From contig JBOGVS010000011.1 in NCBI GenBank assembly GCA_050692555.1, positions 8,241 through 72,240 on the forward strand: a stretch of 64,000 nucleotides of DNA, in the 5' to 3' direction. Made by a program: the position numbers and the translations under genes. Numbering within the stretch: position 1 is the stretch's first letter; the number at the start of each line of letters is the position of its first letter. This document shows positions 1 to 64,000 of the stretch, piece after piece. A model generated the notes under the pieces. That model was given only the letters and a program-made list of their open reading frames with translations, searched no databases and had not been told where the DNA came from. Source of the stretch: Actinomycetota bacterium. Lineage in GTDB: Bacteria > Actinomycetota > UBA4738 > CALAEC01.

Positions 1-747
1 GTCCGAAACCGTCTGCCCGGCCGCCGCGGTGTCTTCGAAATAGGCCACCAGCGTGCGGTGGGCCTCCGGGGCCGGCACCACCCGGAGGGTGATCTCCGTG
101 GCGATCCCCAGCGTCCCCTCGGAGCCCACGAAGGCTCCCAGGAGGTCGTATCCCGGCGTGTCCAGCTCCTTGCCGCCCAACCGCACCGTCTCCCCGTCCG
201 ACAGGACGACCTGAAGGCCGGTCACGTAGTTGGTGGTGAACCCATGCTTGAAGCAGTGGGCGCCGCCGGAGTTCTCCGCGACGTTCCCCCCGATCGTGCA
301 GACGATCTGACTCGAAGGATCAGGCGGGTAGACGTGGGTGGGACCCACGGCCCGGTTCACCTCCACGTTGGTGACCCCGGGCTCGACCACGATCCGCTGG
401 TTGGCCAGGTCGACCTCCAGGATGCGCCGCATCCGTGACAGCGCGATGACCACGCCGCTCTCCAGGGGGAGAGCGCCTCCGGAGAGGCCCGTCCCCGAAC
501 CCCGGGCCACCCAGGGCACGCCGTCCTGATGGCATGCCCGGACGACCCGCCGGACCTCCTCCGCGGTGTCCGGGAGAACCACCACCCGGGGTACCACGCG
601 GTACTGGAGGAGGCCGTCGGACTCGTAGGTCTCCAGGGCGTGCCGGTCGGTGACGACCCGCTCTGCCCCACAGATCCTCACGAGTCGATCGATGAAGGGG
701 TCCACCATCGACGCCTGGACCGAACGTAGCACAGGCGAGTCTGCCAC
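1..747 (-). CDS. FAD-binding oxidoreductase (GlcD/D-lactate dehydrogenase-like). N-terminal part only; the 3' end lies beyond the window start
   Basis: Reverse-strand translation gives VADSPVLRSVQASMVDPFIDRLVRICGAERVVTDRHALETYESDGLL...VVLPDTAEEVRRVVRACHQDGVPWVARGSGTGLSGGALP, the classic FAD_binding_4 (PCMH) N-terminus of GlcD-type oxidases. The track broke this into short ORFs because the start is GTG. Confidence 0.75.
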   Translation of the reverse strand, partial: MADSPVLRSVQASMVDPFIDRLVRICGAERVVTDRHALETYESDGLLQYRVVPRVVVLPDTAEEVRRVVRACHQDGVPWVARGSGTGLSGGALPLESGVVIALSRMRRILEVDLANQRIVVEPGVTNVEVNRAVGPTHVYPPDPSSQIVCTIGGNVAENSGGAHCFKHGFTTNYVTGLQVVLSDGETVRLGGKELDTPGYDLLGAFVGSEGTLGIATEITLRVVPAPEAHRTLVAYFEDTAAAGQTVSD

Positions 748-759
748 CCGCAACCTCTC

Positions 760-1314
760 CTACTTCTCGACTCGGAAGCTGAGGCTGGTCCTCGCCCCGA
801 CCTCCTGCACGCCGATCTTCTCGAGCCGGACGTGCTCGAGACCCTTGTTGCCGAACAATCGGAGGCCGGCGCCCATCAGCACCGGCATGACATCGACGCG
901 CAGCTCGTCGACCAGACCGGCCCGCAGAAGCTGCTGGATCACGCTGATGCCACCGACCACTTGAACGGCCTTGTCGCCCGCGGCGACCGTGGCCTGGGCG
1001 CTCGCCGACTCGACGCCGTCCGTCACGAACGTGAACGTCAGGCGCTCGTCCTGCTTCGGGGCGACATGCGGTGGCTCATGGCTCAACACGAAGATGGGTA
1101 CCTGGAACTCGTAGTTGCCGACATACGAGTCCGGCTCCCCCATCTCGAACGCCCTTCTTCCCATGAGGACCGCACCTGTTTCTTCGATGGCGGCATCCAT
1201 GTAGGCGGTGCCGCGGAGTTCGGCAAGGTCGGGGTAGAGACGATCCACGCTGCCGCTCTGGTCGGCGACGAATCCATCCAGCGACATGGTCATTCCAGCG
1301 ATCACCTTTGCCAT
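760..1314 (-). CDS. dihydrofolate reductase family protein (RibD C-terminal domain type)
   Basis: 184 aa; MAKVIAGMTMSLDGFVADQSG...VMGRRAFE...FVLSH matches the RibD_C/DHFR-like fold family. Confidence 0.8.
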   Translation of the reverse strand: MAKVIAGMTMSLDGFVADQSGSVDRLYPDLAELRGTAYMDAAIEETGAVLMGRRAFEMGEPDSYVGNYEFQVPIFVLSHEPPHVAPKQDERLTFTFVTDGVESASAQATVAAGDKAVQVVGGISVIQQLLRAGLVDELRVDVMPVLMGAGLRLFGNKGLEHVRLEKIGVQEVGARTSLSFRVEK

Positions 1315-1397
1315 CGAGCCTTCCCCAAGTATGAGGTGATCGCCCGCCGGCCGTGACCAACTTCCGCTCCTCGCGGACGGGGGCCCGGCTCTGATCC

Positions 1398-1847
1398 ATG
1401 CCCGCCATTGTGCGCCGGGCGTCCCGAGCAGGAAGGACCGGCCCTCGGGTCGAGGAACCCCCTCCCGAGAGATGTAGGCTCCCGCCCGTGGCCATCGATC
1501 CTCAGCGCGAGGCGCGCAAGGCCCGGATCCTGATCCCCCTGGGGATCGTGATCATCTTGGCCTCGGCGGGGTTGCTGATCATCGGGATCCTCGCGGTGAC
1601 CGGCTTCGAGCTCGACTACATGTGGATGCTGTTCGTGGGGGGATTCGGGCTGTTCCCCGGGATCTTCATGACCGTGGCGGGCTTCCACGCCCGGGGGTCC
1701 GCGAGATACGCCGCGGGGACGGGATGGACCTCCCCGACGGGAGCGCCGATGACGCCGATGGCGGGCGGAACGGTCTGCTCGTCGTGCGGGAACCTGAACC
1801 CCGCCGGGGCCACGGTGTGCGGGTCCTGCGGTGCGAAGCTGGCCTAA
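1398..1847 (+). CDS. small membrane protein with C-terminal double-CxxC zinc ribbon. True start may be the internal GTG near 1488
   Basis: Two hydrophobic helices (ILIPLGIVIILASAGLLIIGILAV; LFVGGFGLFPGIFMTVAGF) followed by CSSCGNLNPAGATVCGSCG. Confidence 0.5.
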   Translation: MPAIVRRASRAGRTGPRVEEPPPERCRLPPVAIDPQREARKARILIPLGIVIILASAGLLIIGILAVTGFELDYMWMLFVGGFGLFPGIFMTVAGFHARGSARYAAGTGWTSPTGAPMTPMAGGTVCSSCGNLNPAGATVCGSCGAKLA

Positions 1848-2695
1848 GCTTCCCCCACCCCGGCGGAATCCCGGAGCGCTTCCAGGACCTCGTCGGACGA
1901 CGACGCCGCGTGGAGCAGGTCGAAGTCCACCCCCTCCGCCAGCAGGAGCTCGCGGAACGTCCGGAGGGCCCGGTCCCATCGCTCTCCCACGATCACCAGC
2001 GGCCGGGGTGATACCGACTCCGTCTGGATCAGGTTCCAGCACAACGCCACCTCCGAGAGGGTCCCCACCCCGCCGGGGAACGCCACCCATGCGTCGGCGT
2101 CGCAGATCAGCGGGAGGCGAGCGAACAGGTCCCGGGCCTCCACCTCGTGGCTCAGCCACCGGTTGACCGGGACGTCCTCCGAGAACGCGGCGATGGTCAC
2201 CCCGACCACGGTGCCGCCGGCCTCACGGGCTCCTCGGGACACCGCGGCCATCACGCCCAGGTACCCGCCGTTCACCACCTCCACGCCGCGCTCGCCGAGG
2301 AGTTGTCCCAGGCGCAGCGCCTCGGCGTGCTCCGGCTCGGTCTCGTCGATCCAGGCCCCGCCGAACACGGCAACGCGAGGACGCGGGCTGGCCTCGGTGG
2401 CCTTCTGGATCAACGGCACCGCCCGATCCCGGTCGCTCCGAACGGCCCGCTCGCCGGGCGCCGCCACCGCAACGGCGTCGTCCTCCGACGCCACACTCGC
2501 CCGCCGGGTCGCGGACGCCCAGAACTCCGCCGCCGAGGGGCCGATCCTGTCGACGGGATCGCGGAGCCCGGCGTCGGCGGGCAGCACGGACGCCACGCCC
2601 AGGCCTTCGAGCCACTGTCGGTCGTCGAGCGCGCGCTGCCGGTCCTCGGTGGCCACCACGGCCCCGGCGCCGCCGGGACCGATCACCGCCCTCAT
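1844..2695 (-). CDS. LOG-family / TIGR00730 Rossmann-fold protein (cytokinin riboside 5'-monophosphate phosphoribohydrolase-like) with ~100-aa N-terminal extension
   Basis: Motifs VAVFGG...GGYLGVMAAVSRGAREAGG...AFPGGVGTLSEV match the LOG/lysine-decarboxylase-like family. Confidence 0.75.
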   Translation of the reverse strand: MRAVIGPGGAGAVVATEDRQRALDDRQWLEGLGVASVLPADAGLRDPVDRIGPSAAEFWASATRRASVASEDDAVAVAAPGERAVRSDRDRAVPLIQKATEASPRPRVAVFGGAWIDETEPEHAEALRLGQLLGERGVEVVNGGYLGVMAAVSRGAREAGGTVVGVTIAAFSEDVPVNRWLSHEVEARDLFARLPLICDADAWVAFPGGVGTLSEVALCWNLIQTESVSPRPLVIVGERWDRALRTFRELLLAEGVDFDLLHAASSSDEVLEALRDSAGVGEA

Positions 2696-2702
2696 CCGCG
2701 AG

Positions 2703-4148
2703 CTACGCCGCGCGGATCCCGGGGCCGGCCGTCCCGCCGGTCAGGCTGAATGCGTCCATCCCTTGCCGCCGGAGGTCGTGGGCCACGGCCTCCGACCGGT
2801 TCCCGTGGGTGCACACGAACACGTAGGTCCGGGAACGGTCCAGGCCCGGAGCCCAGTCGCCCACCCGGCTGAACGGCAGGCGGAGGTGGCCCACGGTTCC
2901 ACCCTCCTGAGGCTCTCGGACGTCCACGATCACCGCGCCATCGGGCACCACTTCGACCACGTGCGCCGGCGGTGGGCCGGGCACCCAGGCCGTGAGGTCC
3001 ACCGTCTGGCGGCTCTCAATCGCCGACACCAGGAAGGACTCGTCGAGCGCACCCTCCGCCCCGACCACATCTCGAAGGCGTGCCGCGGTCTCCACCCGTC
3101 CGGTGGCGATGTCGCAGTGCTCCTGGACCCGCTCGGATGCATCGTGGGTCCCGATGGCCCGGGCCCGGCGGAGGATCTCCTCCTTGTCCATCCCGATCAG
3201 TGGCCGGAGCACCGGCATGCCGATGGACTCCTCGGCGACGGCGAGGTTGTGCAGCGTCTGGGTGGACACCTGGCCGAGAGACTCTCCGGTGATCAGGGCC
3301 TCGGCCCCCACCGCCTCCGCCGCCAGGGTCCCGGCCCGGTACATGGCCCGCTTCAACACCACCTGACGGATCGAGGAGGCCACCCGGGCGCGCAGCGCCG
3401 CCACCACCGGCGCGAGGTCCACCACCTGGGCCCTGGGCTCACGGCCCGGCGACCACCGGGTGACCAGGTCGCGGGCCACGGTGAGCGCGGCGTCGACCTG
3501 CCCACACCCCCCCAGATCGAAGACCAGGAGCTCCAGGGCGATCCCCCGGCGCATGGCCATCCACGACGCCACCGGCGAGTCGAACCCGCCGGAGAACAGA
3601 GCCACGGCCTTCCCGCCGGTGCCCAGAGGGAGCCCGCCGGCCCCGGGCGCCGCGTCCAGCACCACGTACGCCAGGTCGTCCACGATCTCGAGCCGAACCT
3701 CGACGGCGGGGTCGTCGAGATCCACACCGGCCGAGCCGGGAAGCAGCGCCGTCCCCAGCGCCACCGCGACATCCGGCGAGCGGAACGGGTGCGTTCCCGA
3801 CCGCTTCACCCGGACGGCGAAGGTCCGGCCGGCTACCCGGTCCCGGTTCAGAGCCGCGACCCGGTCCACCAGCTCGTCGAGGGAGCCGAACGGCACCACG
3901 GCGACCTCGGAGACCGAATGGAGTCCGAACACCCTGCCGAGGACCTCCATGGCCCCGGGGCGGTCCGGGGTCCGGGCGAACAGCCGGCTCCACCGGGCTT
4001 CGACTTCACCGGGCACGCCGGCTCGCGTGAGGGCCTTGCGGGCGTTGGCGGACAGCACCCGGAGGAACCGCCGCCGGGTCCGGGCCGACTTCGTCCCCAG
4101 CTCGCCGGCGATCTTCAGCATCAGGATCCGTTCGTCCACGGATCCCAT
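2703..4148 (-). CDS. thiI: tRNA 4-thiouridine(8) synthase ThiI with C-terminal rhodanese domain
   Basis: 481 aa; THUMP-like N-terminus, PP-loop SGGFDSP, and a C-terminal rhodanese with catalytic Cys (FVCTHGNRS). Confidence 0.9.
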   Translation of the reverse strand: MGSVDERILMLKIAGELGTKSARTRRRFLRVLSANARKALTRAGVPGEVEARWSRLFARTPDRPGAMEVLGRVFGLHSVSEVAVVPFGSLDELVDRVAALNRDRVAGRTFAVRVKRSGTHPFRSPDVAVALGTALLPGSAGVDLDDPAVEVRLEIVDDLAYVVLDAAPGAGGLPLGTGGKAVALFSGGFDSPVASWMAMRRGIALELLVFDLGGCGQVDAALTVARDLVTRWSPGREPRAQVVDLAPVVAALRARVASSIRQVVLKRAMYRAGTLAAEAVGAEALITGESLGQVSTQTLHNLAVAEESIGMPVLRPLIGMDKEEILRRARAIGTHDASERVQEHCDIATGRVETAARLRDVVGAEGALDESFLVSAIESRQTVDLTAWVPGPPPAHVVEVVPDGAVIVDVREPQEGGTVGHLRLPFSRVGDWAPGLDRSRTYVFVCTHGNRSEAVAHDLRRQGMDAFSLTGGTAGPGIRAA

Positions 4149-4179
4149 CGTAGCGGAGGAAGCCGGCCCCTCTTCCCGA

Positions 4180-5374
4180 CTACGCCGGGCCCCCGCCGAG
4201 GGTCTCCCGGAAGGGAACGTCCTTGTCCGGGCGGGGGTCTCGGGGCATGCCCAGAACCCGCTCGGCGATCAGGTTGCGCTGGACCTCGTCGGTGCCGCCC
4301 CCCAGATGGAAGGCCTTGCTCCCCAGAAGGGCCCTCTGGATCCCCTCGTGGCCCCCGATCATGCCCAGGGAACCGAGGATCCCCACGCCGACCGTGGCGG
4401 AATCGGTGACCAGGTCGGCCAGCACCAGCTTCATGATCGACCCCTCGGCATCGGGGATCTGGCCTTGCGCCAGCTTCGACAGGATCCGCTCGTTCAGGAA
4501 CTCCAGGATCCGGTTCTGGGTGTACACCCGCGACAGGGCCTGCCGGGTCAGGAACTCGTCCCCCGGACGGTCCCGGGCCAGGTCCACCAGGCTCTCGAAT
4601 GGAACGGCAAACCCCGCGGTGGCGGCCCCCAGTGAGACCCGCTCGTGCATCAGCGTGGTGACCGCCACCTTCCACCCTTCGCCGGGCTCGCCGACCCGGT
4701 TCGCGTCGGGGACACGGACCTCGGAGAGGAACACCTCACTGAAGTGGGACCCCCCGTCCATCTGGCGCAGGGGACGGACATCGACGCCGGCGCCGTGCAT
4801 GTCGACCAGCAGGTAGACCAGCCCTCGGTGCTTGGGCACATCGAAGTCTGACCGGGCCAGGAGGATCCCCCAGTCGGCCTCGCCGGCCCCGGAGCTCCAC
4901 ACCTTCTGTCCGGTGACCACCCAGTCATCGCCGTCACGCACGGCGCGGGTGGTGAGGGCGGCTAGGTCGGACCCGGCTCCCGGCTCTGAGAACAGCTGGC
5001 ACCAGATCTCGTCGCCGCGGAGCATCGGTCCCAGGCACCGGTCCTTCTGCTCCTCGGTCCCGTGGGCGATGATCGTGGGCCCGGCCATCCCGAACCCGGG
5101 AACGTTGAACGGGAAATTCGCTCGGGCCCGAGCCTTCTCCTGTTGCCACACGGCCGACTCCACCGGGCCGAACCCTCGCCCCCCGTGCTCCACCGGCCAC
5201 GCCGGAGCGCCCCAGCCGCCGTCGGCCAGCGTGCGCTGCCAGGACCGCTGCTCCTCGAGTGTGGGCTCCCGGCCTTCGTCCAGCCCCACGCTCCGTTTCC
5301 ACGCCGGGAAGTGCTCCTCGAGCCAGGCCCGGGCCTCGGCCCGGATGGCCGCGTGCTCCGGGGACTCCCTCGAC
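4180..5374 (-). CDS. acyl-CoA dehydrogenase (FadE; ChsE-type partner). GTG start overlaps the upstream ltp2-like stop by 4 nt
   Basis: ACAD motifs ...LFSEPGAGSDLAALTTRAVRDGDDWVVTGQKVWSS...GGTDEVQRNLIAERVLG. The track ORF (702 aa) is over-extended upstream; the real start is V-R-S-R-E-S-P. Confidence 0.85.
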
Positions 5375-5375
5375 C

Positions 5376-6542
5376 TCACGGCCGGTCGACCCCCAGGACC
5401 AGCCCGCTGGTGGGCACCCCGACCCCGGCCGTCACCAGGGCGTGCTCCACGCCGGGAACCTGGTTCACGGCCGTCCCCCGAACCTGACGGACCCCCTCCA
5501 CGATGCCGTTCATCCCGTGGATGTAGCCCTCGCCGATCTGCCCCCCGTTGGTGTTGACCGGCAGTCGTCCCCCCGGGTCGATGTAGCCCTCCCGAACGAA
5601 GCCCGGGGCCTCGCCGCGGCCGCAGAACCCGAACGCCTCCAGCTGCATGAGCACGAAGGGGGTGAAGGGGTCGTAGATCACCGCGGTCTGCACGTCCTCC
5701 GGACCCAGCCCCGCCTCCGCCCACAGCCGCCGGGCCACCAGCTCCGCCTCCGGCAGGCCGGTGAGGTCGTCGCGGTAGTAGCTGGTCATCTCCTCCTGGC
5801 CCTTCGCGGAGCCCTGCGTCGCGGCCCGGATCACCGCCGGCGGATTGGGAAGGTCCCTGGCCCGTTCCGCGCTGGTGACCACCACGGCCGACGCGCCGTC
5901 GGTCTCTTGGCAGCAGTCCAGCAGGCGAAGGGGCTCGACGATCCACCGGGACGACCGGTGGTCCTCGAGGGTGATCGGCTTCCCGTGGAACCACGCCGCG
6001 GGGTTGGTGGCGGCGAAACGGCGGTGGGACACGGCCACCCGTCCGAGGTCTTCCTCGGTGGCGCCGTAAGCGTGCAGGTACCGCCGGGCGAACATGGCCA
6101 CCCAGCCGGCCGGGGTGGTCAGCCCGAACGGGATGTACCAGCTGTAGTGGATCGTCGAGGCCGTCGGCTTGGAATGGGTGCTGGTCCCGAACCGTCTCCA
6201 GGAGCGACCGTTGAGAGCCCGGTAGCACACCACCACGTTCGCGGCCCCGGTGGCCACGGCCATGGCGGCCTGGTGGACGGTGGCGCACGCCGCCCCCCCG
6301 CCGTAATGGACCCTGCTGAAGAACGTGAGGTCGCCGGCCCCCACGGTCCTGGCCACCTCGATCTCCTCGTTCGTGTCCATCGAGAACGTCACCAGGCCGT
6401 CGACCTCGGAAGGGTCCAGGCCGGCGTCGTCCAGGGCGGCGGAGACCGCCTCGGCCGCCAATCGGAGCTCGGAGCGGCCGGAGTCCTTGGAGAACTCCGT
6501 GGTCCCCACCCCGGCGATGGCCGTCCGGCCGGAGAGGTTCAT
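5376..6542 (-). CDS. ltp2: thiolase-like lipid-transfer protein (SCP-x type; Ltp2-like retro-aldolase/thiolase)
   Basis: 388 aa; MNLSGRTAIAGVGTTEFSK... non-canonical thiolase fold typical of Ltp proteins. Directly downstream of MaoC/DUF35 genes, as in the mycobacterial igr operon. Confidence 0.75.
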   Translation of the reverse strand: MNLSGRTAIAGVGTTEFSKDSGRSELRLAAEAVSAALDDAGLDPSEVDGLVTFSMDTNEEIEVARTVGAGDLTFFSRVHYGGGAACATVHQAAMAVATGAANVVVCYRALNGRSWRRFGTSTHSKPTASTIHYSWYIPFGLTTPAGWVAMFARRYLHAYGATEEDLGRVAVSHRRFAATNPAAWFHGKPITLEDHRSSRWIVEPLRLLDCCQETDGASAVVVTSAERARDLPNPPAVIRAATQGSAKGQEEMTSYYRDDLTGLPEAELVARRLWAEAGLGPEDVQTAVIYDPFTPFVLMQLEAFGFCGRGEAPGFVREGYIDPGGRLPVNTNGGQIGEGYIHGMNGIVEGVRQVRGTAVNQVPGVEHALVTAGVGVPTSGLVLGVDRP

Positions 6543-6955
6543 GCCGCCCCCGCTGCGAACGTCAGGTGCACCTTGGCCGAGACGTGCTCGCCGAGGTCGT
6601 TGGCGCCGCGGACCTCGACGTCCACCTCGTCTCCCTCCACCGCGGTCACCCGGCCGGTCATCCGCATGGTGTCCCCGGGGTAGTTGGGAGCCCCCAGGGA
6701 CAGAGACACCTTCTTGAGGATGGCGTCCGGGCCCGCCCAGTCGGTCACGAACCGGCCCACGAAGCCGTTGGTAGTGAGGATGTTCATGAACACGTCCCTG
6801 GCTCCCCGGGCCCGGGCCAGGCCGGGGTCGTGGTGCACGTCCTGGTAGTCCCGGGAGGCGATGGCCCCCGCGACGATGAGGCCGGTGGTGATCTCCACGG
6901 TGAGCGGTGGGAGCTCGTCGCCCACCCTGGCCTCCGGGCGCGCCGGCCCGCTCAT
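6539..6955 (-). CDS. chsH1: MaoC-like hot-dog enoyl-CoA hydratase subunit (ChsH1-like)
   Basis: 138 aa hot-dog fold (ARDYQDVHHDP...). ATGA overlaps with both neighbours. Confidence 0.75.
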   Translation of the reverse strand: MSGPARPEARVGDELPPLTVEITTGLIVAGAIASRDYQDVHHDPGLARARGARDVFMNILTTNGFVGRFVTDWAGPDAILKKVSLSLGAPNYPGDTMRMTGRVTAVEGDEVDVEVRGANDLGEHVSAKVHLTFAAGAA

Positions 6956-8061
6956 CCCTTCCTCATCTCCGCTCCCAGCCGAGCCAGGTGCCGGTTGGCC
7001 CCGCCAAGGGTCAGCTCAACCAGCTTCGACCACCGGGTGTAGCGGTACAGCGGATACTCGACATCGACCCCGATGCCGCCGTGGAGATGCTGGGCAGCGG
7101 CCAGGACCCGCTGCCCCGCCTCGGCGGCCCAGAACTTGGCTACGGCGACGTGCTCGGCTGCGGGCAATCCCTCCGACAGCCGCCACGCGGCCTCCCACAT
7201 CGTCCATCGCATGGCCTCGACGTCGATGTACGAGTCTGCGGCGCGCTGCTGCACGGCCTGGAAGCTGGCCAGAGGCCGCCCGAACTGCTCGCGGCCGGTG
7301 GTGTACTCGGCGGTCAGGTGAAGAGCTCGCTCCGCCAGCCCCACCTGGAGGGCACACAGCCCCACCGTGGCTCGCTCCGAGATCCACGTGGCGGCGGCGG
7401 GATCAGTGCCCGGCGCCGCGAGGCTCTCGCCATCCGCTCCGCTCAGCGTCAGCTCGAATCTCGGCTCGCCGCCGGTGGCCTCCTGCCGGACCAGGGAGAC
7501 CCCGGAGCCCCCCGGGTCGACCAGGAAGATCCCGGTGTGACCTTCGGCGGTCCGGGCGGGGACCAGAACCCCGGCAGCCACGTGCGCCGCGGGGACCATG
7601 GACACCGTTCCGTCAAGAAGCCACGAGGATCCGTCGCGGCTCGCCGACACCAACACCGGCGCGGGATCCTCTTCCTCCGGTTCGGCGAGCGCGGACGTGA
7701 GGATGACATCGCCTCGAGCGACCCCCGGGAGGAGCCGGCCTCGCTGCTCGTCGGTGCCGAAGGCGACGACAGGGAGCGCACCGAGGACCAGAGCCGGCCA
7801 TACCGGGACCGGGGCCACGGTCCGTCCGACCTCCTCGAGGAGGAGGCAGGCCTCCAGGATCCCTCCGCCGGAGCCGTCGTGCTCCTGGGGGACGGTGATC
7901 CCCAGCAGACCGGCCCTGGCCAGCTCGGCCCACAGGGCCCGGTCGAACCGTTCGGGGCCGGCCTCCACCTCTCGCAGCCGGGCCGGCGTGACCTCCGCCT
8001 CCAGGATCTTCCTGGCCAGATCTCGAAGGGCCTCCTGTTCTTCGGTGAACGACAGATCCAT
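6952..8061 (-). CDS. acyl-CoA dehydrogenase (FadE; heteromeric ChsE-type subunit)
   Basis: Real start MDLSFTEEQEALRDLARKILE...; ACAD C-terminal motifs FGRPLASFQAVQQRAADSY, HGGIGV. Confidence 0.85.
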   Translation of the reverse strand: MDLSFTEEQEALRDLARKILEAEVTPARLREVEAGPERFDRALWAELARAGLLGITVPQEHDGSGGGILEACLLLEEVGRTVAPVPVWPALVLGALPVVAFGTDEQRGRLLPGVARGDVILTSALAEPEEEDPAPVLVSASRDGSSWLLDGTVSMVPAAHVAAGVLVPARTAEGHTGIFLVDPGGSGVSLVRQEATGGEPRFELTLSGADGESLAAPGTDPAAATWISERATVGLCALQVGLAERALHLTAEYTTGREQFGRPLASFQAVQQRAADSYIDVEAMRWTMWEAAWRLSEGLPAAEHVAVAKFWAAEAGQRVLAAAQHLHGGIGVDVEYPLYRYTRWSKLVELTLGGANRHLARLGAEMRKG

Positions 8062-8092
8062 CAGACGGCCCCCTCCGGGGCCACGCCCCGCA

Positions 8093-9076
8093 TCAGCCGT
8101 CCTTCCTCGGCCGGAACACCGGCACGGCCAGGTCTTCGTCCACCCCAACGAACGTCACCTCGACCGGCATCCCGATAGTCACCTCGGCGGGATCCACATC
8201 CACGACGTTGGACACCAGCCGGGTGCCCTCCTCGAGCCCAACCAGTGCCACCACGAACGGGGGCTCGAATCCCGGGATCGGCGGGTGGTGGTGGACCACG
8301 AAGCTGTAGACCTCCCCGCGGCCGGAGGCCCGGACGGTGTCCCATTCCGTCGACCGGCAGCGGGGGCACATGGGGCCGGGCGGGTGCCGGAGCTCGCCGC
8401 ACGACGAGCACCGCTGGATGAGGAGCTCGCCCCGAGCAGCGCCCTGCCAGAAGAACTCGGTGTCCTGGTTCATCGCCGGCCGGGGACGCCGCTGCGCGAC
8501 CTCGGTCCCATCGGTACGCTGGGCGCCGTCGCCCGGGCGGAACTTGAGCAGGCCCAACACCTGCGTGCCCACCACGTCGCCGCGCTGGTCCGTGTACCTG
8601 ATCCGGGTGGTGACGAAGTGACCGGAGCCCAGTGCCGTGCGCTTCTCCTCCGACACGTCCTCGACGATCGTGGTGGCGGTGATGGCGTCACCTGGACGGA
8701 GGTACCGGACGTATTCCTGCTCGGAAGACACGGCCACCACCGAGGTGAACCCCGCCTCGTCGAGGACCTCGAGTAGGCGGGGCATCGGAGCCCCCGGCCC
8801 CGGCCCCCCGTTCACGAACCCCCGCATGGTCCAGGCCTGGAGCATGGTGGGCGGGGCCACAATCCCGCCGTGGACCGACCGGGCCGCGACGTCCGCATCG
8901 GTGTACAGGGGGTTTCGGTCACCGACGGCGTCGCACCAGTGCCGGATCATGGCCTCGTTCACCGGGTCCCTGGCCACCAGCGGAGAGCCGGCCTCCTTCC
9001 CCACGAACGACCGGAGGCGGTCCAGGAACGCGGCGTCCTGGGGTTCGGCCCGGGTAGCGGCCCCGGTCTCGCTCAC
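8093..9076 (-). CDS. chsH2: MaoC-like hydratase N-domain fused to DUF35 OB-fold/zinc-ribbon C-domain (ChsH2-like)
   Basis: N-terminal hot-dog region, then C-terminal CSSCGELRHPPGPMCPRCRS...GEVYSFVVHH...GMPVEV typical of DUF35 (ChsH2 architecture). Confidence 0.8.
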   Translation of the reverse strand: MSETGAATRAEPQDAAFLDRLRSFVGKEAGSPLVARDPVNEAMIRHWCDAVGDRNPLYTDADVAARSVHGGIVAPPTMLQAWTMRGFVNGGPGPGAPMPRLLEVLDEAGFTSVVAVSSEQEYVRYLRPGDAITATTIVEDVSEEKRTALGSGHFVTTRIRYTDQRGDVVGTQVLGLLKFRPGDGAQRTDGTEVAQRRPRPAMNQDTEFFWQGAARGELLIQRCSSCGELRHPPGPMCPRCRSTEWDTVRASGRGEVYSFVVHHHPPIPGFEPPFVVALVGLEEGTRLVSNVVDVDPAEVTIGMPVEVTFVGVDEDLAVPVFRPRKDG

Positions 9077-9077
9077 C

Positions 9078-10289
9078 TCAGGTCTCCGTGCCCACGGGAG
9101 CAGGGACCTCGCGCGGCGATCGGGGGAGCCCCAGCCCGACGGTGGCGATGATCTCTCGCTGAACCTCGTTGACCCCGCCCCCGAACGTCAGGACCAGGGC
9201 GGACTGGTACACCCGCTCGAGCCGGCCGGACAGCACGGCGCCCGGCGACCCGGCCCGCAGCGTCCCGGCCTGCCCCACCACCTCGAGCAGCAGCCGGTAG
9301 GCCTCCACGAACAGCTCGGAGCCGTACACCTTCACCGCGGAGGCGTCCGCGGGGTTGAGGACTCCGGAGGACAGCTCCCAGGCCAGCCGCCAGTTCAGGA
9401 GCCGGAGGGCGTCGACCTTGGCCTTCACCCGGGCCAGCGCCAGGCGGGCCCACGGCTCGTCGATCACCGGCCGGCCGCCGGGACCGTTCGTCTCCCGAGC
9501 CCAGGCCACGACGTCGTCCAGCAGCCCCTCGACCCTCCCGGGCGGGGCCAGGGCCACCCGCTCGTGGTTGAGCTGGGCGGTGATCAGCCGCCACCCCTCG
9601 TTCTCCTTGCCGACCACCGCCGAGGCGGGGACGTGGATGTCCTCGTAGAACGTGGCGTTGGTGCGTCCGCCGTCGAGTGTCTCGATCGGGGTAACCTTGA
9701 ACCCGGGGAGCCCGGTGTCCACGATGAAGATCGTGATCCCCTTGTGCTTGGGCGCCTGGGGATCGGTCCGGGCGGCCAGCCAGATGTAGTCGGCGTCGTG
9801 GGCCCCGGTGGTGAACACCTTCTGGCCGTTGATCCGGTACCCATCTCCGTCGCGCACCGCCCGGGTGATCAGAGAAGCGAGATCGGTGCCCGAACCCGGC
9901 TCGGAGTACCCGATGGCGAAGTGGATCTCGCCGCGGAGGATCCCAGGGAGGAACTCGCGCTTCTGGTCCTCGCTGCCGAAAGCCATGAGGGTCGGACCCA
10001 CGGTGTTCAGGGTGACCACGGGGATGGGAGCGGTCGCTCGCCGGGCCTCGGAGAAGAAGATGAACTGCTCGACCGCCCCGCGGCCCTGGCCCCCGTACTC
10101 GGTGGGCCACCCGATGCCCAGCCAGCCGTCCTCGCCGATCTGCCTGGCGACACGCCGGTACACCGGGCCGCAGTGCTCGCCGGGACTGGGACCAAGCTCT
10201 TCCCTGATCTCGGGGGTGAGCAATCGATCGAAGTAGGCCCGGAGCTCGTCGCGGAGGGCCCGCTGCTCGGCGGTGTAGTCGAGGAACAC
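9078..10289 (-). CDS. acyl-CoA dehydrogenase
   Basis: 403 aa; MFLDYTAEQRALRDEL...YSEPGSGTDLASLITRAVRDGDGYRINGQKVFTTGA...GGGVNEVQREII. Confidence 0.9.
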   Translation of the reverse strand: MFLDYTAEQRALRDELRAYFDRLLTPEIREELGPSPGEHCGPVYRRVARQIGEDGWLGIGWPTEYGGQGRGAVEQFIFFSEARRATAPIPVVTLNTVGPTLMAFGSEDQKREFLPGILRGEIHFAIGYSEPGSGTDLASLITRAVRDGDGYRINGQKVFTTGAHDADYIWLAARTDPQAPKHKGITIFIVDTGLPGFKVTPIETLDGGRTNATFYEDIHVPASAVVGKENEGWRLITAQLNHERVALAPPGRVEGLLDDVVAWARETNGPGGRPVIDEPWARLALARVKAKVDALRLLNWRLAWELSSGVLNPADASAVKVYGSELFVEAYRLLLEVVGQAGTLRAGSPGAVLSGRLERVYQSALVLTFGGGVNEVQREIIATVGLGLPRSPREVPAPVGTET

Positions 10290-10292
10290 GGG

Positions 10293-11068
10293 CTACCTCG
10301 GTACCGGGGCCGATCCGCCCCACCCGATGAACGCAGTGGCTCCGCCGTCGATGACGAAGTCGGCGCCGGTGAAGTAGCTGGACTCGTCGGAGGCCAGGAA
10401 CACCATGAGCCCGGCCACGTCCTCGGTTCGTCCGACCCTCGCCGCCGGGATCTTCCCGAACAGCCCGTCGAGGTCCAGTCCGTCGAGACCCTGGGCCCGG
10501 ACCATCGGGGTGTCGATCACCCCCGGGGCCACCGCGTTCACCCGGATCTTCGAGGGACCGAGCTCCACCGCGGCAGACTTGGTCATCCCCCGGATGGCGA
10601 ACTTGCTGGCGCAGTAGGCCACCAGGCCCGCCGAGCCCCGGATACCCTCCACCGAAGAGACGTTGACGATCGAACCACCGCCGGCGTCCTTCATCGCAGG
10701 GACCGCCGTCCGCATCCCCAGGAACGCGCCGATCTGGTTCACCCGGATCACGGCCATGTAGTCGTCCAGCGAGGTGCCTTCCACGCCCCCGAACTTGAGG
10801 ATCCCGGCGTTGTTGATGAGCACGTCGAGGCGTCCGAACCGGTCTCGGACCTCCGACACCCCGGAGCTCCAGTCGTCCTCGCTGGTCACGTCGAGAGCGA
10901 GGTAGTGAGCTCCGTCCCCCAGCTCGGACGCCAGGGCCTTCCCGGGCTCGGAGGCCACGTCGGCGATGGCCACCCCGGCCCCCTCCTCCACGAACGAACG
11001 GGCCGTGGCCGCCCCGGATCCGCCCGCACCCCCGGTGATGAGCGCGACCTTCCCGTCGAGCCGGCCCA
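10293..11068 (-). CDS. SDR family NAD(P)-dependent oxidoreductase (3-alpha/20-beta-hydroxysteroid dehydrogenase-like)
   Basis: GTG start (VGRLDGKVALITGGAGGSG), catalytic YCASK, NNAG motif. The upstream part of the track ORF is spurious overlap. Confidence 0.85.
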
Positions 11069-11071
11069 CGC

Positions 11072-12226
11072 TCAGATCCCGATGCGCCGGGCCAGGAGGT
11101 CGCGATGGTACGTGGCGTCGCCCAGCAGCAGCTCGGACGACTTGGCCCGTCGGAAATACAGATGGGCGTCGTGCTCCCAGGTGAACCCGATCCCTCCGTG
11201 GACCTGGATGTTCTCGGAGGCCACGTCGAAGAAGGCGTCCGAGCAGAACGCCTTGGCCAGTGAGGCAACCACCGGGAGTTCCTCGTCGTCCTCCGCGGCG
11301 GCCACCAGCGCGTAGGCCACCGCCGCCCGGCCCGACTCCACCTGCACCAGCATGTCCGCGCACTTGTGCTTGATGGCCTGGAACATCCCGATGGGCCTGC
11401 CGAACTGCACCCGGTCCTTGGCGTAGGCCACCGCGGTGTCCAGGCACCGCTGCGCCCCGCCCACCATCTCCGCCGACAGACACACCGCGGCCTGGTCCAG
11501 GGTCATGGACAGCGCGGGCCACGCCGCCCCGGGCTCGCCGAGGGGCCGGGCAGTCACGTCGGTGAACGTCAGCTCCGCTTGCTTCCGGGTGGAATCCAGC
11601 ACCGGGAGGCTTGTTCGGGCCAGGCCGTCGGCGTCGCCGTCCACCACGAACAGGCCGACCCCCTCGGCCCCGGCGCTTCCCGGCGAGCGAGCGGCCACCA
11701 CGATGAGGCTCGCGGTGACGCCGTCGGTCACGTACGACTTGGTGCCGGAGAGCCGGTAGCCGTCACCGTCCGGGGTGGCCTCCATCCCGATGCCCTCGGC
11801 ATCCCACCTCCCGGCCGGCTCGGCCAGGGCGAGGGTGGCCACCGTCTCCCCCGAGGCGATCCGGGGAAGGAGCGCGGCCTTCTGTTCCTCGCTTCCGGCG
11901 GCCAGGATGGCGCCCGCGGCCAGGCACACCGTGGAGAAGAACGGAGCGCACAGCAGGGCCCCACCCATCTCCCCCAGCACGATCCCCAGCTCGACGAACG
12001 AGAAGCCCTGGCCTCCGTACTCCTCGGGGATGTGGATCCCCTGGAGGGCCAGCTCCTGGGCCATCTGCTTCCACACGGCCTCGTCGAAACCCTCTTGCGT
12101 CTCCATGAGCCGGCGAACCTCGGAGGAGGGGGACTTCTCGTCGAGGAACCGCCGCACGGTTCGACGGAGCTCCTCCTGCTCGTCGGTCAGCGCCAAGCTC
12201 ACGGCTTCTCGCTCCCCACGATCCAC
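11072..12226 (-). CDS. acyl-CoA dehydrogenase
   Basis: 384 aa; LTDEQEELRRTVRRFLDE...ACAD fold...HGGIGFTWEHDAHLYFRRAK. Confidence 0.85.
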   Translation of the reverse strand: MDRGEREAVSLALTDEQEELRRTVRRFLDEKSPSSEVRRLMETQEGFDEAVWKQMAQELALQGIHIPEEYGGQGFSFVELGIVLGEMGGALLCAPFFSTVCLAAGAILAAGSEEQKAALLPRIASGETVATLALAEPAGRWDAEGIGMEATPDGDGYRLSGTKSYVTDGVTASLIVVAARSPGSAGAEGVGLFVVDGDADGLARTSLPVLDSTRKQAELTFTDVTARPLGEPGAAWPALSMTLDQAAVCLSAEMVGGAQRCLDTAVAYAKDRVQFGRPIGMFQAIKHKCADMLVQVESGRAAVAYALVAAAEDDEELPVVASLAKAFCSDAFFDVASENIQVHGGIGFTWEHDAHLYFRRAKSSELLLGDATYHRDLLARRIGI

Positions 12227-13356
12227 ATGGCGAAGAACTGCGAGCCTCCACCGTACGCGTGTCCGAGGGCCCGGCGGGCCCCGTCCACCTGGTGCTCACC
12301 GGCCCGGCCGCGGACCTGGAGGGCGGCCTCGGCGAACCGGAGCATCCCCGAGGCGCCGATGGGGTTCGTGGACATCACCCCGCCGGACGCGTCGATGGGG
12401 ATGTCTCCGTCCAGCGCGGTGGCGTCCTCGTCCACGAGCTTCCAGCCCGCTCCCTCGTCCGCGAACCCCAGGTTCTCGAGCCACATAGGCTCGTACCAGG
12501 AGAACGGAACGTAGATCTCCGCCACGTCGATGTCCCGCCGGGGATCGGTGATCCCGGCCTGGCCGTACACGTCGGCCGCACAGTCCCGTCCGGCACGGGG
12601 GTTGACCTCGTCCCGGCCGGCCACGCTGATGGCTTCGCTCCGTACCGCCGTGGCGTGGACCCAGGCCGGAGGGGTGGGAGCGAACGAGGCCGCGTCGTCC
12701 GAAGCCAGGACCATGGCGCAGGCGCCGTCGGAGGCGGGGCAGGTCTCCAGGTACCGGATCGGTTCCCACAGCATCGGTGAGTCCGAGACCTGCTCGAAGC
12801 TGATGTCCTCCTGGTGGAGGTGGGCATACGGGTTCTTGAGCGCGTTCAGCCGATCCTTCACGGCCACCTTGATGCCCACGTGGTCGGGAGCGCTCGAGCG
12901 ACGGATGTACTCCCGGATGTGGGGAGCGAAGTACCCGCCCGCTCCCGCCACCACCGGGGGGTTGAACGGGATCTTCGGAGCCAGGGCCCACATGGTGTCG
13001 CTCTCCGACTGCTTCTCGTATGCCACCGTGAGGACCCGCTCGTGGATCCCCGCCTGGATCAGGCTCGCGGCCACCACCGACGTGGATCCCCCAACGCTGC
13101 CGGCGGTGTGGACCCGGAGCATGGGCTTTCCCGTCGCGCCGAGCGCGTCGGCCAGGAACAGCTCGGGCATCATCACGCCCTCGAAGATGTCGGGGGCCTT
13201 GCCGATGACCACGGCGTCGATGTCGCTCCATCCCAGCCCCGCGTCCTCCAGGGCTCGGATGGCGGCCTCCCGGACCAGCCCGGGCATCGACACGTCGTCC
13301 CGCTCCGCGGCGTGCTTGGTCTGGCCGATCCCGATCACCGCGCAGGCCCTGCCCAC
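12199..13356 (-). CDS. thiolase-like lipid-transfer protein (Ltp3/Ltp4-type)
   Basis: Start GTG (VGRACAVIGIGQTKHAAERDD...); 386 aa; SCP-x/nonspecific lipid-transfer thiolase fold. The track ORF is extended upstream to 13761. Confidence 0.8.
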   Translation of the reverse strand: MGRACAVIGIGQTKHAAERDDVSMPGLVREAAIRALEDAGLGWSDIDAVVIGKAPDIFEGVMMPELFLADALGATGKPMLRVHTAGSVGGSTSVVAASLIQAGIHERVLTVAYEKQSESDTMWALAPKIPFNPPVVAGAGGYFAPHIREYIRRSSAPDHVGIKVAVKDRLNALKNPYAHLHQEDISFEQVSDSPMLWEPIRYLETCPASDGACAMVLASDDAASFAPTPPAWVHATAVRSEAISVAGRDEVNPRAGRDCAADVYGQAGITDPRRDIDVAEIYVPFSWYEPMWLENLGFADEGAGWKLVDEDATALDGDIPIDASGGVMSTNPIGASGMLRFAEAALQVRGRAGEHQVDGARRALGHAYGGGSQFFAMWIVGSEKP

Positions 13357-13388
13357 TAGACGGCCCCCTTCCGGGGCGCGCCCGCCAT

Positions 13389-14444
13389 CTACGCCGCCTC
13401 CAGCACGCACACCAGGTTCTGCTGGAGACACGGACCCGAGGTGGCGTGGGCCACGGCCCGCGTTGCCCCGTGCTCCGTGATCCGGGTGGCGGCCTCCCCG
13501 ATCCGGGTCAGCCCGGCGACCATCACGGGATTGGCCGCCTGCGCGCCGCCCGAGGGGTTGACGGCCACCTCGTCGCCCAGGCCCAGCGCGTGGCGAAGGA
13601 TCAGCTCCTGGTGGGTGAACGGAGCATGGAGCTCGGCGAGGTCCACCGAACCGTCGGAGACACCGGCGAATCGCCCCGCCTGGCTGGTCGACGGCGAGGT
13701 CGCCAGATCCCTGACTCCCAGCGAGTGGGGCTCGATGCGATGGTCGATGCCGCGGATCCACGCGGGTCGGCCGGTCAGACGCCCGGCCAGGTCGCCGGCG
13801 GCCAGCACCACAGCGGCGGCGCCGTCGGAGATCGGCGGACAGTCGTGCTTCCGAAGCGGGGACACCAGGTACGGCTCGGACAACAGGTCTTCGGCCTTCC
13901 GATCCCCGGTCACCTGGGCGTTGGGATTGGACAGCGCGTCGCGCCGGCTCCGCGCGGCAACCTCGGCCAGGTCCGCCTCGGTCCGCCCGGTGGCTTCCAG
14001 GAAGGCCCGGGCCTGGAGAGCCGCCAGGCTAACGGGATCCGGCCACAGCGGTGCCACGTAATAGGGGTCCAGCTGGATGGCCAGCACCTCGGCGAGATCG
14101 CCCGACGACGACTTGCCGAATGAGTAGACGAGAGCCGAGTCGATGTCGCCGTGCTGGAGCCGAACCCAGGCCTCGTACAGGGCCCAGGCTCCGTCCATCT
14201 CCACGTGGGACTCGCGGATCGGCGGCCATGCCCCGATCACGTCGAGCCCGGCCACGAAGGCGAAAGGGAGGCCCGCGGTGTAGTCGGCACTCCCGGAAAC
14301 GGTGAACGCGATCTCCTCCTTGGAGATGCCGGAGCGCTCCACCGCCTCGGCCACCACGGGGGCGAGGATCTCCACCTCGGTCCGCGCCTCGTCGCGCCGG
14401 ACGTTCGGTGCCTGGGCGAAGGAGACGACGGCCACGTCACGCAT
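13389..14444 (-). CDS. thiolase-like lipid-transfer protein (Ltp3/Ltp4-type)
   Basis: Start MRDVAVVSFAQAPNVRRDEARTE...; thiolase-like fold. The adjacent paralogue forms a pair with it. Confidence 0.8.
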   Translation of the reverse strand: MRDVAVVSFAQAPNVRRDEARTEVEILAPVVAEAVERSGISKEEIAFTVSGSADYTAGLPFAFVAGLDVIGAWPPIRESHVEMDGAWALYEAWVRLQHGDIDSALVYSFGKSSSGDLAEVLAIQLDPYYVAPLWPDPVSLAALQARAFLEATGRTEADLAEVAARSRRDALSNPNAQVTGDRKAEDLLSEPYLVSPLRKHDCPPISDGAAAVVLAAGDLAGRLTGRPAWIRGIDHRIEPHSLGVRDLATSPSTSQAGRFAGVSDGSVDLAELHAPFTHQELILRHALGLGDEVAVNPSGGAQAANPVMVAGLTRIGEAATRITEHGATRAVAHATSGPCLQQNLVCVLEAA

Positions 14445-14918
14445 CGGGCACACCCTCGATCTGACGCAACGGTGTGTCCGGCTCGCCGGTCGGCTTGAAG
14501 TACCGGATGCTCCCCAGCGTGGGCTCACGTTCGGCGGGGTCGGCCCACACGGCCTGAACCCGCATCCCCATGCGGACCTCCTGCGGATCGGCCTCCTGGA
14601 TCAGGTGGAACACCGGCGTGTCGGCGCCGTCGAGGAGTACCGACGCGCACACGTACGGGCACTCCACGGCCTGTCCGGCGAACGGCAGGTTCACCACGCA
14701 GAACGTGGAGATCGTGCCGCGGTCCGAGACATCCACGTCTCGCTCCGTGGGCACCCCGCATCTCGGGCAGACCTCTCGGGACGGGACGTACACCTTCCCG
14801 CAAGATCCGCAAGCCCGGCCGGTCAACCGCCCCCCGGCGACTTCACCCAGGAACGCGGACATGGCCCGCCCGGGGGTGTAGTCGTACTCGAGGCGGATCG
14901 GCGACACGAACGAGCGCA
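14437..14918 (-). CDS. DUF35 OB-fold/zinc-ribbon protein (Ltp partner)
   Basis: ...RACGSCGKVYVPSREVCPRCGV...GTISTFCVVN... zinc ribbon + OB fold. The GTG start is an estimate. Confidence 0.7.
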
Positions 14919-14954
14919 CGGGGTCGGCGGGGGCTTCGGCCGCACCCGCCCGGC

Positions 14955-15440
14955 TCACCGGGCCTCCTCGGGCTCGAAGCACTCGATGTCGGTGATGTGT
15001 CCCGACCGCTCGTCCCGCCAGCGAACCCGGACCCGCATCCCCGTTCGCATCGTGGATTCGTCGCCGGCGTCGACCGCGTGGAGCATGGCCGTGTCGGCGC
15101 CGTCCAGTCGAACGAGGGCCCAGGCGAACGGCCGGTCCAGTGGGTGCTTGGGCCGCGGTTCGGTGACCCACGCCCACGTGGTGACCTCTCCCGACGTTCC
15201 CACCTCGACGACGTCTCCGGTGGCCTCGCCGGTCTCCGGGTCGTACTCCGCGGGTGGGACCAGGACCTTGCCCGACGACGTCCGCACTCCCTCGATCCGG
15301 CCGTCCCGGAGCCCGGCCAGAAACCGGCCGATGACCGGCCCCACGCTGCGTTTATAGGGGTATTCGAGAACGTGAGGGGCGGAAAGAACCTCGGGATTCC
15401 CGGCAGCCTCCGGCATACGGAAAAGTAGAACACGTTCCAA
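14955..15440 (-). CDS. DUF35-like OB-fold protein (zinc ribbon cysteines degenerate)
   Basis: 161 aa; OB-fold C-terminal pattern GEVTTWAWV...GMRVRVRW but no CxxC pairs. It is the first gene after a KstR box. Confidence 0.6.
   Translation of the reverse strand: MERVLLFRMPEAAGNPEVLSAPHVLEYPYKRSVGPVIGRFLAGLRDGRIEGVRTSSGKVLVPPAEYDPETGEATGDVVEVGTSGEVTTWAWVTEPRPKHPLDRPFAWALVRLDGADTAMLHAVDAGDESTMRTGMRVRVRWRDERSGHITDIECFEPEEAR
15426..15439. promoter_or_regulatory. KstR-type operator TAGAACACGTTCCA
   Basis: 14-bp palindrome matching TnnAACnnGTTnnA, in the divergent promoter between the DUF35/ltp operon and the cyclase-STAND gene. Confidence 0.65.
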
Positions 15441-15489
15441 TCTTCGCCGTCAAGCACGCCGTAGGTGGCGATTGGGCATACTCCTCTAG

Positions 15490-18400
15490 TTGGAGGGGCA
15501 TCGCTTCACTTGGCGAGCCCAGGGCGTCATGCAGGCAAAGCCGGGTTCCGAAGCGACCTCCGAAGCCTCCATCCGCACGTTCCTGATCGCGGATATCCGG
15601 GGGTACACGCTCTTCACGGCGGAACGTGGAGATGAAGCCGCCGCCGAGCTGGCCACCAGGTTCGCCGCCGTGGCCAGGGAGGGCGTGGAATCCCGGGGCG
15701 GAACAGTCATCGAGCTGCGAGGGGACGAGGCGCTGGCGGTCTTCGACTCGGCCCGGCAGGCCATCCGGACGGCGATCGAGCTCCAGAGGCGGTTCGTGGA
15801 AGAGACGGTGGCCGATCCGAGGATGCCGCTTCCCGTCGGGATAGGGCTCGATGCCGGAGAAGCCGTGGCCGTCGAGGACGGGTATCGGGGCGGGGCGCTC
15901 AACCTGGCGGCACGACTCTGTTCCCTGGCAGCGCCCGCGGAGATCCTGGCAAGCAGGGAAGTGGTCCACCTGGCTCGGAAGGTGGACGGCGTCACGTCCG
16001 TCGATCGGGGATCGGTCCGACTGAAGGGCCTCACAGATCCGGTGCACGTCATCAGGCTGAGGGCCGAGGCCGAGGATGCGGCGGAGGACACGGCGTTCCG
16101 CCGGGCCCTGGGACCCTCCGCAGCCCAGCTCGCTCCAGTTGTTCCCGGTGTCATGGTTCCCAACCCGTACAAGGGCCTCCGTCCGTTCGAGGAGGGGGAC
16201 GCGCCCGACTTCTTCGGGCGGGAGGCCCTCACCGAGCAGCTGGTGGAGCGCTTGGGCGAGACGCGCTTCCTGGCGGTGGTCGGCCCCAGCGGGAGCGGGA
16301 AATCCTCCGTCGTGCGGGCCGGGCTGATCCCGGCCCTTCGGCGCGGGGCCCTCCCCGGTTCGGGTGATTGGCTGATCGTGGAGATGTTCCCCGGTGCTCA
16401 CCCGCTCGCTGAGCTGGAAGCCGGTCTGCTGCGGGTCGCGGTGAATCCACCAAGCAGTCTGATCGAGCAACTGGAGCGCGATGACCATGGGCTGCTCCGC
16501 GCAGCCAAACGGGTCCTGCCCGCCGGTGGCTCGGAGCTCGTGCTGCTCATCGACCAGTTCGAGGAGGTCTTCACGCTGGTCGAGGACGATGCGGCGCGGA
16601 CGCATTTCCTCGAGAGCCTCGAAGCGGCGGTCACCGAGCCCCACGGCCGCCTCCGCGTGGTCACCACACTGCGCGCCGACTTCTACGACCGACCCCTGCT
16701 CTACCGGGGCTTCGCCGAGCTGCTCCGCTCGCGGGTGGAGGCCGTGGTCCCGCTGTCGCCCGAGGAGCTGGAGCGGGCTATCTCGGGGCCGGCCAAACGC
16801 GTGGACATGAGGCTCGAGCACGGGCTGGTGGCCCAGATGCTGGCCGAGGTGGCCGACGAGCCCGGGGCCCTGCCTCTCTTGCAGTACGCGCTGACCGAGC
16901 TGTTCGAGCGTCGGGAGGACAGCGTCCTCAGCCTGGAGGCGTACCGGGCGATCGGGGGTGTCTCGGGAGCTCTGGGTCGCCGGGCCGAAGAGCTGTACGG
17001 AGACCTGGACGCGGAAGGCCGGGAGGCCGCCCGGCAGCTGTTCCTGCGCCTGGTGGCCCTGGGCGAGGGGACGGAGGACACCCGCCGCCCGGTGCTGCGG
17101 TCCGAACTCGTCTCCCTGGAGGTCGACCAGCAGGCCATGGCGGCCGTGATCGACTCGTTCGGAGCCTCGCGCCTGCTCTCCTTCGACCGGGACTCCCGCA
17201 CCGGGGCTCCAACGGTCGAGGTGGCCCACGAGGCCCTGCTCACGGCATGGGGCCGGCTCCGCCGGTGGATCGACGAGGCCCGCGAGGACCTCCGGACCGA
17301 GCGCCGCCTGGCCCTCGCCGCTCGTGAGTGGCTCGACGCGGGGCGCGACCGTTCCTTCCTGGCGAGCGGGTCGCGGCTGGAGCAGTTCGAGACGTTGCGG
17401 CAGAGCGGCGCCATCTCGATCACTCCTGAGGAGCGCGCCTTCGTGGAGGCCTCCCTTGCCGAGAGGGACCGCCGTCGGACGGAGGAGGAGGCCAGGCAGG
17501 CCCGGGAACATGCCCTGGAGCGCCGCTCCGTCCGCCGGCTTCGTGCCTTCGTGGCCCTCCTCGGGGCGGCGGTCCTGATCGCCAGCGGTCTCACGGTTTT
17601 CGCCTTCACCCAGCAGGAGCGGGCCGAGCGGGAGGGGACGGTCGCCGCCGCTCGAGAGCTCGCCGCCGCCGCGGTGGCCAACCTCGACGCAGACCCGGAA
17701 CGGAGCATCCTCCTGGCACTGGAAGCCATCGAGCGGACCCGATCCAGGGACGGAACCGTCCTCCCCGAAGCCGAGGAGGCCTTGCACCGCGCCGTGGTGG
17801 CCTCCCGGATCGTGTTGAGCGTGCCCGGAGTCGGTGGCTGGCTGGACTGGAGCCCGGACGGGACCAGGTTCGTGACCGAGGGCCCGGAGGAGACCGGGAT
17901 CGTCGACATCAGAAACGCGGAGACGGGCGAGTCGATGCTGTCGTTCACCGGACACCAGATGGATGTCAACGGGGTTACCTTCAGCAGCGATGGTTCCATG
18001 CTGGCCACCACCGGAGACGACGGCGCCGCCAAGATCTGGGATCCCCAGTCAGGAGAAGAGCTGGGGAGCGTTCAGGGGCCCGAGGGCGCGGTGCTGGGGC
18101 CCTCGTTCAGTCCGGACGGCTCTCTGGCCGCGGCGGCCTGGCTCGACGACGGCACGGTGCGGGTGTGGGACCCGGCCACGGGGCGGACGGTCCATGAGCT
18201 CCATCCCGTGCCGGGTCCATTCAGGACGTCCTTCAGCCCGGATGGCCGGCGGCTGGCGATCGCCGCGCTCGAGCCCCCCGTGGCCGTGGTCGTGGACGTC
18301 GCCTCCGGCAGGGAGGTCTTCACCCTGGAGGGCCACGACTTCGAGGTCCATGACGTCGATTGGAGCCCGGACGGCCGATGGATCGCCACGTCCAGCGTCG

Positions 18401-19701
18401 ACGCCACCGTCCGCATCTGGGACGCCCGGATCGGGAGCCTGCGGTTCAGCCTGTTCCACGACGGTCCGATCGGAGACGCGGACTGGAGCCCGGACTCCAC
18501 CCGCCTGGTGACCGGGGCGGGCGATGGAACCGCGACTGTGTGGCAGGTCACCGAAGCCGGGGGAAGGGAGCTGCTCTCCCTCTCGGCCCAGGACACCAGG
18601 GCCGGTATCTCGGGGGTGGCCTTCTCGCCCGAAGGTGATCGGGTGATGGCCGGGGACTCGGGGATCACGGCGGTGCAGGTCTGGGACGTGAGCCGGGCCG
18701 GCGACGCGGAGTGGGTGAACGTGCCCGGCGACCCCGCCTGGGTCTCCAGCGTGGCTTTCACCTCCTCGGGACGCCAACTGGTCGCCAGCAGTGAGGATGG
18801 GTCGGTATCGGTCTGGGACGCGGAGACAGGGCGAAGGGTCCGAACGTTCCAGGCTCACCAGTCTCCGTCCGACCCCGACTCCGTCTACGCCCTCGACGTG
18901 ACTGCGGACGACAGACTGATCGCCACCGCCGGAACCGACCAGACAGCCAGGGTGTCCGATGCGGCCACGGGGGGCGAGGTGTTCACCGTTGCATTCGAGG
19001 GATCGGTTGACGACGTCCACTGGAGTCCGGACGGCCGGCTGCTGGCCATGGCGGCGTTCGACGAGGGCGTGGCCAGGATCGTCGACCGATCCGGGGCGGA
19101 GATCGCCGTCCTGCGAGAGGACTCCGGCCTCGGGATCATCCACGTCCAGTTCAGTCCGGACGGTCGCCTGCTGGCCACGGCCAGCCTGTGGACGGGCCGG
19201 CCCGATCCGACGGCCCAGCGGGTGAAGATCTGGGACTGGCGACGGGGGAAGGTCGTTCGGGCCATTCCCGTCGTTGCCGAAGGCATGGCCTTCGATCCGA
19301 GCGGCCAACGGATCGCCATCGCCCACGGAGGCTTGGCCGGGATCTGGGATCTCCAGAGCGGGCGGAAGGGGGCGACCTTCGCCGGCCACGAGGGGGCACT
19401 CTGGGATGTCGCGTTCAGCCCCGATGGTTCCGTCATCGCCACCGCCGGCTTCGACAACACGGTGCGGCTCTGGGACTCGGAGTCCGGAGTCCAGCTCCTG
19501 GTACTCCGCGGACACCAGTTCATCGTGGGGCGGCTGGCCTTCAGCCCGGACGGTTCGAAGCTCGCTTCCGGGGCCGCCGATGGAACGGTGCGCGTGTGGG
19601 CCCTCGACCTCGACGACCTCATCGAGATCGCCAGGGGAGAGGTGACCCGGGGCCTTACCGACGCGGAGTGCCGACAGTATCTGCACGGGCCTTGTCCCTA
19701 G
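15490..19701 (+). CDS. multidomain signalling protein: class III nucleotide cyclase (CHD) – P-loop STAND/AAA ATPase – transmembrane helix – WD40 beta-propeller
   Basis: 1403 aa. CHD motifs FLIADIRGYT, RGDEALAVF, GALNLAARL. Walker A GPSGSGKSS and Walker B LVLLIDQFEE. TM helix LRAFVALLGAAVLIASGLTVFAF preceded by RRSVRR. More than 10 WD-like repeats (…WD, SFSPDG, VRVWD…). The alternative start M at 15529 (MQAKPG) is possible. Confidence 0.85.
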   Translation: MEGHRFTWRAQGVMQAKPGSEATSEASIRTFLIADIRGYTLFTAERGDEAAAELATRFAAVAREGVESRGGTVIELRGDEALAVFDSARQAIRTAIELQRRFVEETVADPRMPLPVGIGLDAGEAVAVEDGYRGGALNLAARLCSLAAPAEILASREVVHLARKVDGVTSVDRGSVRLKGLTDPVHVIRLRAEAEDAAEDTAFRRALGPSAAQLAPVVPGVMVPNPYKGLRPFEEGDAPDFFGREALTEQLVERLGETRFLAVVGPSGSGKSSVVRAGLIPALRRGALPGSGDWLIVEMFPGAHPLAELEAGLLRVAVNPPSSLIEQLERDDHGLLRAAKRVLPAGGSELVLLIDQFEEVFTLVEDDAARTHFLESLEAAVTEPHGRLRVVTTLRADFYDRPLLYRGFAELLRSRVEAVVPLSPEELERAISGPAKRVDMRLEHGLVAQMLAEVADEPGALPLLQYALTELFERREDSVLSLEAYRAIGGVSGALGRRAEELYGDLDAEGREAARQLFLRLVALGEGTEDTRRPVLRSELVSLEVDQQAMAAVIDSFGASRLLSFDRDSRTGAPTVEVAHEALLTAWGRLRRWIDEAREDLRTERRLALAAREWLDAGRDRSFLASGSRLEQFETLRQSGAISITPEERAFVEASLAERDRRRTEEEARQAREHALERRSVRRLRAFVALLGAAVLIASGLTVFAFTQQERAEREGTVAAARELAAAAVANLDADPERSILLALEAIERTRSRDGTVLPEAEEALHRAVVASRIVLSVPGVGGWLDWSPDGTRFVTEGPEETGIVDIRNAETGESMLSFTGHQMDVNGVTFSSDGSMLATTGDDGAAKIWDPQSGEELGSVQGPEGAVLGPSFSPDGSLAAAAWLDDGTVRVWDPATGRTVHELHPVPGPFRTSFSPDGRRLAIAALEPPVAVVVDVASGREVFTLEGHDFEVHDVDWSPDGRWIATSSVDATVRIWDARIGSLRFSLFHDGPIGDADWSPDSTRLVTGAGDGTATVWQVTEAGGRELLSLSAQDTRAGISGVAFSPEGDRVMAGDSGITAVQVWDVSRAGDAEWVNVPGDPAWVSSVAFTSSGRQLVASSEDGSVSVWDAETGRRVRTFQAHQSPSDPDSVYALDVTADDRLIATAGTDQTARVSDAATGGEVFTVAFEGSVDDVHWSPDGRLLAMAAFDEGVARIVDRSGAEIAVLREDSGLGIIHVQFSPDGRLLATASLWTGRPDPTAQRVKIWDWRRGKVVRAIPVVAEGMAFDPSGQRIAIAHGGLAGIWDLQSGRKGATFAGHEGALWDVAFSPDGSVIATAGFDNTVRLWDSESGVQLLVLRGHQFIVGRLAFSPDGSKLASGAADGTVRVWALDLDDLIEIARGEVTRGLTDAECRQYLHGPCP

Positions 19702-19713
19702 GCCCGTAAGGGC

Positions 19714-21255
19714 TCAGATGGCCCGCTCCCGGCCCTTCCAGTACGGGTCGCGGAGCACCCGCTTGTACAGCTTGCCGTTTGGATCGCGGGGCATCTCGTC
19801 GACGAAGTCGATCGACCGGGGAACCTTGTACTTGGCGGCGTGCTCGGCGGTGAACGCCAGCAGCTTTTCCTCCATCTCGGGGCCGGCCCGGCCCTTGTCC
19901 CGCAGCTCGATCGCCGCTTTCACCTCCTCGCCCCAGTCCTCGTTCGGGATCCCGAACACCGCCGCGTCCGCGATGTCCGAGTGGGTCAGGAGCACCGCCT
20001 CGATCTCGGCGGGATAGATGTTCACGCCGCCGGAGATGATCATGTCCGCCTTTCGGTCCGCCAGGAACAGGAACCCGTCTTCGTCGAGGTATCCGACGTC
20101 TCCGACCGTGAAGAACCCCTCGCTCCAGCTCTCCTCGGTCTTGGCCTTGTCCTTGTAGTACTCGAAGGTGTAGTCGGCCATCTTGATCCACACCGTTCCG
20201 GGCTCGTTCGGTGACACGGGCTTCCCGTCGTCGTCGAGGATGCGGATCTCCGAGATCGGCCAGGGCTTCCCCACCGTTCCCGGCTTCTGCTTCCACTCCT
20301 CCGGGGTCGCCAACGTTCCCCCGCCCTCGGTGGCCGCGTAGTACTCGTAGATCACCGGGCCCCACCATTCGAGCATCCGCCGCTTCACGTCGACCGGGCA
20401 CGGGGCGGCGCTGTGAACGATGTGGCGGAGGGAAGAGACGGCTGCCTTCGACCGGGCCTCCTCGGGCAGCGCCAGAAGCCGGTGGAACTGGGTGGGAACC
20501 ATGTGGGAGGTGGTGACTTTGTACCGCTCGATCCGCTCCAGGGTTCCCTCCGGGGTCCACTTGTCCATGAGCACCACCGGATGCCCCATGTGCAGCGAGT
20601 CGGAGGCGAACGTGAGCACGGCCGTGTGATACAGGGGGGAGACCACCAGGTGGACGTTGTCCTTGTTCGGCTCGATGCTGAACAGCATCAGGAACGCGGC
20701 GTGCATGTCGGCCACGATGTCCACGTCGAGGTCCACGGTGTCCCGGCGCACTCCCTTCGGCTTCCCCGTGGTCCCCGCGGTGTAGTTCATCACCCCGCCC
20801 GGAGCCCGCTCCTCCGGCCGCGTACCGGGCTGGCCCTCTTTCAGCTCCGCGTACGGGCGGAACCCCTCGATGGTGCCCACCGCGAACCGGGCCTGTTCCG
20901 GGAAGCCGATCCCGTCTGCGGCCTGACGTCCTGCCTCCCCGTATCGCTCGGAGCACACGAACGCCTCGGCCTCGCAGTCCTTGATGATGTAGCCGATCTC
21001 CTCGGCGGTGAGGTGGTAGTTGATCGGGGTGAGGCGCCACCCCGACTGGAGGCAAGCGAGGTACAGCTCCACGAACTCGGCGCCGTTCGGCAACAGGGCC
21101 GCCACCACGGAATCACGCTTCAGCCCCTGGCCCCGGAGTCCATGCGCCAGCCGGTTGCTCTCCTCGAACAGCTCCCCCGCCGAGACCTCGCGGCCCTCCG
21201 GCTCCACCAGGGCCAGACGGGAGGCGTCCTGCTCAGCGAGCGTCCAGAACGACAT
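19714..21255 (-). CDS. fadD: acyl-CoA synthetase (AMP-binding; FadD19-like steroid/long-chain-fatty-acid CoA ligase)
   Basis: 513 aa; YTAGTTGKPKGV, GDVGYLDEDGFLFLADRKADMIISGGVNIYPAEIE, PNGKLYK. Confidence 0.9.
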   Translation of the reverse strand: MSFWTLAEQDASRLALVEPEGREVSAGELFEESNRLAHGLRGQGLKRDSVVAALLPNGAEFVELYLACLQSGWRLTPINYHLTAEEIGYIIKDCEAEAFVCSERYGEAGRQAADGIGFPEQARFAVGTIEGFRPYAELKEGQPGTRPEERAPGGVMNYTAGTTGKPKGVRRDTVDLDVDIVADMHAAFLMLFSIEPNKDNVHLVVSPLYHTAVLTFASDSLHMGHPVVLMDKWTPEGTLERIERYKVTTSHMVPTQFHRLLALPEEARSKAAVSSLRHIVHSAAPCPVDVKRRMLEWWGPVIYEYYAATEGGGTLATPEEWKQKPGTVGKPWPISEIRILDDDGKPVSPNEPGTVWIKMADYTFEYYKDKAKTEESWSEGFFTVGDVGYLDEDGFLFLADRKADMIISGGVNIYPAEIEAVLLTHSDIADAAVFGIPNEDWGEEVKAAIELRDKGRAGPEMEEKLLAFTAEHAAKYKVPRSIDFVDEMPRDPNGKLYKRVLRDPYWKGRERAI

Positions 21256-21285
21256 GCCCCACCTCCTTCGACCTCCACTCGAAAT

Positions 21286-21299
21286 TAGAACACGTTCCT
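21286..21299. promoter_or_regulatory. KstR-type operator TAGAACACGTTCCT
   Basis: Palindrome in the fadD/adh divergent intergenic region. Confidence 0.65.
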
Positions 21300-21331
21300 G
21301 TTTCTGGACGCAACTCGGGGAGGCGGTCCAT

Positions 21332-21345
21332 CAGAACGTGTTCTA
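21332..21345. promoter_or_regulatory. KstR-type operator CAGAACGTGTTCTA
   Basis: Second palindrome 32 bp from the first, just upstream of the adh start. Confidence 0.65.
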
Positions 21346-21355
21346 GTATTCGGCC

Positions 21356-22435
21356 ATGCGGGCCGCCGTGCTCCCGGCGCTGAATGAGTCCCTAGTGATC
21401 CGGGACGACGCCGAGATCGTGGGCCCCGACCCCGAGCAGGTCCGGATCCGGGTGGCGGCCAGCGGTGTATGCCACTCGGATATCCATCTCCAGACCGGCT
21501 CCCTCCCCCATCCCCTGCCGTGCGTCCCCGGCCATGAGGGCGCCGGCGAGGTCGTCGAGGTCGGCGAGGCCGTCTCCAGCGTCGCGGTGGGCGACCACGT
21601 GATCGTGTCGTGGGTCCCGCCGTGTGGGGACTGCGCGTTCTGCCTCGGTGGGCAGCCGAACCTGTGCGAGGCCCACATGCTGGCCGCGGTGGGGACCCCG
21701 GGGTTCACCGTGGGAGGAGAACCGATGTTCGGCTATGCGGGCACCGGGACGTTCGCCGAGGAGGTTGTGGTCCGGGCGGAGTCCGCCATCCCCATCCCCA
21801 AGGACGTCCCGTTCGACGTGGCATCCCTGATCGGGTGCGGGGTGATGACCGGCGCCGGCGCGGCACTCAACACCGCGAGGGTCCGCCCGGGCTCCTCGGT
21901 CGCGGTGTTCGGGTGCGGGGGCGTGGGGATCAGCATCATCCAGGGAGCCCGGATCGCCGGCGCCGCGGACATCGCGGCGATCGACGTGGTCGATGGCAAG
22001 CTCGACATGGCCCGCAAGTTCGGGGCGACCCACGCCGGCACCCCGTCGGAGGTGTCCGGCCTGTCCCAGGAGATCACCGAGGGGCGGGGGTTCGACTACG
22101 CCTTCGAGGCGGTGGGCACACCGGAGACCATCCGGGCGGCGTGGGACGCCACCCGCCGCGGCGGGACCACCGTGGTCGTCGGAGCCGGACGCATGGACGC
22201 CATGGTCCCGTTCAGCGCGTTCGAGCTCTTCTACATGGAGCGAGCGCTGAAGGGCTCCTGGTACGGCTCGGCGAACGTGCGCACGGACTTTCACCGCCTG
22301 CTGCGGTTCTGGCGCCAGGGGAAGCTCGATCTCGAGGGGATGATCACCCGCCGGTTCGACCTGGCCGACGTGAACGAAGCCCTGGCCGCGATGGAACGCG
22401 GCGAGGTGGTCCGCTCGATCATCGAGTTCTCCTAG
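21356..22435 (+). CDS. zinc-dependent alcohol dehydrogenase (MDR family)
   Basis: 359 aa; GVCHSDIH, GHEGAG, C-x2-C-x2-C structural zinc site, GCGGVG Rossmann motif. Confidence 0.9.
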   Translation: MRAAVLPALNESLVIRDDAEIVGPDPEQVRIRVAASGVCHSDIHLQTGSLPHPLPCVPGHEGAGEVVEVGEAVSSVAVGDHVIVSWVPPCGDCAFCLGGQPNLCEAHMLAAVGTPGFTVGGEPMFGYAGTGTFAEEVVVRAESAIPIPKDVPFDVASLIGCGVMTGAGAALNTARVRPGSSVAVFGCGGVGISIIQGARIAGAADIAAIDVVDGKLDMARKFGATHAGTPSEVSGLSQEITEGRGFDYAFEAVGTPETIRAAWDATRRGGTTVVVGAGRMDAMVPFSAFELFYMERALKGSWYGSANVRTDFHRLLRFWRQGKLDLEGMITRRFDLADVNEALAAMERGEVVRSIIEFS

Positions 22436-22595
22436 CCCTAGCTCCAACAACGCCGGAAGGCAGCGCGTAGGGGGGCTTGGTCTGCCTGGTACCAGGTACG
22501 GTGAGTAGCCGGGGGACCGGCGGGACACTCGTACTTGGTACGAGCCAAAGGGACCGGTCGTACCAAGTACCGGCCACCGGAGAACCCCCTCGGAC
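22436..22595. repeat. structured convergent intergenic region with three GTAC-core hairpins and a GGGAC-prefixed tandem unit
   Basis: cctggtaccagg (perfect 12-nt palindrome); gggacACTCGTACttgGTACGAG; gggacCGGTCGTACcaaGTACCGG. Confidence 0.5.
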
Positions 22596-23795
22596 CTAGG
22601 CGCGTTCCGGGGTGAATCGCACGGGCATGTGCTTCAGCCCGTTGATGAAGTTCGACCGCAGCCGAGGAACGGGGCCCGCCAGCTCGATGTCCGGCAGCCG
22701 CCGGAGCAACTCCTCGAACATCACCCGGATCTCCAACCGTGCCAGGTTGGCTCCCAGGCAGAAGTGCGGGCCGCCGCCACCGAACCCGAGATGCTCGTTG
22801 GGGGTCCTGCCCACGTCGAATCGGTCGGGCTGGGGGAAGACCTCCTCGTCCCGGTTCCCCGAGATGTACCACAGCAGGACCTTCTGGCCTTCCTTGATCG
22901 GGACGCCTCGGACCTCGGTGTCCTTGGTGGCCGTCCGCCGGAAGTGCATGACCGGCGTGGCGGTGCGAAGCATCTCCTCGACGGTGAGCGGGAGCAGGTC
23001 GGGCTGGGCCAGAAGGCGCTCCTTCTCTTCGGGGTTCTGAGCCAGGGAGTGCATCCCATGAGAGATCAGGTTGCGGGTGGTCTCGTTCCCCGCCACCGCC
23101 AGGAGCAGGAGGAACACGTCGATCTCCAGGTCGGACAGGCCCTGGCTGTCGATCTCCGCCTCGACCAGCGCGGTCACCAGATCCTCACGGCGCTCGCCCC
23201 GTCGCTCCTTCCCCAGCCCGTCCCAGTACTCGTACATCTCGAACGCGGCTGCGGTAGCGACGTCGATGGAGTTCCCGTACTCGGGATCGTCGAGGCCGAT
23301 CATCTGGTTGCTCCAGTGGAAGATCTTGTGCCGGTCCTCGTCGGGAACCCCGATCATCTCGGTGATCACCTGGAGCGGGAGCTCGGCGGCGATGTCCGTG
23401 ACGAAGTCGCACTCCCCCTTCCCGGCCACGCCGTCGATGATCTTGGTGGCGATCTCCCGGACGTGGGGCTCGATGTTGCCCACCCTCCGCGGGGTGAACC
23501 CCGTGCGGACCAGCATCCGGAGCTTGGTGTGCTTGGGGGGATCCATGTTGACCATCATCAGCTCCACCCCGCCGGCGGGATCGTCGATGTTCGTGCCCCG
23601 TGCGGAAGAGAACGTCTCCCAGTTGCGGGACGCGCTCACCACGTCGTCGTACTTGGTGAGGTTCCAGAATCCCGGCCCGTTCTCCTGGGGGTTGAAGTAC
23701 ACGGGCTCGTTCTCCCGGAGCCACCGAAAGTCCTCGAGCGGAACTGAGTCGACGAATCGACCGGGGTCGTAGAAGTCGATGCTGGCCGTCTTCAT
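22596..23795 (-). CDS. cytochrome P450 (CYP125/CYP142-like steroid C26 monooxygenase type)
   Basis: Heme loop FGGGGPHFCLGANLA. AELPLQVITEMIGVPDEDR closely resembles CYP125-family sequence. The start is taken at MKTASIDFYDP, because the longer ORF start would overlap the KstR box. Confidence 0.85.
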   Translation of the reverse strand: MKTASIDFYDPGRFVDSVPLEDFRWLRENEPVYFNPQENGPGFWNLTKYDDVVSASRNWETFSSARGTNIDDPAGGVELMMVNMDPPKHTKLRMLVRTGFTPRRVGNIEPHVREIATKIIDGVAGKGECDFVTDIAAELPLQVITEMIGVPDEDRHKIFHWSNQMIGLDDPEYGNSIDVATAAAFEMYEYWDGLGKERRGERREDLVTALVEAEIDSQGLSDLEIDVFLLLLAVAGNETTRNLISHGMHSLAQNPEEKERLLAQPDLLPLTVEEMLRTATPVMHFRRTATKDTEVRGVPIKEGQKVLLWYISGNRDEEVFPQPDRFDVGRTPNEHLGFGGGGPHFCLGANLARLEIRVMFEELLRRLPDIELAGPVPRLRSNFINGLKHMPVRFTPERA

Positions 23796-23829
23796 GGGGC
23801 GCCTCCTCGGCCTGCTCTCGGTGGCCAAG

Positions 23830-23843
23830 TAGAACATGTTCTC
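23830..23843. promoter_or_regulatory. KstR-type operator TAGAACATGTTCTC
   Basis: Palindrome in the cyp/echA divergent region. Confidence 0.65.
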
Positions 23844-23880
23844 GTTTCTGGCGCAAGGCCCGCGGAATTGCCGCTCAAAC

Positions 23881-23894
23881 TAGAATGTGTTCTA
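23881..23894. promoter_or_regulatory. KstR-type operator TAGAATGTGTTCTA
   Basis: Second palindrome in the same intergenic region. Confidence 0.65.
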
Positions 23895-23904
23895 CTTTTC
23901 GCCT

Positions 23905-24702
23905 GTGAGCTCCCAGCCCCACCTTCTGGTCGAGCGCGACGGACCGATCGTCACGCTGACCATGAACCGTCCCGAAGCGCGGAACGCCCTGTCCTCGGAG
24001 ATGATTGGCCGGCTGGCGGACGCCTGGGAGATGGTCGACGGGGACGAGGCGATCCGGGTGGCCATCCTCACCGGGGCCGGCGGCCACTTCTCCGCTGGCG
24101 CCGACCTCAAGGCCATGTCCGGCGGCTATGGCGACGACGAATGGGCGGCTCGGTCTCGGGACGACCCCGACCTGCCCTGGAAGGCCCTCCTCCGCCACTA
24201 CCGGCTCAGCAAGCCCCTGATCGCCGCGGTGGAGGGATACGCGGTGGCCGGCGGGACCGAGATCCTCCAGGCCACCGACATCCGGATCGCCGGGGAGAGC
24301 GCCCGGTTCGCCGTGGCCGAGGTGACCCGGGGCCTGTTCCCCCTGGGCGGCTCGACGGTGCGCCTCCGCCGCCAGATCCCCTACACCAACGCCATGGAGA
24401 TCCTGCTCACCGGGGAGCAGATCCCCGCGCCGGAGGCACTGCGGATCGGGCTGATCGGCCGGGTGGTGCCCGACGGACAGGCCCTCCCCACCGCCCGCAA
24501 GGTTGCCGAGCGAGTGGCCAAGAACGCGCCCCTGTCGGTCCAGGCGATCAAGCGGGCGGTCCAGGAGACCGAGGGCCTTCCCGAGGCCGACGCCCTGAAG
24601 GTGGAGCTGGAGATCGGCCTGCCGATCTTCGGCAGCGACGACGCCCGCGAGGGGGCCAAGGCCTTCACGGAGAAGCGCGACCCGGACTTCAAGGGACGCT
24701 GA
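23905..24702 (+). CDS. echA: enoyl-CoA hydratase/isomerase (crotonase; EchA19-like)
   Basis: Crotonase fold LTGAGGHFSAGADL...AAVEGYAVAGGTEILQATDIRIA. GTG start chosen downstream of the operator; the ATG at 23887 is an alternative. Confidence 0.85.
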   Translation: MSSQPHLLVERDGPIVTLTMNRPEARNALSSEMIGRLADAWEMVDGDEAIRVAILTGAGGHFSAGADLKAMSGGYGDDEWAARSRDDPDLPWKALLRHYRLSKPLIAAVEGYAVAGGTEILQATDIRIAGESARFAVAEVTRGLFPLGGSTVRLRRQIPYTNAMEILLTGEQIPAPEALRIGLIGRVVPDGQALPTARKVAERVAKNAPLSVQAIKRAVQETEGLPEADALKVELEIGLPIFGSDDAREGAKAFTEKRDPDFKGR

Positions 24703-24746
24703 CCGTCGCCCAGAGCGAGGGAGAGCGAGTCGTCGTCGGTGACTAG

Positions 24747-25088
24747 CTAGGCACCGGGGACGAGCGCCACGAACGCCAGCCCCGCCTCGAGGGCCAGGAA
24801 CGCCCAGTAGGTCCAGTCCGCACGTGGGGAGTCCAGGGCCAACGCGAGCAACCTGACCATCGCTGCCCCGGCCCACGCCAAGCCGACACCGATGAACAGC
24901 GCTGCGCTGCCTTCGATCAGTGCCCAGACTCCGATGCCCGCGAAAGCGCCGTTGGCGATTCGGAACTCGGCCCGGGCCCGGCCCGACGGCAACGGGGTGT
25001 CGAGAACCGGCGCGATCCGTTCGGGGATCAGCACTCCGGCGACGCCGGCGGCCGCCAGGAACGCGCTGCTGATGTAGCCGCCGATCAT
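24747..25088 (-). CDS. small hydrophobic membrane protein (hypothetical)
   Basis: 113 aa, 3–4 predicted TM helices. Confidence 0.45.
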   Translation of the reverse strand: MIGGYISSAFLAAAGVAGVLIPERIAPVLDTPLPSGRARAEFRIANGAFAGIGVWALIEGSAALFIGVGLAWAGAAMVRLLALALDSPRADWTYWAFLALEAGLAFVALVPGA

Positions 25089-25100
25089 GAAGTCATCTGA

Positions 25101-26236
25101 TTAGGAGGCCGGCTCCCGGTCCCGCTCGACGCGACGGAGCCGCTCGAGCGTCTCCTCACACTCGGCCGCCATCGACCGGATGATCTCCGCGGCGGGACGG
25201 ACCTCGTTCATGCGTCCCACGATCTGGCCCACCGGCATGCCGATCAACGCCTCGTTCTCCGAGAGGAAGATCCGGTGCTGGGCCTCGGCGGTGAGCATGA
25301 ACTGGAGCGGCATTTGCAGGGTCCCGGGAGACCGGGGATCGTCCCAGGCGTCTGTCCACGCGGTGCGGAGCAGCCGGGCGGGCTTCCCGGTCCAGGCGCG
25401 CGTCCGCACGGTGTCCCGGGCGGTAGCGTCGAGCAGCTTCTGAACCACCACCGGTGACAGCTCGTCGTTCTCCTCGGCCGTGAGCCAGATCGACCCGGTC
25501 CACACGCCCTCCGCGCCGAGGGCCAGGGCGGCCGCCATCTGCCTCCCGCTTCCGATGCCTCCGGCCGCCAGGACCGGCGCGGGGTGGACGGCGTCCACGA
25601 CGTCGGGGGTCAGCACCATGCTCGCCACAACCCCGGTGTGGCCAGCGGCCTCGGTCCCCTGGGCCACGATGATGTCCACTCCGGTCTCCACCTGCTTCCT
25701 GGCCTGGTCGACGTGGCCCACCAACGCCGCGACGGGCAGTCCCCGGCGGTGGGCCTCGTCGATCACGTCTTTGGGCGGGGGGCCGAGGGCGCTGGACAGC
25801 AGCTTGATCGGATGGGAGAACGCCACCTCGAGCTGCGGCCGGGCCGTGGCTTCGGTCCAACCCAGGAGCTCACGGGGCGGGGGAGCGTCCGCCGGGAGCG
25901 GGGGGACGTCGTGTCGCTTCAGGACGTCCTCGACGTACTGGCGGTGCCCCTCGGGGATCATCCCCTCCAGGTCACCGAACAGCTTGGCCGGGTCGAGGGT
26001 CCCGGCTCCCTCGTACGAAACGGGAGTGACCACGTTCACGCCGTAGGGCTTGCCGTCCACGTTCTGGTCGATCCAGGACAGCTCCTCCTCCAGCTCGTCG
26101 GGGGAGAACCGCAGCGCGCCCAGGACCCCGAACCCTCCATCCCTGCTCACCGCGGCGACCACCTTGCCCGAATGGCTGAAGGCGAAGATCGGATGCTCGA
26201 TGTCAAAGAGCTCGGTGACCCGCGTCTGCATTCGCT
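25101..26236 (-). CDS. nitronate monooxygenase family (NMO/2-nitropropane dioxygenase-like; IpdC-type enoyl reductase candidate)
   Basis: Start MQTRVTELFDIEHPIFAFSH...; FMN-binding TIM barrel motifs GIGSGRQMAAALALGAEGVWTGS. The track ORF is over-extended at the N-terminus. Confidence 0.8.
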
Positions 26237-26248
26237 CCTCCGTAGGCT

Positions 26249-27844
26249 TCAGGCACCGGCCATGGCCCCGGTGGCCACGGCCTTGGCCCAGGGGTAGTCG
26301 GGCTTGCCGCTGGGCTGGCGAACGACCCGTTCGACCAGGTGAACTTCCCGGGGGACCTTGTATCCGGCGACGTGCTCCCGGCAGTGGCGATCCAGGGCTT
26401 CCAGGGTGACCTCGGTGCCGGACCGGGGTTGCACCACGGCGGACACCCGCTCCCCCCATCGCTGGTCCGGAACCCCCACCACCACGGCGTCATACACGTC
26501 GGGGTGGGACTTCAGGGCCTTCTCGACCTCCTCCGGGAACACCTTCTCCCCCCCGGTATTGATGCACCCGGTTCCCCGGCCGAACACCACGATGGTCCCG
26601 TCCTCCTCCACGGTGGCCAGGTCGCCCTGCATCGCCCACCGGACCCCCTCCACCTCCACGAAGGTCCGGCGGGTTCGCTCCTCGTCCTTGTAGTAGCCGA
26701 GCGGCAGGCGGTCGCGGCGGGCCAGCTTCCCCACCACGCCGGAGCCCGGGGCTACGGGCCGGAGGTCGTCGTCCAGCACGGTGGTCCGGTCGTTCATCAT
26801 GAACCGCAACCCGCCGCCTTCCGGTGGGCCGCCGGGGGCCTCCATCCCCTGGAACCCGGTCTCCGTGGACCCGAAGTTCTCGGTGACGATGGTGTTGGGG
26901 AGCAGCCCCCGGAGCTGCTCCTTGACCGAGGGCGACAGCACCGCCCCGGTCGATCCCAGGTACACCAGCGACGAGAGGTCGTGGGCCTCCGGGTCGGCGG
27001 CCAGCGCCTCGGCCAGGGGCCGGGCCATGGCGTCGCCCACGATTGTTATCGTGTTGACCCGCTCCCGCTCGACCGTCTCCCACACACCGTTCGCGTCGAA
27101 CCTCGGGACCAGCACCACCTTGTCGCCCCAGAACAGCCCGATGAGCACTCCCAGTTGGGCCGCCCCGTGGATCAGCGGAGGCACGGGGAACTGCACCACC
27201 GTGGGCCGGGCCACGGCGTTCTCGGCGAGCTGCTCGGGACGGTCGATGGGGTCCCCGGTGGGGTTGCCGCCTCCCAGCGCGGTGAAGAACAGGTCCTCCT
27301 GCCGCCACATGACCCCCTTGGGCATCCCTGTGGTCCCGCCGGTGTAGATCACGAACAGGTCGTCGCCGGACCGAGCCGGGAACCCCCGCTCGGGGGACGC
27401 CGCGGCCAGGGCGTCCTCGAATGGAACGGACCCGGGGCTGTCGTCATCGGATCCATCCTCGACCATCACGAGGTGGCGGAGATCGGGGGTCCGGGAACCC
27501 TGCAAGCGAGAGGCGAGCGACCGCCCGTGGACCACCGCCACGAGGTCGGCATTGTCGAACAGGTAGCGAAGCTCGTCCTCCACGTACCGGTAGTTGACGT
27601 TGATCGAGGTAGCCCGGATCTTGGCGCACGCCAGCATGGCCTCCACGTACTCGGTGCCGTTGTGCATATACAGGCCCACGTGGTCTCCGGGGCCGATCCC
27701 GGCGTCGAGGAGATGGTGGGCCAGCCGGTTGGCCCGCTCTTCCAGGGCCGCGTACGTCAGCCGCCGGTCACCGCAGACCAGCGCTTCCCGGTCGGGAACC
27801 GCGTCCGCCACGGACTCGAACAGGTCGCCCAGGTTGTATTCCAC
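26249..27844 (-). CDS. fadD: acyl-CoA synthetase (AMP-binding; FadD3/FadD17-like)
   Basis: 531 aa; MEYNLGDLFE..., YTGGTTGMPKGV, GDLATVEEDGTIVVFGRGTGCINTGGEKVFPEEVE. Confidence 0.9.
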   Translation of the reverse strand: MEYNLGDLFESVADAVPDREALVCGDRRLTYAALEERANRLAHHLLDAGIGPGDHVGLYMHNGTEYVEAMLACAKIRATSINVNYRYVEDELRYLFDNADLVAVVHGRSLASRLQGSRTPDLRHLVMVEDGSDDDSPGSVPFEDALAAASPERGFPARSGDDLFVIYTGGTTGMPKGVMWRQEDLFFTALGGGNPTGDPIDRPEQLAENAVARPTVVQFPVPPLIHGAAQLGVLIGLFWGDKVVLVPRFDANGVWETVERERVNTITIVGDAMARPLAEALAADPEAHDLSSLVYLGSTGAVLSPSVKEQLRGLLPNTIVTENFGSTETGFQGMEAPGGPPEGGGLRFMMNDRTTVLDDDLRPVAPGSGVVGKLARRDRLPLGYYKDEERTRRTFVEVEGVRWAMQGDLATVEEDGTIVVFGRGTGCINTGGEKVFPEEVEKALKSHPDVYDAVVVGVPDQRWGERVSAVVQPRSGTEVTLEALDRHCREHVAGYKVPREVHLVERVVRQPSGKPDYPWAKAVATGAMAGA

Positions 27845-27856
27845 CGGAATAAGAAG

Positions 27857-27870
27857 TAGAACACGTTCTC
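27857..27870. promoter_or_regulatory. KstR-type operator TAGAACACGTTCTC
   Basis: Palindrome 13 bp upstream of the fadD start. Confidence 0.65.
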
Positions 27871-27898
27871 ATTCCCGGGCGCAAGGTGGGAGGTGGTG

Positions 27899-28441
27899 CT
27901 AGTTGGCTACCGTGCCCAGTGGGTCGCAGACCTTGCAGGGCTCCAGGCCCGATTCCGCGGAGACCTGACGGAGGTCCTCCCGTCCGGCCACCACCATGCA
28001 GTCGCGACGGTGGAACAAGGTCCCCTTCTCGGTGACCACGAACTCGCCGTTGGTGCTGCCGGGTGCGCCGGCCTCCGCGGCCGCTCCGAACACTGCACCG
28101 GAGGCCAGCAGCCCGTGGATCTTGTCCAGGACGTCGGCGGTGCGCTTGGCCTGGATCCGGTTCTCCAGGATCAGCCGGCTGAGCCAGAAGGCGAAATAGA
28201 GGAACGCTCCGAGGAATACCAGGCCCAGCCCCAGGAGGCCGCCGGAGATCATGTAGGGCACCTGCTCGAACAGGAACGGCGTATGGGCAGCCCCGTACCA
28301 CCCCAGCAGGATCAGACCGAATCCAAGAACGATGGCCACGGCTCCGCCGACCATCAGGGCTCGGGGGAGGTCGATCCTGGCTGCGCGGGCCTTGATCTTG
28401 GCGACCCGTTCGGCGAACGTCTGAGGGGTCTGGGAGCTCAT
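27899..28441 (-). CDS. small membrane protein with Cys-containing C-terminal domain (hypothetical). Last gene of the ABC transporter operon
   Basis: 180 aa, 2 TM helices; C-terminal C-x20-C-x2-C. 4-nt overlap with the upstream gene. Confidence 0.5.
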   Translation of the reverse strand: MSSQTPQTFAERVAKIKARAARIDLPRALMVGGAVAIVLGFGLILLGWYGAAHTPFLFEQVPYMISGGLLGLGLVFLGAFLYFAFWLSRLILENRIQAKRTADVLDKIHGLLASGAVFGAAAEAGAPGSTNGEFVVTEKGTLFHRRDCMVVAGREDLRQVSAESGLEPCKVCDPLGTVAN

Positions 28442-29742
28442 TGATCGCCCAGCGGGCAGGTGGCTCCAGTTGCTTGAGCGGTCACGGCCCTTCGGGCCAG
28501 CCCGGTCAGGAAGCGGCCTCCGAGGGCCGCGGCGCCAACAGCCACTCCACCGAGGGCGGCGGGCAACGCCGCCGCCTCGGGGATCGGAAGCGGTGCCGCA
28601 ACGGGCTGGGTGGTGACGATCTCCTGGGCCGGCACCGTGCTCCCGGCGGTCGGCGGCGTGCCGGGGATGGTGGTGGTGGTCGGGCCCGAGCCAGATCCCG
28701 AGGTTCCGCCGGCGGCCGGCGTCCCCGAGGTCCCGCCACCCTGGGCCTTCCCCTTACCGGTCGTGGCGGGCTCGGGAGCAGGCCCCCCGCCGCCCCCGCC
28801 GCTGACCGACACCGGAGGAAGTGCTGCCGAGCTCACGCTCACTCCAGCGAACTGGTAGGTGGTGGTGAAGTTGGCGGGCAAACCGGACGTGCCCGGGGAG
28901 AAGGTGACGACCAGACCTCCGGCCGTCCGAGCGGAGTCCGCTCCGTTGATGGTGTCCACCGGCTGGGCCACCCGGATCGTGATCCCCATCTGATCGAGGG
29001 CCGACTGGGCCGGGTTGGGCGCAAACGGGATCGTCGTGGTGGCGACGTGGACCCCCGACTGATCGATGGTCACCGGCGTGCCGGCGATGGTGGCGCCGGT
29101 CACCACGGTCTGCCCCTCCACGGTCCCCGTGGTCCCGTCGGAGATGGCTTTCGCGTCGGTGACCACCGAGCCGATGTGGATCACCCCATTCAGCAGGCTG
29201 ATGTCGTTCGCGGCGGCGGTGGCCGCCGAGACGACCCGGGCGGACTCCACGGCCGTGGACGCCGTGCTCGTCAGGGACCCGATCACACCGACCGGCCCTC
29301 CGGGCACGCTCTGGGTAGTGGTGCTGGCCTCGGACTTGGAATCGTCGCTGTGGGTCTTCATCGTCAGGGTGCCGCCGTCGTTCGACACATGATCCGCCGG
29401 TCCCTGCGGGAAGAAGGACTCAGACCGCACGGGGTAGTTGGGGAACCCGAAGAACGACCCTGCGTTGGCCGCCGTGGATCCCGGCCACAGCACGCTGGAG
29501 AGGGAGTGGCCGGTCGGTCCGGTCTCGTGGCGGGCCTGGCTGTAGGCCTCGTGCATCTCCCCGGTGGGGTCGGCGGGGATCGGCGAGCCGGGCTGGTTGA
29601 ACGTCACGGTGACTCCTGAAGACGCGGCCTTGAGCGTGAAGCCCTGGAAGGTCTGGGTCTGAGCGGACGCCGACGCTACCCCGAAGAGCCAGAGTGCCCC
29701 TCCGGCGCAGATGATCGCGAGCACACGCCGTTTTGACCTCAT
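28438..29742 (-). CDS. secreted/cell-surface Thr/Gly/Ser-rich protein with signal peptide and C-terminal hydrophobic anchor (hypothetical)
   Basis: MRSKRRVLAIICAGGALWLFGVASASAQT signal peptide; T/S/G/A-rich body; C-terminal AALPAALGGVAVGAAALGG. ATGA overlaps with the ABC ATPase gene. Confidence 0.55.
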   Translation of the reverse strand: MRSKRRVLAIICAGGALWLFGVASASAQTQTFQGFTLKAASSGVTVTFNQPGSPIPADPTGEMHEAYSQARHETGPTGHSLSSVLWPGSTAANAGSFFGFPNYPVRSESFFPQGPADHVSNDGGTLTMKTHSDDSKSEASTTTQSVPGGPVGVIGSLTSTASTAVESARVVSAATAAANDISLLNGVIHIGSVVTDAKAISDGTTGTVEGQTVVTGATIAGTPVTIDQSGVHVATTTIPFAPNPAQSALDQMGITIRVAQPVDTINGADSARTAGGLVVTFSPGTSGLPANFTTTYQFAGVSVSSAALPPVSVSGGGGGGPAPEPATTGKGKAQGGGTSGTPAAGGTSGSGSGPTTTTIPGTPPTAGSTVPAQEIVTTQPVAAPLPIPEAAALPAALGGVAVGAAALGGRFLTGLARRAVTAQATGATCPLGDQ

Positions 29743-30446
29743 GCCGCACCACCAAGGTACGCCCCGTGGAGCTGCTCCGCCACATCCCCCGGCTCTCCGA
29801 GGATCCTCACCCGGCCGTGGGCCATGACCGCCGCGTAGTCCGCCACCGAAAGTGCCATCTGTGCATATTGTTCGATGATCAGCACCGAAACACCTTCCCC
29901 GGCGATCCCCGCGATGATCTCGTAGAGATCGGCCACGATCAGGGGCCCAAGGCCCATCGAGATCTCGTCGAGCATCAGCAGGCTGGGCTTGGTGACCAGG
30001 GCCCGGGCGATGGCCAGCATCTGCTGCTCGCCCCCCGACATCGTCCCGGCCAGCTGCCTGCGGCGCTCCTTCAGCCGGGGGAACCGGGCGAACGCTCCGG
30101 CCGTCACCTCCGACATGGGGATCCCGCCGAACGTCACCATCTCAAGGTTCTCGGTCACCGTGAGGTTGGGGAAGATCCCCCGGCCCTCGGGGATCGTGCA
30201 CACCCCGGCGCGGGCCAGGGCGTCGGGGTCGGCTCCGTTGACGTGCTTGCCCGCCACGTGGACACAGCCCGACATGGGCCGGATCTGACCGCTGGCCACC
30301 TTGACGGTGGTGGTCTTCCCCGCTCCGTTCGGACCCAACAGCGCCACCACGCTGGCCGGTGGCACCACCAGGTTCACGCCGTGGAGGACCTGGATCTTGC
30401 CGTAGCCGGCCCGGACGTCTCGCAGCTCGAGCACGGGGGTGGTCAT
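29739..30446 (-). CDS. livF: ABC transporter ATP-binding protein (LivF-like, HAAT family)
   Basis: Walker A GPNGAGKTT, signature LSGGEQQ, Walker B LLMLDE. Confidence 0.9.
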   Translation of the reverse strand: MTTPVLELRDVRAGYGKIQVLHGVNLVVPPASVVALLGPNGAGKTTTVKVASGQIRPMSGCVHVAGKHVNGADPDALARAGVCTIPEGRGIFPNLTVTENLEMVTFGGIPMSEVTAGAFARFPRLKERRRQLAGTMSGGEQQMLAIARALVTKPSLLMLDEISMGLGPLIVADLYEIIAGIAGEGVSVLIIEQYAQMALSVADYAAVMAHGRVRILGEPGDVAEQLHGAYLGGAA

Positions 30447-31187
30447 CTACGCGGTCTCCTCCACCTGTGCCGTCCCCAGGTACGCCTCGCGCACGGCCTC
30501 GTTGGCCTGGACCTCCCCGGGCGTCCCGGCGGCGATGATCTTGCCAAACTCCAGCACGAACACCCCGGTGCACACCTGCATGACCAGCTCCATGTCGTGT
30601 CCCACTAGGAGGATGCCGAGGCCTTCGGTGGCCAGCTCCCGCATGAGGTCGGCGACCTCCCGCCCCTCCTCGTCCGACAGCCCGGATGACACCTCGTCCA
30701 GGAGGAGGAGCCTGGGCTTGGCCGCCAGGGCTCGCCCGAACTCCACCAGACGCATGAGCCCGGTGGGAAGCGAGTCCGCCCGCTCGTCGGCAACCGACTG
30801 GAGACCGATGGTGTTCACGGCGTGCTCGGCCACGGCTCTCGGCTCCGAGCCGTCCCACACCCACCGCTGCCTGGCCTCCGCCGCCACCAGCTGGTTCTCC
30901 CGGACGGTGAGCGACCCGAAGATCTCCAGCTTCTGGAACGTCCGGGCGATCCCCAGCCTGGCCCGGTGATGCGGCTTCAGGCGAGTGACGTCCTGGCCGT
31001 CGAACATCACCTTGCCTTGAGTGGGGGGCTGAAGCCCGCAGATCACGTTGAACAGCGTCGTCTTGCCGGCGCCGTTCGGCCCGATCAGGCCGGTCACCGC
31101 GCCCTCGTCGGCGTCGAGGCTCACCCGGTCCAGGGCGGCCACCCCTCCGAACCGGACGCTCACGTCATCGACCTCGAGCAGTGGCAA
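30447..31187 (-). CDS. livG: ABC transporter ATP-binding protein (LivG-like, HAAT family)
   Basis: GPNGAGKTT, LSGLSDEEG.., LLLLDE. Confidence 0.9.
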   Translation of the reverse strand: MPLLEVDDVSVRFGGVAALDRVSLDADEGAVTGLIGPNGAGKTTLFNVICGLQPPTQGKVMFDGQDVTRLKPHHRARLGIARTFQKLEIFGSLTVRENQLVAAEARQRWVWDGSEPRAVAEHAVNTIGLQSVADERADSLPTGLMRLVEFGRALAAKPRLLLLDEVSSGLSDEEGREVADLMRELATEGLGILLVGHDMELVMQVCTGVFVLEFGKIIAAGTPGEVQANEAVREAYLGTAQVEETA

Positions 31188-31193
31188 TCCGCG

Positions 31194-33134
31194 TCACCCC
31201 CCCACCGGGGCTCCCGCCTCCACCGCCGCGGTGGCGGCTTGTGGACTCGGGCGTAGAGGCCGCCGCCAGAACGCCAGCGGGCGAAGCGACTCGAACAGGA
31301 GGAACGCGAATCCATTGGGGTTCCGGCCCAGGCTGACGGCACCCAGTCCGATCAGCAGGGGTACCAGCCCGCCCAGGGCCGGGACCTCTGCCGCCAGGAC
31401 CGGGAGCAGGGCCAGGCCCAGCCCGCCGATCAGGGCCCCGGTCACCGAGGTGATCCCCCCCAGGACCGCCGCCAGGAGGAGCGGGAGGCTCTCGAACATA
31501 ATGAAGTTCTGGCCCCCTGCCACCCCGGCGACCCCCCCGTACAGGGCCCCGGCGAGGCCGGCCATGCCGGCCGAGATCGTGAACACGGCCAGCTTGGTCC
31601 TGGTGAGGTCCAGGCCCAGCATGGTGGACGCGGCTGGGCTGTCGCGCATGGCCGCCAGGCGCCGGCCGAACCGGCCGCGCCGAAGGGCCAGCACGAACAT
31701 ACCCAGCAGGCCGAACGCCGTGGCCAGCACGATGAAGTAGGCCCGCTCACCATCGAAGGACCAGCCCAAGAGGTCGAGGCGCCCGACGTCCCTGCTTCCG
31801 AAGGGGCCGAAGAAGAAGTCCTGGCGGAACACCACGAAGTCCATGAACAGGGCGAAGGCCATGGTGGCCAGGGCCAGATACAGGCCCTGGAGGCGGAGCG
31901 CGGGGAGGGCCACGATGGCCCCCACCGGGGCCGCCAGCGCCACGGCCAGCAGGAGGCCCATCGGCGACCCGTCGCCCCCGAACCTCCCCATGGCGAAGGC
32001 TCCCACCCCGGCGAAGGTCAGCTGGCATAGGGACACCTGCCCGCCGTACCCGGTCAGCAGGACCAGGGACAGCATGATCAGGGCCAGCGCGAGCCCCTTG
32101 CCCACCGTCACCCGATTCGAGTCCGACAGGACCCCGGAGAGGAACACCGCGGCACCTACGAACAGGACCGCGACGACCAGCGACTGCAGCCGCCCAGGAA
32201 CCCGCGGGGCCCGGGCCCCGGCCAGCCGGCCCGCCGACAGCCGCTCCTCCGGCATCGCGATCATCACCGCGAACAGTAGGAGTGCCGGCAGTGCCGGGCG
32301 GAGGTCGTTGATGACCCCCGCGAAGCTCTCCAGCGAGAACACCCGGATGATCGTGCTCTGGTACCCCAGCAGATAGGACTGCCCCAGGCCCAGGATCATG
32401 GCCCCCAGGAACGTGAGCGGCAGGCTCTTCAGCCTCCCCACCATGGCCGCCGCGTACGCGCTGATCACCAGGAGGGTCAGCGTGATGATGTCCAGGGACA
32501 GGAGCGGGGCCAACAGGATCCCCGCCAGGGCCGCCAGCGACGCCCCGATGGCCCACGAGAGCATGCCGAGCCGGGCGGTTCTCGCCCCGTTCAGCGCCGC
32601 AAGGTCCCGGGCGTCGACCACCGCCCGCATGGCCGTCCCGGTACGGGTGTTGAACAGGAGCACCCGGAGCCCCACGGCAACCGCCCCGGCGATGACCAGC
32701 GTGATGACCTGGTGCCAGCTCACGAAGATGCCGGCCAGCCGGAACCCGGCAAACCCCAGGAACTGGGGTACCTCACGGGTGGCGGGAGGCCAGATGGACT
32801 GGGCCAGGCCCACCAGAAGCACCAGGAGACCGATCGTCACCACCAGGGAGGTCCCCGCCGACGACCCATGGAGGTTCCGCATCAGCGTCCGCTCGATGAG
32901 AGCGCCCATCAGCGGGGCCAGCACCACAACCACCAGGAACAGCGCCACCGGTGTGGGGAGCCCCAGGTTCACCAGGAGCTCCCAGTAAGTGAAGGCCATG
33001 AACATCCCGATGGCCCCGTGGGCGAAGTTGAAGATCCCGGACGCCGTGTAGGTGACCACCAGCCCACCGGCGGCGATGGCGTAGACGGCTCCCGTCACCA
33101 CCCCCAGCACTGTGAAGGCCAGGAACTCAGCCAC
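31194..33134 (-). CDS. fused ABC permease (LivH + LivM-like; branched-chain amino acid transporter-type permease domains)
   Basis: 646 aa, highly hydrophobic; two BPD_transp_2-like halves. Confidence 0.85.
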   Translation of the reverse strand: MAEFLAFTVLGVVTGAVYAIAAGGLVVTYTASGIFNFAHGAIGMFMAFTYWELLVNLGLPTPVALFLVVVVLAPLMGALIERTLMRNLHGSSAGTSLVVTIGLLVLLVGLAQSIWPPATREVPQFLGFAGFRLAGIFVSWHQVITLVIAGAVAVGLRVLLFNTRTGTAMRAVVDARDLAALNGARTARLGMLSWAIGASLAALAGILLAPLLSLDIITLTLLVISAYAAAMVGRLKSLPLTFLGAMILGLGQSYLLGYQSTIIRVFSLESFAGVINDLRPALPALLLFAVMIAMPEERLSAGRLAGARAPRVPGRLQSLVVAVLFVGAAVFLSGVLSDSNRVTVGKGLALALIMLSLVLLTGYGGQVSLCQLTFAGVGAFAMGRFGGDGSPMGLLLAVALAAPVGAIVALPALRLQGLYLALATMAFALFMDFVVFRQDFFFGPFGSRDVGRLDLLGWSFDGERAYFIVLATAFGLLGMFVLALRRGRFGRRLAAMRDSPAASTMLGLDLTRTKLAVFTISAGMAGLAGALYGGVAGVAGGQNFIMFESLPLLLAAVLGGITSVTGALIGGLGLALLPVLAAEVPALGGLVPLLIGLGAVSLGRNPNGFAFLLFESLRPLAFWRRPLRPSPQAATAAVEAGAPVGG

Positions 33135-33166
33135 TCCGGCTCCCCTCGCGGCGACCCCGTGCCGCG

Positions 33167-34669
33167 CTAGACCTTGATCACGGGCCCCTTGTCACACATC
33201 CAGCCCGAGGCCGGGTCCCGTCGGGTGAACTTGCCGCCCCCGATGGTGCCGTACAGCAGGCAGGGCGAAGAGATCTTGGCTCCGATGTCGTGCTCGGCGT
33301 GCATGCCGTTCCCACCCCAGGCGTGGAGCTTCCCGAGCTCGCCGAGCAGGGCCTGCCGGGTGGGGGCGGGCCCAAGGCCTTCCATCAGTTGCACGAACAA
33401 CCGCCCGGCCGACCAGGCGTACAGCCCGAAGTAGTCGGGCTTGGCCCCGGGAACCGTTCGGCTGAGCCATTGCGTGTACAGCTGCATCTCCTGGTTCCCG
33501 CCGGCTTCCTCGAACATCGCGGTGTTGATGAAGAACAGCGAGCCATCGGCCGCCGGACCGGCGTCCGTCAGGAAGTCGGGGTCGTACACCACCGAGTCGA
33601 AGTCCTTGACCGTCGGGGACCACTGCTGCTGTCGCATGGCGTCGAGCAGCCGGGCGATGCTCTGGAAGTTCCCGATCATCGTGACGTACTGGACCCCGAG
33701 CCGTTGCATGTCGAACACGTACGGCGCGTAGTTCGGCTCGACGGGCTGGACCTCTTGGCGGTAAACGAAGTTGAACCCCGAGGCCCTGAGGCCCTTCTCC
33801 CGGGATGCCGCTGCGGCCCGGGGCACATCGGCGGCCAGCCAGATGATGGCCGCCTTGCTGATGACCTGAGGGAATTTCTCCTTGATGTAGTTGCCTTCCG
33901 CGGAGATGAAGTAGTCGGGACGGTTCGGATAGGCGGGGTACACCGTTGAGGCCTGGACCTTCTGCAAGGACGTGGTGATCGCGGGGATCTCGGGGATCCC
34001 ACACTGCTGGCCGCTGGAGGCTCCTCCATGGTCGAACGCCGACATCGATCCGACGATGGCGAACGACTTCTGGCAGGCCTCGAGGGTGGCCGCCCGGTTG
34101 CCGGCGACGTCCTGCTTGGTGTCCAGATAGATCCCCTGGAGGTTCCGGCCGCACACCCCGCCGGTGCTGTTCTCGTAGGCCACCAGGGCCTTGATGGCGT
34201 CCTGCGACGACTGGAACAGCCCGGGCTGGATGCCGCTGATGTCGGCGACGTTGGAGATCGTGATGGAGTTCGGGGTGACCCCGGTGTCCGAGGAACCCTG
34301 GGGGCTGCACTGACCGCCCTTGGAGCCGCCGCCTCCTCCGCCCTTCCCTCCCTTGCCGCCCTTCCCGCCGCCTCCGCCGGACCCCGTGGTTCCCGTCGTC
34401 CCCGTGGTGGTCCCGCCCCCGCCGCCACCGGTCGTTACGGTCTGGTCCTCCGTCCCGGCCGTTCCCGGCTGTCCGGTTCCCCCACCCTGGACCGTGGTGC
34501 CCAGCGTGCCGGTTCCACCTTCGGCGCCCGATGTCTGGCCGGACAGGACCAGGTCCCACTGCTCTTCGGTCAGCCGGGCGCCGCACGCGGTCGTCAGCAA
34601 CAGGGAGACGGCCAGGAACGCGACGGCTCGGCCCTTCATCGTTCTGTGTTTCGACGACCGGCGGGTCAT
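33167..34669 (-). CDS. ABC substrate-binding lipoprotein (LivK/Leu-Ile-Val-binding protein type I PBP fold) with Gly/Thr-rich linker
   Basis: Lipobox LLLTTAC-G; G/T-rich low-complexity linker; periplasmic binding fold motifs (SFAIVGSMSAFDHGG...). Confidence 0.85.
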   Translation of the reverse strand: MTRRSSKHRTMKGRAVAFLAVSLLLTTACGARLTEEQWDLVLSGQTSGAEGGTGTLGTTVQGGGTGQPGTAGTEDQTVTTGGGGGGTTTGTTGTTGSGGGGGKGGKGGKGGGGGGSKGGQCSPQGSSDTGVTPNSITISNVADISGIQPGLFQSSQDAIKALVAYENSTGGVCGRNLQGIYLDTKQDVAGNRAATLEACQKSFAIVGSMSAFDHGGASSGQQCGIPEIPAITTSLQKVQASTVYPAYPNRPDYFISAEGNYIKEKFPQVISKAAIIWLAADVPRAAAASREKGLRASGFNFVYRQEVQPVEPNYAPYVFDMQRLGVQYVTMIGNFQSIARLLDAMRQQQWSPTVKDFDSVVYDPDFLTDAGPAADGSLFFINTAMFEEAGGNQEMQLYTQWLSRTVPGAKPDYFGLYAWSAGRLFVQLMEGLGPAPTRQALLGELGKLHAWGGNGMHAEHDIGAKISSPCLLYGTIGGGKFTRRDPASGWMCDKGPVIKV

Positions 34670-34684
34670 ATCCTGCCCACCCCT

Positions 34685-34879
34685 TCAGCCCTCGGCGGTG
34701 CGAATGGCCGTTTTCGGACATACCCGGACGGCGTGCTCCACCTTCTCGCGCAGGTCCTCCCTGGGAAACTCGATGAGCACGTGAGAGATCTCGTCGTCAC
34801 CCACCTCGAAGACCTCCGGGGCCACCTCCATGCACCGGGCGTTCCCCTCGCACAGGGCCTCGTCGACGATCACCTTCAT
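34685..34879 (-). CDS. single-cluster ferredoxin (3Fe-4S/4Fe-4S; FdxD-like)
   Basis: 64 aa: MKVIVDEALCEGNARCMEVAPEVFEV...VRVCPKTAI. ATGA overlap with the upstream ACAD. Confidence 0.8.
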   Translation of the reverse strand: MKVIVDEALCEGNARCMEVAPEVFEVGDDEISHVLIEFPREDLREKVEHAVRVCPKTAIRTAEG

Positions 34880-36066
34880 GTCGGGCCGCTCCCGGCCGTC
34901 ACCTCGACCCGCTCGGCTCGGCTCGCCGACCACGGCCGTCCGGCATCGACGTCGGGCTCCCGGGGAAGGCCGAGGGCCCGCTCGGCGATGATGTTCCGCA
35001 GGACCTCGGTGGTCCCGCCCCCCACCGTGAGCGCCGGGCTGAACAGGAACCCCTGCGTCCACCACCCCGTTGCTGAGCCCAGGGGTCCGGCCTCCTGGAG
35101 CATCCCGGCCGTCCCGGCCAGGTCCCTGGCCAGGCGGAACACGTCCTGGCCGTGGGGATCGTTGAGAGCCTTGAGGATCGCGGCGCTCGACTCCGCGGGG
35201 GTCCCCTGGATCTTCCGGGCCACGTTCAGCAGGCCGTAGATCCGGCAGATCTCGCCGTCGATGTACAGCTGGGCCACCCGCTGGCGCATGGCGGGGTCCG
35301 GGGCGCCGCCCTGCTCGCGGACCACGTCCGCCAGGTCCCGGGCGGTGGGTCCCCAGCCCCACTGGGCGCCGTCCCGAGACAACGTGACCCGCTCGTTGGC
35401 CAGGGTCTCCTTGGCCAGTACCCACCCGCGGTTCTCCTCGCCGATCAGGTTCTCCGCGGGGAGCCGGACGTCGGAGAAGAACACGTCGTTGAAGCTGTGC
35501 CAGCCGGTCATGTCCACGATCGGCCGGACCTCGACCCCCGGGAGGTCCATCGGGATGATGAAGTAGGACAGGCCCTCGTGTTTGGGGGCCTCGGGGTTCG
35601 TGCGGGCCAGGAGGATGCCGAACCTGGCCAGGTGGCCCAGCGACGTCCAGGTCTTCTGGCCGGTCACCACGTACTCATCACCTTCGCGCCTGGCCCGGGT
35701 GGCCACCGCGGCGAGGTCGGAGCCCGCCTCCGGCTCGGAGAACAGCTGGCACCAGATCTCCTCGCCGGAGAGCATCGGCGGCAGGTATCGGTCCTTCTGC
35801 TCCTCGGTCCCGTGCATCAGCAGGATGGGGCCGCAGTGTCCGGTGCCGACCGGGTTGATGGGCCGGCGCACGTCGGCGCGGCGGAGCTCGTCCTCGATCA
35901 CCAGCTGGAGCATGGGGTCAGCGTCGAGACCCCAGGGCCGGGGCCAGTGGGGAACGATATAGCCGGCCTCGGCGAGGTCCTGGCCGGTGGGGTCGGGGTG
36001 CTCCTCGAGCCACTTCCGCACTTCCTGGCGGCGGGGGTCGTCGTCGGCAGGCAGCTCGACGAACAT
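34876..36066 (-). CDS. acyl-CoA dehydrogenase
   Basis: 396 aa; LFSEPEAGSDLAAVATRARREGDEYVVTGQKTW...GGGTTEVLRNIIAERALG. Confidence 0.9.
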   Translation of the reverse strand: MFVELPADDDPRRQEVRKWLEEHPDPTGQDLAEAGYIVPHWPRPWGLDADPMLQLVIEDELRRADVRRPINPVGTGHCGPILLMHGTEEQKDRYLPPMLSGEEIWCQLFSEPEAGSDLAAVATRARREGDEYVVTGQKTWTSLGHLARFGILLARTNPEAPKHEGLSYFIIPMDLPGVEVRPIVDMTGWHSFNDVFFSDVRLPAENLIGEENRGWVLAKETLANERVTLSRDGAQWGWGPTARDLADVVREQGGAPDPAMRQRVAQLYIDGEICRIYGLLNVARKIQGTPAESSAAILKALNDPHGQDVFRLARDLAGTAGMLQEAGPLGSATGWWTQGFLFSPALTVGGGTTEVLRNIIAERALGLPREPDVDAGRPWSASRAERVEVTAGSGPT

Positions 36067-36098
36067 GAACCGGCAGTCTAGTCCGGGGCCTCAGGAAT

Positions 36099-36112
36099 TG
36101 CAACAGGTTCTA
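36099..36112. promoter_or_regulatory. degenerate KstR-type operator TGCAACAGGTTCTA
   Basis: Matches TnnAACnnGTTnnA. Lies between divergent fadE (–) and kstR-like (+) starts, consistent with autoregulation. Confidence 0.5.
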
Positions 36113-36133
36113 GATTCGGGTACCGTGCCGGTG

Positions 36134-36757
36134 ATGGCGGAAGCGAACAGGCTCACCCCCAAACAGGAAGCCCGGCGCCGGCGGGTCATCGAGGCCGCCG
36201 CTCAGCTGGCCTCCGAGGGCGGGTACGACGCCGTGCAGATGCGCGACGTGGCCACTCGAGCCGACGTGGCCCTGGGCACCGTGTACCGGTACTTCTCCTC
36301 CAAGGACCAGCTCCTGGTGGAGTGCCTGTGGCAGGTGGCCCACCAGCTCCAACAGGACCTGGCCGGGCGGCCACCCAAGGGAGAGTCCACCGCCGACCGG
36401 GTGGTGGAGGTCATCCGCCGAGCCACCCGGGCCCTGGAAGCCGATCCCAAGGTCGCCTCGGCGCTGGTGACCGCGCTCGCGTCGCTGTCGTCGGAGGACC
36501 CCGCCGGCCTGGAATCCGCACAGGCGGTCTACGCCATCGTCAGCGACATGTTCACCGAGGCCATGGACGGCGGCGACCACCCCGACCGGGAAGCGGTGAT
36601 CCGCACGCTCGGCCACGTGTGGCTGGCCGCCCTGATCACCTGGGTCCGCGGCTGGTCGACCAAGAACGAGATGTGGAGGGACCTGGAGGCCGCGGTTCGG
36701 CTGCTGCTCCCGGCGGGGGAGAAGGCCACCCGCTCCCTGGCCAAGGCCCGGGCGTGA
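36134..36757 (+). CDS. kstR: TetR-family transcriptional regulator, KstR-like
   Basis: HTH region AAAQLASEGGYDAVQMRDVATRADVALGTVYRYFSSKDQLLVE, as remembered for KstR-type repressors. The symbol is inferred from this and from the surrounding KstR-type boxes. Confidence 0.7.
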   Translation: MAEANRLTPKQEARRRRVIEAAAQLASEGGYDAVQMRDVATRADVALGTVYRYFSSKDQLLVECLWQVAHQLQQDLAGRPPKGESTADRVVEVIRRATRALEADPKVASALVTALASLSSEDPAGLESAQAVYAIVSDMFTEAMDGGDHPDREAVIRTLGHVWLAALITWVRGWSTKNEMWRDLEAAVRLLLPAGEKATRSLAKARA

Positions 36758-37659
36758 CCCCCGCCGGCGAGCGACCTCTCGAGGGCAAGGTGGCCGTGGT
36801 CACCGGGGCCGGACGCGGGCTGGGAAGGGCCGAAGCACTCCAGCTTGCCGGGCTCGGCGCCCGGGTGGTGGTCAACGACTTCGGGGTGGCCCTGGACGGC
36901 GCGGAGCCCCAGGACCAGCCGGCTCAGCAGGTGGTCGACGAGATCGCCGCGGCCGGCGGAGAGGCCGTGGCCCACGTCGGCGACGTGGCCGACTGGGACG
37001 AGTCGCGAAGCCTCATCGAGCTGGCCCGGGAGACGTTCGGCGACCTCCATGTTCTGGTCAACAACGCTGGCATCCTTCGCGATCGCATGGTGTTCAACAT
37101 GGCCGAGGAGGAATGGGACGCGGTGATCCGCGTCCACCTCAAGGGCCATTTCTCCACCACGCGATGGGCCACCGAGTACTGGCGGGGCCGGTCGAAGTCG
37201 GAGGGCGGCCCGGTCTACGGCCGCATCGTGAACACCTCGTCGGAGGCGTTCCTGTTCGGGTCTCCCGGGCAGCCGAACTACGCGGCGGCCAAGGCGGGGA
37301 TCGTCGCGCTGACCCTGGCCACCGCCCAGTCCTGTTACGGGTACGGGGTGACCGCCAACGCCATCTGTCCACGGGCGCGCACCAGGATGACCGAGGCCAT
37401 GGGGCTCGACGCGGACATGTTCGCCCCGGAGAACGTGGCTCCCCTGGTCGGATACCTGGCCTCCCCCGCGGCCGAGCGAGTATCCGGGCAGGTGTTCGTG
37501 GTGTACGACGGCACCGTCCAGGTCGTGGAAGGGCCGGCCATCGGCGAGCGGTTCGACACCGAAGGCCGATGGACCGCGGAGGGGCTGGAGGAAGCCCTGG
37601 GACCGCTGTTCGACAAGCGGGAGCCGGTCACCGACGGCTACGTGATGCCGTTCGCCTAA
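36754..37659 (+). CDS. SDR family oxidoreductase (Hsd4A N-domain/FabG-like)
   Basis: GTG start overlapping the kstR stop (GTGA); TGAGRGLGRAEA, NNAG, YAAAKAG. Confidence 0.85.
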   Translation: MTPAGERPLEGKVAVVTGAGRGLGRAEALQLAGLGARVVVNDFGVALDGAEPQDQPAQQVVDEIAAAGGEAVAHVGDVADWDESRSLIELARETFGDLHVLVNNAGILRDRMVFNMAEEEWDAVIRVHLKGHFSTTRWATEYWRGRSKSEGGPVYGRIVNTSSEAFLFGSPGQPNYAAAKAGIVALTLATAQSCYGYGVTANAICPRARTRMTEAMGLDADMFAPENVAPLVGYLASPAAERVSGQVFVVYDGTVQVVEGPAIGERFDTEGRWTAEGLEEALGPLFDKREPVTDGYVMPFA

Positions 37660-37671
37660 CGAGGAGGAAGC

Positions 37672-39150
37672 ATGGCCGACAGCGTGATCACCGTCCGCAG
37701 CGAGGACCGGATGCTGATCGACGGACGCATGGTCGAGGCGGAGTCCGGAAAGACCTTCGAGAACGAAGATCCCGCCACCGAAGAGGTCATCGGCACGGCC
37801 GCCGATGCCTCTCCCCAGGATGCCGCCCGGGCCGTGGCCGCCGCCAGGAAGGCGTTCGACGAGACGTCCTGGTCCACCGACCACGCCCTCCGGAAACGGT
37901 CCTTGGAGCAGCTCCGGGCCGCGCTCGAGGAGGCCAAGGAGGAGCTCCGGGCCACGATCGTGGCCGAGGCCGGCTCCCCCATCCTGCTGACCTACACCGT
38001 CCAGCTCGACTACCCCGTCGAGTGGCTGTCGCACTGGGCGGACCTCGCGGAGAGCTACGAGTACGAACGGCCGCTGCCCGAGATCGAGAGCTTCGGGGGC
38101 AAGCACCGGGGATCGCTCCTGGCCGAGCCCGTCGGGGTGGTCGCCGCCATCACCCCGTTCAACTTCCCCCTATACCTGAACCTGGCCAAGCTAGGGCCGG
38201 CCCTGGCGGCCGGCTGCACGGTGATCCTCAAGCCGTCCCCCTACACGCCGTGGGCGGCCACGATCATGGGACGGCTGGTGGCCGAGAAGACGGACATCCC
38301 TCCGGGGGTGGTGAACGTGGTGACCTCGTCCGATCCCGCCACCGCCGAGGCGCTGACCACCGACCCCCGAGTGGACATGGTCAGCTTCACCGGCTCCACG
38401 GCGACGGGCCGGAAGATCATGGCCGCCGCCGCGGAGACCGTGAAGAAGGTGCAGCTGGAGCTGGGCGGGAAGTCGGCCAACATCGTCCTCGACGACGCCG
38501 ACCTGATGACCGCCCTGCCACTGGCCGCCGGGTGGGTGTGCGCCCACTCCGGGCAGGGGTGCGGGATCTACTCCCGCCTGCTCCTCCCCCGCGAGCGGTA
38601 CGACGAGGGCGTGGCCCTGATGGAGATGGCCTTCCAGAACATGGCCGTTGGCGACCCGAAGGACCCGGCCACGCTCCAGGGCCCACAGATCAGCGCGGCC
38701 CAGCGGGACCGGGTGCTGGACTACGTCGCCAAGGGGAAGGAAGAAGGAGCGCGCCTGGTGTCGGGCGGGGGGATCCCCGAGAATCTGGAGCGGGGCTACT
38801 ACGTGCAGCCAACGCTGTTCGCCGACGTTGACCCCGGCTCCACGATCGCCAGGGAGGAGATCTTCGGGCCGGTCCTCTGCGTGATCCCGTTCGATGATCA
38901 GGACGACGCGGTCCGCATCGCCAACGACTCCATTTTTGGGCTCACCGGCAACGTGTGGAGCGCCTCGGAGGAGCGAGGCCTCGACGTGGCCCGGCGGATC
39001 CGGGCCGGGTCCATGTCGGTCAACGGAGCTCAGTGGCTCGACCGCACCCGTCCGTTCGGTGGCTACAAGCAGAGTGGGATCGGCCGGGAGAACGGCGTCA
39101 AGGGTTTCGAGGAGTTCCTCGAGACCAAGGTCCTGGCCCTCCCAGGCTGA
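37672..39150 (+). CDS. aldehyde dehydrogenase family protein
   Basis: 492 aa; ELGGKSANIV, catalytic Cys region GQGCGIYSRLL, FGPVL. Confidence 0.9.
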   Translation: MADSVITVRSEDRMLIDGRMVEAESGKTFENEDPATEEVIGTAADASPQDAARAVAAARKAFDETSWSTDHALRKRSLEQLRAALEEAKEELRATIVAEAGSPILLTYTVQLDYPVEWLSHWADLAESYEYERPLPEIESFGGKHRGSLLAEPVGVVAAITPFNFPLYLNLAKLGPALAAGCTVILKPSPYTPWAATIMGRLVAEKTDIPPGVVNVVTSSDPATAEALTTDPRVDMVSFTGSTATGRKIMAAAAETVKKVQLELGGKSANIVLDDADLMTALPLAAGWVCAHSGQGCGIYSRLLLPRERYDEGVALMEMAFQNMAVGDPKDPATLQGPQISAAQRDRVLDYVAKGKEEGARLVSGGGIPENLERGYYVQPTLFADVDPGSTIAREEIFGPVLCVIPFDDQDDAVRIANDSIFGLTGNVWSASEERGLDVARRIRAGSMSVNGAQWLDRTRPFGGYKQSGIGRENGVKGFEEFLETKVLALPG

Positions 39151-39152
39151 TC

Positions 39153-40166
39153 ATGGCCGACCCGCTCCGCCTCGGACTGGCCCTCGGCTACTGGGGCGCC
39201 GAGCCGACCCCCGGGTTCGTCGACCTGGCCCTGGAGGCCGAGCGCCTGGGCTACGAGTCCGTGTGGACCGCGGAGGCCTACGGGTCCGACGTGTTCACCC
39301 CCCTGTGCTGGATCGGGGCGCGGACCACCAAGATCAAGCTGGGGTCGGGGCTGGCCCAGATCTCCGCACGGACCCCCGCCTCCCTGGCCATGACCGCGGC
39401 CACCATCGATCACCTGTCGGAGGGCCGGCTGATCCTGGGCCTGGGAGTCTCCGGGCCGCAGGTGGTGGAGGGATGGTACGGGCAGCCGTTCCCCAAGCCG
39501 CTGGCCCGAGCTAGGGAGTACGTGGAGATCGTCCGGGCCATCCTTCGCCGGGAGGGACCGGTGGTCCACGAGGGCGAGCACTATCCGCTTCCCTACCCGG
39601 GCGGGACCGGTTTGGGCAAGCCGCTGAAGATCACCGTCCATCCGCTGCGGGCCGACATCCCCATCTACCTGGGCGCCCAGGGGCCCAAGAACGTCGCGCT
39701 GGCCACGGAGATCGCCGACGGGTGGGCGCCGATGTTCTTCTCCCCCTATCGCATCGAGCGCTACGAGGAGGCCCTGGCCGGCGCACCCGAGGGCTTCGAG
39801 GTGGCCTGCGTGGCCACGGTGGTGCTGGGCGACGACGTGGCCGAGGCCCTGATCCCGGTGAAGTGGGCCATGGCCTTCTACATCGGAGGGATGGGCGCGC
39901 CGGGGATGAACTTCCACCTCGACGTGGTGGCCAACATGGGGTTCGCCGAGGAAGCCCGGCGGGTGGCGGAGCTGTTCCGGGATGGGAAGCGGGAAGAGGC
40001 GGCCATGGCGGTCCCAGACGAGCTGGCCGACGAGATCTCGCTCGTCGGGCCCGAGAGCCGGATCCGGGAGCGGCTGGAGGCCTGGATCAAGAGCCCCGTC
40101 ACCCAGCTGCTGGCGGGGACCGGGGACCCGGCGGCCCTGCGGGTCCTGGCCGACGCGCTGTGGTGA
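39153..40166 (+). CDS. LLM-class (luciferase-like) flavin/F420-dependent oxidoreductase
   Basis: TIM-barrel LLM motifs; ...ESVWTAEAYGSDVFTPLCWIGARTTKIKLGSGLAQI... Confidence 0.8.
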   Translation: MADPLRLGLALGYWGAEPTPGFVDLALEAERLGYESVWTAEAYGSDVFTPLCWIGARTTKIKLGSGLAQISARTPASLAMTAATIDHLSEGRLILGLGVSGPQVVEGWYGQPFPKPLARAREYVEIVRAILRREGPVVHEGEHYPLPYPGGTGLGKPLKITVHPLRADIPIYLGAQGPKNVALATEIADGWAPMFFSPYRIERYEEALAGAPEGFEVACVATVVLGDDVAEALIPVKWAMAFYIGGMGAPGMNFHLDVVANMGFAEEARRVAELFRDGKREEAAMAVPDELADEISLVGPESRIRERLEAWIKSPVTQLLAGTGDPAALRVLADALW

Positions 40167-41348
<1,182 letters not shown>

Positions 41349-41434
41349 AGGGGGGCAGGGTCCCTCGTGAGTGTGGTCGGGATCATGTCCAGGTGGTCGG
41401 GATCCTGACCACCCCTGCGGAGCACCCCGCCACC

Positions 41435-41809
41435 ATGTCCTCACGCGGTGGTATCCACCTTCCGGTGGATGACCCCGACCGGGAGCTGGCGGCCATCTTC
41501 GGGCACCCGATCACGCGGACGCCCAAGCCGACCGACCGCGCCCTGGACGAGATCCTGGCCAGCCGGACCCATGTCCGGGTCCTCAGGACGCTGGCGGCCC
41601 TCGACCAGGAGCTCAATCTCACCGCCCGGGATGTGGCTCGCCGAGCCGGAGCTTCACATGGACGGGTCATGGAGGTGTTGCGGCAACTGGAGTCGCTCGG
41701 CGTGGTCACCACTCACTGGGCCCCAACTCATGCCGTGCATCGCCTGAACGTCGAGCACCCGTTGCACGCAGCTCTGCGCTCCTTGTTCGACGCGGAGCGG
41801 GAACTCTAG
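41435..41809 (+). CDS. winged-helix DNA-binding protein (MarR/ArsR-like transcriptional regulator), hypothetical
   Basis: 124 aa; RVLRTLAALDQELNLTARDVARRAGASHGRVMEVLRQLESLGVV is HTH-like. Preceded by a 22-bp palindrome. Confidence 0.5.
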   Translation: MSSRGGIHLPVDDPDRELAAIFGHPITRTPKPTDRALDEILASRTHVRVLRTLAALDQELNLTARDVARRAGASHGRVMEVLRQLESLGVVTTHWAPTHAVHRLNVEHPLHAALRSLFDAEREL

Positions 41810-42925
41810 GTGGCCCTGGAGGTCGGCGCCCCGGGGACCGTCGGTCCTCCAGTAGAGGGCCTCCTCAAGACCGCCCGGCGCAATGAAGAGAAGGGCTACG
41901 ACGCCATCTGGTGGCCCGACCACTGGATGGGGTGGTTTCCCGACTCCATGTGGACTCCCGACGTGAGCCCCCTTGCGCAGTACTCACCCAATCCCCACAT
42001 CCACCTCGACCCGGTGGCCGCCATCGCCGCGGTGGGGGTGCACACGGATCGGATCCGGTTGGGCACCTCGGTGACCGAGCCCATCCGGCGCCACCCCGCG
42101 ATGCTGGCCAACGAGTGGCTGACGCTCGATCACCTGACCCGGGGACGAGCGATCCTGGGGATCGGGGCCGGCGAAGCGGAGAACATCACCCCATACGGGA
42201 TGGACTTCTCCAAGCCAGCGTCACGGTTCGAAGAGGCCCTGGCGATCATCCGCCTCCTGTGGGAGAGCGACGGGCCCGTGGACTTCGACGGCGACCGATG
42301 GACGCTGCGCGACGCCGTCCAGGGTCTCGGTCCGTACGAGGCCGGCCGGTACCCGCCGATCTGGACCGGGGCCCGTGGACCCCGGATGCTCGACATCACC
42401 GGGCATCTCGCCGACGGATGGCTCCCGTGGTACATGCCGATCGACGAGTTCACCTCCGGGCTGGAACGGATACGCGCAGCGGCCACGAGCGCGGGCCGGG
42501 ACCCCCAGGCGATCACTCCTGCGATGTGGTGCTACGTGGTGACCGACGAGGACCACGAGGAGACGCACCGGCTCCTAGGCCATCGCCTGCCCAAGTCCAA
42601 CCTCCTGATCCTGCCCAGCGAGGCGTACGATGAGGCCGGATACATGCATCCGCTGGGCCCCGGGTTCGACGGGATCCGCGACTACATACCCACCCGATAC
42701 GGGAGGGAGGAGATCCTGTCCGCCATCGACGCCATCCCCGAGGAGTTCGCCCACGACCGAACCCTCCATGGCACACCCGATGAGCTGGTGAAGGTGGCTC
42801 GGGAGTACGAGGCCGCCGGCCTTCGGCACATCGTGCTGTGGAACATGACGTTCTTCGCCGACACGTCCCTGGTGCGGCAGAGCTTCGCACTGATCGACGA
42901 GGTCGCAGCCGCCCTGAAACGCTAG
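41810..42925 (+). CDS. LLM-class flavin/F420-dependent oxidoreductase
   Basis: 371 aa luciferase-like TIM barrel (…IRLGTSVTEPIRRHPAMLANEWLTLDHLTRGRAILGIGAGE…). Confidence 0.8.
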   Translation: MALEVGAPGTVGPPVEGLLKTARRNEEKGYDAIWWPDHWMGWFPDSMWTPDVSPLAQYSPNPHIHLDPVAAIAAVGVHTDRIRLGTSVTEPIRRHPAMLANEWLTLDHLTRGRAILGIGAGEAENITPYGMDFSKPASRFEEALAIIRLLWESDGPVDFDGDRWTLRDAVQGLGPYEAGRYPPIWTGARGPRMLDITGHLADGWLPWYMPIDEFTSGLERIRAAATSAGRDPQAITPAMWCYVVTDEDHEETHRLLGHRLPKSNLLILPSEAYDEAGYMHPLGPGFDGIRDYIPTRYGREEILSAIDAIPEEFAHDRTLHGTPDELVKVAREYEAAGLRHIVLWNMTFFADTSLVRQSFALIDEVAAALKR

Positions 42926-42929
42926 GCGG

Positions 42930-43997
42930 TCAGGCGAACAGCCCGCGGCCGATCACCGTGGGGATGTCCAGGGCGGTGAGCAGGCCGGGCGGCGCCGCGA
43001 CCACGGCGGGGATGGCGTTCACCAACCGCATGGCCGTGGCCTTCAGCCCCGCGGTGTTGTGGTCGCCGTCGGTGCCCAGGAGCTGGAGGTCCAGGGTGTA
43101 GTTGGGCTCCCCGGTGACCTTGACCCGGTAGCATCCCTGCCCCACGGGCTGGGGCCACTCGGGGGCCAGGTCGTCGCGAAGCCGGGTGACGTGCTCGAGC
43201 ACCGTGACCGGGCGGCCATCCTTCATCCCTCGGACCTCGAACCGGAGGGCCGCCGCCGTTCCCTCCTCGATGGTCCCGGAGTCGATCTCGAACTTCTCCG
43301 GCGCCGGCCGCCGCTCGTACCACTCCTCTGTTCCGTCGAGCTCGATCCCCAGGCCCGCTGCCAGCCCCCGAACCACGCCGCCCCACGCCAGCGTGAGGAT
43401 CCCCGGTTGGAGCAGCATGGGGATGTCAGCGACCGGCTTGCCGAATCCCATGATGTCGAAGATGACCATGGGCTGGTCGTAGGTGGCGTAGTTGAGGATC
43501 TCCATGCACCGGACCTCCTCGATCCGCTCGGAGATCCCCGTCAGCACCAGGGCCAGGGCGTCGTTGGCGAACCCGGGGTCGATGCCGTTGACCCACAGCG
43601 ACGCACCACCCTCGGCCGCGGCGTCTCGTACCCCTTGCACCATGTCCGGAGGGGCCACCCCGTCGGGGAAGTGGAGGAGCACTGGGCTGCTGGACACCAC
43701 GTTGATCCCGGCGCGGAGGAACCGCTTGAGGTCCTCGACCGCTTCGAACAGCCGGTCGTCGGCCATGGCCGTGTGCACGATGCAATCGGGACGGAGGGCC
43801 AGCAGAGCATCCGCGTCGTCCGAGGCCTTGATCCCCAGGTCGCGTCCCAGGCCGGCCAGCTCCCCCGCGTCCCGCCCCACCTTGTCGGGGTTGGACACCC
43901 ACACCCCGATCAGCTCCAGTTCCGGCCGGGCGTCGATCCCGGCGATGGCGTGCCGGCCCACGTGGCCGGTGCTCCACTCCACCACCCGGTACGTCAC
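42930..43997 (-). CDS. DapB-like NAD(P)-binding oxidoreductase (dihydrodipicolinate reductase N-domain family / amine dehydrogenase-like)
   Basis: Start VTYRVVEWSTGHVGRHAI (Rossmann); ~355 aa. Confidence 0.7.
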   Translation of the reverse strand: MTYRVVEWSTGHVGRHAIAGIDARPELELIGVWVSNPDKVGRDAGELAGLGRDLGIKASDDADALLALRPDCIVHTAMADDRLFEAVEDLKRFLRAGINVVSSSPVLLHFPDGVAPPDMVQGVRDAAAEGGASLWVNGIDPGFANDALALVLTGISERIEEVRCMEILNYATYDQPMVIFDIMGFGKPVADIPMLLQPGILTLAWGGVVRGLAAGLGIELDGTEEWYERRPAPEKFEIDSGTIEEGTAAALRFEVRGMKDGRPVTVLEHVTRLRDDLAPEWPQPVGQGCYRVKVTGEPNYTLDLQLLGTDGDHNTAGLKATAMRLVNAIPAVVAAPPGLLTALDIPTVIGRGLFA

Positions 43998-44007
43998 GCG
44001 GCCCTCC

Positions 44008-44796
44008 TCATAGGTCCGGGATCCCGATCTCCAGGGTGGGCGCCTCGGTCCCTCCATCGACCTCCAGCACCTTCCCGGTGATGTACGCGCCGGCCGGTGA
44101 GGTGAGGAACAGCACGGCCGTGGCGATGTCCTCGGGCTCGCCGATCCGCTTCAGCGGCGTGGCCGCCTCCATCCGAGTGCGGAGCTCCTCTTCGGTGAGC
44201 ACCAGCTCCAGCGCCGAGGTGGCCACCGACCCGACGGCGATGGCGTTCACCCTGATCCGGGGCGCGAGGTCCCGAGCCGCCAGCCTGGTGTAGTGGGCCA
44301 GCGCGGCCTTGGCCGTTCCGTAGCCCAGGTATCCGCGCCCGGTGACCCGGCCCATCACCGAGGAGATGTTCACCACCGCCCCCCCGTCGTTCTCCACCAT
44401 GATCGGGGCCGCGGCCTGGGTGAGGGCGTGGGCGGTGCCCACGTTGAACCGGAAGGCCTGCTCCAGCGTCTTGGGTGAGGTGTCCATGAACGGGGCGGGC
44501 ATCCACCCGCCCACGTTGTTGACCACAACATCGACCCGGCCGAACGCGTCCTTCGCCGTCTCCGCCAGTCCGGCCACCGCGTCGAGGTCGCTGAGGTCGG
44601 CGGGGACCACCACGGCCCGGCGACCGACCTCCTCCACCCGGTTGGCGACCTCCTTGAGCTGTTCCTCGGTGCGAGAGGAGATCACCACGTCCGCTCCGGC
44701 CTCGGCCAGGGCGATGGCGATGGCGGCGCCGATCCCCCGGCCCGCGCCGGTGATGACGGCGACTCGGTCGGTGAGCTGGAAGCGGTCGAGTATCAC
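44008..44796 (-). CDS. SDR family oxidoreductase
   Basis: [25 protein letters not shown]. Confidence 0.85.
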
Positions 44797-44800
44797 GCGG

Positions 44801-45925
44801 CTAGGCCGCGACGGCCGCGGCTTCCCGGAACTTCGTGGTGCGGTGCACCGGGTCGGGGTCGAGCTTGGGGATCACGTGCTTGCCGAACAGCCGGATCGAC
44901 TCCAGAGCCGCCTCGTGGGGCATGTCCACCGGCAGGCCGAACACGATCTGGTCGGCCCCGATGCTCTCGTACTTCTTGACCTGCTCCAGGACCTCGTCGG
45001 GGTCCCCACACAGGAGGTACCCCTCCTGGATCCGGAACTCCACCTCTTCGGGGGTGGGGTCGGGGAGGAGGCTGGGCCAGTCGGGGATGCCGGGGGGCTT
45101 GGGGAAGGTGTCGTGGTACCGGAACACCAGGCTCTGGAGGAGCCCGGAACCCATGTCCGCGGCCACCTCGCGGGCCCGCCTGCCATCCTCCAGGCAGACC
45201 ACGCTGTTGGTGATCATCACGTTGTCGTTCACGAAGTCGCCGATCGGCTCGGCTTCGGCGATGGCGTTCTTGTACGCCGAGACCATGGGCTCCATCTGCT
45301 TCGCGGCGGAGAAGTTGAACCCCAGGACGCCGAGGCCGTTGCGGGCGGCCTTCTCGTACGTCGGGGGGTTCCCGGCGGCCTGCCAGATCGCCGGGTGGGG
45401 CTTCTTCCACGGCTTGGGGAGGACGTTCCGGGTGGGGACCGAGAACGACTTCCCCTCGAAGCTGTACTCGGTCTCCCGCCACATCCGGGGGAACTCCTTC
45501 AGGACCTCGTCGAACATCGGCTTGGTGTCGTCGGTGGAGGGGATCCCGAACCCGGTGACCTCCAGGCTCCCCGCACCCCGGCCCACGCCGAACTCGTACC
45601 GGCCGTCCGACAGGTGGTCGAGGAGGGCCGCCCGCTCGGCCACCCGGACGGGGTGGTTCACCGGCGGGGAGATGTTGAAGATCGCCGAGCCCAGGTGGAT
45701 CCGCTCGGTGGCCGCCGCCAGGTAGCCCAGGAACACCTCGGACGCCGACAGGTGGGAGTACTCCTCCAGGAAGTGGTGCTCGGACACCCACACGTACTTG
45801 AACCCGGCCCTGTCGGCCTCCTTGGCCAGGGCGACGTCCTCGAGCAGCGTGGTGTGCTCATAGTCCGGGTCCTGCTGGAGCCGGCGCCGAGGTACGTGAC
45901 CCTGGAGGAAGATGCCGAACTCCAC
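44801..45925 (-). CDS. LLM-class flavin-dependent oxidoreductase (luciferase-like monooxygenase)
   Basis: 374 aa; [12 protein letters not shown]... typical LLM N-terminus. Confidence 0.85.
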
Positions 45926-45968
45926 GTGGCTCCCTTCGGATGGCTCGGAACGGTGCCAGCAGACTCTA

Positions 45969-45982
45969 TAGAACGTGTTTCA
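45969..45982. promoter_or_regulatory. KstR-type operator TAGAACGTGTTTCA
   Basis: Palindrome 44 bp upstream of the LLM operon start. Confidence 0.6.
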
Positions 45983-46044
45983 GTTTTTCAAGCCCGGCCC
46001 CCGAGGCGAGCGAGGTGTGGGCCCACCTGGACTGACCGAGCGGC

Positions 46045-46824
46045 CTAGGGGTGCTGGTTGCTCACCGAGACGATCTCCCCGGTCATGTACGAGGAGTAGT
46101 CGCTGGCCAGGAACACGATCACGTTGGCCACCTCCCACGGCTCGGCGGCTCGGCCGAACGCTTCCCTGGTGACCAGCGCCTCCAGCACCTCCTCGTCCAT
46201 CACCTTCTTCAGGAACGGGTGCATGGCCAGGCTGGGGGCCACGGCGTTGACCCGGACGCCCGCGGAGGCGGCCTCGATCGCCGCCGTCCGGGTGATGGCC
46301 ATGATCCCCGCCTTGGCCGCGGCGTAGTGGGCCTGGCCCTCCTGGGCCCGCCAGCCGAGGACGGACGAGACGTTCACGATCACTCCGGACCGCCGAGGCA
46401 GCATGTGCCGGAGCGCCGCCCGGGTGCACCGGAGCGTCCCGGTCAGGGACACGTCGATCACCGCGTTCCACTGGTCGTCGGTCATGTCCACGATGGTGGC
46501 GGTCCCGCCCAGCCCGGCGTTGTTGACCGCAACGTCGAGCGATCCGAACTCGGCGACGGCCGCGTCGAACAGCCGCTGGACGTCCTCCTCCACGGTGACG
46601 TCGCATCGAACGGCCACGGGCATCGCGCCGGAGATGTCCTTGAGCTGGCCGGCCGCCTCCGCCAGCCGGCGCTCGTGGATGTCGCCGATGGCCAGCCGGG
46701 CACCCTCCTCCGCGGCCCGGCGGGCCGTGGCGAACCCGATCCCGGCGCCGGCCGCCGCGGTCACCAGGACCGACTTGCCCTCCAGCAGGTTGTGCGCGCT
46801 GGGGTACGGAGGGAGCTCAGTCAC
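46045..46824 (-). CDS. SDR family oxidoreductase
   Basis: 259 aa; VLVTAAAGAGIGFATA, NNAG, YAAAKAG. Confidence 0.85.
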   Translation of the reverse strand: MTELPPYPSAHNLLEGKSVLVTAAAGAGIGFATARRAAEEGARLAIGDIHERRLAEAAGQLKDISGAMPVAVRCDVTVEEDVQRLFDAAVAEFGSLDVAVNNAGLGGTATIVDMTDDQWNAVIDVSLTGTLRCTRAALRHMLPRRSGVIVNVSSVLGWRAQEGQAHYAAAKAGIMAITRTAAIEAASAGVRVNAVAPSLAMHPFLKKVMDEEVLEALVTREAFGRAAEPWEVANVIVFLASDYSSYMTGEIVSVSNQHP

Positions 46825-47836
46825 GGGCGGCGTCCTCCCGGAGGCGAGCGGCCACCGCCGCCCGGTGCTCCGCGGGGGTCCCGAACGCGAACTCCAGGGC
46901 CTTCCCCCGCTTCAGCCACAGGTGGAGGTCGTGCTCCCAGGTGAACCCGATCCCCCCGTGACACTGGAGCGCCTCGGTGCCGGCGAAGGCCGCCACGTCG
47001 GAGGCATGGGCCTTGGCCACGGCGGCGGCGATGTGCCGATCGGGAGAGGACCGGGCCAGGGCGTACGCCGCCCACCACGCCGCCGACCGAGACGACTCGA
47101 GGAGGACGTACACGGATGCCAGCTTGTGCTGGACGGCCTGGAACGAGCCCACCGGGCGACCGAATTGGTGGCGGTCCTTCACGTGGGCCACGGACATGTC
47201 GAGCATCCGGATCGCGATCCCGTTCAGCACTGCCGCAGTTGCTGCCGCCCCTCGGGCAAGGCCTTCCGCATCCGCCGTGCTTCGGCCGACCATCCGGGTG
47301 GAGGTCGACGTGGTCGCCTCCACCGAGAAGAGCCGGCGAGAGCGGTCCTCGGCCGTTACGGCTCGATATCGGAACTCGCCGCTGGGCACCGCGTGCAACT
47401 CGCTCTTTCGCTCGACGATCAAGAGATCGGCGATGTCGGCGTCGACGACGACGGGCGCATCGTGAAGCTGCACGCCGACCACTGCCTCGCCTCGGGCGAT
47501 CCTCGGAAGCCACTCCTGGCGCTGCGCTTCGGTGCCGGCCTCCGCGATGAGCGGAGAGGCAACTGCCACCGTCTCCACCAGCGGCTCGGGGAGGGCGGCC
47601 CGGCCGGCCTCCTCCAGGACCAGAGCCAGGTCCACCTCGTCACCCCCCGCGCCCCCGTGCTCCTCGGGGACGGTGAGCCCCAGGAGTCCCACGTCGGCCA
47701 GGGTTCGCCACACCGCGGGGTCCCGCGGCTTGCGGTCCCACAGCTCGCGCAGCCTGGTGGGCGGCGACTCCTTCTCGAACAGGTCCCGGGCCATATCCCG
47801 GAGCGCGTACTGCTCGGGCGAGAAGTCGAAGTCCAT
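46817..47836 (-). CDS. acyl-CoA dehydrogenase, short (beta-type) subunit of a heteromeric FadE pair
   Basis: 339 aa; MDFDFSPEQYALRDMARDLFE...HGGIGFTWEHDLHLWLKR. Confidence 0.8.
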   Translation of the reverse strand: MDFDFSPEQYALRDMARDLFEKESPPTRLRELWDRKPRDPAVWRTLADVGLLGLTVPEEHGGAGGDEVDLALVLEEAGRAALPEPLVETVAVASPLIAEAGTEAQRQEWLPRIARGEAVVGVQLHDAPVVVDADIADLLIVERKSELHAVPSGEFRYRAVTAEDRSRRLFSVEATTSTSTRMVGRSTADAEGLARGAAATAAVLNGIAIRMLDMSVAHVKDRHQFGRPVGSFQAVQHKLASVYVLLESSRSAAWWAAYALARSSPDRHIAAAVAKAHASDVAAFAGTEALQCHGGIGFTWEHDLHLWLKRGKALEFAFGTPAEHRAAVAARLREDAARD

Positions 47837-47838
47837 CG

Positions 47839-48996
47839 CTAGCCCCGCGGAAGCCCCAGGACCCGCTCGGCCACGATGTTCCGCTGGATCTCGCTGGTCC
47901 CCGCGTAGATCGTGGCCGCCCGGGCGAACCAGTACCGGGAGTTCCAGCCCGCCTGATCGGCCACCGGCGCGTCGGAGAGCGTCTCGCCGTACGGCCCCAG
48001 CACGTCGCGGCCGGTCTCATACAGGTCTCGCTCCAGCTCCGACCACAGCAGCTTGGTGACGCTGGCCTCCGAGCCGAGGGACTCCCCGCTGGCCAGCCGG
48101 GTCAGAGTCCGGAGCGTGTAGGCCCGGTACGCCTCGGCCCGCACGAACAGCTTGGCCAGAGCGTCGCTCGTCACCGGGTCCTGATCCAGGCCCCGGGTCC
48201 GGGCCACGGCGGCAAGCTCCCGGACCTCGCGGAGATACGCGGCTGCCGGCGCGGCCGGAGAGTCGCGCTCGAACCCCAGGATGGCCAGGGCCACGGCCCA
48301 GCCGCCGTCCACCTCGCCGATCACGTTCTCGTGCGGGACCCGAACCCCGGTGAAGAACACCTGGGCGAACCCCGCGTGGCCGTCGATCTGGATGATGGGC
48401 CGGGCTTCGACACCGTCGGAGCGCATGTCGATGCCCAGCACGGTGATCCCACGGTGACGCTCGGCGTCCGGGTCGGTTCGGACCAGGGCGAAGATCGAGT
48501 CGGCGAACGGACCGTACGACGTCCAGATCTTCTGTCCGTCGACCACCCAGTCGTCTCCGTCGCGAACGGCCTTGCACCGGAGCCCGGCCAGGTCGCTTCC
48601 GGCCTCGGGCTCCGAGAACCCTTGCGACCAGATCACGTCGGCCGACAGGATCCCCGGCAGCCACCGGCTCCGCTGCTCGTCGGTGCCGTGAGCCATCAGC
48701 GCCGGGCCGAGGAGGTTGTGGCCGACCACGGTGATCCGTTCGGGGCCACCGGCAAGGAGGTACTCCTCCTCGAAGATCGCCTGGTGGACCACGTCCAGGC
48801 CTCGGCCGCCGTACTCCTCGGGCCAGCGGATGGCCCCGTATCCGGCGGAGGCCAGCGTTCGCTCCCACGCGCGATGCGCGTCGAACCCCTCACGGGTCCC
48901 CGTCGACGGCAGGGGCTCCTTAGGCACGTCGGCCCGGAGCCACTCGCGCACCTCGTCGCGAAACGACTCCTGTTCGGGTGAGAGGTCGAGGTCCAT
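47839..48996 (-). CDS. acyl-CoA dehydrogenase (alpha-type subunit)
   Basis: 385 aa; FSEPEAGSDLAGLRCKAVRDGDDWVVDGQKIWTS...AGTSEIQRNIVAERVLG. Confidence 0.85.
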   Translation of the reverse strand: MDLDLSPEQESFRDEVREWLRADVPKEPLPSTGTREGFDAHRAWERTLASAGYGAIRWPEEYGGRGLDVVHQAIFEEEYLLAGGPERITVVGHNLLGPALMAHGTDEQRSRWLPGILSADVIWSQGFSEPEAGSDLAGLRCKAVRDGDDWVVDGQKIWTSYGPFADSIFALVRTDPDAERHRGITVLGIDMRSDGVEARPIIQIDGHAGFAQVFFTGVRVPHENVIGEVDGGWAVALAILGFERDSPAAPAAAYLREVRELAAVARTRGLDQDPVTSDALAKLFVRAEAYRAYTLRTLTRLASGESLGSEASVTKLLWSELERDLYETGRDVLGPYGETLSDAPVADQAGWNSRYWFARAATIYAGTSEIQRNIVAERVLGLPRG

Positions 48997-49056
48997 CGGC
49001 AGCGGAAGCCTACCTCGTCATTCGGCCCGGGCTAAGATCGGAGCGGTGGTTCGCGG

Positions 49057-49479
49057 ATGTGCAACCGAATCTACCTTTGCCTCGACTGCCGTTGGCCCAT
49101 CTGCTTCCCGTTCGGCCAGAAGATGCACATCGGTACCGGCTGGTACTGCTGGAAAGAACACCGCGCGGATGAAGATGAAGGGTTACCGGACGTCCCACTT
49201 CCCTTTGAGGCCATCACGGATGCCGAGCGTTTCTCCGAGCTCGTGGAGGAAGGCCTTGGCTTCTACAAAGCGTGGAAGAAGGACGACAAGCAGCGCAAGG
49301 TCTTCAATGTCATGCGGAGGAACCTGCGCCAGAGGCGCACGGATGTGGTTCACGAATTCCTGAGGCGCATCCACCGTGACGACAAGGTCGGGACGTTCCT
49401 GAGGCGATTCACCGCAACGGAGGAATGGCGCGGCTGGGCCCGGCGGGCGATACGGAAGCCGAAGCTTCGCCAAGCGTAG
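49057..49479 (+). CDS. hypothetical Cys-rich, basic small protein in a low-GC patch (possible zinc-finger protein; coding status uncertain)
   Basis: 140 aa. N-terminal C-x5-C-x2-C-x4-C...C-x2-H; basic C-terminus. Local GC ~57% against ~70% for the window. No recognisable family. Confidence 0.4.
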   Translation: MCNRIYLCLDCRWPICFPFGQKMHIGTGWYCWKEHRADEDEGLPDVPLPFEAITDAERFSELVEEGLGFYKAWKKDDKQRKVFNVMRRNLRQRRTDVVHEFLRRIHRDDKVGTFLRRFTATEEWRGWARRAIRKPKLRQA

Positions 49480-49573
49480 CGCTCCGTCCTCCGTGGCGCC
49501 GGGTCTCCCGACCTGCTGAGAAATCGTCCTCGGGGACGAGGGCCGGAGAACGTCGGGCCGCTATCGTTGCGTC

Positions 49574-50804
49574 GTGGAGCGGCACACCCTGTGGGATCGG
49601 CTTCGCCGCGTCAATCCCGTGGTCTGGGACGCCCTGTTGGCCGTTGCCGTCTTCCTGGCCAGCGTCCTCGCCGGATCCTCCTACTTCTCGGGCGAAGGCC
49701 GAGTGGAGATTCGCTTCTACGCAGGTGCAGAGCAGGACCCCGCGTTCCTCCTGTTATCCAGAGAAGGAGTGACGGCACATCTCGGCGAGGGCTGGCCGGC
49801 GCTGGCCCTTATCGCCGCGGCGTGTGCTCCCCTCGTGTGGCGTCGCCGAGCGCCGATCGGGACGCTGGTGCTCACCTCGATCGCGGCCGGTGCCTATCAG
49901 TTCTTTGGGTACCGGGACGGATTGGTGGGGTTCCCGCTCGTCGTCGCGGCATACACGGCGGCGGCGTACCGCGATCGGGTGCCGGTGCTCGTGGCGGCGC
50001 TTCCCGTCGCCCTGGCCGCGGCCCTGACCATCTTGCTGATCGGATTCGACGATCGAGGCCGGCTTGAGTCGGCCGCCATCCTGTTGATCCTGGTCGGGCT
50101 GCCGATGCTCTTCGGCCAGATCGCGTACAACCGACGGCGGCGCATCCAGCTAGACCTCGGGCGGGCGACCCGCGACGCCGTCGGCAGCGAGCGCGCCCGG
50201 ATCGCCCGGGAGCTGCACGACGTGGTGGCTCACGCCATGGGGGTGATGGTGGTTCAGGCCGGGGCTGGCCGCGTCACCATCGACCGCGATCCCGCAGAAG
50301 CGGCGACCGCGTTCAAGCGGATCGAGGAAACGGGCCGCACCGGCCTCGCCGAGATGCGCCGGCTGGTCGGCATCCTGCAGAAGGAAGAGGAGGCCGCAGC
50401 CCTGGTCCCTCAGCCCGGGCTCGACCAGCTAGACGAGCTCCTGGAACGGATGCGGCAAACAGGCCTACCCGTCGAGGCCGACATCGAGCCGGTGCCGGGA
50501 TCACTGCCGCCGGGTGTCGACCTCACCGCCTATCGGGTAATCCAGGAGGCGCTGACGAACGCCCTCAAGCACGGGGGAGGCGCGCGGGCTCGCCTCTTAC
50601 TCCGCTTCGATGCCGAAGCACTCGACGTGCAGGTCTCCGACGACGGACGAGGGCCGCCGCCGGACGGCACGCGGATCCAGGGTCACGGCCTCATCGGGAT
50701 GCGCGAGCGAGTGGCGTTGTTCGGGGGGACGTTGGAAACCGGAGAACGTCCGGGGCGGGGGCTTCGTGGTGAAGGCCCGGATCCCGCTGGCGGAACCGAC
50801 GTGA
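49574..50804 (+). CDS. NarL/DesK-type sensor histidine kinase (HisKA_3 + HATPase_c). Canonical C-terminus lies in the +1 frame after a G-run near 50752–50760
   Basis: TM N-terminus; H-box ARELHDVVAHAMGVMVVQAG; HATPase GHGLIGMRERVALFGGTLE. The expected end ...GGGFVVKARIPLAEPT* is in the +1 frame (track ORF 50610..50804). The main frame reads through into the RR gene. Confidence 0.75.
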
Positions 50805-51457
50805 CGATCAGGGTCCTGATCGCGGACGACCAGGCCCTCATGCGGGGCGGGTTCCGGATGATCCTGGAGGCCGAGGAGGACATCGAAGTGGTGGGCGAGG
50901 CCATCGACGGCCGGGACGCACTCGAGCAGTTCGGGCGGTTCGATCCGGACGTCGTGGTCATGGACATCCGGATGCCGGCCATGGATGGGATCGAGGCCAC
51001 TCGTCGCCTCACCGAAGGCGACTCCCCGGCCCGCGTGCTCATCCTGACCACGTTCGACCTCGACGAGTACGTCTACGGCGCGCTGCGGGCCGGAGCCAGC
51101 GGGTTCCTGCTCAAGGACCGCCCGCCCGAGGAGCTGGTGGCCGCGGTGCGGGTGGTGGCCTCCGGCGAAGCCCTGCTCGCGCCATCGGTCACCCGTCGCC
51201 TGATCGAGGAGTTCGCCAAGCGACCCGGGGCTTCGACGCCGCCGGAGGGGCTCGACGAGCTCACCGATCGCGAGCGGGAGGTCCTGGTGCTGATGGCCCA
51301 GGGGCTATCCAACTCGGAGATCGCCGGCCGATTGTTCGTGGCGGAAACCACGGTGAAGACCCACGTGGGCCACGTGCTCCAGAAGCTCCAGCTGCGCGAC
51401 CGGGCCCAGGCCGTCGTCGTGGCCTACGAGTCCGGCCTGGTCCAGCCAAGCCCGTGA
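50801..51457 (+). CDS. response regulator, NarL/LuxR family (REC + HTH_LuxR)
   Basis: VTIRVLIADDQALMRGGFRMIL...DVVVMDIRMPAMDG...; LuxR HTH TDREREVLVLMAQGLSNSEIAGRLFVAETTVKTHV. GTG overlaps the kinase TGA. Confidence 0.85.
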   Translation: MTIRVLIADDQALMRGGFRMILEAEEDIEVVGEAIDGRDALEQFGRFDPDVVVMDIRMPAMDGIEATRRLTEGDSPARVLILTTFDLDEYVYGALRAGASGFLLKDRPPEELVAAVRVVASGEALLAPSVTRRLIEEFAKRPGASTPPEGLDELTDREREVLVLMAQGLSNSEIAGRLFVAETTVKTHVGHVLQKLQLRDRAQAVVVAYESGLVQPSP

Positions 51458-51460
51458 GCG

Positions 51461-51482
51461 CCTCCTCCTCCTGAAGGAGGAG
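51461..51482 (+). terminator. GC-rich hairpin (intrinsic terminator candidate) after the response-regulator gene
   Basis: CTCCTCCT-GA-AGGAGGAG perfect stem-loop immediately after the stop. Confidence 0.45.
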
Positions 51483-51562
51483 ACCCGGACCGTTCCCCCT
51501 CCCTCGGTGCCGGGCCACGACGGCACCTGAGGCCGACGACGCGCCTCCCTCCCGGCCCTAGC

Positions 51563-52435
51563 GTGGCCTCGGAGGTGACGATGGTGGACACATCGGTCGT
51601 GCTCAACCTGTTGATCCCGGTGCTCGTCGCGGTGGCCGTGGCGAGTCGTGGCTTTCGCGTGGACGAGGCGTACGTCGAGCGATGGGCCACCTCGGCCGGA
51701 CTCCCGCTCACGGAGGAAGACCGGCGCCTGGCTCGTCGCTTCCTCCTGTGGAGCCGGCGATCGCGAACCCTGGGAGGGCTGATCGGGTGGCTCGGGCCCT
51801 TCGCGTACGCGGGGATCGGCCGGGCAATCGCCGGACGCGAGGTGATGAGCGAGACCGAGATCGGCGGCGCGCCTATCACGCTAATGCTTCTCGGGTACCT
51901 GCTCGGCGGGCTGTTCGCGGAGCTCGTGGTCAACCGGCCGCGCTTCGGAACCGTTCGGATGCCCCGGAGGCTGGAGGACTACCTGTCCCGCTACCTGCTG
52001 GTCGGCCAGCGCGGGCTCGGCGTGCTCGTCGCCGTGATGACGGGAGTGCTCGCGCTCATCCCCCTTGGCCCATCCCTCGCGGGCGACAAGCCCGTCATCG
52101 TGACGTTCGGGCTGATCGGCGTGGCGTTCGCGATCGTTCTGGAACTGCTGCAACGAGCGATCACCCGCCGACGACAGGATCCGCGCGCCCTGGAGCTCGA
52201 CGACGCGATGCGATCCACGTCGGTGCACCTCATCGCGGGGGCCGGCGTGGCCATCCTGCTGGGGTTCACCGCCGGCCTGGGCGCCACCCTCATCGGCCTC
52301 GCCGGCTCCACCAGCCCGCTCGGGATCGGGCTGATCGCCGTCCTGTTCCCACTGTCCATCGCGATCTGGCTGGACGACGGCAAGCCGCACGGCTTTCGGG
52401 TTCGGCGTATCGAGCCGCTGGGGGCCAACGCATGA
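51563..52435 (+). CDS. polytopic membrane protein (hypothetical)
   Basis: 290 aa, ~6 TM helices; no family recognised. Confidence 0.5.
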   Translation: MASEVTMVDTSVVLNLLIPVLVAVAVASRGFRVDEAYVERWATSAGLPLTEEDRRLARRFLLWSRRSRTLGGLIGWLGPFAYAGIGRAIAGREVMSETEIGGAPITLMLLGYLLGGLFAELVVNRPRFGTVRMPRRLEDYLSRYLLVGQRGLGVLVAVMTGVLALIPLGPSLAGDKPVIVTFGLIGVAFAIVLELLQRAITRRRQDPRALELDDAMRSTSVHLIAGAGVAILLGFTAGLGATLIGLAGSTSPLGIGLIAVLFPLSIAIWLDDGKPHGFRVRRIEPLGANA

Positions 52436-52878
52436 GCCCCGGAGAGGAGACTGATGTGACCGAGACATCGGAGCGACACGGCCGAGTAGCTGCTGTGCCC
52501 GGCTGGGGAGCGCTTCAGGATGCGGCGTTGATCCTGCTCTCCCCGGTCCTGTTCCCCGTCGCGATCTTCGTCGGGATCCTCCCCCTCCTGATCCACAGTT
52601 GGGTGGTCGGTGTCATCCTGCTGTCGGCGGCGAGGGCGTGGACGGCCGGGCAGAAGCTCATCGGAACGTTCCTGTCCGCCGTCTCCCTGTTCGCCTTCAT
52701 GATGGTCAACGTCCAGGCCTCCGTCGGACCGGTGGCCGCCGTCGGCATCCTGCTGGTCGTCACGGGGATGATGATGGTCCCGGGAATCGTGGGGGTCCTC
52801 TACCTGTCGAGGAGGGGGCTCCCTCGTTCGACTTCCTCAGGGCTTCGAGGACCTTCACCGACTTCGCGAACCCCTTGA
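52432..52878 (+). CDS. small membrane protein (hypothetical). ATGA-coupled to the upstream gene
   Basis: ~148 aa, 3–4 TM helices. The 3' end overlaps the convergent cyclase gene by ~119 nt, so the extent is uncertain. Confidence 0.35.
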   Translation: MSPGEETDVTETSERHGRVAAVPGWGALQDAALILLSPVLFPVAIFVGILPLLIHSWVVGVILLSAARAWTAGQKLIGTFLSAVSLFAFMMVNVQASVGPVAAVGILLVVTGMMMVPGIVGVLYLSRRGLPRSTSSGLRGPSPTSRTP

Positions 52879-54055
52879 GCTCGAGCTCGCCAACCGCGGT
52901 GAACGGGACGCCGGGGACCGCCGCCGCCTCGGCGACGCGCTCGCTCACGAACACCTGCCCGGCGCCCGCACTCCCGGCGATCCGCGAGGCGAGGTTCACG
53001 GTCCTCCCGAAATAGTCTCCCCCGTGGGCCACCACTGGACCCGCGGCCACCCCCACGTGCGCGGGGGGGAGACCCGAATCCGGCACCTCCTCCACCATCT
53101 CCAGCGTCGAGGCCACCGCGCCGGCCGAGTCCCGGAAGTGGAACATCACGCCGTCGCCGAGCCACTTCACCGGAGCGCCCCCATGGCGCCGGGACGACCG
53201 TTCGACAAGCTTTCCAAGTGACACGGCCAGCTCGGCGGCCGCCTCGTCGCCTCGCTCCTCGGTCAGACGGGTGTAGCCCACCAGGTCCAGGAAGACCATG
53301 GCAGGCACCCGTTCCGGGCCGGTGAGGACACCGGCCTCCTCGAGCCCCGTTTCGATGTTCTCGACCAGATGCTCGGTCCACACCAGCTCCTGCTGCCGGC
53401 GGTATCCGGCCATCAGGGCTCGATCCACGAGCACGTTCCACTCCTCGGCCATCCGTGCGGCTTGCTCGGTCGCCCGCGGCCGGCCCATCCCGGCCTGGAG
53501 CGCGGGCATCTCGAACCGGGCGTGATAGGCCTCGGTCTCCGACATGACGGCCTTCGACAGCCCCTGGGCGTGGGCTCGGGCGACCCGGGTCAACCAGGCC
53601 TCATCGAGCACCCCGGTTGCGATCGCATGACGGACCAGAGGAAGGATCTCGAGCTCGTCCTCCCGGATCCGCTCGTCGGGGTCCATGCGCGCGAAGCCGT
53701 AGGCCTGGAGAACGGTCCGGAGGAGCTCGAAGGGGACGCCGGCTTCCCTGCACACTTCGCGATAGGTGCGGTCCGAGCGCTGAGCCCACCTCCGGAAGGC
53801 GGGAGCCTCCAGGAACCCAAAGGACAACCGGCCCTGCTCGATGGCTCGGCCGATCCCGTCCATGGGGAGTCCGGCCCGCTCACACGCCTTGGCCAGCCTC
53901 ACCTTCTGCACGTCGCTGGGGAGGAACGGGTGCGAGTCCTCTCGCGGCACCAGGATCCCAAGGGCCACCATCCGCTCGAGCTCGTCCTCGGTGGCGCCGG
54001 TCCGCTCCGCCAGCGCCGCGGCGGAGAGTCCCTGGATCGTTCCTTCGTCGGCCAT
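52760..54055 (-). CDS. MerR-like HTH – class III adenylate/guanylate cyclase (CHD) fusion protein
   Basis: N-terminal HTH LSAAALAERTGATEDELERMVALGILV. C-terminal CHD motifs MVFLDLVGYT, WLGDGVMFHF, GRTVNLASRIAG. The alternative start at 54103 adds 16 aa. Confidence 0.8.
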   Translation of the reverse strand: MADEGTIQGLSAAALAERTGATEDELERMVALGILVPREDSHPFLPSDVQKVRLAKACERAGLPMDGIGRAIEQGRLSFGFLEAPAFRRWAQRSDRTYREVCREAGVPFELLRTVLQAYGFARMDPDERIREDELEILPLVRHAIATGVLDEAWLTRVARAHAQGLSKAVMSETEAYHARFEMPALQAGMGRPRATEQAARMAEEWNVLVDRALMAGYRRQQELVWTEHLVENIETGLEEAGVLTGPERVPAMVFLDLVGYTRLTEERGDEAAAELAVSLGKLVERSSRRHGGAPVKWLGDGVMFHFRDSAGAVASTLEMVEEVPDSGLPPAHVGVAAGPVVAHGGDYFGRTVNLASRIAGSAGAGQVFVSERVAEAAAVPGVPFTAVGELELKGFAKSVKVLEALRKSNEGAPSSTGRGPPRFPGPSSSP

Positions 54056-54244
54056 GCCGCCGCTATTCTGCCCGGCCGGTCGACCGGTGGCGGTCCGGAG
54101 CAAGCTATGCCGCCGGAGGAACGGAGTCGGGCCGCTGCCCTCGGCGGAGTGACCGGCGGTTCCTTATCCTCGGCGACGTGGACCGCTCGGTCGACGCCAT
54201 CCTGCGCTGCTTCCGGCGCGAACAGACCCGAGGGAGGTAACCGA

Positions 54245-54676
54245 ATGGCCGAGGACAAGCCGTACTTCGCCCCCGCCTACGAGTACGAGGTCGATCCCGA
54301 GTTCCCGTCCTCGTACGTGAGCCTCGAGCAGGACGTCCCCTCCCTCCCTGTCGAACCGGGCATCGTAGTGCGACCGGTCATCGGGAAGCGCCTGAACATG
54401 AGCTTCATCCACTTCGAGCCCCGGGCCGTGGCTCCCGTCCACCAGCATGGAGAGGAGCAGCTGGGCACGGTCCTGGAAGGATCCCTCGAGTTCGAGCTTG
54501 CCGGCGAGAAACGCGTTCTCCGGAACGGCGACGCGTACGTGATCCCACCTAACGTCCCCCACGGAGGCAGCACCGGCGACGAGGGATGCGTCACCCTCGA
54601 CGTCTTCTCGCCGCCGAGGGCGGGCCTCCGGGAGCTGGTCGAGAAAGCCGGCATGCCACCGGAGGCAGAAGCATGA
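54245..54676 (+). CDS. cupin domain protein
   Basis: 144 aa; conserved His-containing motif HQHGEEQLGTVLEGSLEF...PPNVPHGG. Confidence 0.7.
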   Translation: MAEDKPYFAPAYEYEVDPEFPSSYVSLEQDVPSLPVEPGIVVRPVIGKRLNMSFIHFEPRAVAPVHQHGEEQLGTVLEGSLEFELAGEKRVLRNGDAYVIPPNVPHGGSTGDEGCVTLDVFSPPRAGLRELVEKAGMPPEAEA

Positions 54677-55377
54677 GCACGGAGCTTCGGCAACGGTTCG
54701 CGTCCCTGACCACCGCCCACCTGGCGGATGCGTGCCTTCGCGCACAGGTCCCGGTGCGCTGTGCGCCCGCACCCATGCAGGCCGTGATGCCTGACACCCG
54801 CCTCGCCGGGCGGGTGTGTCCCGCTCGACACGTCGGGAGCGTCGACATCTTCCTCGAGGCCTTCGAGGGGGCCACGCCCGGCGACGTCCTGGTCGTGGAC
54901 AACGGCGGCCGAGTGGACGAGGCATGCGTCGGCGATCTCGTGGCCCTCGAGGCCCAGACCGCCGGACTGGAGGGACTGGTGGTCTGGGGGCTGCATCGGG
55001 ACACGGCCGACATCCGGGCGATCGGGCTGCCGGTCTTCAGCCTGGGCGCCACCCCCACCGGCCCCCAACGGCTCGATGCTCGCCCCGAGGATGCCCTGGA
55101 GTCGACCACGGTCGGAGAGTGGACGGTGACCCGCGAAGACCTGGTTCTCGGCGATGACGACGGCGTGCTCTTCCTGCCGGCCACCGCCGCCGGAGACGTC
55201 TTCACGCTCGCGGAGTCGATCCGCGACACCGAGCAACACCAGGCCGAACGGATCCGGACGGGAGACTCTCTGCGCAGCCAGGTGCGGTTCGCCGACTACC
55301 TCGCCCGGCGCCAACAGGAGCCGTCTCTTACCTTCCGCGACCATCTGCGAGCCGTGGGAGGAGCCATTGAGGAATAA
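54673..55377 (+). CDS. RraA-family protein (RraA / 4-hydroxy-4-methyl-2-oxoglutarate aldolase-like)
   Basis: MSTELRQRFASLTTAHLADAC...GDVLVVDNGG...GDLVA...GLVVWGLHRDTADIRAIGLPVFSLG. Confidence 0.75.
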   Translation: MSTELRQRFASLTTAHLADACLRAQVPVRCAPAPMQAVMPDTRLAGRVCPARHVGSVDIFLEAFEGATPGDVLVVDNGGRVDEACVGDLVALEAQTAGLEGLVVWGLHRDTADIRAIGLPVFSLGATPTGPQRLDARPEDALESTTVGEWTVTREDLVLGDDDGVLFLPATAAGDVFTLAESIRDTEQHQAERIRTGDSLRSQVRFADYLARRQQEPSLTFRDHLRAVGGAIEE

Positions 55378-55378
55378 G

Positions 55379-55732
55379 GTGAACCTCGCGGAGGGCCTCA
55401 GCCGGTTCTCGGACCTGTGGAAGCCCAAGATCATCGCCGACCTAAACGACAACAAGGTGCAGCTGGTCAAGGTCCGGGACGAGTGGGTGTGGCACACCCA
55501 CGACGACACCGATGAGCTGTTCCTGGTGATCGAGGGTCGCCTGACGATACAGATGCGCGACGGGGACGTGGAGCTGGGACCGGGAGACCTCCTGGTCGTC
55601 CCCAAAGGCGTCGAGCATTGCCCGAAGGCTTCCGAGGTGTGCCACCTGCTGCTGATCGAGCCGTACGGAACGCCGAACACCGGCGATGTTGGAGGCGAGC
55701 GAACCGCGCCCGAAGAGCGTCTCAGCGGCTAG
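55379..55732 (+). CDS. cupin domain protein
   Basis: 117 aa; WHTHDDTDELFLVIEGRLTIQ...VVPKGVEHCP cupin motifs. Confidence 0.7.
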   Translation: MNLAEGLSRFSDLWKPKIIADLNDNKVQLVKVRDEWVWHTHDDTDELFLVIEGRLTIQMRDGDVELGPGDLLVVPKGVEHCPKASEVCHLLLIEPYGTPNTGDVGGERTAPEERLSG

Positions 55733-55734
55733 AC

Positions 55735-56511
55735 GTGGAGTCGATCTTCGAGCCAGCCGGCCACGATCTCTACGTGGCCACGGAGGCGGCGCTGGGGCCG
55801 TGGTCGGACCAGGCGCTGCACGGCGGGCCCCCGGCGATGTTGATGGCCCGGGAGATCGAGCGCTTCCCATCCGACCAGGCCATGTTCGTCACCCGTCTGA
55901 CCGTCGACTTCATGCGGCCGGTCGGCAGGACGCCTCTCGCGCTACGGAGCAGGCTGGTTCGTCCCGGCCGCAAGGTTCAACTGGTCGAGGCCTCCCTGTG
56001 GAACGACGAGACCGAAGTGGCCCGAGCGACCGCGCTGCGCATCCGGCGCGCCGAGGTGGACGTCCCGGAGGTCTCCGAACCGCCTCCGCACCCACTGCCC
56101 GACGCGTACGGCGGGTGGACCGGCCCGTATCGCTCTCCCGCCTATCACCTTGACGGCGTGGAGATCCGGACGCCCCCCGAGGCTGGGCCCGAGGATGCGC
56201 CGCAGTGGGCGTGGCTCCGCCTGAGGCTCTCGCTCGTGCCGGGAGAGGAGCCCAGCGGACTGGTGCGCGTCTGCGCTGCCGCCGATTTCCCCAACGGCAT
56301 CAGCTTCGTGGTCGACCCGCGCACGATCGCCTACATCAACCCCGACCTCACCGTGTACCTGCACCGCCTGCCGGCCGGCGAGTGGGTGATGGTGGACGCG
56401 GGGACGTGGCTCCAGCCGCACGGCACGGGAATGGCGGAAGGGGCGCTGTACGACGAGGACGGCAGGATCGGCCGCAGCGTGCAGGGCCTGCTCGTCGAAC
56501 CGCAGTCCTGA
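55735..56511 (+). CDS. thioesterase-like superfamily protein (acyl-CoA thioesterase TesB-like, double hot-dog)
   Basis: 258 aa; general resemblance to acyl-CoA thioesterase II-like proteins. Weakest call in this operon. Confidence 0.5.
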   Translation: MESIFEPAGHDLYVATEAALGPWSDQALHGGPPAMLMAREIERFPSDQAMFVTRLTVDFMRPVGRTPLALRSRLVRPGRKVQLVEASLWNDETEVARATALRIRRAEVDVPEVSEPPPHPLPDAYGGWTGPYRSPAYHLDGVEIRTPPEAGPEDAPQWAWLRLRLSLVPGEEPSGLVRVCAAADFPNGISFVVDPRTIAYINPDLTVYLHRLPAGEWVMVDAGTWLQPHGTGMAEGALYDEDGRIGRSVQGLLVEPQS

Positions 56512-56531
56512 CCTCGGTTGTCTCTTCAGGA

Positions 56532-58271
56532 TCAGGCTTCCGCGGCCGTGCCCAGGCGCTCCTCGAGAATCCGCCGCGCTTCGCCCGCGTCTCGCGCCTT
56601 CTCGATGGCCTCCTCGACGGCCTCGATGCACTGCAGTCGCGTCAAGCGCCGTAGGGCGTCCTTCACCTCGGGGATCGCCACCCTGGTCATGGACAGCTCG
56701 TCGATGCCCAGCCCCACCAGGGCCGCCGCGACCGTCGGATCGCCTGCGGCCTCGCCGCACACGCCCACCCACGCCCCGTTCGCGTGTCCCGCCTCCACCA
56801 CGCGCTCGATCAGCGAAAGCACATCGGGGTCGAGGACGTCGGCGAGGTCCGCAACCGCCCCGATCAATCGGTCGGCCGCGAACACGTACTGGAGCAGGTC
56901 ATTGGTCCCGATCGAGAAGAAGTCGGCATGCTCGGCCAGCTTCCGGGCGGCGAGGGCGGCCGAAGGTACCTCGATCATCACCCCGACCTCGATAACGTCG
57001 AGGTCCGCCGCTTCCTCCTCCGCGACCTCTCGCAGGATCTCCCGCGCCCGGACGAGCTCATCGACGGTGGACACCAGCGGGAACATGATCGCCAGCCGTC
57101 CACCACCCTCACCGACCTCGCCGCGCGCGCGCAGCAGCGCCCGGAGCTGGTCCCGGAAGAGGTCGGCGCGCAGCAAGCTGAGCCTGATCCCCCGGATCCC
57201 TAGCGCGGGATTCTCCTCGGGTTCCCGGTCCAGGTAGGGCACCTGTTTGTCGGCCCCCACGTCGAGCGTTCGAAACACCACCCGGGCCCCCGGGAACGAG
57301 CGCAGCACTTCGGCGTAGACCTTGACCTGCTCCTCGACCGTGGGAGCCACCGTCCGATCCATGAACATGAACTCGGTGCGAACGAGGCCACTGCCCTCTC
57401 CCCCGGCCTCCACCGCAGCGGGGATGTGCTGGATGGACCCGATGTTGGCCGCCAGCTCGACCCGCTGCCCGTCGGCCGTGCGCCCGGGCTCGTCACGAAG
57501 GACTGCCAGCGCCTGCCGTCGCTGCTCCTCCGCCTGCATCCGCTTTCGGATGGCTTGTCGCTCCGCCGGTTCCGGGGCCACGATCACCCCACCGGTCCTC
57601 CCGTCAACCGCGATATCCGAACCGCCACCGATCGCCTCGAGCAGTCCGGGGCATGACACGACGGCGGGCACCCCCAAGGCCCGGGCGAGGATCGCGGCGT
57701 GGCTCGTGGGTGACCCGGTCTCGGTGACGATCCCGGCGATCAGGTCCGCCGGCATGCTGGCCGTCTGCGACGGCGTCAGCTCCTGGGCGGCGATGACGGA
57801 GCGAACGTCGGGCCTCTCCCCGGCCGTGCTTCGGCCCAGCAGGATCCTGACGATGCGGTCCCGCACGTCGTCCAGGTCGGTGGCTCTCTCGGCCAGGTAC
57901 TCGCTGTCGGACGCAACCAGGAGCTCCCGGAACGACCCGAACGCGCCGACCACGGCCCGCTCGGCCGACGTCCCGTCGCGGATGGCTTCGTCCGCCAGCC
58001 GGAACAGCTCCGGATCGGCGGCGAACTCCGCGTGGGCCTCGAAGATCTCGGCCTCCGCCGGTGCGGCGATCCCCTCGATGGTGAGCGCCAGAGCACGAAG
58101 CTCCGTCTCCGCCCGCTCTAGGGCGGACCGAAGCCTGGCCGTCTCGGTCTCCGGAGACCCCGAGGCTCCTTCCGGCAGATCCTCGGTGACCGGGGCTTGG
58201 GGTTCAACGACGAAGGCCGGCGCGAGCGCCGCGCCGGGCGCCGCGGCCCGCCCGGTGAGCGTGGTGCTCAC
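56532..58271 (-). CDS. ptsI: phosphoenolpyruvate–protein phosphotransferase (PTS Enzyme I)
   Basis: 579 aa; HAAILARALGVP active-site His region; PEP-utilising TIM barrel. Confidence 0.9.
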   Translation of the reverse strand: MSTTLTGRAAAPGAALAPAFVVEPQAPVTEDLPEGASGSPETETARLRSALERAETELRALALTIEGIAAPAEAEIFEAHAEFAADPELFRLADEAIRDGTSAERAVVGAFGSFRELLVASDSEYLAERATDLDDVRDRIVRILLGRSTAGERPDVRSVIAAQELTPSQTASMPADLIAGIVTETGSPTSHAAILARALGVPAVVSCPGLLEAIGGGSDIAVDGRTGGVIVAPEPAERQAIRKRMQAEEQRRQALAVLRDEPGRTADGQRVELAANIGSIQHIPAAVEAGGEGSGLVRTEFMFMDRTVAPTVEEQVKVYAEVLRSFPGARVVFRTLDVGADKQVPYLDREPEENPALGIRGIRLSLLRADLFRDQLRALLRARGEVGEGGGRLAIMFPLVSTVDELVRAREILREVAEEEAADLDVIEVGVMIEVPSAALAARKLAEHADFFSIGTNDLLQYVFAADRLIGAVADLADVLDPDVLSLIERVVEAGHANGAWVGVCGEAAGDPTVAAALVGLGIDELSMTRVAIPEVKDALRRLTRLQCIEAVEEAIEKARDAGEARRILEERLGTAAEA

Positions 58272-58543
58272 TCGTGCTCCGCATCGCCAAGCCCGGCCTC
58301 CACCAGCCCCACCAGCTTGGCCAGGACCTCCTCAGCGCCATCGCCCGTGGTCCGGATGAGGATCTCATCCCCCTGCCGGCAGTCGAGCGTGAGGACCGAC
58401 AGCACCGACTTGGCGTTGACCTCCTTCCCGCCCTTCACCAGCACGACGTCTCCGGAAGAAGCCGCGGCGGATCTCGCGAACACCTTGGCGGGGCGCGCGT
58501 GGAGCCCGCTCGCGTTGCGCAGCGTGACGGTGGCTTCAGGCAC
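58268..58543 (-). CDS. ptsH: phosphocarrier protein HPr
   Basis: 91 aa; NASGLHARPA (His15 region), KSVLSVL (Ser46 region). Confidence 0.85.
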   Translation of the reverse strand: MPEATVTLRNASGLHARPAKVFARSAAASSGDVVLVKGGKEVNAKSVLSVLTLDCRQGDEILIRTTGDGAEEVLAKLVGLVEAGLGDAEHE

Positions 58544-58549
58544 CCGCGA

Positions 58550-59569
58550 TCACCCGGGGACACCCCCGTGCGCTTCCTCCGAGGGAGCCGTGCCGGCGCT
58601 CAGGGGGCGGTGTCGATCGCTGCCCCGTTTCAGCGACCGCTCCGGATCGATCGGCTGAACGCGCACCTCTTCTCGGTGAAGGTCCCCCGGACCCGGAAGG
58701 GCAGTGCCCGGAAGCACGCACGCCGCGGCGCCCCACGCGACTCCTTCGGCCAGCGCCTCGGGACCCTGTCCCCCGGTGGCCAGGAACCCGGCCAGCAAGG
58801 CATCTCCGGCCCCCACCGTGCTCGATGGAACCACCGTGCTGCTCTCCGCGTGGACGGCCCCCGCATCGTCCACGAGGACCGCGCCGTCGGGCCCCAGCGA
58901 GACCAGGACGGCCCCCACTCCGTGGGAACGGAGCTTCTCGGCCGCGGCCACGACGTCGCCGAGCGTTTCGAGGACGCCTCCGATCACCTCGGCCAGCTCG
59001 TCCTGGTTCGGCTTGAGCAGGTCGGGGCCCGCGGGGAGCACCTTCGCCAGGGCGGCCCCGCTGGTGTCCACCGCGACCCGAACTCCGGCGCGGCGGACCG
59101 CCTTCACCAGCCGGGCGTAGAGATCGTCGGGTGCCCCGGGCGGGAGCCTTCCGCATCCGGCTACCCACCCGGCCCCATCGCCGGCTGCCGTGCGAGCACC
59201 CTCGAGCAGGGCCCGGACCTCGGAGCCGCTCAGGCTGGGACCCGGGGCGTTGAGCTTCGTCACCGTCCCGTCCGGCTCGACCACGGCGACGTTCGATCGG
59301 ATGGAGTTCGCGATCCGGACCGGGGCTACCTCGATGCCCAGGCCCAGGAGGAGCGATGCGAGCTGATCCCCCTCGAATCCGCCGAGAGGAAGGACCGCCC
59401 GCGACGCATGGCCGTTGGCCACCAAGGCGCGGGAGACGTTCACGCCCTTGCCGCCCGGATCCAGGTGGACGGCCTGGGCGCGGACGACTCCACCCCGGTG
59501 GAACGCCGCGACGTCCATGGTGCGATCGAGGCTGGGGTTGGGGGTCACGGTGACGACCATCGCGGTCAC
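58550..59569 (-). CDS. PfkB-family sugar kinase (1-phosphofructokinase / tagatose-6-phosphate kinase type)
   Basis: NPSLDRT...GGKGVNVSRAL...DTSG...GAGDALLAGF ribokinase-fold motifs. Confidence 0.85.
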   Translation of the reverse strand: MTAMVVTVTPNPSLDRTMDVAAFHRGGVVRAQAVHLDPGGKGVNVSRALVANGHASRAVLPLGGFEGDQLASLLLGLGIEVAPVRIANSIRSNVAVVEPDGTVTKLNAPGPSLSGSEVRALLEGARTAAGDGAGWVAGCGRLPPGAPDDLYARLVKAVRRAGVRVAVDTSGAALAKVLPAGPDLLKPNQDELAEVIGGVLETLGDVVAAAEKLRSHGVGAVLVSLGPDGAVLVDDAGAVHAESSTVVPSSTVGAGDALLAGFLATGGQGPEALAEGVAWGAAACVLPGTALPGPGDLHREEVRVQPIDPERSLKRGSDRHRPLSAGTAPSEEAHGGVPG

Positions 59570-60603
59570 GGCGCGATCACCACCTTCAGGCTCTCGCCGC
59601 TGGTCACCGCGTCGATGGCCCGCCCGACCTCGCCGAGCGGCAGCCGGTGGGTGATCAGATCCTCGACCGGGACCGCCCCGCTGGAGATCAGCGCCAGAGC
59701 TTCTCTGTTGTGCCGTGGGGCGGATCCGTAGGCCCCCAGGACGAAGAGCTCGCGGTAGTGGACGAGGTTGGAGTCGAACCGGATGACGGAGTCGTCCCGG
59801 GGCAGGCCCCCGAAGAGAGAGATGCGACCTCGGCGGGCCGCCATCTCCAGGGCCTGCTCCTGAGCCCGACCGACGCCCGTGGCGGTGATGACCACGTCGG
59901 CACCGCGGCCATCCGTCACCTTCCGGACCGCGTCGACGGGATCGTCGGTCGCGCCGTTGATCAGGTGGTCCGGCTCGGTGCGGGCCGCCAGATCCAGCCG
60001 TGTCTGGTTGACGTCCGCGAGGATGACCGTCGCGGCCCCGCGGGCCCGGGCCAGCCGGGTGTGGAGGCAGCCGATCGGTCCTGCTCCGAGGATGACGACG
60101 GCGTCTCCCTCACGCACATCGGCGATCTCCTGGCCGTTGATGACGCAGGCGAGGGGTTCGGCAAGGCTCGCGGCCTCGAACGGGACGTGCTCGGGGATGC
60201 GGTTGACGCCGTCGCGGTCCAGCACCCTGCGAGGCACCCGCATGAACTCCGCGAAGGCACCGTCGTACTGGTACCCCATGGACTCGAGGTCCTCGCAGAC
60301 CGTCTCCTGTCCTCGCCGGCAGAAGTAGCAGGCACCGCAGGGGATGGCCGCGATGACCTGGACCCGGTCCCCCGGAGACCATCCCTCCACGCCGGCACCC
60401 ACCTCGGCGACCTCTCCGGCGATCTCGTGACCCAGGACCCGAGGGAGGGAGATGTGGTGGTGGCCGTGGCGGAAGATCTTGGCGTCCGTTCCGCAGGTGG
60501 CGCAGGAACGTACCCGGATGGTGAGCTCCCCGTTGCTCACCTCCGGAACGGGGGCGTCCTCCACGCGAAGGTCGCCGGGTTCGTACAGACGGGCCACCTT
60601 CAT
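59566..60603 (-). CDS. zinc-dependent polyol(-phosphate) dehydrogenase, MDR family (GatD/sorbitol-DH-like)
   Basis: Start MKVARLYEP...; CATCGTD catalytic zinc site, GHEIAGEV, CGACYFCRRGQETVC structural zinc site, GAGPIGC. Confidence 0.85.
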   Translation of the reverse strand: MKVARLYEPGDLRVEDAPVPEVSNGELTIRVRSCATCGTDAKIFRHGHHHISLPRVLGHEIAGEVAEVGAGVEGWSPGDRVQVIAAIPCGACYFCRRGQETVCEDLESMGYQYDGAFAEFMRVPRRVLDRDGVNRIPEHVPFEAASLAEPLACVINGQEIADVREGDAVVILGAGPIGCLHTRLARARGAATVILADVNQTRLDLAARTEPDHLINGATDDPVDAVRKVTDGRGADVVITATGVGRAQEQALEMAARRGRISLFGGLPRDDSVIRFDSNLVHYRELFVLGAYGSAPRHNREALALISSGAVPVEDLITHRLPLGEVGRAIDAVTSGESLKVVIAP

Positions 60604-61046
60604 CGATTGGCCTCCTGCAGTGGGGCTCCCAGGATCGCCAACACGTCCTCGACTCGCTCGGCAGAGCGCAGGGTAGCCGCCTGCTTCGGGACGACGAGCA
60701 CCTCGGCCAGCCGGGCCAGGAGTCCGACATGCTCGTCTCCTCGCGCGGCGATCCCCACGCAGACGGTGACGTCCTCGTCCCCCCAGTCGACGGACTGCGG
60801 GAACTGCAGGAAGACGATCCTGGTCTCCCGGATCCACTTCCTGCTCTCGTCGGTGCCGTGGGGGATGGCGAATCCCTCTCCGAGGGCGGTGGAGATGCTC
60901 CGCTCCCGCTCCAGCATGGCGTCGACGTAGGGAGGCTCCACCGCTCCGATCTCCACCAGCACCTCCCCGGACTGACGCACCGCGTCGAACCGATCCGAGG
61001 CCTGCAACCCGAGACGAACCGCCTCGTGCGAGAGAAGGTTGCTCAT
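60600..61046 (-). CDS. PTS EIIA component, mannitol/fructose (EIIA-2) type
   Basis: GFAIPHGT...VCVGIAARGDEHV, the mannitol-type EIIA phosphorylation His motif. Confidence 0.85.
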   Translation of the reverse strand: MSNLLSHEAVRLGLQASDRFDAVRQSGEVLVEIGAVEPPYVDAMLERERSISTALGEGFAIPHGTDESRKWIRETRIVFLQFPQSVDWGDEDVTVCVGIAARGDEHVGLLARLAEVLVVPKQAATLRSAERVEDVLAILGAPLQEANR

Positions 61047-61049
61047 CGA

Positions 61050-61367
61050 CTATCCCTCGAGCGACTCTCCTTTCGTGATCGCTTCGACGATCCGGTCAAA
61101 GGCGGGGTCGCCGATGAACATGTCGAAGGGCACGATCACCTTGTCGGGAGCGACCTCCCTGGCCGTGGCTTCCAGCCCGCGATGACAGACGATGACATCG
61201 GCATCGGGCGGGATCCGCCCCACCGGGGTATGCCCCACCTCCACGTCGACGTCCGCCAGTCGCTTCCGGAGCTGGGTCACCAGCAACACGCTGCTGCCCA
61301 TCCCGGCCTCACACGCCAGGACGACCTTCCGGACGTCGCTTCCCAGGATCTGAGCCATCATGCCGGA
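61050..61367 (-). CDS. PTS EIIB component, mannitol type
   Basis: KVVLACEAGMGSS, the phosphorylatable Cys motif as in MtlA IIB. Confidence 0.8.
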   Translation of the reverse strand, partial: SGMMAQILGSDVRKVVLACEAGMGSSVLLVTQLRKRLADVDVEVGHTPVGRIPPDADVIVCHRGLEATAREVAPDKVIVPFDMFIGDPAFDRIVEAITKGESLEG

Positions 61368-62467
61368 GCAGGAGCGGTGCCCACCGTGGGTGCCGGCTTC
61401 TCCACCACCTCCTCCGAACGGCGGCCAGCCAGCCTCAGCATAAGGCCCGCCACCCCGAACGAGACGACCGCTCCGACGAACACTCCGGCCAGGACACCGA
61501 AGTGGTTCCCCGGGGGCGTCACGGCCAGGTAGGCGAAGATGCTTCCCGGAGACGGAGTGGCCACCAGGCCGGCCCCCGTCACCAGGAAGGTCAGGACACC
61601 GGACATCCCGCCGGCGATCATCGCCACGATCAGCGATGGCCGCATGAGGACGTATGGGAAGTAGATCTCGTGGATGCCTCCGAAGAATTGGATGATAATC
61701 GCGCCGGGGGCCGTGGGACGAACCGACCGGGGGCCGAAGAACCAGTAGGCCAGCAGCAGGCCCAGGCCGGGGCCCGGGTTCGTCTCGATCATGAACAGGA
61801 TGGACTTCCCGGTTTCCGCGGCCTCCGCCACCCCAAGCGGCGCAAAGACGCCGTGGTTGATGGCGTTGTTCAGGAACAGGACCTTCGCCGGCTCCACGAT
61901 GATCGAGGCCAACGGCAGGAGCGTGTTGTCGACCAGGAACTCGACGGCGTTGCCCAGCACGTTGGATACGGACTCCACCGCGGGACCGATCGCCAGGAAC
62001 CCCAGGATGGCCAGGATCCCCCCGAGGATCCCCGCGGAGAAGTTCCTCACCAGCATCTCGAACCCCGTGCGGATCTTCCCCTCGACCAGCCGATCGAACT
62101 GCTTGATGAGCCACCCCCCGAGGGGCCCCACGATCATGGCTCCCAGGAACATGGGGACCTCCGCTCCGACGGCGACGCCGGAGGTGGCGATGGCCCCCAC
62201 GACGGCTCCGCGTTGCCCGTGGACCAGGTATCCCCCCGTGTAGCCGATCAGGATCGGCAGGAGGAACGTGATCAGCGGCCCGACCAGCTCCTCGAGCCTG
62301 GCGTTGGGCGTCCATCCCGTGGGGATGAAGAAGGCGGTGATCAGGCCCCAGGCGATGAACGCCCCGATGTTGGGGATCACCATCCCGGCCAGGAATCCTC
62401 CCAGCCTCTGGATATTGGCCCGTACACCTCCTGAAGCGGCAGGCGGGGCCGGAACTGCCGTAGACAT
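61358..62467 (-). CDS. PTS EIIC permease, mannitol family
   Basis: GGFLAGMVIPNIGAFIAWGLITAFFIPTGW...LIGYTGGYLV...GPLGGWLIK closely parallels E. coli MtlA IIC (from memory). Confidence 0.85.
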   Translation of the reverse strand: MSTAVPAPPAASGGVRANIQRLGGFLAGMVIPNIGAFIAWGLITAFFIPTGWTPNARLEELVGPLITFLLPILIGYTGGYLVHGQRGAVVGAIATSGVAVGAEVPMFLGAMIVGPLGGWLIKQFDRLVEGKIRTGFEMLVRNFSAGILGGILAILGFLAIGPAVESVSNVLGNAVEFLVDNTLLPLASIIVEPAKVLFLNNAINHGVFAPLGVAEAAETGKSILFMIETNPGPGLGLLLAYWFFGPRSVRPTAPGAIIIQFFGGIHEIYFPYVLMRPSLIVAMIAGGMSGVLTFLVTGAGLVATPSPGSIFAYLAVTPPGNHFGVLAGVFVGAVVSFGVAGLMLRLAGRRSEEVVEKPAPTVGTAPAPA

Positions 62468-62557
62468 TCAACGCACCTCCTTGATCACTGCTGCGGGCGC
62501 TCCTCGAGCACCGGGCTCTGCCAGCGCTGCGCTAGACCCTTGTGCGTCACCACCCCC

Positions 62558-63316
62558 TCACGCCAGGACCACCTCCACTCCGGCGTCTTCCAGCGCGCGC
62601 CGGTATGTGGGATCCAGGCCCTTGTCGGTGACCAGCACATCGACCTGCTCGAGCGGAGCGAAGCGGACCGCGTCCTCTTCTCCGACCTTGGTGCGGTCCG
62701 CCAGCACCACCACTTGCTGGGCAGCCCGGCAGATCGCCGCCTTGACCGAGGCCTCGGCCGGGTCCGGCGTGGAGAGCCCCCGCTCTATGGTCAGGCCGTT
62801 GGTGCCAACGAAGGCGACGTCGAGCCGAAGATCGGCCAGCTGGCGCAGGGCCCAATCGTCGACCTGTGCCAGGGTGCGACCCCGAACCCGACCTCCGATC
62901 ACGTAGAGCTGGAGGTTCCGCCGGGCGGCAAGCTCCAACCCCACGGGCAATCCGTTGGTGAAGACGGTGAGCTCCTGGTCCGGGAAGACCTGCGCCAGGG
63001 CCAGGGTCGTCGTTCCCGCGTCCAGCATGACCGTCCCTCGACTGGGGATGAACGACAGGGCGGCTGAGGCGATCCGGCCCTTCTCCTCGGCCATCGCGGT
63101 GGCCTTCTCCGCGATGGCGGGCTCCGCGCGGAAACGCTCGATGGGGATCGCCCCACCGTGGACCCGTCGCAGGACGCTTCGCTGCTCCAGATCGGTGAGG
63201 TCCCGACGGATGGTCTCGGGGGTGACCTCGAATCGGTCCGCTAGGTGGGTGACGTCGGCCCGCCCGTTCTTCCGGACGAGCACTGCTATGTCTTCACGTC
63301 GCTCTTCCGCGTACAT
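62558..63316 (-). CDS. DeoR-family transcriptional regulator (sugar-phosphate responsive)
   Basis: Start MYAEERREDIAVLVRKNGRADVTHLADRFEVTPETIRRDL (HTH_DeoR); C-terminal DeoRC sensor. Upstream of, and co-directional with, the PTS operon. Confidence 0.85.
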   Translation of the reverse strand: MYAEERREDIAVLVRKNGRADVTHLADRFEVTPETIRRDLTDLEQRSVLRRVHGGAIPIERFRAEPAIAEKATAMAEEKGRIASAALSFIPSRGTVMLDAGTTTLALAQVFPDQELTVFTNGLPVGLELAARRNLQLYVIGGRVRGRTLAQVDDWALRQLADLRLDVAFVGTNGLTIERGLSTPDPAEASVKAAICRAAQQVVVLADRTKVGEEDAVRFAPLEQVDVLVTDKGLDPTYRRALEDAGVEVVLA

Positions 63317-63427
63317 CAGTCCAGTGTCTGATTGTGTCCGAGCCCGTGAGAGTCTGCCCGTTTGGGGATGCGAAGTCAAGTGACCGGGCGCATTCAGAAG
63401 TCCACCGAAGCGGTTAGGTAAAACAAA

Positions 63428-63470
63428 CTTGACATGATGTCAGCGTTGATGTACTTTCCATCATGTCAAG
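63428..63470. promoter_or_regulatory. AT-rich inverted repeat CTTGACATGATG–19 nt–CATCATGTCAAG (TTGACA –35-like hexamers on both strands)
   Basis: Perfect 12-bp arms in the only AT-rich patch of the window, between the deoR start and a downstream small-ORF/XRE region. Confidence 0.45.
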
Positions 63471-63669
63471 GATCTTTTACACCGAGAGGAGGGCAGATGT
63501 CGTTCGCCACCACGATGTGAGCGACGATCGCCGCGATGATGGTAACGACGATCGCCGTGATCATAGGCCTCACGTAGGCGATCTCGGCGACGGGGGTGTC
63601 CTGGTACCGGCCGAGGACGGTGGTGAAGTAGACCGCAGGCGCCGAGTTCGACCACTTCTGGATCGCCAA
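63466..63669 (-). CDS. small hydrophobic ORF (hypothetical; may be spurious)
   Basis: 67 aa, one strong TM segment MITAIVVTIIAAIVAHIVVAN; no family recognised. Confidence 0.2.
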   Translation of the reverse strand: MAIQKWSNSAPAVYFTTVLGRYQDTPVAEIAYVRPMITAIVVTIIAAIVAHIVVANDICPPLGVKDP

Positions 63670-63751
63670 CGCGCTCTACGCGGCGTTCATTCTCCAGGCC
63701 CTCACCACCTCGATCGTCAAGATCGTCGCCTATCGCAGGGGCCTGTGAGCC

Positions 63752-63979
63752 ATGGGGAAGCCGACCAAGGTCACCAACGCCATCCGGGCCCTGCGATTCA
63801 CCAACGGTGAGATGACCCAGGCCGACCTCGCGGAGCGAGTGGATGTGACCCGTCAGACGATCATCGCCATCGAGCAGGGCCGGTACTCCCCCTCGCTCGA
63901 GATGGCGTTCCGGATCGCTCAGGCCCTGGGGGTTTCGCTCGACGAAGCATTCCAGTACCCGGAGGAGGAGACATCGTGA
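63752..63979 (+). CDS. XRE-family (Cro/C1-type) HTH transcriptional regulator
   Basis: 75 aa; [54 protein letters not shown]. Confidence 0.75.
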
Positions 63980-64000
63980 AGGCGATCGTCCAGGACGAGT

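Follow-up and report, generated by a model that had tools for sequence, protein, structure and literature searches.

The question raised by this locus is whether eight short palindromes, spread over a stretch of 64,000 nucleotides (the whole of the DNA analysed, here called the window), mark the operators of a KstR-type regulon for steroid side-chain catabolism, as was proposed in the original prediction. It is highly probable that this DNA, from an uncultured soil bacterium of the phylum Actinomycetota, carries a regulon of a KstR-type repressor devoted to sterol/steroid side-chain catabolism. The window belongs to contig CDIQYQ010000068.1 of the NCBI MAG GCA_975419715.1. The operator motif, a TetR-family regulator closest to KstR, the conservation of the boxes at orthologous promoters and the set of side-chain genes all support this reading, under which a known kind of regulon is present here in a new lineage.

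Each of the eight 14-mers was found once in the window, at exactly the coordinates first reported (Table 1). The consensus that they had been said to fit, TnnAACnnGTTnnA, describes three of them (15426, 36099 and 45969), while the remaining five are each one specified position off; matched literally, it occurs three times in the window against 0.09 expected. An independent, symmetrised weight matrix was derived from the 47 sites that Kendall et al. 2007 (PMC1995591, Table 3) list for M. tuberculosis and M. smegmatis; these training sites score 12.8-26.8 bits. With this matrix the eight boxes are the top eight positions of the 64 kb window and all lie inside that range (18.9-25.2 bits), the runners-up scoring 13.4 bits (position 2025, within a coding region) and 10.7 bits; the scan of the whole window gave no additional KstR-type sites. 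With gene starts refined, 8/8 boxes are intergenic, upholding the claim that they are confined to promoter-like gaps, in a window of which 5.2% is intergenic (P ~6e-11). The 14-mer core of Box 2 is of a type shared with the EMSA-positive Rv3531c site (Kendall 2007, PMC1995591).

Table 1. Boxes, genes and operons at the locus of the proposed regulon, with window coordinates
Feature	Position	Strand	Matrix score (bits)	Remarks
12-gene side-chain operon	4180..15416	minus		Box 1; Pfam
Box 1 TAGAACACGTTCCA	15426..15439		25.2	9 nt upstream of ATG 15416 (12-gene minus-strand operon); 50 nt upstream of STAND gene
nSTAND1-WD40 NTPase gene	15490..19701	plus		Pfam nSTAND1 E 5.9e-124, plus WD40
FadD-type acyl-CoA ligase	19714..21255	minus		Box 2; Pfam AMP-binding
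Box 2 TAGAACACGTTCCT	21286..21299		19.4	30 nt upstream of fadD start 21255 (minus)
Box 3 CAGAACGTGTTCTA	21332..21345		20.9	10 nt upstream of Zn-ADH ATG 21356 (plus)
Zn-dependent alcohol dehydrogenase	21356..22435	plus		Box 3; Pfam ADH_N, ADH_zinc_N
CYP125/CYP124-clade cytochrome P450	22596..23795	minus		Box 4
Box 4 TAGAACATGTTCTC	23830..23843		22.3	34 nt upstream of CYP125-like ATG 23795 (minus)
Box 5 TAGAATGTGTTCTA	23881..23894		20.4	10 nt upstream of EchA19-like GTG 23905 (plus)
EchA19-like enoyl-CoA hydratase	23905..24702	plus		Box 5
FadD19-like acyl-CoA synthetase, NMO-type FMN oxidoreductase, DUF4345 protein	24747..27844	minus		Box 6; Pfam
Box 6 TAGAACACGTTCTC	27857..27870		20.9	12 nt upstream of FadD19-like GTG 27844 (minus)
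Operon divergent from kstR	27899..36066	minus		Pfam, public-record gene calls, translations
Liv-type substrate-binding lipoprotein	33167-34669	minus
Ferredoxin, 64 aa	34685-34879	minus
Box 7 TGCAACAGGTTCTA	36099..36112		18.9	58-nt gap, divergent ACAD/kstR-like gene
kstR-like TetR repressor gene	36125..36757	plus		Pfam TetR_N + TetR_C_20
Rest of kstR operon	36754..42925	plus		Pfam
FadA5 thiolase	40185-41348	plus		NF005889 'steroid 3-ketoacyl-CoA thiolase', 668 bits vs cut-off 515
Luciferase-like monooxygenase, SDR, DapB/DAP_DH_C-like oxidoreductase	42930..45925	minus		Box 8; Pfam
Box 8 TAGAACGTGTTTCA	45969..45982		23.7	43 nt upstream of GTG 45925, LLM-SDR-DapB-like operon (minus)
SDR + steroid-type alpha/beta ACAD pair	46045..48996	minus		without own box

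As read from the sequence, the better-conserved GTTCTA half points toward the nearest downstream gene in all eight boxes, and its final TA opens a hexamer of the TANNNT kind. Box 3 overlaps TAGTAT, which resembles a -10 element, and Box 5 overlaps TACTTT; the CYP125-like ATG downstream of Box 4 has a ribosome-binding site. An E. coli-type promoter scan detected no promoters, and the predicted overlap of boxes and promoters is therefore read from the TANNNT hexamers only. KstR boxes of mycobacteria likewise overlap the -10 element (Kendall 2007, PMC1995591). Start codons follow several of the putative promoters at a distance of only 5-9 nt, a spacing suggestive of leaderless transcripts.

Box 7, lying between the ACAD start at 36066 (minus) and the kstR-like start at 36125 to 36134 (plus), is the predicted autoregulatory operator of the kstR-like gene. 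In the public record this gene starts at ATG 36134 and encodes 207 aa. Its product has M. tuberculosis KstR as all of its top four solved-structure matches (E 2.5e-29 for the best, 3MNL, to 4.8e-28), with an identity of 34% overall and of 32/50 (64%) in the helix-turn-helix region, where the two recognition helices barely differ (RADVALGTVYRYF in the window, RADVAVGTLYRYF in KstR). The NCBIfam equivalog for KstR, NF033703, is matched at 147.7 bits and its cut-off of 280 is not reached, but it is still the best NCBIfam family for the regulator by a wide margin (next, 54.7 bits). As the ligand-binding domain has diverged, the inducer may differ from that of M. tuberculosis KstR.

Relatives with a regulator of 52-91% identity have boxes at matching positions, amid flanking DNA that has diverged. 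When six orthologous intergenic regions are aligned, from relatives with regulators of 58-91% identity, Box 7 (TGCAACA[G/C]GTTCTA) is the one stretch of consecutive invariant columns; it was also found in 14 of the 14 informative metagenome loci. In the related loci L041-L045 boxes also precede kstR, FadD19 and FadA5. Box 6 keeps its position, with a near-identical sequence, in L042, L044, L045 and eight metagenome loci, and the Box 5 14-mer (reverse strand) adjoins EchA19 in locus L075. Box 1 is identical in the close relative L109 and missing from L107 and L108, whose operon is unsplit; the STAND-WD40 gene is likewise present in L109 and absent at the same junction in L107 and L108. This gene is an insertion into an ancestral operon and probably outside the regulon, and Box 1 would owe its existence to the split so made. 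The FadD-type ligase leads the long side-chain operon in relatives, DUF35 genes following it directly in L107 and L108, and the gene order of the 12-gene operon is shared by L107-L110.

The regulon had been drawn at about 45 kb (4180-48996). The boxes themselves span 30.6 kb; the stretch 4180-45925 is covered if the operons are as predicted, and 46045-48996 is left without a box of its own, the matrix maximum in 48997-49100, upstream of this ACAD-ACAD-SDR operon, being 0.9 bits. Placement of boxes upstream of the listed gene classes held for the cyp125-like, fadD19, echA19, chs/ltp2-type and kstR-like units; FadA5 sits inside the kstR operon and has no box of its own.

The first half of the 12-gene operon consists of DUF35, DUF35, thiolase-like, Ltp thiolase, ACAD and SDR genes, and the second half of ACAD, ChsH2, ACAD beta subunit, ChsH1-like MaoC, Ltp2 aldolase and ACAD genes. 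Ltp2 matches 6OK1_A (E 5.8e-167) and PRK07855 (671 bits, cut-off 469); ChsH2 combines a MaoC-like domain with zinc-ribbon and OB domains, its matches being 6OK1_B (4e-46) and 4WNB (5e-35). With the adjoining 138-aa ChsH1-like MaoC gene, they form a predicted Ltp2/ChsH1-ChsH2 gene arrangement. The best matches of the ACAD pairs are the ChsE4-ChsE5 and Tcur3481-Tcur3483 structures: Tcur3481 (1e-83) and 4X28_D (1e-64) for the ACAD beta subunit, and Tcur3483 (1e-61) and 4X28_A (9e-59) for the alpha subunit encoded in 46045-48996. In two ACADs (6952-8148 and 46817-47836) the middle domain has no Pfam match. Thermomonospora curvata supplies the closest solved homologues of Ltp2, ChsH2 and the ACAD subunits (Ltp2-ChsH2(DUF35), 6OK1; Tcur3481-Tcur3483, 6WY8/6WY9), a likeness that concerns the enzymes alone. 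The FadD19-like protein scores 747 bits with PRK07798 (cut-off 543), and the EchA19-like protein exceeds the cut-off of PRK07799 (388 vs 316 bits) and falls below that of NF051848 EchA19 (366 vs 400 bits). For the P450, the reconstructed CYP125 ancestor 8VXI is the best match (E 2.4e-153), with extant CYP125 (8e-100) and CYP124 (1.5e-99) tied behind it.

Downstream of kstR, its operon encodes an SDR, an aldehyde dehydrogenase, a luciferase-like monooxygenase, the FadA5 thiolase, a small MarR-like ORF and a second luciferase-like monooxygenase; the order kstR-thiolase-SDR-ALDH-LLM is kept in relatives. The divergent operon encodes an ACAD, the ferredoxin, a Liv-type binding lipoprotein, a fused permease, two ATPases and two unknown proteins, one secreted (434 aa) and the other with two TM segments (180 aa). 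Pfam domains of the importer (Peripla_BP_6 binding protein, BPD_transp_2 permease, two LivG/LivF-type ATPases) place it in the HAAT (Liv-type) family. Its permease, a fusion protein of 646 aa, has two matched stretches, and its binding protein has a lipoprotein signal, a Gly/Thr-rich linker and a single solved relative (3HUT, E 8.8e-7).

Other explanations of the boxes fare poorly. It is exceedingly improbable that they represent a lineage-specific promoter element (e.g. an extended -10 region) and no repressor operator, or that they recur by chance. The GTTCTA half does share its TA with -10-like hexamers, but a 14-bp dyad such as this motif is no feature of promoters, the half facing away from the gene is conserved too, gel-shift-validated operators from another bacterial order match it, and it is missing from other promoters of the window (e.g. 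48997-49056). As for chance, in 200 simulated windows (first-order Markov) the maximum was 17.9 bits and 18 was nowhere reached, i.e. zero matches are expected. That the boxes are bound by another TetR paralogue, from a gene outside this locus, with the adjacent kstR-like gene merely a target, is very unlikely. Although the adjacent regulator scores under the KstR equivalog cut-off, its recognition helix is almost that of KstR, and KstR has this very palindrome as its operator. Furthermore, every relative examined has a box 12-21 nt away from its kstR-like start, in the autoregulatory kstR arrangement described previously (Kendall 2007, PMC1995591).

A different substrate under the same regulation is unlikely, though less so than the two rivals above: the system could serve methyl-branched/isoprenoid lipids or bile-acid-like carboxylates imported by the ABC system, with the steroid-like enzymes being paralogues for other bulky acyl-CoAs. 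Small polar or carboxylated solutes are the usual cargo of Liv-type importers, the P450 resembles the methyl-branched lipid hydroxylase CYP124 no less than it does extant CYP125, and ring-degradation genes are absent near the cluster in the window's and related contigs. Against this, the reconstructed CYP125 ancestor fits the P450 far better than any CYP124 does, Ltp2 matches a characterised steroid side-chain aldolase, and FadA5 lies above the equivalog cut-off for steroid thiolases. To our knowledge, from work of the Sampson laboratory, the ChsH1/ChsH2(DUF35)/Ltp2 trio is so far tied to the side chain on steroid carbon 17 only. A broader role of KstR in lipid use, which would also suit a non-sterol substrate, has been argued (Kendall 2007, PMC1995591).

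Taking sterol/steroid side chains as the substrate, the TetR-family protein (36125-36757) would bind as a dimer to the eight 14-bp palindromes TAGAAC-N2-GTTCTA. Bound repressor would cover the -10 element, because the last TA of GTTCTA starts a TANNNT-type hexamer, and between kstR and the ACAD gene the -35 region of the divergent promoter would be covered as well. A side-chain-activated steroid metabolite (reportedly the 3-oxo-cholestenoyl-CoA thioester for M. tuberculosis KstR) would bind the repressor and de-repress nine transcription units of ~37 genes. These would supply a CYP125-like terminal hydroxylase with its ferredoxin, alcohol and aldehyde dehydrogenases, two acyl-CoA ligases, EchA19, FadA5, steroid-type alpha/beta acyl-CoA dehydrogenases, and the ChsH1-ChsH2 hydratase and Ltp2 aldolase for removal of the last three carbons, as well as KstR itself and the Liv-type ABC importer.

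The KstR (Rv3574/MSMEG_6042) regulon of Mycobacterium/Rhodococcus (PMC1995591) has the same 14-bp operator, paired boxes in some divergent promoter regions and, as predicted here, boxes overlapping the -10 region. Predicted targets in common are a cyp125-like gene, fadD19, echA19, fadA5, putative chsE-type ACADs, chsH1/chsH2 and ltp2, and in both kstR, autoregulated (here by prediction), is divergent from an acyl-CoA dehydrogenase gene, although this ACAD has 396 aa here and FadE34 has 711 aa. Besides the divergence of the regulator, the window differs in having one 12-13-gene side-chain operon in place of the separate igr, fadE26-27 and related units, and in its host, an uncultured, non-mycolate soil lineage. 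It was also rightly stated that the window lacks mce4, hsaABCD and kshAB: no gene in it encodes Mce, Rieske or extradiol-dioxygenase domains. Over the window and a few relatives' contigs, neither mce4 nor kshAB, hsaABCD or kstD was found within or adjoining the examined loci, and neither the window nor ~100 kb of contigs from relatives showed ring-degradation genes (KshAB, HsaABCD, KstD, IpdAB). Outside Mycobacteriales, KstR sites have been predicted computationally upstream of sterol catabolic clusters in Nocardioides simplex (PMC7593942) and Saccharopolyspora hirsuta (PMC9782250), evidence similar in kind to that given here. Both of those bacteria have been cultured, and they possess mce genes (listed under KstR for N. 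simplex) and ring-degradation clusters, neither of which was seen here, and the transporter of the window belongs to a different family.

Divergent from kstR, and unlike in the mycobacterial regulon, the window has the Liv-type ABC importer and the two unknown envelope proteins, which together are a candidate steroid uptake system. This unusual importer occupies the place expected for the mycobacterial sterol transporter Mce4. The likeness to Mce4 would be one of functional analogy only, both being uptake systems under (here predicted) KstR control beside catabolic genes: the two have no sequence relationship, MlaD/Mce and YrbE domains are absent from the window, and its system is of the HAAT family with a lipoprotein binding protein. 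In L042-L045 and 14 metagenome loci the importer module likewise has kstR and a box as neighbours, and among 60 soil contigs retrieved via the transporter alone, 19 have recurring boxes, the importer operon being box-linked in these 19 independent contigs.

A KstR-type regulon, a type of system already known but here in a new uncultured lineage, is the reading of this locus supported by its operator sites, its regulator, its conservation among relatives and its gene content. Eight 14-bp operators (boxes 1-8) had been claimed in the original prediction, and each was found once, exactly where stated. Their fit to the consensus was looser than described: three of the eight match TnnAACnnGTTnnA literally (3 matches in the window against 0.09 expected), while the other five each depart from it at one specified position. 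The literal search, recovering just 3/8 boxes, was dropped in favour of a symmetrised 14-bp weight matrix built from 47 Mycobacterium tuberculosis and M. smegmatis sites (Kendall et al. 2007, Table 3, PMC1995591), published sites being used to avoid circularity. On this matrix, where the training sites themselves score 12.8-26.8 bits, the eight boxes are the top eight positions of the window (18.9-25.2 bits), after which scores drop to 13.4 bits (position 2025, coding) and then 10.7 bits; the list of sites is therefore complete and free of false members. A score of 18 bits was never reached at any position in 200 Markov simulations of the window, and an A/T-rich dyad is unlikely to arise by chance in DNA of ~70% G+C. 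As had been proposed, all eight boxes are intergenic on the refined gene map (intergenic DNA makes up 5.2% of the window; P ~6e-11); between each box and the start codon that it faces there are 9-43 nt.

The 13.4-bit match at 2025-2038 (TGGATCAGGTTCCA) scores just over the weakest training site, lies within a LOG-family coding region and is also present in the near-identical loci L109 and L110; it is probably non-functional. The KstR2 operator (AnCAAGnnCTTGnT) was judged absent, as its two one-mismatch matches in the window are both coding and at chance level.

In every box a perfect GTTCTA half points toward the nearest downstream gene, and the TA of this half opens a TANNNT-type hexamer (TAGTAT, TACTTT twice, TAGATT, TAATTT) or a weaker version of it (TACTTG, TACTTC, TATAGA). 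Read in this way, the repressor box would overlap the -10 element of the promoters it controls, in agreement with the overlap described for KstR (PMC1995591). At the ADH, EchA19, kstR, FadD19 and DUF35 genes 5-9 nt separate the end of the hexamer from the start codon, which suggests leaderless transcripts, and the fadD, P450 and luciferase-like monooxygenase (LLM) genes have 20-35-nt leaders with ribosome-binding sites. The divergent acyl-CoA dehydrogenase (ACAD) gene has a TAGACT hexamer at a distance of 8 nt from its ATG, which would place box 7 over the -35 region of its promoter. A scan of 15300-28000 for E. coli-type promoters and terminators found none, a result uninformative for high-GC actinobacterial promoters.

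The four best solved-structure matches of the TetR protein encoded beside box 7 are all M. tuberculosis KstR (E 2.5e-29). Identity to KstR is 34% overall and 32/50 in the DNA-binding region, with a nearly unchanged recognition helix; the regulator is thus predicted to have kept its DNA code while its ligand domain changed. It is classed from its sequence as a divergent KstR-like protein and not filed as a strict equivalog, since KstR (NF033703) is its best NCBIfam family at 147.7 bits (next family 54.7 bits) yet falls under the curated cut-off of 280.

Genes were called by third-position G+C and checked against Pfam, NCBIfam and the public gene calls of contig CDIQYQ010000068.1 (assembly GCA_975419715.1), to whose positions 8255-72254 the window corresponds, with start codons refined from ribosome-binding sites and homology. 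The homologies of the encoded enzymes point specifically to the pathway for steroid side chains, bearing out the predicted gene content (see table).

Features of the catabolic cluster, with positions in the window unless a compared locus (L107-L109) is named, and supporting matches
Feature	Position or refined start	Content, match or source
KstR boxes 1-8	15426, 21286, 21332, 23830, 23881, 27857, 36099, 45969	
Catabolic cluster	4180-48996	
Left flank of cluster		ThiI, LOG-family gene, RibD_C, glycolate oxidase
Right flank of cluster		hybrid histidine kinase/LuxR protein, cyclase, thioesterase, sugar PTS
First DUF35 gene	ATG 15416	
FadD/DUF35 junction	15417-19713; L107:1260-1300; L108:1210-1250; L109:1-1140	
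P450	ATG 23795	reconstructed CYP125 ancestor, 2.4e-153; extant CYP125 and CYP124 tie
EchA (EchA19-like)	GTG 23905	PRK07799 passed; equivalog NF051848 366 bits, under its 400 cut-off
64-aa ferredoxin gene	34685-34879	public gene calls / Pfam; additional to initial map
kstR-like gene	GTG 36125 or ATG 36134	
Luciferase-like monooxygenase	GTG 45925	
Ltp2 aldolase		T. curvata Ltp2, E 5.8e-167
ChsH2 (MaoC-like + DUF35 domains)		T. curvata and M. tuberculosis ChsH2
ACAD subunits		Tcur3481/Tcur3483 and 4X28
FadA5		exceeds 'steroid 3-ketoacyl-CoA thiolase' cut-off
FadD19-like		PRK07798 passed

Nine units comprising ~37 genes (4180-45925) are predicted, from operon structure, to be under box control. 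The regulon had been drawn as far as 48996; its final unit (46045-48996) has no box of its own. This unit encodes an SDR and a steroid-type alpha/beta ACAD pair inside the cluster, its upstream gap (48997-49056) lacks a KstR box, and its genes may be constitutive or otherwise controlled. The reported lack of mce4, hsaABCD and kshAB was confirmed for the window, where Mce, Rieske-oxygenase and extradiol-dioxygenase domains are all missing. Two relatives have contigs of 285-292 kb, and on these too the cluster is bordered by housekeeping or further beta-oxidation genes. As ring-degradation genes were not seen nearby, it is a possibility that sterol breakdown in these organisms stops once the side chain has been shortened, with release of C19 or C22 steroids.

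Box 1 may record the repair of an operon. In the more distant relatives L107 and L108, 2 bp separate the FadD gene from the DUF35 genes behind it, within one 13-gene operon that has no internal box. In the window and in the relative L109 (~98% identical), a 1403-aa nSTAND1-WD40 gene is inserted in opposite orientation between the FadD and DUF35 genes, and the severed 12-gene operon has box 1 at the 5' end created in this way. A mobile STAND gene thus split the ancestral operon and, given this position, KstR control would have been restored by box 1, leaving the severed part with its own predicted KstR-controlled promoter. That box 1 is a copy of another box region was unsupported: the flanks differ, and box 1 and box 5 share, beyond the box itself, only the following CTTTTC. 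In a defence-system scan of the STAND protein nothing matched beyond its N-terminal region, which weakly resembles a nucleotide cyclase.

A reference-genome scan with the regulator recovered one true relative (L001), along with 37 irrelevant Firmicutes TetR matches. Regulators in L001 and in five further related loci (L041-L045) are 58-91% identical, and the order of the module is common to these relatives (NMO <- FadD19 <- two unknowns <- ABC importer <- ACAD, box, kstR -> thiolase -> SDR -> ALDH -> LLM). When six orthologous ACAD/kstR gaps were aligned, the sole run of invariant columns was AA.TGCAACA[G/C]GTTCTA. The box before FadD19 recurs in relatives as TAGAACACGTTCT[C/A], and some relatives also have a box before the thiolase gene. 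The only hint of lineage at class or order level comes from Ltp2 homologues (72% identity) labelled Acidimicrobiales.

For an independent test, metagenomes were scanned with an alignment of the importer's binding protein, so that the transporter and not the regulator was the starting point, and 60 soil contigs were obtained. A kstR-like gene and box were present in 14/14 of those reaching upstream of the ACAD and binding-protein genes, two boxes stood directly upstream of the binding-protein gene in five more distant contigs, and the FadD19 box was found in eight contigs too. KstR boxes accompany the transporter module in 19 independent contigs. In L051, L058 and L069 (also L095, L099, L105 and L106), a binding-protein homologue without a KstR box lies beside a P450 sharing 35-37% identity with the CYP125-like enzyme of the window; such loci may represent a second, P450-linked context of the same transporter family.

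The operon divergent from kstR encodes a Liv-type ABC importer with two ATPases and a permease that is a fusion; its binding protein is a lipoprotein carrying a Gly/Thr linker and has one weak solved relative only. The operon ends (27899-29742) with two conserved genes without family assignment, which co-occur with the importer in >10 independent contigs. One encodes a secreted, Gly/Thr/Pro-rich protein of 434 aa with a C-terminal anchor and a weak 'choice-of-anchor P' match (~430-515 aa across the lineage), and the other a 180-aa protein (~180-215 aa across the lineage) with two transmembrane helices and a Cys-containing C-terminal domain. On account of its consistent linkage to the boxes, the importer is a reasonable candidate, by association, for a steroid uptake system. 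The fuller proposal, in which the regulon of this widespread soil lineage is a self-contained side-chain module with uptake by the divergent importer and the two envelope proteins in place of Mce4, is put forward tentatively and is the less probable outcome. If true, this would give non-mycolate actinobacteria a first candidate for the uptake of steroids or steroid acids, Bergstrand et al. 2016 having stated that none had been identified; in contrast, mce genes are listed under KstR in N. simplex (PMC7593942). No paper tying a Liv-type importer to steroid catabolism was found.

Compared with the mycobacterial KstR model, the ligand-binding domain of the repressor has diverged, the gene order is different, ring-degradation genes are not found nearby and the transporter belongs to another family. 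The KstR operator/repressor pair would extend, with its DNA code almost unchanged, to a deep uncultured soil lineage; in earlier metagenome surveys, the turnover of sterols in soil was put down mainly to the genera Mycobacterium and Rhodococcus. The operators themselves are unsurprising, and it is the transporter association and the lineage that merit the attention of the specialist. As a search handle, the conserved operator led to the transporter module, a testable candidate for steroid import without a mycolate outer membrane.

Several further features were observed in and around the cluster. A small MarR-like ORF (138 aa, weak Pfam match; 41353-41809) lies between FadA5 and the second LLM gene and is missing from L001 (87% identical; 11604-11608 in that locus), which carries ~2.2 kb of extra DNA between the second LLM gene and the DapB-like gene. 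Directly to the right of the cluster, 49574-51457 encodes one 627-aa protein in which a histidine kinase (HisKA_3, HATPase) is fused to a receiver domain and to a LuxR-type DNA-binding domain. The genes of a complete sugar phosphotransferase system (EI, HPr, PfkB kinase, EIIA, EIIB and EIIC) occupy 56532-63379, together with a DeoR regulator gene and one for a Zn-dependent alcohol dehydrogenase; they are unrelated to the regulon.

Follow-up and report, generated by a model that had tools for sequence, protein, structure and literature searches.

A cyclase-headed nSTAND1 protein with a predicted transmembrane helix and a 14-blade WD40 sensor beside a KstR-type box in an Actinomycetota genome

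Introduction

In a 64,000-nucleotide stretch of an Actinomycetota genome (hereafter the window), a gene encoding a class III nucleotidyl cyclase fused to a STAND-type ATPase, a hydrophobic helix and WD40 repeats lies divergent from a lipid-catabolic operon, with a KstR-type box between them. This raises the question of what such a protein might sense, which cyclic nucleotide it makes, and whether its position ties it to steroid catabolism. A sequence-only reading of the locus had described a 1403-aa membrane receptor that could couple an external cue to cAMP synthesis under joint control with steroid catabolism, and had implied that a transmembrane (TM) helix and WD40 repeats are a rare ending for cyclase–ATPase proteins of actinobacteria. 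Here we report a computational analysis of the gene, its parts, its relatives and its genomic context.

Results

The open reading frame (15490..19701, forward strand) is present, with a GC3 of 0.86 that is typical of coding sequence in a window of 70% GC. While the frame described earlier is therefore real, its 1403 residues are the maximum obtained from the TTG at 15490. We place the true start at ATG 15529, giving a predicted product of 1390 aa, because homologues are 1385-1395 aa long, the gene call at locus L001 supports it, and L009, from a relative with 82% identity, retains the ATGCAG; homologue lengths and the L009 alignment led us to reject the TTG. In the protein, a class III cyclase is followed by an nSTAND1 NTPase, a 22-residue hydrophobic helix, a short helical linker and 14 WD40 blades (Table 1). 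This is the order that had been proposed, and it holds in a Pfam scan and in a structure model. The Pfam scan matched Guanylate_cyc, nSTAND1 (PF20703) and WD40; neither TPR nor GerE was among the best 25 of 52 matches, where WD40 families dominate. The single polypeptide thus contains the output domain, NOD and C-terminal repeat sensor that make up a STAND/NLR protein, and departs from the usual layout in that a TM helix separates NOD from sensor.

Table 1. Features of the cyclase-nSTAND1-TM-WD40 gene and its surroundings in the window
Feature	Position	Strand	Details
First DUF35/OB_ChsH2 gene of the DUF35-DUF35-ltp-ltp-ACAD operon	14955..15416	-	divergent neighbour; context, outside the receptor
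KstR-type operator TAGAACACGTTCCA	15426-15439	.	exact TnnAACnnGTTnnA match; 112-nt divergent intergenic region
Cyclase-nSTAND1-TM-WD40 gene	15529..19701	+	1390 aa plus stop; homologue lengths, L009 alignment
Class III nucleotidyl cyclase domain, aa 15-180	15571..16068	+	D22, D66, N125, R129; specificity pair E62/G118
nSTAND1 NTPase module, aa 213-608	16165..17352	+	PF20703, 415 bits, E = 6e-124
Walker A, aa 252-260	16282-16308	+	GPSGSGKSS, key residues invariant
Walker B, aa 337-346	16537-16566	+	LVLLIDQFEE, key residues invariant
Arg/Glu-rich predicted cytoplasmic stalk helix, aa 633-672	17425..17544	+	ends ERRSVRRLR; flank conserved
Predicted TM helix, aa 673-694, AFVALLGAAVLIASGLTVFAFT	17545..17610	+	Kyte-Doolittle 2.35
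Post-membrane helical linker, aa 695-760	17611..17808	+	AF2 helices; 73-77% identity to homologues
14 WD40 blades, aa ~761-1359	17809..19605	+	56 strands, model pLDDT 92.9
Conserved helices at the C-terminus, with cysteines C1381 and C1389	19606..19698	+	each Cys at least 90% conserved
KstR-like TetR regulator gene	36134..36757	+	NF033703 KstR best NCBIfam match; context

The cyclase domain only just exceeds the Pfam threshold (PF00211, aa 17-167, 22.3 bits against a cutoff of 21.9). Its identity is clear, however, from a phmmer search of the PDB (E = 4e-14 and 4e-13) and from an AF2 model that superposes on Ma1120 with a TM-score of 0.93 at 1.5 A. The metal-binding aspartates D22 and D66 and the transition-state pair N125 and R129, which had been read as intact, are invariant in 110 sequences. 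The residues that specify the base are not those of adenylyl cyclases. In a gapless alignment to Ma1120, E62 corresponds to K101, G118 to D157, N125 to A164 and A128 to A167, so that the Lys/Asp (or Lys/Thr) pair of adenylyl cyclases is replaced by the Glu/Gly pair of the Cya2 type, with E62 conserved in 107 of 110 homologues and G118 in all 110. The tyrosine that enhances guanylyl cyclase activity in Cya2 (Ma1120 position 167) is absent; the residue there is an invariant alanine, Ala128. A second, Rv1264-like cyclase encoded in the window keeps the Lys/Asp pair.

Guanylyl cyclases have Glu where adenylyl cyclases have Lys, and the guanylyl cyclase Cya2 carries the E-G pair (PMC4215837). In Ma1120, K101E alone lowered adenylyl cyclase activity by 92% at pH 7.5, and K101E/D157G raised guanylyl cyclase activity, yet kcat/Km still favoured ATP (PMC4215837), so a Glu/Gly pair does not guarantee a preference for GTP. 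By its residues, the cyclase resembles a guanylyl more than an adenylyl cyclase. Given Glu/Gly at the positions that specify the base, we consider cGMP, or a cGMP/cAMP mixture, a more likely product than cAMP alone; since Glu62/Gly118 is the Cya2 pair and not the adenylyl Lys/Asp, cAMP should not be the default assumption, as it was when the protein was proposed to act through cAMP synthesis.

Turning to the NTPase, the match to PF20703 spans profile positions 1-378 of 379, and residues G252-S260 and D342-E346 are invariant, which bears out the P-loop module originally recognised by its two Walker motifs. Beyond it, the AF2 model shows a single continuous helix from aa 633 to 719 whose membrane segment is unpacked; helices around the membrane segment and linker are modelled at aa 661-717, 723-741 and 746-758. 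The hydrophobic segment is found in 120/120 close homologues and in about 140 of 149 representatives at 50% identity, lies about 421 aa after Walker A throughout, and forms an uncharged span of 20-23 residues (Kyte-Doolittle 2.0-3.1) at a fixed position in some 260 sequences. Lys and Arg are richer on the N-side flank in 100/119 close and 129/140 distant homologues, a bias that is modest among the close ones (median 6 versus 4). Furthermore, exactly two cysteines follow the TM helix in 112/119 homologues, and the number of cysteines there is mostly even. From hydrophobicity, charge bias and Cys parity, the protein is predicted to span the membrane once, N-in/C-out (type II), in line with the single helix with positive-inside charges and the extracytoplasmic WD40 part already suggested.

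The WD40 region is matched by Pfam at E = 9e-79, and its closest structural match in the PDB is 2ymu, with the tandem propellers of Apaf-1 and Aip1 also found. Where at least ten blades had been counted before, the structure model has 14, which probably form two seven-bladed propellers; the model also moved the start of the region to about aa 761 from aa 846, the boundary given by the Pfam matches. Identity to homologues is 81% in the cyclase, 77% in nSTAND1 and 28-57% in the mid and late WD40 blades, figures whose region labels are approximate after the boundary shift and for which 50-residue windows are preferable. Judged by these identities, the cyclase and nSTAND1 are more strongly constrained than the mid and late blades. 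In a comparison with a near-identical strain, 53 of 62 substitutions fell within the WD40 part, the most variable part of the protein, in which aa 1100-1250 form a hot region.

The architecture proved to be widespread. From end to end, it recurs in more than 100 protein clusters of Actinomycetota metagenomes (clustered at 90% identity), and the nSTAND1-TM-WD40 chassis has 54,107 representatives at a threshold of E <= 1e-3, of which 21,873 reach E <= 1e-30, numbers at odds with the rarity implied for TM and WD40 endings. The heads at the N-terminus of the chassis comprise Ser/Thr kinase, which is the commonest and present in most members, SARP+BTAD, XRE, GerE (LuxR HTH), cyclase and combinations of these. 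Heads were grouped by coverage-based clustering, as single-linkage of N-terminal regions had merged all of them by way of the BTAD and kinase domains that they have in common. Within the very large nSTAND1-TM-WD40 family, the gene represents one of several output variants. A scan of genome contigs with the single protein returned, among the matches listed, only an unrelated Mesorhizobium cyclase. A literature search for TM-STAND-WD40 or cyclase-nSTAND1 proteins yielded nothing beyond the paper that defines nSTAND1 and surveys of STAND proteins in general, and no experimental study of any nSTAND1-TM-WD40 member.

In the case of the genomic context, a KstR-type box does lie close to the gene start, as had been noted: the distance from TAGAACACGTTCCA is 50 nt to the TTG, 89 nt to ATG 15529 and 9 nt to the start of DUF35 at 15416. 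The window contains three copies of the motif TnnAACnnGTTnnA, where chance would give 0.09, and this box is one of eight related ones, each at most about 30 nt from the start of a catabolic or kstR-like gene. The window also encodes a KstR-like TetR protein, which is the probable reader of the boxes; it scores 147.8 bits against NF033703, under the cutoff of 280, with the next TetR family at 54.8. An operator upstream and a regulator in the same window are what a KstR regulon would have, with the regulator below the curated cutoff. Divergent catabolic pairs use boxes in two ways: the kstR-like/ACAD pair shares a single box, and in the two other pairs each gene has a box of its own, two in all. 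Scans for sigma-70 promoters and terminators in the intergenic region and at the 3' end gave no match, which is uninformative for a 70% GC actinobacterium.

This neighbourhood is kept solely in the near-identical strain and in L009, whose intergenic region is well conserved only over the box and its GGAAAAG flank. Around five homologues, at 81, 78, 71, 66 and 65% identity, the gene neighbourhoods are unrelated and the upstream regions lack a box. Conversely, locus L012, from a relative, has the same cluster without the cyclase gene, in the order ECH, P450, P450, ADH, ligase, DUF35, DUF35, ltp, ltp, with a ligase-DUF35 gap of 18 nt; its KstR boxes are in the ECH/P450 and ADH/ligase intergenic regions only, with none before DUF35. 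In the window and L009 the cyclase gene stands between ligase and DUF35, with the box 8-9 nt from the DUF35 start. These arrangements are best read as showing that, in this lineage, the cyclase gene was inserted in antisense orientation, with the acyl-CoA ligase gene on one side and DUF35-ltp on the other; beside the steroid and lipid catabolic genes it looks like a recent arrival and not like a conserved partner. The functional tie to steroid catabolism that had been proposed is thus not borne out, the neighbourhood being absent around the five homologues and the cluster existing without the gene. The box is most probably an operator of the DUF35-ltp genes. KstR may also act on the cyclase gene; the divergent arrangement and the box are kept in L009, which is compatible with shared regulation.

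To place the gene among defence systems, PADLOC models were scanned: the NTPase had no Avs or bNACHT-type match, the sensor had no match at E <= 0.01, and no defence family could be assigned. Nor does the locus resemble Pycsar, in which a PycC-type cyclase adjoins an effector, as the PycC match is weak (38 bits) and the neighbours are catabolic, none of them conserved across loci.

Discussion

The account that we favour, with modest confidence, is that of a single-pass membrane nSTAND1 receptor with an oligomerisation-driven cNMP output, in which the Glu/Gly cyclase is likelier to make cGMP or a mixture and the gene has been inserted into a KstR-type cluster. The 14-blade WD40 tandem propeller and its short helical linker would lie outside the cytoplasmic membrane, and one long helix would pass through the membrane and lead, by way of a charged stalk, to the nSTAND1 NTPase in the cytoplasm. 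Class III nucleotidyl cyclases are active only as dimers. A ligand or surface bound by the propeller may cause nucleotide-dependent oligomerisation of the nSTAND1 modules, which would bring the cyclase monomers into head-to-tail dimers and switch cNMP synthesis on. A bolder extension, which we hold to be rather doubtful, is that the chassis defines a class of transmembrane NLR-like receptors in which an outer WD40 double propeller would govern, through one helix, how the cytoplasmic STAND NTPase oligomerises, and that its cyclase-headed branch, with its more than 100 clusters, consists of guanylyl cyclases, one of them perhaps captured here by the KstR regulon.

Several parts of this account could be otherwise. 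The same architecture and mechanism might be paired with an adenylyl cyclase that makes cAMP despite its Glu/Gly pair, an outcome we regard as somewhat unlikely: the Ma1120 double mutant retained its higher kcat/Km for ATP than GTP, the GTP-favouring Tyr of Cya2 is Ala128 here, and guanylyl cyclases are scarce among bacteria, judging from the reference list of PMC4215837, but Glu at the Lys position is a guanylyl cyclase hallmark that cut adenylyl cyclase activity sharply in K101E, and the pair is maintained across the homologues, with a separate Lys/Asp cyclase encoded in the window. The receptor first imagined, derepressed by KstR together with steroid catabolism and making cAMP on an external cue so as to couple that cue to sterol use, appears improbable. 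A perfect box in the shared 112-nt intergenic region, the KstR-like regulator with seven further boxes, the precedent of the kstR-like/ACAD pair and the retention of box and arrangement in L009 all speak for it; against it stand the far shorter distance of the box to DUF35, the one box per gene of the two other divergent pairs, the box-free upstream regions of the five homologues elsewhere and the Glu/Gly residues, together with L012, where the cluster has neither the cyclase gene nor a box before DUF35. Least probable is that the hydrophobic segment does not span the membrane and that the whole protein, including the WD40 part, is cytoplasmic like a classical STAND/NLR. WD40-STAND proteins such as Apaf-1, itself among the structural matches, are cytosolic, but the uncharged stretch is fixed in position, flanked by ERRSxRRLR and modelled as an isolated helix, and it keeps its hydrophobic composition but not its sequence, as expected for a lipid-facing helix.

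A role in conflict or immunity has to be weighed as well, in which the variable WD40 part would recognise an invader or other non-self and the cyclase would make a Pycsar-like alarm nucleotide for a separate effector. nSTAND1 was defined from conflict and counter-invader systems (Kaur et al. 2021, PMC8195603), and the order of effector, NOD and repeats, the concentration of substitutions in the WD40 part, the variable genomic contexts (including GmrSD and transposase neighbours) and the weak PycC matches would fit this view. We nevertheless think it quite unlikely. The PADLOC matches of NTPase and sensor are limited to weak, short ones to mad3 and mad8 in the P-loop region (about 20 bits), the cyclase scores higher against Ma1120/Rv1264-type enzymes (50-56 bits) than against PycC, the other heads on the chassis are signalling and transcription domains, not toxins, seven contexts show no conserved neighbouring effector, and an extracytoplasmic sensor would miss cytoplasmic phage proteins.

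Among known proteins, mycobacterial Rv0386, Rv1358 and Rv2488c combine a class III cyclase, a STAND ATPase, TPR and a LuxR HTH. They share with the present protein their actinobacterial origin, the N-terminal class III cyclase, a STAND-type P-loop NTPase and a repeat domain. Their NTPase is NB-ARC/AAA_16, whereas here nSTAND1 is followed by a TM helix; the repeats are WD40 and predicted to be outside, the specificity pair is Glu/Gly, and the protein does not end in TPR and a LuxR HTH. Genes of the Guanylate_cyc, NB-ARC/AAA_16 and TPR type adjoin homologues of the present gene in L004 and L007. M. tuberculosis PknD consists of a kinase, a TM helix and an extracellular NHL propeller. PknD-like receptor kinases thus have a cytoplasmic output, one TM helix and an extracytoplasmic beta-propeller, as predicted here, and in either case a ligand could plausibly activate the protein by driving dimerisation; the present protein differs in its 400-residue STAND NTPase between output and membrane, and in having WD40 rather than NHL repeats. 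Apaf-1 (3sfz) and Nostoc Npun_R6612 (2ymu) likewise carry tandem WD40 propellers C-terminal to a STAND NTPase, but are cytosolic and have no TM segment. As for the output domain, Cya2 of Synechocystis (PDB 2w01; Foldseek E = 3e-10) and the KDA-to-EGY mutant of Ma1120 (5d0g; E = 2e-11) have the same class III fold and, like the present protein, a Glu/Gly pair with intact Asn/Arg; Cya2 has the activity-enhancing Tyr in place of Ala128, and neither Cya2 nor Ma1120 has the STAND module to which our cyclase is fused. The nSTAND1 conflict proteins, including targets of DGRs, have the same PF20703 NTPase and the same output-NTPase-sensor logic, with FGS/C-type lectin sensors and EAD, TIR, caspase, trypsin or kinase heads; in the descriptions consulted in PMC8195603 and PMC10907252, no TM helix is mentioned that would separate NTPase from WD40, and no nSTAND1 protein is given a cyclase head.

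The architecture first seen at this locus is therefore real but not unique, and the original claim calls for caution, as the steroid-catabolic neighbourhood is best read as an insertion into a KstR cluster and not as evidence of sterol sensing. STAND/NLR proteins are regarded as cytosolic sensors. If the present reading is true, a fixed TM helix between NTPase and WD40 would extend the STAND switch to outside signals, and a single chassis would drive kinase, transcription-factor or cyclase outputs. Guanylyl cyclases are uncommon in bacteria, and the conserved Glu/Gly family of Actinomycetota offers a candidate source of cGMP, which, if this holds, would be a regular second messenger in these uncultured organisms.

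Gene model and domain architecture

The sequence-only reading described a 1403-aa membrane receptor combining a cyclase, a STAND NTPase, a transmembrane helix and WD40 repeats. The open reading frame 15490..19701 (+) has a third-position GC content of 0.86, as in a real gene, in a window of about 70% GC, so the gene stands, although its length does not. The TTG at 15490, which opens the longest frame (1403 aa), was dropped for the conserved ATG at 15529 (1390 aa), since the lengths of more than 100 homologues fall within 1385-1395 aa, the gene caller picked the equivalent ATG in a near-identical contig, and the ATGCAG start is kept in an 82%-identity relative in which the DNA immediately upstream has diverged. 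At its 3' end the receptor gene meets the acyl-CoA ligase gene tail to tail, the two stop codons being 12 nt apart (19702-19713), and no terminator-like hairpin was detected in this gap.

Pfam scanning recovered all three expected modules: nSTAND1 (PF20703) at aa 213-608 (E = 6e-124), many WD40 models, and Guanylate_cyc in the N-terminal 220 aa, the last a marginal pass (22.3 bits against a threshold of 21.9). The cyclase region nevertheless clearly matched PDB sequences by phmmer (3mr7, 4e-14; Ma1120, 4e-13), and an AlphaFold model of aa 1-720 (pLDDT 75.7) superimposed on Ma1120 (TM 0.93, rmsd 1.5 Å) and also resembled Rv1264, Cya2, Rv1900c and CyaC. The model of aa 660-1390 was very confident (pLDDT 92.9, pTM 0.87), and its best solved matches were tandem propellers (Nostoc 2ymu, 31% identity; Apaf-1; Aip1). 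Its 14 blades bear out the ten or more proposed from the sequence.

Features of the window and of the receptor protein
Feature	Position	Strand	Remark
KstR-type box TAGAACACGTTCCA	15426-15439		DUF35/receptor intergenic region; beside DUF35
KstR-type box	21286		acyl-CoA ligase
KstR-type box	21332		Zn-ADH
KstR-type box	23830		P450
KstR-type box	23881		EchA19-like hydratase
KstR-type box	27857		another ligase-like gene
KstR-type box	36099		an ACAD and the TetR gene
KstR-type box	45969		one further gene
KstR-like TetR gene	36134-36757	+	KstR best NCBIfam match
Second cyclase gene, Rv1264-like	52763-54163	-	Ad_Cy_reg + Guanylate_cyc
Long helix	aa 661-717		model aa 660-1390, with two short helices
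WD40 blades	aa ~761-1359		56 strands, 14 four-stranded blades; model aa 660-1390
Two C-terminal helices	end of protein		model aa 660-1390

Cyclase active site

Across 110 aligned full-length homologues, D22, D66, N125 and R129 were invariant, so that the metal-binding Asp residues and the Asn/Arg are intact, as originally described. Because the phmmer alignment to Ma1120 runs over 159 residues with no gaps, the residue mapping is exact: E62 = K101, G118 = D157, N125 = A164 and A128 = A167. At the base-specifying positions, E62 was present in 107 of the 110 homologues and G118 in every one. Lys and Asp at these positions are conserved among adenylyl cyclases, Glu replaces Lys in guanylyl cyclases, and Cya2, a guanylyl cyclase from a bacterium, combines E with G (PMC4215837). 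With Glu/Gly in place of Lys/Asp, the pair appears to be guanylate-type, and cAMP, the product first proposed, is not the default expectation. The Rv1264-like cyclase, which shares 33.5% identity with the receptor in the cyclase domain, provides an internal contrast within the window, as its canonical motifs (KWLGDG and GGDYFGRTVNLASR) carry the adenine-specifying Lys/Asp pair.

The receptor could still make cAMP despite its Glu/Gly pair. The Ma1120 K101E/D157G double mutant, the one with the best GC activity, retains a higher kcat/Km for ATP (PMC4215837), and the receptor, while sharing the Glu/Gly pair with Cya2, has an Ala (A128) where Cya2 has the Tyr that boosts GTP turnover. Weighed against the near-invariance of a Cya2-like pair across 110 homologues, we consider this outcome rather unlikely, if well short of implausible.

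Membrane topology and sequence variation

The sole strongly hydrophobic segment of the protein, AFVALLGAAVLIASGLTVFAFT (aa 673-694), was modelled within one unpacked helix (aa 633-719, AF2). A hydrophobic segment lies at the same place, preceded by ERRSxRRLR, in 120/120 close homologues. Across the wider family, surveyed as the best 150 representatives (50%-identity clusters) for query aa 200-720, a single segment was found in about 140 of 149. Most of the representatives without it seem short or fragmentary (e.g. P0141, P0170, P0200, P0265), and a few are longer (P0125, P0195, P0204, P0220, P0268). The uncharged span is 20-23 residues, at a median of 421 aa C-terminal to Walker A, and K/R are richer on the N-side flank in 100/119 close homologues and 129/140 representatives. 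If the segment truly spans the membrane, the WD40 part is predicted to lie outside the cell, as the cyclase and NTPase need cytoplasmic nucleotides. A weak hint in the same direction comes from cysteines: 112/119 homologues have exactly two beyond the helix (C1381 and C1389, each with conservation of 90% or more), and counts after the helix are mostly even in the wider family. An entirely cytoplasmic protein, which would require this conserved hydrophobic stretch to fail to span the membrane, seems very improbable. The two cysteines, the only ones after the membrane helix, sit in a C-terminal tail (LTDAECRQYLHGPCP, window 19654-19698, aa 1376-1390) that is 75% conserved, above the propeller, and they could pair as a disulfide or bind a metal.

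Homologues share 81% identity with the query in the cyclase, 77% in nSTAND1 and 73-77% from the helix and linker into the first blades. Blades 3-13 are less alike (28-57%), least of all at aa 1101-1250, and identity recovers at the C-terminal tail. L001, a near-identical strain whose flanking DNA diverges by about 1%, differs at 62 amino acids, of which 53 lie within aa 863-1387, including a cluster at aa 1137-1164; the WD40-coding part also contains an indel of one codon. That DNA (window 18200-19800) is 5-15% divergent, against about 99% identity elsewhere. Because patches of divergence also occur in neighbouring genes (21000-21400 and 22400-22600), recombination is as likely an explanation as selection.

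The KstR-type regulon and the origin of the locus

By chance, 0.09 copies of the strict motif TnnAACnnGTTnnA would be expected in the window, which has three; with a tolerance of up to three mismatches there are 12 matches on the two strands (1.43 expected), of which eight are distinct sites beside gene starts, all within about 30 nt of a start codon. The TetR gene scores 147.8 bits against the KstR model, short of that model's cutoff of 280, and 54.8 against the family ranked next. The lipid-transfer protein and hydratase exceed curated cutoffs. Together, the box excess, the regulator with KstR as top match and the curated catabolic matches indicate that a KstR-type lipid/steroid catabolic regulon over at least 30 kb of the window is real.

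In the two divergent catabolic pairs, every start has a box of its own, which makes two per pair. The 112 nt between DUF35 and the cyclase gene contain a single box, at a distance of 9 nt from the DUF35 start codon (15416) and of 89 nt from that of the cyclase gene (15529), the latter within the 50-100 bp first described. As the divergent kstR-like/ACAD pair likewise has a single common box, shared KstR repression of the cyclase gene is possible.

Comparison of loci loosens the proposed tie to steroid catabolism. The 96%-identical homologue is uninformative, since its neighbours are the same and its intergenic region is identical. Homologues at 81, 78, 71, 66 and 65% identity have unrelated surroundings, including cyclase-STAND-TPR genes, glyoxalases, a transposase, GmrSD and CopCD, and the KstR box is absent upstream of all five. 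In the reverse comparison, which started from DUF35 relatives, L012 (78% identity) preserves the cluster with gene order and orientation unchanged (ECH / P450 / P450 / ADH / ligase / DUF35 DUF35 ltp ltp ACAD SDR ACAD ChsH2-like), with an 18-nt ligase-DUF35 gap in place of the cyclase gene and KstR boxes confined to the stretches between ECH and P450 and between ADH and ligase. The cyclase gene is likewise missing from L010 and L011. L009 (MAG GCA_036833435.1; DUF35 88% identity) has a divergent cyclase-nSTAND1 gene, which the contig end cuts off after 651 aa (82% identity), and a box 8 nt from DUF35; the box plus GGAAAAG is the sole long conserved block in the intergenic alignment with the window. 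The simplest reading of these sequences is that an ancestor of the window and L009 lineages acquired the receptor gene by antisense insertion into a ligase-DUF35-ltp operon, that DUF35-ltp then needed its own KstR-controlled promoter, and that the box at 15426 would belong to it.

Further multidomain cyclases are often encoded only a few kb away from homologues (L004 4476-7109, L007 13548-16167, L003 20821-23955), of types including Guanylate_cyc + NB-ARC/AAA + HTH_77 + TPR and Guanylate_cyc + SBP_bac_5/NHL-like, and the genomes thus appear rich in cyclase-based signalling. GmrSD-type restriction or transposase/integrase genes adjoin some homologues (L006 1-1640, L005 2579-4753, L007 539-724), which hints that the receptor gene travels with mobile or variable regions.

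A family with exchangeable heads

The ending in TM and WD40, first thought unusual, is so relative to characterised mycobacterial proteins but not to databases. A full-length search returned more than 100 clusters (90% identity level) of the same end-to-end architecture (58-96% identity over 99-100% of the query, about 1390 aa), which carry the source annotation 'WD40 repeat protein/class 3 adenylate cyclase' and come, where an origin is given, from Actinomycetota MAGs. The full-length matches listed also include longer proteins (about 1710 aa) that have a Ser/Thr kinase and BTAD instead of the cyclase, and others with SARP heads. An exhaustive nSTAND1 + TM search gave 54,107 representatives with E <= 1e-3, of which 21,873 reached E <= 1e-30. 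When regions upstream of Walker A in the top matches were clustered and examples Pfam-scanned, Pkinase heads formed the majority (105/142) and Guanylate_cyc heads numbered 9/142, alongside Trans_reg_C + BTAD, HTH_3/HTH_31, GerE and combinations. Judged by their domains, the heads on this chassis are signalling and transcription outputs, with no toxins among those surveyed. Some relatives stack outputs: P0135 (2056 aa) has a cyclase, also of Glu/Gly type, with SARP/BTAD and a Ser/Thr kinase before nSTAND1-TM-WD40, and P0194 (1700 aa) a Lys-type cyclase and a kinase.

Proposed mechanism

In class III cyclases the active sites are built where the two monomers of a dimer meet, and STAND NTPases act as switches by oligomerising in a nucleotide-dependent manner. 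Because a single TM helix can pass on proximity but not easily conformational change, a proximity-based model is the most economical: the propellers would bind a ligand or surface outside the cell, nSTAND1 would oligomerise, and the resulting cyclase dimerisation would turn on cNMP synthesis. By the same logic, kinase heads would trans-autophosphorylate, and SARP and HTH heads would bind DNA cooperatively. Past domain identification, we infer every step.

A role as an immunity or conflict sensor would fit the variable sensor, the mobile contexts and the origin of the nSTAND1 name (PMC8195603). We nonetheless judge it improbable: the NTPase and sensor had no convincing PADLOC match (P-loop-region matches and a PycC similarity were weak), no partner effector is conserved across the loci compared, and the alternative heads are regulatory.

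The observation itself (gene, domain order, catalytic core and box) is thus confirmed, and its interpretation is supported for the architecture, the predicted topology and the presence of a KstR-type box and regulator, but not for cAMP, rarity or a conserved steroid link. The gene belongs to a large family, rich in databases and experimentally unstudied in the literature searched, and the receptor is best described as a variant of cyclase-STAND proteins and nSTAND1-WD40 proteins. What makes it worth follow-up is the predicted membrane-spanning STAND design, the apparently guanylate-type pair and the evidence that its location in a steroid cluster arose by insertion.

Follow-up and report, generated by a model that had tools for sequence, protein, structure and literature searches.

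Two membrane proteins, here named g7 and g8, appear from conserved gene order to be obligate companions of one actinobacterial subfamily of HAAT importers, and this is the main new result of the analysis. We propose that this importer represents a distinct HAAT subfamily equipped with two extra dedicated membrane subunits. The importer is encoded among genes for sterol side-chain degradation and behind a KstR site, and g7 and g8, both previously undescribed, always accompany it; it therefore probably represents a novel type of uptake machine for a fatty nutrient related to steroids. On balance, and with modest confidence, we read the eight genes described below as a single KstR-repressed unit encoding a HAAT importer, together with its g7 and g8 subunits, for a sterol- or lipid-derived compound. 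The substrate class that we infer is a steroid, a steroid acid or another lipid acid.

Organization of the unit and its operators

The window, meaning the whole stretch of 64,000 nucleotides (64 kb) that was analyzed, comes from an uncultured soil actinobacterium. An open reading frame check on the window found all eight minus-strand genes where the earlier note had placed them, and the labels given there agree with the Pfam domains. The unit, its neighbors and two operators are as follows.

36134-36757, plus strand: KstR-type TetR repressor, 207 aa, divergent from fadE (Pfam TetR_N and TetR_C_20)
36099-36112, no strand assigned: KstR-type operator TGCAACAGGTTCTA, within the 67-nt kstR/fadE intergenic region
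34876-36066, minus strand: fadE, acyl-CoA dehydrogenase, first gene of the unit (Pfam Acyl-CoA_dh_N, _M and _1)
34685-34879, minus strand: single-cluster ferredoxin, 64 aa (Fer4_15 and Fer4_13), ATGA overlap with fadE
33167-34669, minus strand: lipoprotein substrate-binding protein (SBP), 500 aa (Peripla_BP_6; lipobox LLTTAC; 85-residue Gly/Thr tether)
31194-33134, minus strand: fused LivH-LivM permease, 646 aa (two BPD_transp_2 stretches)
30447-31187, minus strand: LivG-type ATPase, TTG start (ABC_tran and BCA_ABC_TP_C; best NCBIfam models UrtD and LivG)
29739-30446, minus strand: LivF-type ATPase (ABC_tran; best NCBIfam models UrtE and LivF)
28438-29742, minus strand: g7, accessory type-I membrane protein, 434 aa (marginal match to NCBIfam NF040603)
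27899-28441, minus strand: g8, accessory 2-TM hairpin protein (no Pfam or NCBIfam match; 843 homologues)
27857-27870, no strand assigned: second KstR-like box, TAGAACACGTTCTC, located after the g8 stop and ahead of the acyl-CoA synthetase gene
26249-27844, minus strand: FadD19-like acyl-CoA synthetase, next transcription unit (NCBIfam PRK07798, 747 bits, cut-off 543)
25101-26231, minus strand: NMO/FMN-dependent oxidoreductase, co-directional with FadD (best NCBIfam match FabK, enoyl-ACP reductase II)

Third-position GC is 0.86 to 0.94 in all eight genes of the unit. The JGI gene calls for a 97%-identical relative (L085) give products of 396, 64, 503, 646, 246, 235, 434 and 180 aa in the identical order, the SBP being 503 aa long there and 500 aa here. 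The eight reading frames are thus confirmed as real genes by their third-position GC, Pfam domains and independent JGI calls. The description of the eight genes as one tightly joined unit also held at every junction. As read from the sequence, ATGA overlaps join fadE to the ferredoxin gene, LivF to g7, and g7 to g8, and the remaining gaps measure 15 nt (ferredoxin/SBP), 32 nt (SBP/LivHM), 6 nt (LivHM/LivG) and 0 nt (LivG/LivF). None of the unit's junctions contains a terminator-like hairpin; the three that were detected all lie within the SBP gene, and their number equals the shuffle expectation. The ferredoxin gene is kept in L085 and L088 and missing from most other loci, and is therefore not a core part. 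Orthologues of fadE, 69 to 72% identical, hold the same position in loci of arrangement A, and the best NCBIfam model for fadE is the PimC large subunit, with a score below the cut-off.

The divergent regulator has as its best PDB matches the KstR proteins of M. smegmatis and M. tuberculosis (5aqc, 5cw8 and 3mnl), over its full length and with an E value of ~1e-27. The box TGCAACAGGTTCTA precedes the fadE ATG by 33 nt and, on the other side, the divergent TetR gene by 22 nt, and 10 window-like loci carry an orthologous kstR/fadE box at the matching place. Where 0.09 copies of the strict motif TnnAACnnGTTnnA would be expected in the window, there are 3, and allowing up to 2 mismatches to TAGAACnnGTTCTA yields 8 boxes against 0.18 expected. 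The earlier note was right about the box at 36099, but it overlooked the KstR-like box at 27857-27870. As this box follows g8, the regulated block goes on as a second unit. A perfect TAGAACGTGTTCTA box occupies the same position in L003, L004, L007, L008 and L009.

Strict KstR boxes are present in 35 of 58 loci, and the flanks of the loci without one are less clearly steroid-related. Overall, 63 boxes were counted in 1.26 Mb of loci, or 3.2 per 64 kb where 0.09 would be expected. At least three gene arrangements (A, B and C) have boxes ahead of the transporter operon, and in Acidimicrobiia, arrangement B, the box lies immediately upstream of the SBP gene. The proposed tie between the transporter and KstR boxes thus repeats among relatives, and KstR is predicted to bind at these sites.

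Two membrane proteins that accompany the importer

The g7 protein has a signal peptide, followed by an all-beta ectodomain (residues ~34-308) and a G/P/T/A stalk of 83 residues; a C-terminal TM helix then leads into a short cytoplasmic tail bearing an invariant cysteine (CPLG). The stalk and the SBP tether (~85 residues) are alike in length. Both tail genes had been described as lacking a recognizable family. This holds for g8, which matches nothing in Pfam or NCBIfam, but not for g7, whose residues 133 to 227 align marginally with positions 29 to 123 of NF040603 (choice-of-anchor P; 29.4 bits, cut-off 27). The g8 protein has a 2-TM hairpin and a long helix in the cytoplasm, and its C-terminal part is a His-Cys3 mini-domain. 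All of its 843 homologues are annotated as hypothetical, and W48, G50, A51, T54, Q60, P62, Y63, S66-G68, H144, C148, C169 and C172 are invariant. An AF2 model of g8 reached a pLDDT of 83, and no PDB fold matched it below an E value of 0.1; against solved structures, neither the g7 nor the g8 model gave an informative fold match or a solved homologue. Consequently, the roles suggested for the two proteins are drawn from synteny alone, and their physical part in the importer is a prediction.

Relatives of g8 occur in 302 species genomes. The synteny of the tail genes is conserved, with g7 immediately upstream of g8 in 72 of 72 loci, a fused LivHM nearby in 61 of 62 and an SBP gene in 57 of 58. 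Carriers of the g7-g8-HAAT module include Actinomycetota MAGs, Acidimicrobiia, Frankiales, Mycobacteriales, Streptosporangiales and Nocardioides limicola. In the reverse test, three distant g7 homologues each had a small adjacent g8-like gene and were surrounded by HAAT genes whose order was permuted, and one distant module adjoins ribosomal genes. This synteny strongly supports the earlier suggestion that the two tail genes encode accessories of the transporter.

Steroid context and candidate substrates

The assignment as a HAAT (LivK-type) importer is supported, as had been claimed, by the Pfam domains and the NCBIfam models. The N-terminal half of the permease resembles UrtB/LivH and its C-terminal half UrtC/LivM, and for permease and ATPases alike the best NCBIfam models are Urt and Liv equivalogs, every one scoring below its cut-off. 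The SBP carries, besides its LLTTAC lipobox, a conserved CGARLxxEQR motif. Its family profile matches 4n03 (E value of 4e-29, the best solved relative), 3hut and LivK, although identity to 4n03 is only ~25%. We take 4n03 to be the deposited SBP of a fatty-acid ABC transporter from Thermomonospora curvata with palmitate bound. In an alignment at ~23% identity, the equivalents of LivJ/LivK Tyr202 and Glu226, presumably the residues that bind the amino-acid backbone, are missing from all 37 SBPs, whereas the Ser79 equivalent is kept and that of Thr102 partly so.

The earlier note listed branched-chain amino acids, urea and amides as the normal HAAT substrates. That list is incomplete, since earlier work has described LivK-type proteins that bind fatty and aromatic acids. 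The ligands of most COG0683 binding proteins in R. palustris are aromatic, fatty or dicarboxylic acids, and one COG0683 transporter adjoins the pimFABCDE beta-oxidation operon (PMC3223731).

Embedding in a KstR-type sterol side-chain cluster, also claimed before, was borne out by the KstR orthologue and by the gene content. The cluster holds a FadA5-type steroid thiolase (668 bits, above the cut-off), PRK07799/EchA19-like and ChsH1/ChsH2/Ltp2-like genes, a P450 and many acyl-CoA dehydrogenases (ACADs), as well as the FadD19-like ligase. In type A loci, the FadD19-like gene comes straight after g8 and is followed by NMO, EchA19-like and P450 genes; orthologues of the NMO oxidoreductase carry Pfam NMO (PF03060), the one in L085 being 376 aa long. 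Steroid ring-degradation genes (KshA, KstD and Hsa) were not seen in the 64-kb window.

In the mechanism that we propose, a steroid-derived CoA thioester would free KstR, as the operator and the KstR orthologue suggest, and the unit would be expressed. The SBP, possibly aided by the g7 ectodomain in the wall zone, may capture a poorly soluble sterol- or lipid-derived compound, probably carboxylated, which by family homology LivHM and LivG/F would bring into the cell. Judging from their obligate co-occurrence only, g8 and the TM helix and tail of g7 might join or regulate the permease and ATPases at the membrane and on its cytoplasmic side. Genomic context suggests that the FadD19-like ligase, next door behind its own KstR box, would activate the imported acid, and that the products of the surrounding ACAD, hydratase and thiolase genes would then break it down.

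A somewhat unlikely alternative, to which we still give weight, is a general importer of lipid acids (medium- or long-chain fatty, dicarboxylic or branched acids) under a broad KstR regulon, with the steroid genes as mere neighbors. It draws on 4n03 as the best solved relative, on the fatty and dicarboxylic acids bound by COG0683 proteins near pimFABCDE (PMC3223731), on the PimC-like, below-cut-off match of fadE, and on the 23 of 58 loci without KstR boxes, where the neighbors are generic AMP-binding, thiolase and ADH genes. However, the resemblance to 4n03 is distant, the units of the window and of type A loci sit among steroid-specific FadA5-type, ChsH2-type, EchA19/FadD19-like and P450 genes, and the unit adjoins kstR itself, as it does in type C loci, where it also lies beside a FadE34-like double ACAD. 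That an ordinary amino-acid, urea or amide importer should lie by chance within a lipid cluster is hardly credible. The Urt/Liv equivalogs as best models, all below cut-offs, and the Ser79 and partial Thr102 equivalents would suit it, but the loss of Tyr202 and Glu226 equivalents from every SBP, the linkage to a KstR box and an ACAD kept over three arrangements, the lack of nitrogen-metabolism genes near the transporter in the window, and the finding that most R. palustris COG0683 binding proteins assayed bound no Leu, Ile or Val (PMC3223731) all speak against it.

The system had also been called "non-Mce," and its strong form, in which it takes the place of Mce4 and brings in cholesterol itself in lineages without Mce4, we consider improbable. 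The KstR boxes, the long SBP and g7 tethers, which would suit capture of an insoluble substrate, and the lack of any Mce or YrbE homologue within the 64-kb window are in its favor. Nevertheless, because the view of the genome is limited to that window, "non-Mce" cannot be concluded and stands unproven; in six Acidimicrobiaceae loci, one of them from the cultured Actinospongicola halichondriae, the module has mce genes (MlaD plus Mce4_CUP1) at a distance of ~8 kb. Given this proximity, the two systems coexist in these carriers and the module is no simple stand-in for Mce. Furthermore, a CoA ligase behind its own KstR box fits an acid better than a neutral sterol. Finally, it is very unlikely that g7 and g8 are a separate surface or signaling pair (such as an adhesin or envelope sensor together with its membrane partner) that is merely co-transcribed. 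The match of g7 to a surface-anchored family of unknown role, the cytoplasmic metal-binding-like domain of g8 and the L002 locus, where the pair is not immediately downstream of a permease, would fit such a pair, but adjacency to HAAT genes persists in 61 of 62 loci and outlasts permutation of gene order, and the stop/start overlaps at LivF/g7 and g7/g8 indicate translational coupling.

Comparison with known transport systems

A KstR-repressed importer with g7 and g8 as subunits, the reading that we favor, shares with the LIV-I/HAAT importers (LivJ/K-LivHMGF and UrtABCDE; TCDB 3.A.1.4) the Peripla_BP_6 SBP, the BPD_transp_2 domains, a LivG with a BCA_ABC_TP_C tail, and LivF. It differs in its fused permease halves, in a lipoprotein SBP with a Gly/Thr tether of 85 residues and without equivalents of LivK Tyr202 and Glu226, and in its KstR-type operators and additional g7 and g8. 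To our knowledge, proteins of the g7/g8 type belong to no described HAAT system, and literature searches for such HAAT subunits found nothing.

Another parallel is R. palustris RPA3723-3725, a LivK-type transporter by a beta-oxidation operon with a CoA ligase nearby, whose binding proteins take fatty and dicarboxylic rather than amino acids, matching the specificity of that ligase (PMC3223731). Here, too, the transporter has a PimC-like ACAD and a CoA ligase on its flanks. In contrast, the R. palustris system is proteobacterial, has multiple periplasmic SBPs instead of one tethered lipoprotein, lacks KstR control, and was reported without g7/g8-type accessories.

Mce4 with Mas/Mam and LucA (Mohn et al. 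2008; PMC5487216) is likewise an importer that is powered by ATP, controlled by KstR and encoded in sterol clusters of actinobacteria, and besides the core permease and ATPase it needs additional small membrane proteins. Its architecture is unrelated, since the system described here is SBP dependent and has no MlaD or MlaE domains, and the two coexist in some carriers. CamABCD of Rhodococcus jostii RHA1 (ro04888-ro04885), compared here by description only, is an ABC importer dedicated to steroid-derived acids, with a described role in the re-uptake of cholate metabolites (PMC8399759, PMC6678751); it lies in a cholate cluster, whereas the present unit lies in a KstR side-chain cluster. As for g7 itself, NF040603 proteins are also secreted and carry a C-terminal anchor, but the model spans 185 positions against the 434 aa of g7 and the score is barely above the cut-off, and g7 has in addition a conserved cytoplasmic Cys tail motif and always has g8 and a HAAT transporter alongside.

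Anatomy of the unit and its importer core

An earlier note on this DNA had read eight minus-strand genes as one unit, and this was confirmed by the open reading frames, the codon-position GC, the junctions between the genes and independent gene calls on a relative.

Genes of the unit, in order from fadE (window positions)
34876-36066, minus strand: fadE, acyl-CoA dehydrogenase with all three ACAD domains
34685-34879, minus strand: fdx, single-cluster ferredoxin, 64 aa
33167-34669, minus strand: SBP, substrate-binding lipoprotein (Peripla_BP_6), 500 aa
31194-33134, minus strand: LivHM, fused LivH-LivM permease with two BPD_transp_2 stretches, 646 aa
30447-31187, minus strand: LivG, LivG-type ATPase with a BCA_ABC_TP_C tail
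29739-30446, minus strand: LivF, LivF-type ATPase
28438-29742, minus strand: g7, 434 aa, without a Pfam family
27899-28441, minus strand: g8, 180 aa, without a Pfam family

The G+C content of the window is about 70%, and the third-position GC lies between 0.86 and 0.94 across all eight frames. As read from the sequence, ATGA overlaps join fadE to fdx, LivF to g7 and g7 to g8; the remaining junctions are gaps of 15, 32, 6 and 0 nt, with purine-rich stretches preceding the SBP and LivHM starts. No terminator-like sites were seen at the unit junctions, sigma-70 promoter and terminator scans being of little use in high-GC DNA. For a relative with a 97%-identical g8, independent JGI calls gave the same order, ferredoxin included, and product lengths that are nearly equal; only the SBP differs (503 versus 500 aa).

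The importer core belongs to the HAAT family in each of its parts. The SBP is a type I (LivK-fold) binding protein (PF13458, E 7.7e-29), and the permease carries PF02653 as two stretches in one 646-aa protein, one half being UrtB/LivH-like and the other UrtC/LivM-like. One ATPase gene encodes ABC_tran together with BCA_ABC_TP_C and the other ABC_tran, their best NCBIfam models being UrtD/LivG and UrtE/LivF, below the equivalog cut-offs. In three related loci (L066, 4347-6995; L068, 5958-8585; L081, 5962-8616) the permease frame reaches 875-884 aa and a separate LivG gene was not found, which suggests a triple LivH-LivM-LivG fusion.

The ferredoxin was considered as a core part of the module (the HAAT importer with g7 and g8) and rejected, as tblastn matched it in none of the related loci L001 to L084. 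The only loci to show it were the near-identical relative L085 and L088, a distant module (773-9089; g7 26% identical) in which a small ferredoxin and an SDR are followed by SBP-LivHM-G-F-g7-g8. The ferredoxin association recurs sporadically, though it is missing from most loci.

The tail proteins g7 and g8 and their linkage to the importer

The two tail genes had been described as lacking any recognisable family. This stands for Pfam in both cases and needs amending for g7, which marginally passes the NCBIfam choice-of-anchor P model (NF040603; 29.4 bits, cut-off 27, E 6.8e-7) with a match spanning 95 of its 434 residues. AlphaFold predicts for g7 a signal peptide, an all-beta ectodomain (residues 34-308, pLDDT ~90), a disordered stalk of 83 residues made of G/P/T/A, and a C-terminal transmembrane helix. 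Foldseek comparisons of g7 gave TM scores of 0.27 or less, and the porin homology that they might imply was rejected, since the matches mirror long antiparallel strands alone. Word-indexed searches, swamped by low-complexity words, returned 24 matches with the full protein and 19 with the ectodomain; relatives were gathered instead by an exhaustive phmmer search, supplemented with g7 frames from g8-anchored loci. The phmmer search yielded 733 cluster representatives, mostly 420-550 aa long, with the domain N-terminal. Apart from the signal peptide, g7 has a single cysteine, located in its short cytoplasmic tail and kept in 74/74 relatives, usually as "CP".

For g8, neither Pfam nor NCBIfam gave a match, and its 843 homologues are all labelled hypothetical and all come from uncultured Actinomycetota. 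An alignment of 36 sequences shows a two-helix transmembrane hairpin, whose short outer loop is invariant (W48, G50, A51, T54, Q60, P62, Y63, S66-G68), and a C-terminal motif of H144, C148 ... P168, C169 and C172, of which H144, C148, C169 and C172, the candidate metal ligands, are invariant. The AlphaFold model (pLDDT 83) contains the hairpin, a helix reaching residue 124 and a three-stranded mini-domain, with its three short strands at 134-160; Foldseek against the PDB returned nothing below E 0.1 and generic helical hairpins only. The g7 tail reads …CPLGDQ (window 28438-28500), and the end of g8, with its invariant His and three Cys, reads …CKVCDPLG (window 27899-27990). These alike endings suggest a putative shared metal site or a tail-tail contact.

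One genome per species was scanned with the g8 alignment, giving 302 species with g8 relatives, from which 80 loci were kept. These span Actinomycetota MAGs, Acidimicrobiia, Microthrixaceae, Frankiales, Mycobacteriales MAGs and Streptosporangiales, and include Actinospongicola halichondriae and Nocardioides limicola, both of them cultured. As counted by tblastn with the window proteins, g7 lies immediately upstream of g8 in all loci with enough flank (72/72), a fused LivHM is found on the same strand in 61 of 62 loci, and so is an SBP in 57 of 58. Three arrangements were distinguished.

Arrangements of the module in related loci
A (window-like): kstR <-> fadE-SBP-LivHM-G-F-g7-g8, then FadD-NMO
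B (Acidimicrobiia): ACAD <-> SBP-LivHM-g7-g8, with LivG/F nearby
C (Frankiales, Mycobacteriales MAGs): FadD-ACAD-ACAD-SDR-LivHM-G-F-g7-g8-SBP

The operon of arrangement C is followed by kstR, which is divergent from a FadE34-like double ACAD. One locus, L002 (6434-10669), has no same-strand permease ahead of g7-g8; the pair comes after two unannotated genes (522 and 124 aa) and before MauE and NHL-repeat genes, and an ACAD-SBP-LivHM set lies upstream on the opposite strand.

Three distant g7 homologues, 25-41% identical, were the starting points of the reverse test. Each was adjoined by a small unannotated gene of g8 size with HAAT genes around, in orders that included SBP-g7-g8-LivHM-G-F and LivG-F-g7-g8-X-LivHM. 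Linkage that outlasts rearrangement is a classic mark of proteins working together. The suspicion that the tail genes are transporter accessories is strongly supported in relatives, where the linkage of g7-g8 to HAAT genes is conserved also in permuted orders. Our conclusion is that this transporter subfamily has g7 and g8 as dedicated parts.

KstR operators and the catabolic surroundings

The gene divergent from fadE (correct frame 36134-36757) encodes a TetR protein with a TetR_C_20 domain (Pfam). Its best PDB matches are the KstR proteins of M. smegmatis and M. tuberculosis (5aqc, 5cw8, 3mnl), full length at E ~1e-27, as against 1e-9 or weaker for generic TetRs, and we identify it as a KstR orthologue. 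The 67-nt gap between the two genes holds TGCAACAGGTTCTA at 36099-36112, which fits TnnAACnnGTTnnA, the mycobacterial KstR operator established by work on the KstR regulon. The strict motif occurs 3 times in the window versus 0.09 expected, and relaxed boxes, with at most two mismatches to TAGAACnnGTTCTA, occur 8 times versus 0.18 expected, all eight being intergenic and within the catabolic cluster.

The 36099 box, previously held to be the only upstream regulatory element, was itself borne out, but a second KstR-like box, TAGAACACGTTCTC, had been overlooked at 27857-27870, between the g8 stop and the start of a FadD19-like acyl-CoA synthetase. Five relatives (L003, L004, L007, L008 and L009) carry a perfect TAGAACGTGTTCTA box at the equivalent g8/ligase position. 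The eight genes thus make up one KstR-boxed unit, and directly behind it comes a second, made up of the ligase and NMO genes.

Strict boxes were found in 35 of 58 related loci, with an overall total of 63 over 1.26 Mb; per 64 kb this makes 3.2, versus 0.09 expected. In arrangement A the box is flanked by kstR and fadE, in B it occupies the short divergent gap immediately 5' of the SBP gene, in C it precedes the first ACAD of the operon, and in N. limicola it is found ~200 nt ahead of the SBP gene. From these positions, the transporter itself, beyond fadE alone, is repeatedly a KstR-box target. A strict box is missing from the other 23 of the 58 loci, which have less specific genes at their flanks (ADH, AMP-binding, SCP-x thiolases).

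Elsewhere in the window, two divergent gaps carry paired KstR-like boxes, at 21286-21345 (FadD4-like ligase/Zn-ADH) and 23830-23894 (P450/EchA19-like); such paired operators, ~46-51 nt apart, may serve two divergent promoters. A strict box at 15426 stands ahead of a 1403-aa protein (15426-19701) whose N-terminal part is similar to the LipJ adenylate-cyclase region, and a close homologue in L085 (1389 aa) has nSTAND1, AAA_16 and WD40 beta-propeller domains. A STAND-type signalling NTPase is unusual in a KstR regulon.

The genes around the unit make up a sterol side-chain set. They include a FadA5-type "steroid 3-ketoacyl-CoA thiolase" (PRK07850, 668 bits versus a cut-off of 515), an acyl-CoA synthetase (PRK07798, 747 bits versus 543), an EchA19-like hydratase, a P450, an F420 oxidoreductase of the Rv3520c family, ChsH1/ChsH2-like and Ltp2-like proteins and many ACADs; ring-opening genes (KshA, KstD, Hsa) were not seen in the window. 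An entire two-component system is fused in one polypeptide at 49574-51457, where the 627-aa product has HisKA_3 and HATPase_c together with a receiver and a LuxR/GerE DNA-binding domain. The lipid cluster ends at an ordinary sugar PTS block (56532-63379; EI, HPr, PfkB kinase, Zn-ADH, EIIC and a DeoR regulator).

Candidate substrate and relation to Mce systems

All 37 syntenic SBPs share one layout, with a lipobox, a conserved CGARL(T/S)xEQR motif immediately following the lipidated Cys, and a long Gly/Thr tether, which in the window SBP covers residues 40-125 (~85 residues, 45% Gly). The motif and tether together occupy residues 30-125 (window 34295-34582), and the g7 stalk is of similar length. 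The SBP family profile matched 4n03 best (E 4e-29), then 3hut, then LivK/LivJ at ~1e-16 to 1e-14, and the single SBP sequence matched 3hut only. The 4n03 entry is presumably the palmitate-bound "fatty acid ABC transporter SBP"; a transfer of ligand from solved relatives was rejected, as 4n03 is ~25% identical and too distant.

The ligand site was compared in a MAFFT alignment of the 37 SBPs with LivK (1usg), in which residue mapping is approximate at ~23% identity. In LivJ/K numbering, Ser79, Thr102, Tyr202 and Glu226 are the residues that, in the published LivJ structures, bind the alpha-amino and alpha-carboxylate (backbone) groups. Ser79 is kept in 32/37 SBPs and Thr102 in 17/37. The equivalents of Tyr202 (D/E/A/N instead) and Glu226 (V/Q/T/I/S/A instead) are never kept (0/37 each), and the residue set of LivJ/LivK specificity is thus not seen among the 37 SBPs on this approximate, ~23%-identity mapping, which argues against a Leu/Ile/Val site in the family. 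The earlier assumption that HAAT transporters normally take up amino acids, urea or amides also proved too narrow, given that in R. palustris the ligands of most COG0683 proteins were aromatic, fatty or dicarboxylic acids, and that pimFABCDE has a transporter of this kind next to it (PMC3223731). The CoA ligase right behind the transporter, with its own KstR box, fits an acid substrate that is activated upon entry. In the proposed mechanism, the substrate would be hydrophobic, probably carboxylated, and steroid- or lipid-derived. The stalked g7 ectodomain, beside an equally tethered SBP, could have a capture or hand-over role, and g8 with the g7 tail may act in assembly or regulation on the cytoplasmic side.

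The unit had been proposed as a non-Mce steroid uptake system, which is only partly supported. In its favor are the KstR boxes and the side-chain genes, and the term "non-Mce" is true of the window: a Pfam scan of ~50 frames found no MlaD or MlaE (Mce/YrbE) genes within the 64 kb, neither Mce proteins nor YrbE permeases of a Mce4-type transporter, and tblastn with two Mce proteins of L041 gave noise only (best E 0.07). Nevertheless, six Acidimicrobiaceae loci (L041, at 18461-20504, L027, L039, L040, L050 and L084), cultured A. halichondriae included, carry MlaD and Mce4_CUP1 genes ~8 kb downstream of g8. The module and Mce systems thus occur together in at least one lineage, and replacement of Mce as a general rule was rejected; for the source genome of the window, "non-Mce" is unproven. 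In these mce-bearing loci, a family III CoA-transferase (racemase-like) and an alpha/beta hydrolase come directly after g8.

The operon anatomy, the operators, the family memberships and the obligate g7/g8 linkage are shown by genomic evidence that is strong and internally consistent; function is inferential. It is possible, if on balance doubtful, that g7 and g8 make up an accessory apparatus of a new kind, one that serves binding-protein-dependent ABC importers in the LivK-type uptake of insoluble sterols or steroid acids, with g7 as a stalked, wall-spanning, beta-rich capture protein and g8 as a Zn-ribbon membrane adaptor, and that they belong to a second, Mce-independent, KstR-governed steroid/lipid route widespread in uncultured soil Actinomycetota and Acidimicrobiia. 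If the locus is confirmed as an uptake system, a textbook ABC family would gain a new subunit composition, hundreds of annotations as "branched-chain amino acid transporter" or "hypothetical protein" would be corrected, and the module would be a marker of sterol/lipid turnover by uncultured soil Actinomycetota. With Actinospongicola halichondriae Hal317 and Nocardioides limicola DJM-14, two carriers in culture, the locus is open to experiment.

To our knowledge, envelope uptake of poorly soluble steroids and lipids is detailed only for Mce4, in mycolate actinobacteria, and for steroid uptake in Proteobacteria there are hints of TonB receptors. Reviews call steroid-acid uptake "largely unknown" (PMC8399759), and our literature search found no LivK-type/HAAT transporter linked to KstR or to steroid clusters. 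The locus is a concrete and widespread uptake candidate, with g8 relatives in 302 species genomes, in which an ordinary-looking LivK-type importer is always accompanied by two unannotated membrane proteins and repeatedly lies behind KstR operators. What is new here is that a HAAT importer comes under KstR control and has two novel, conserved subunits.
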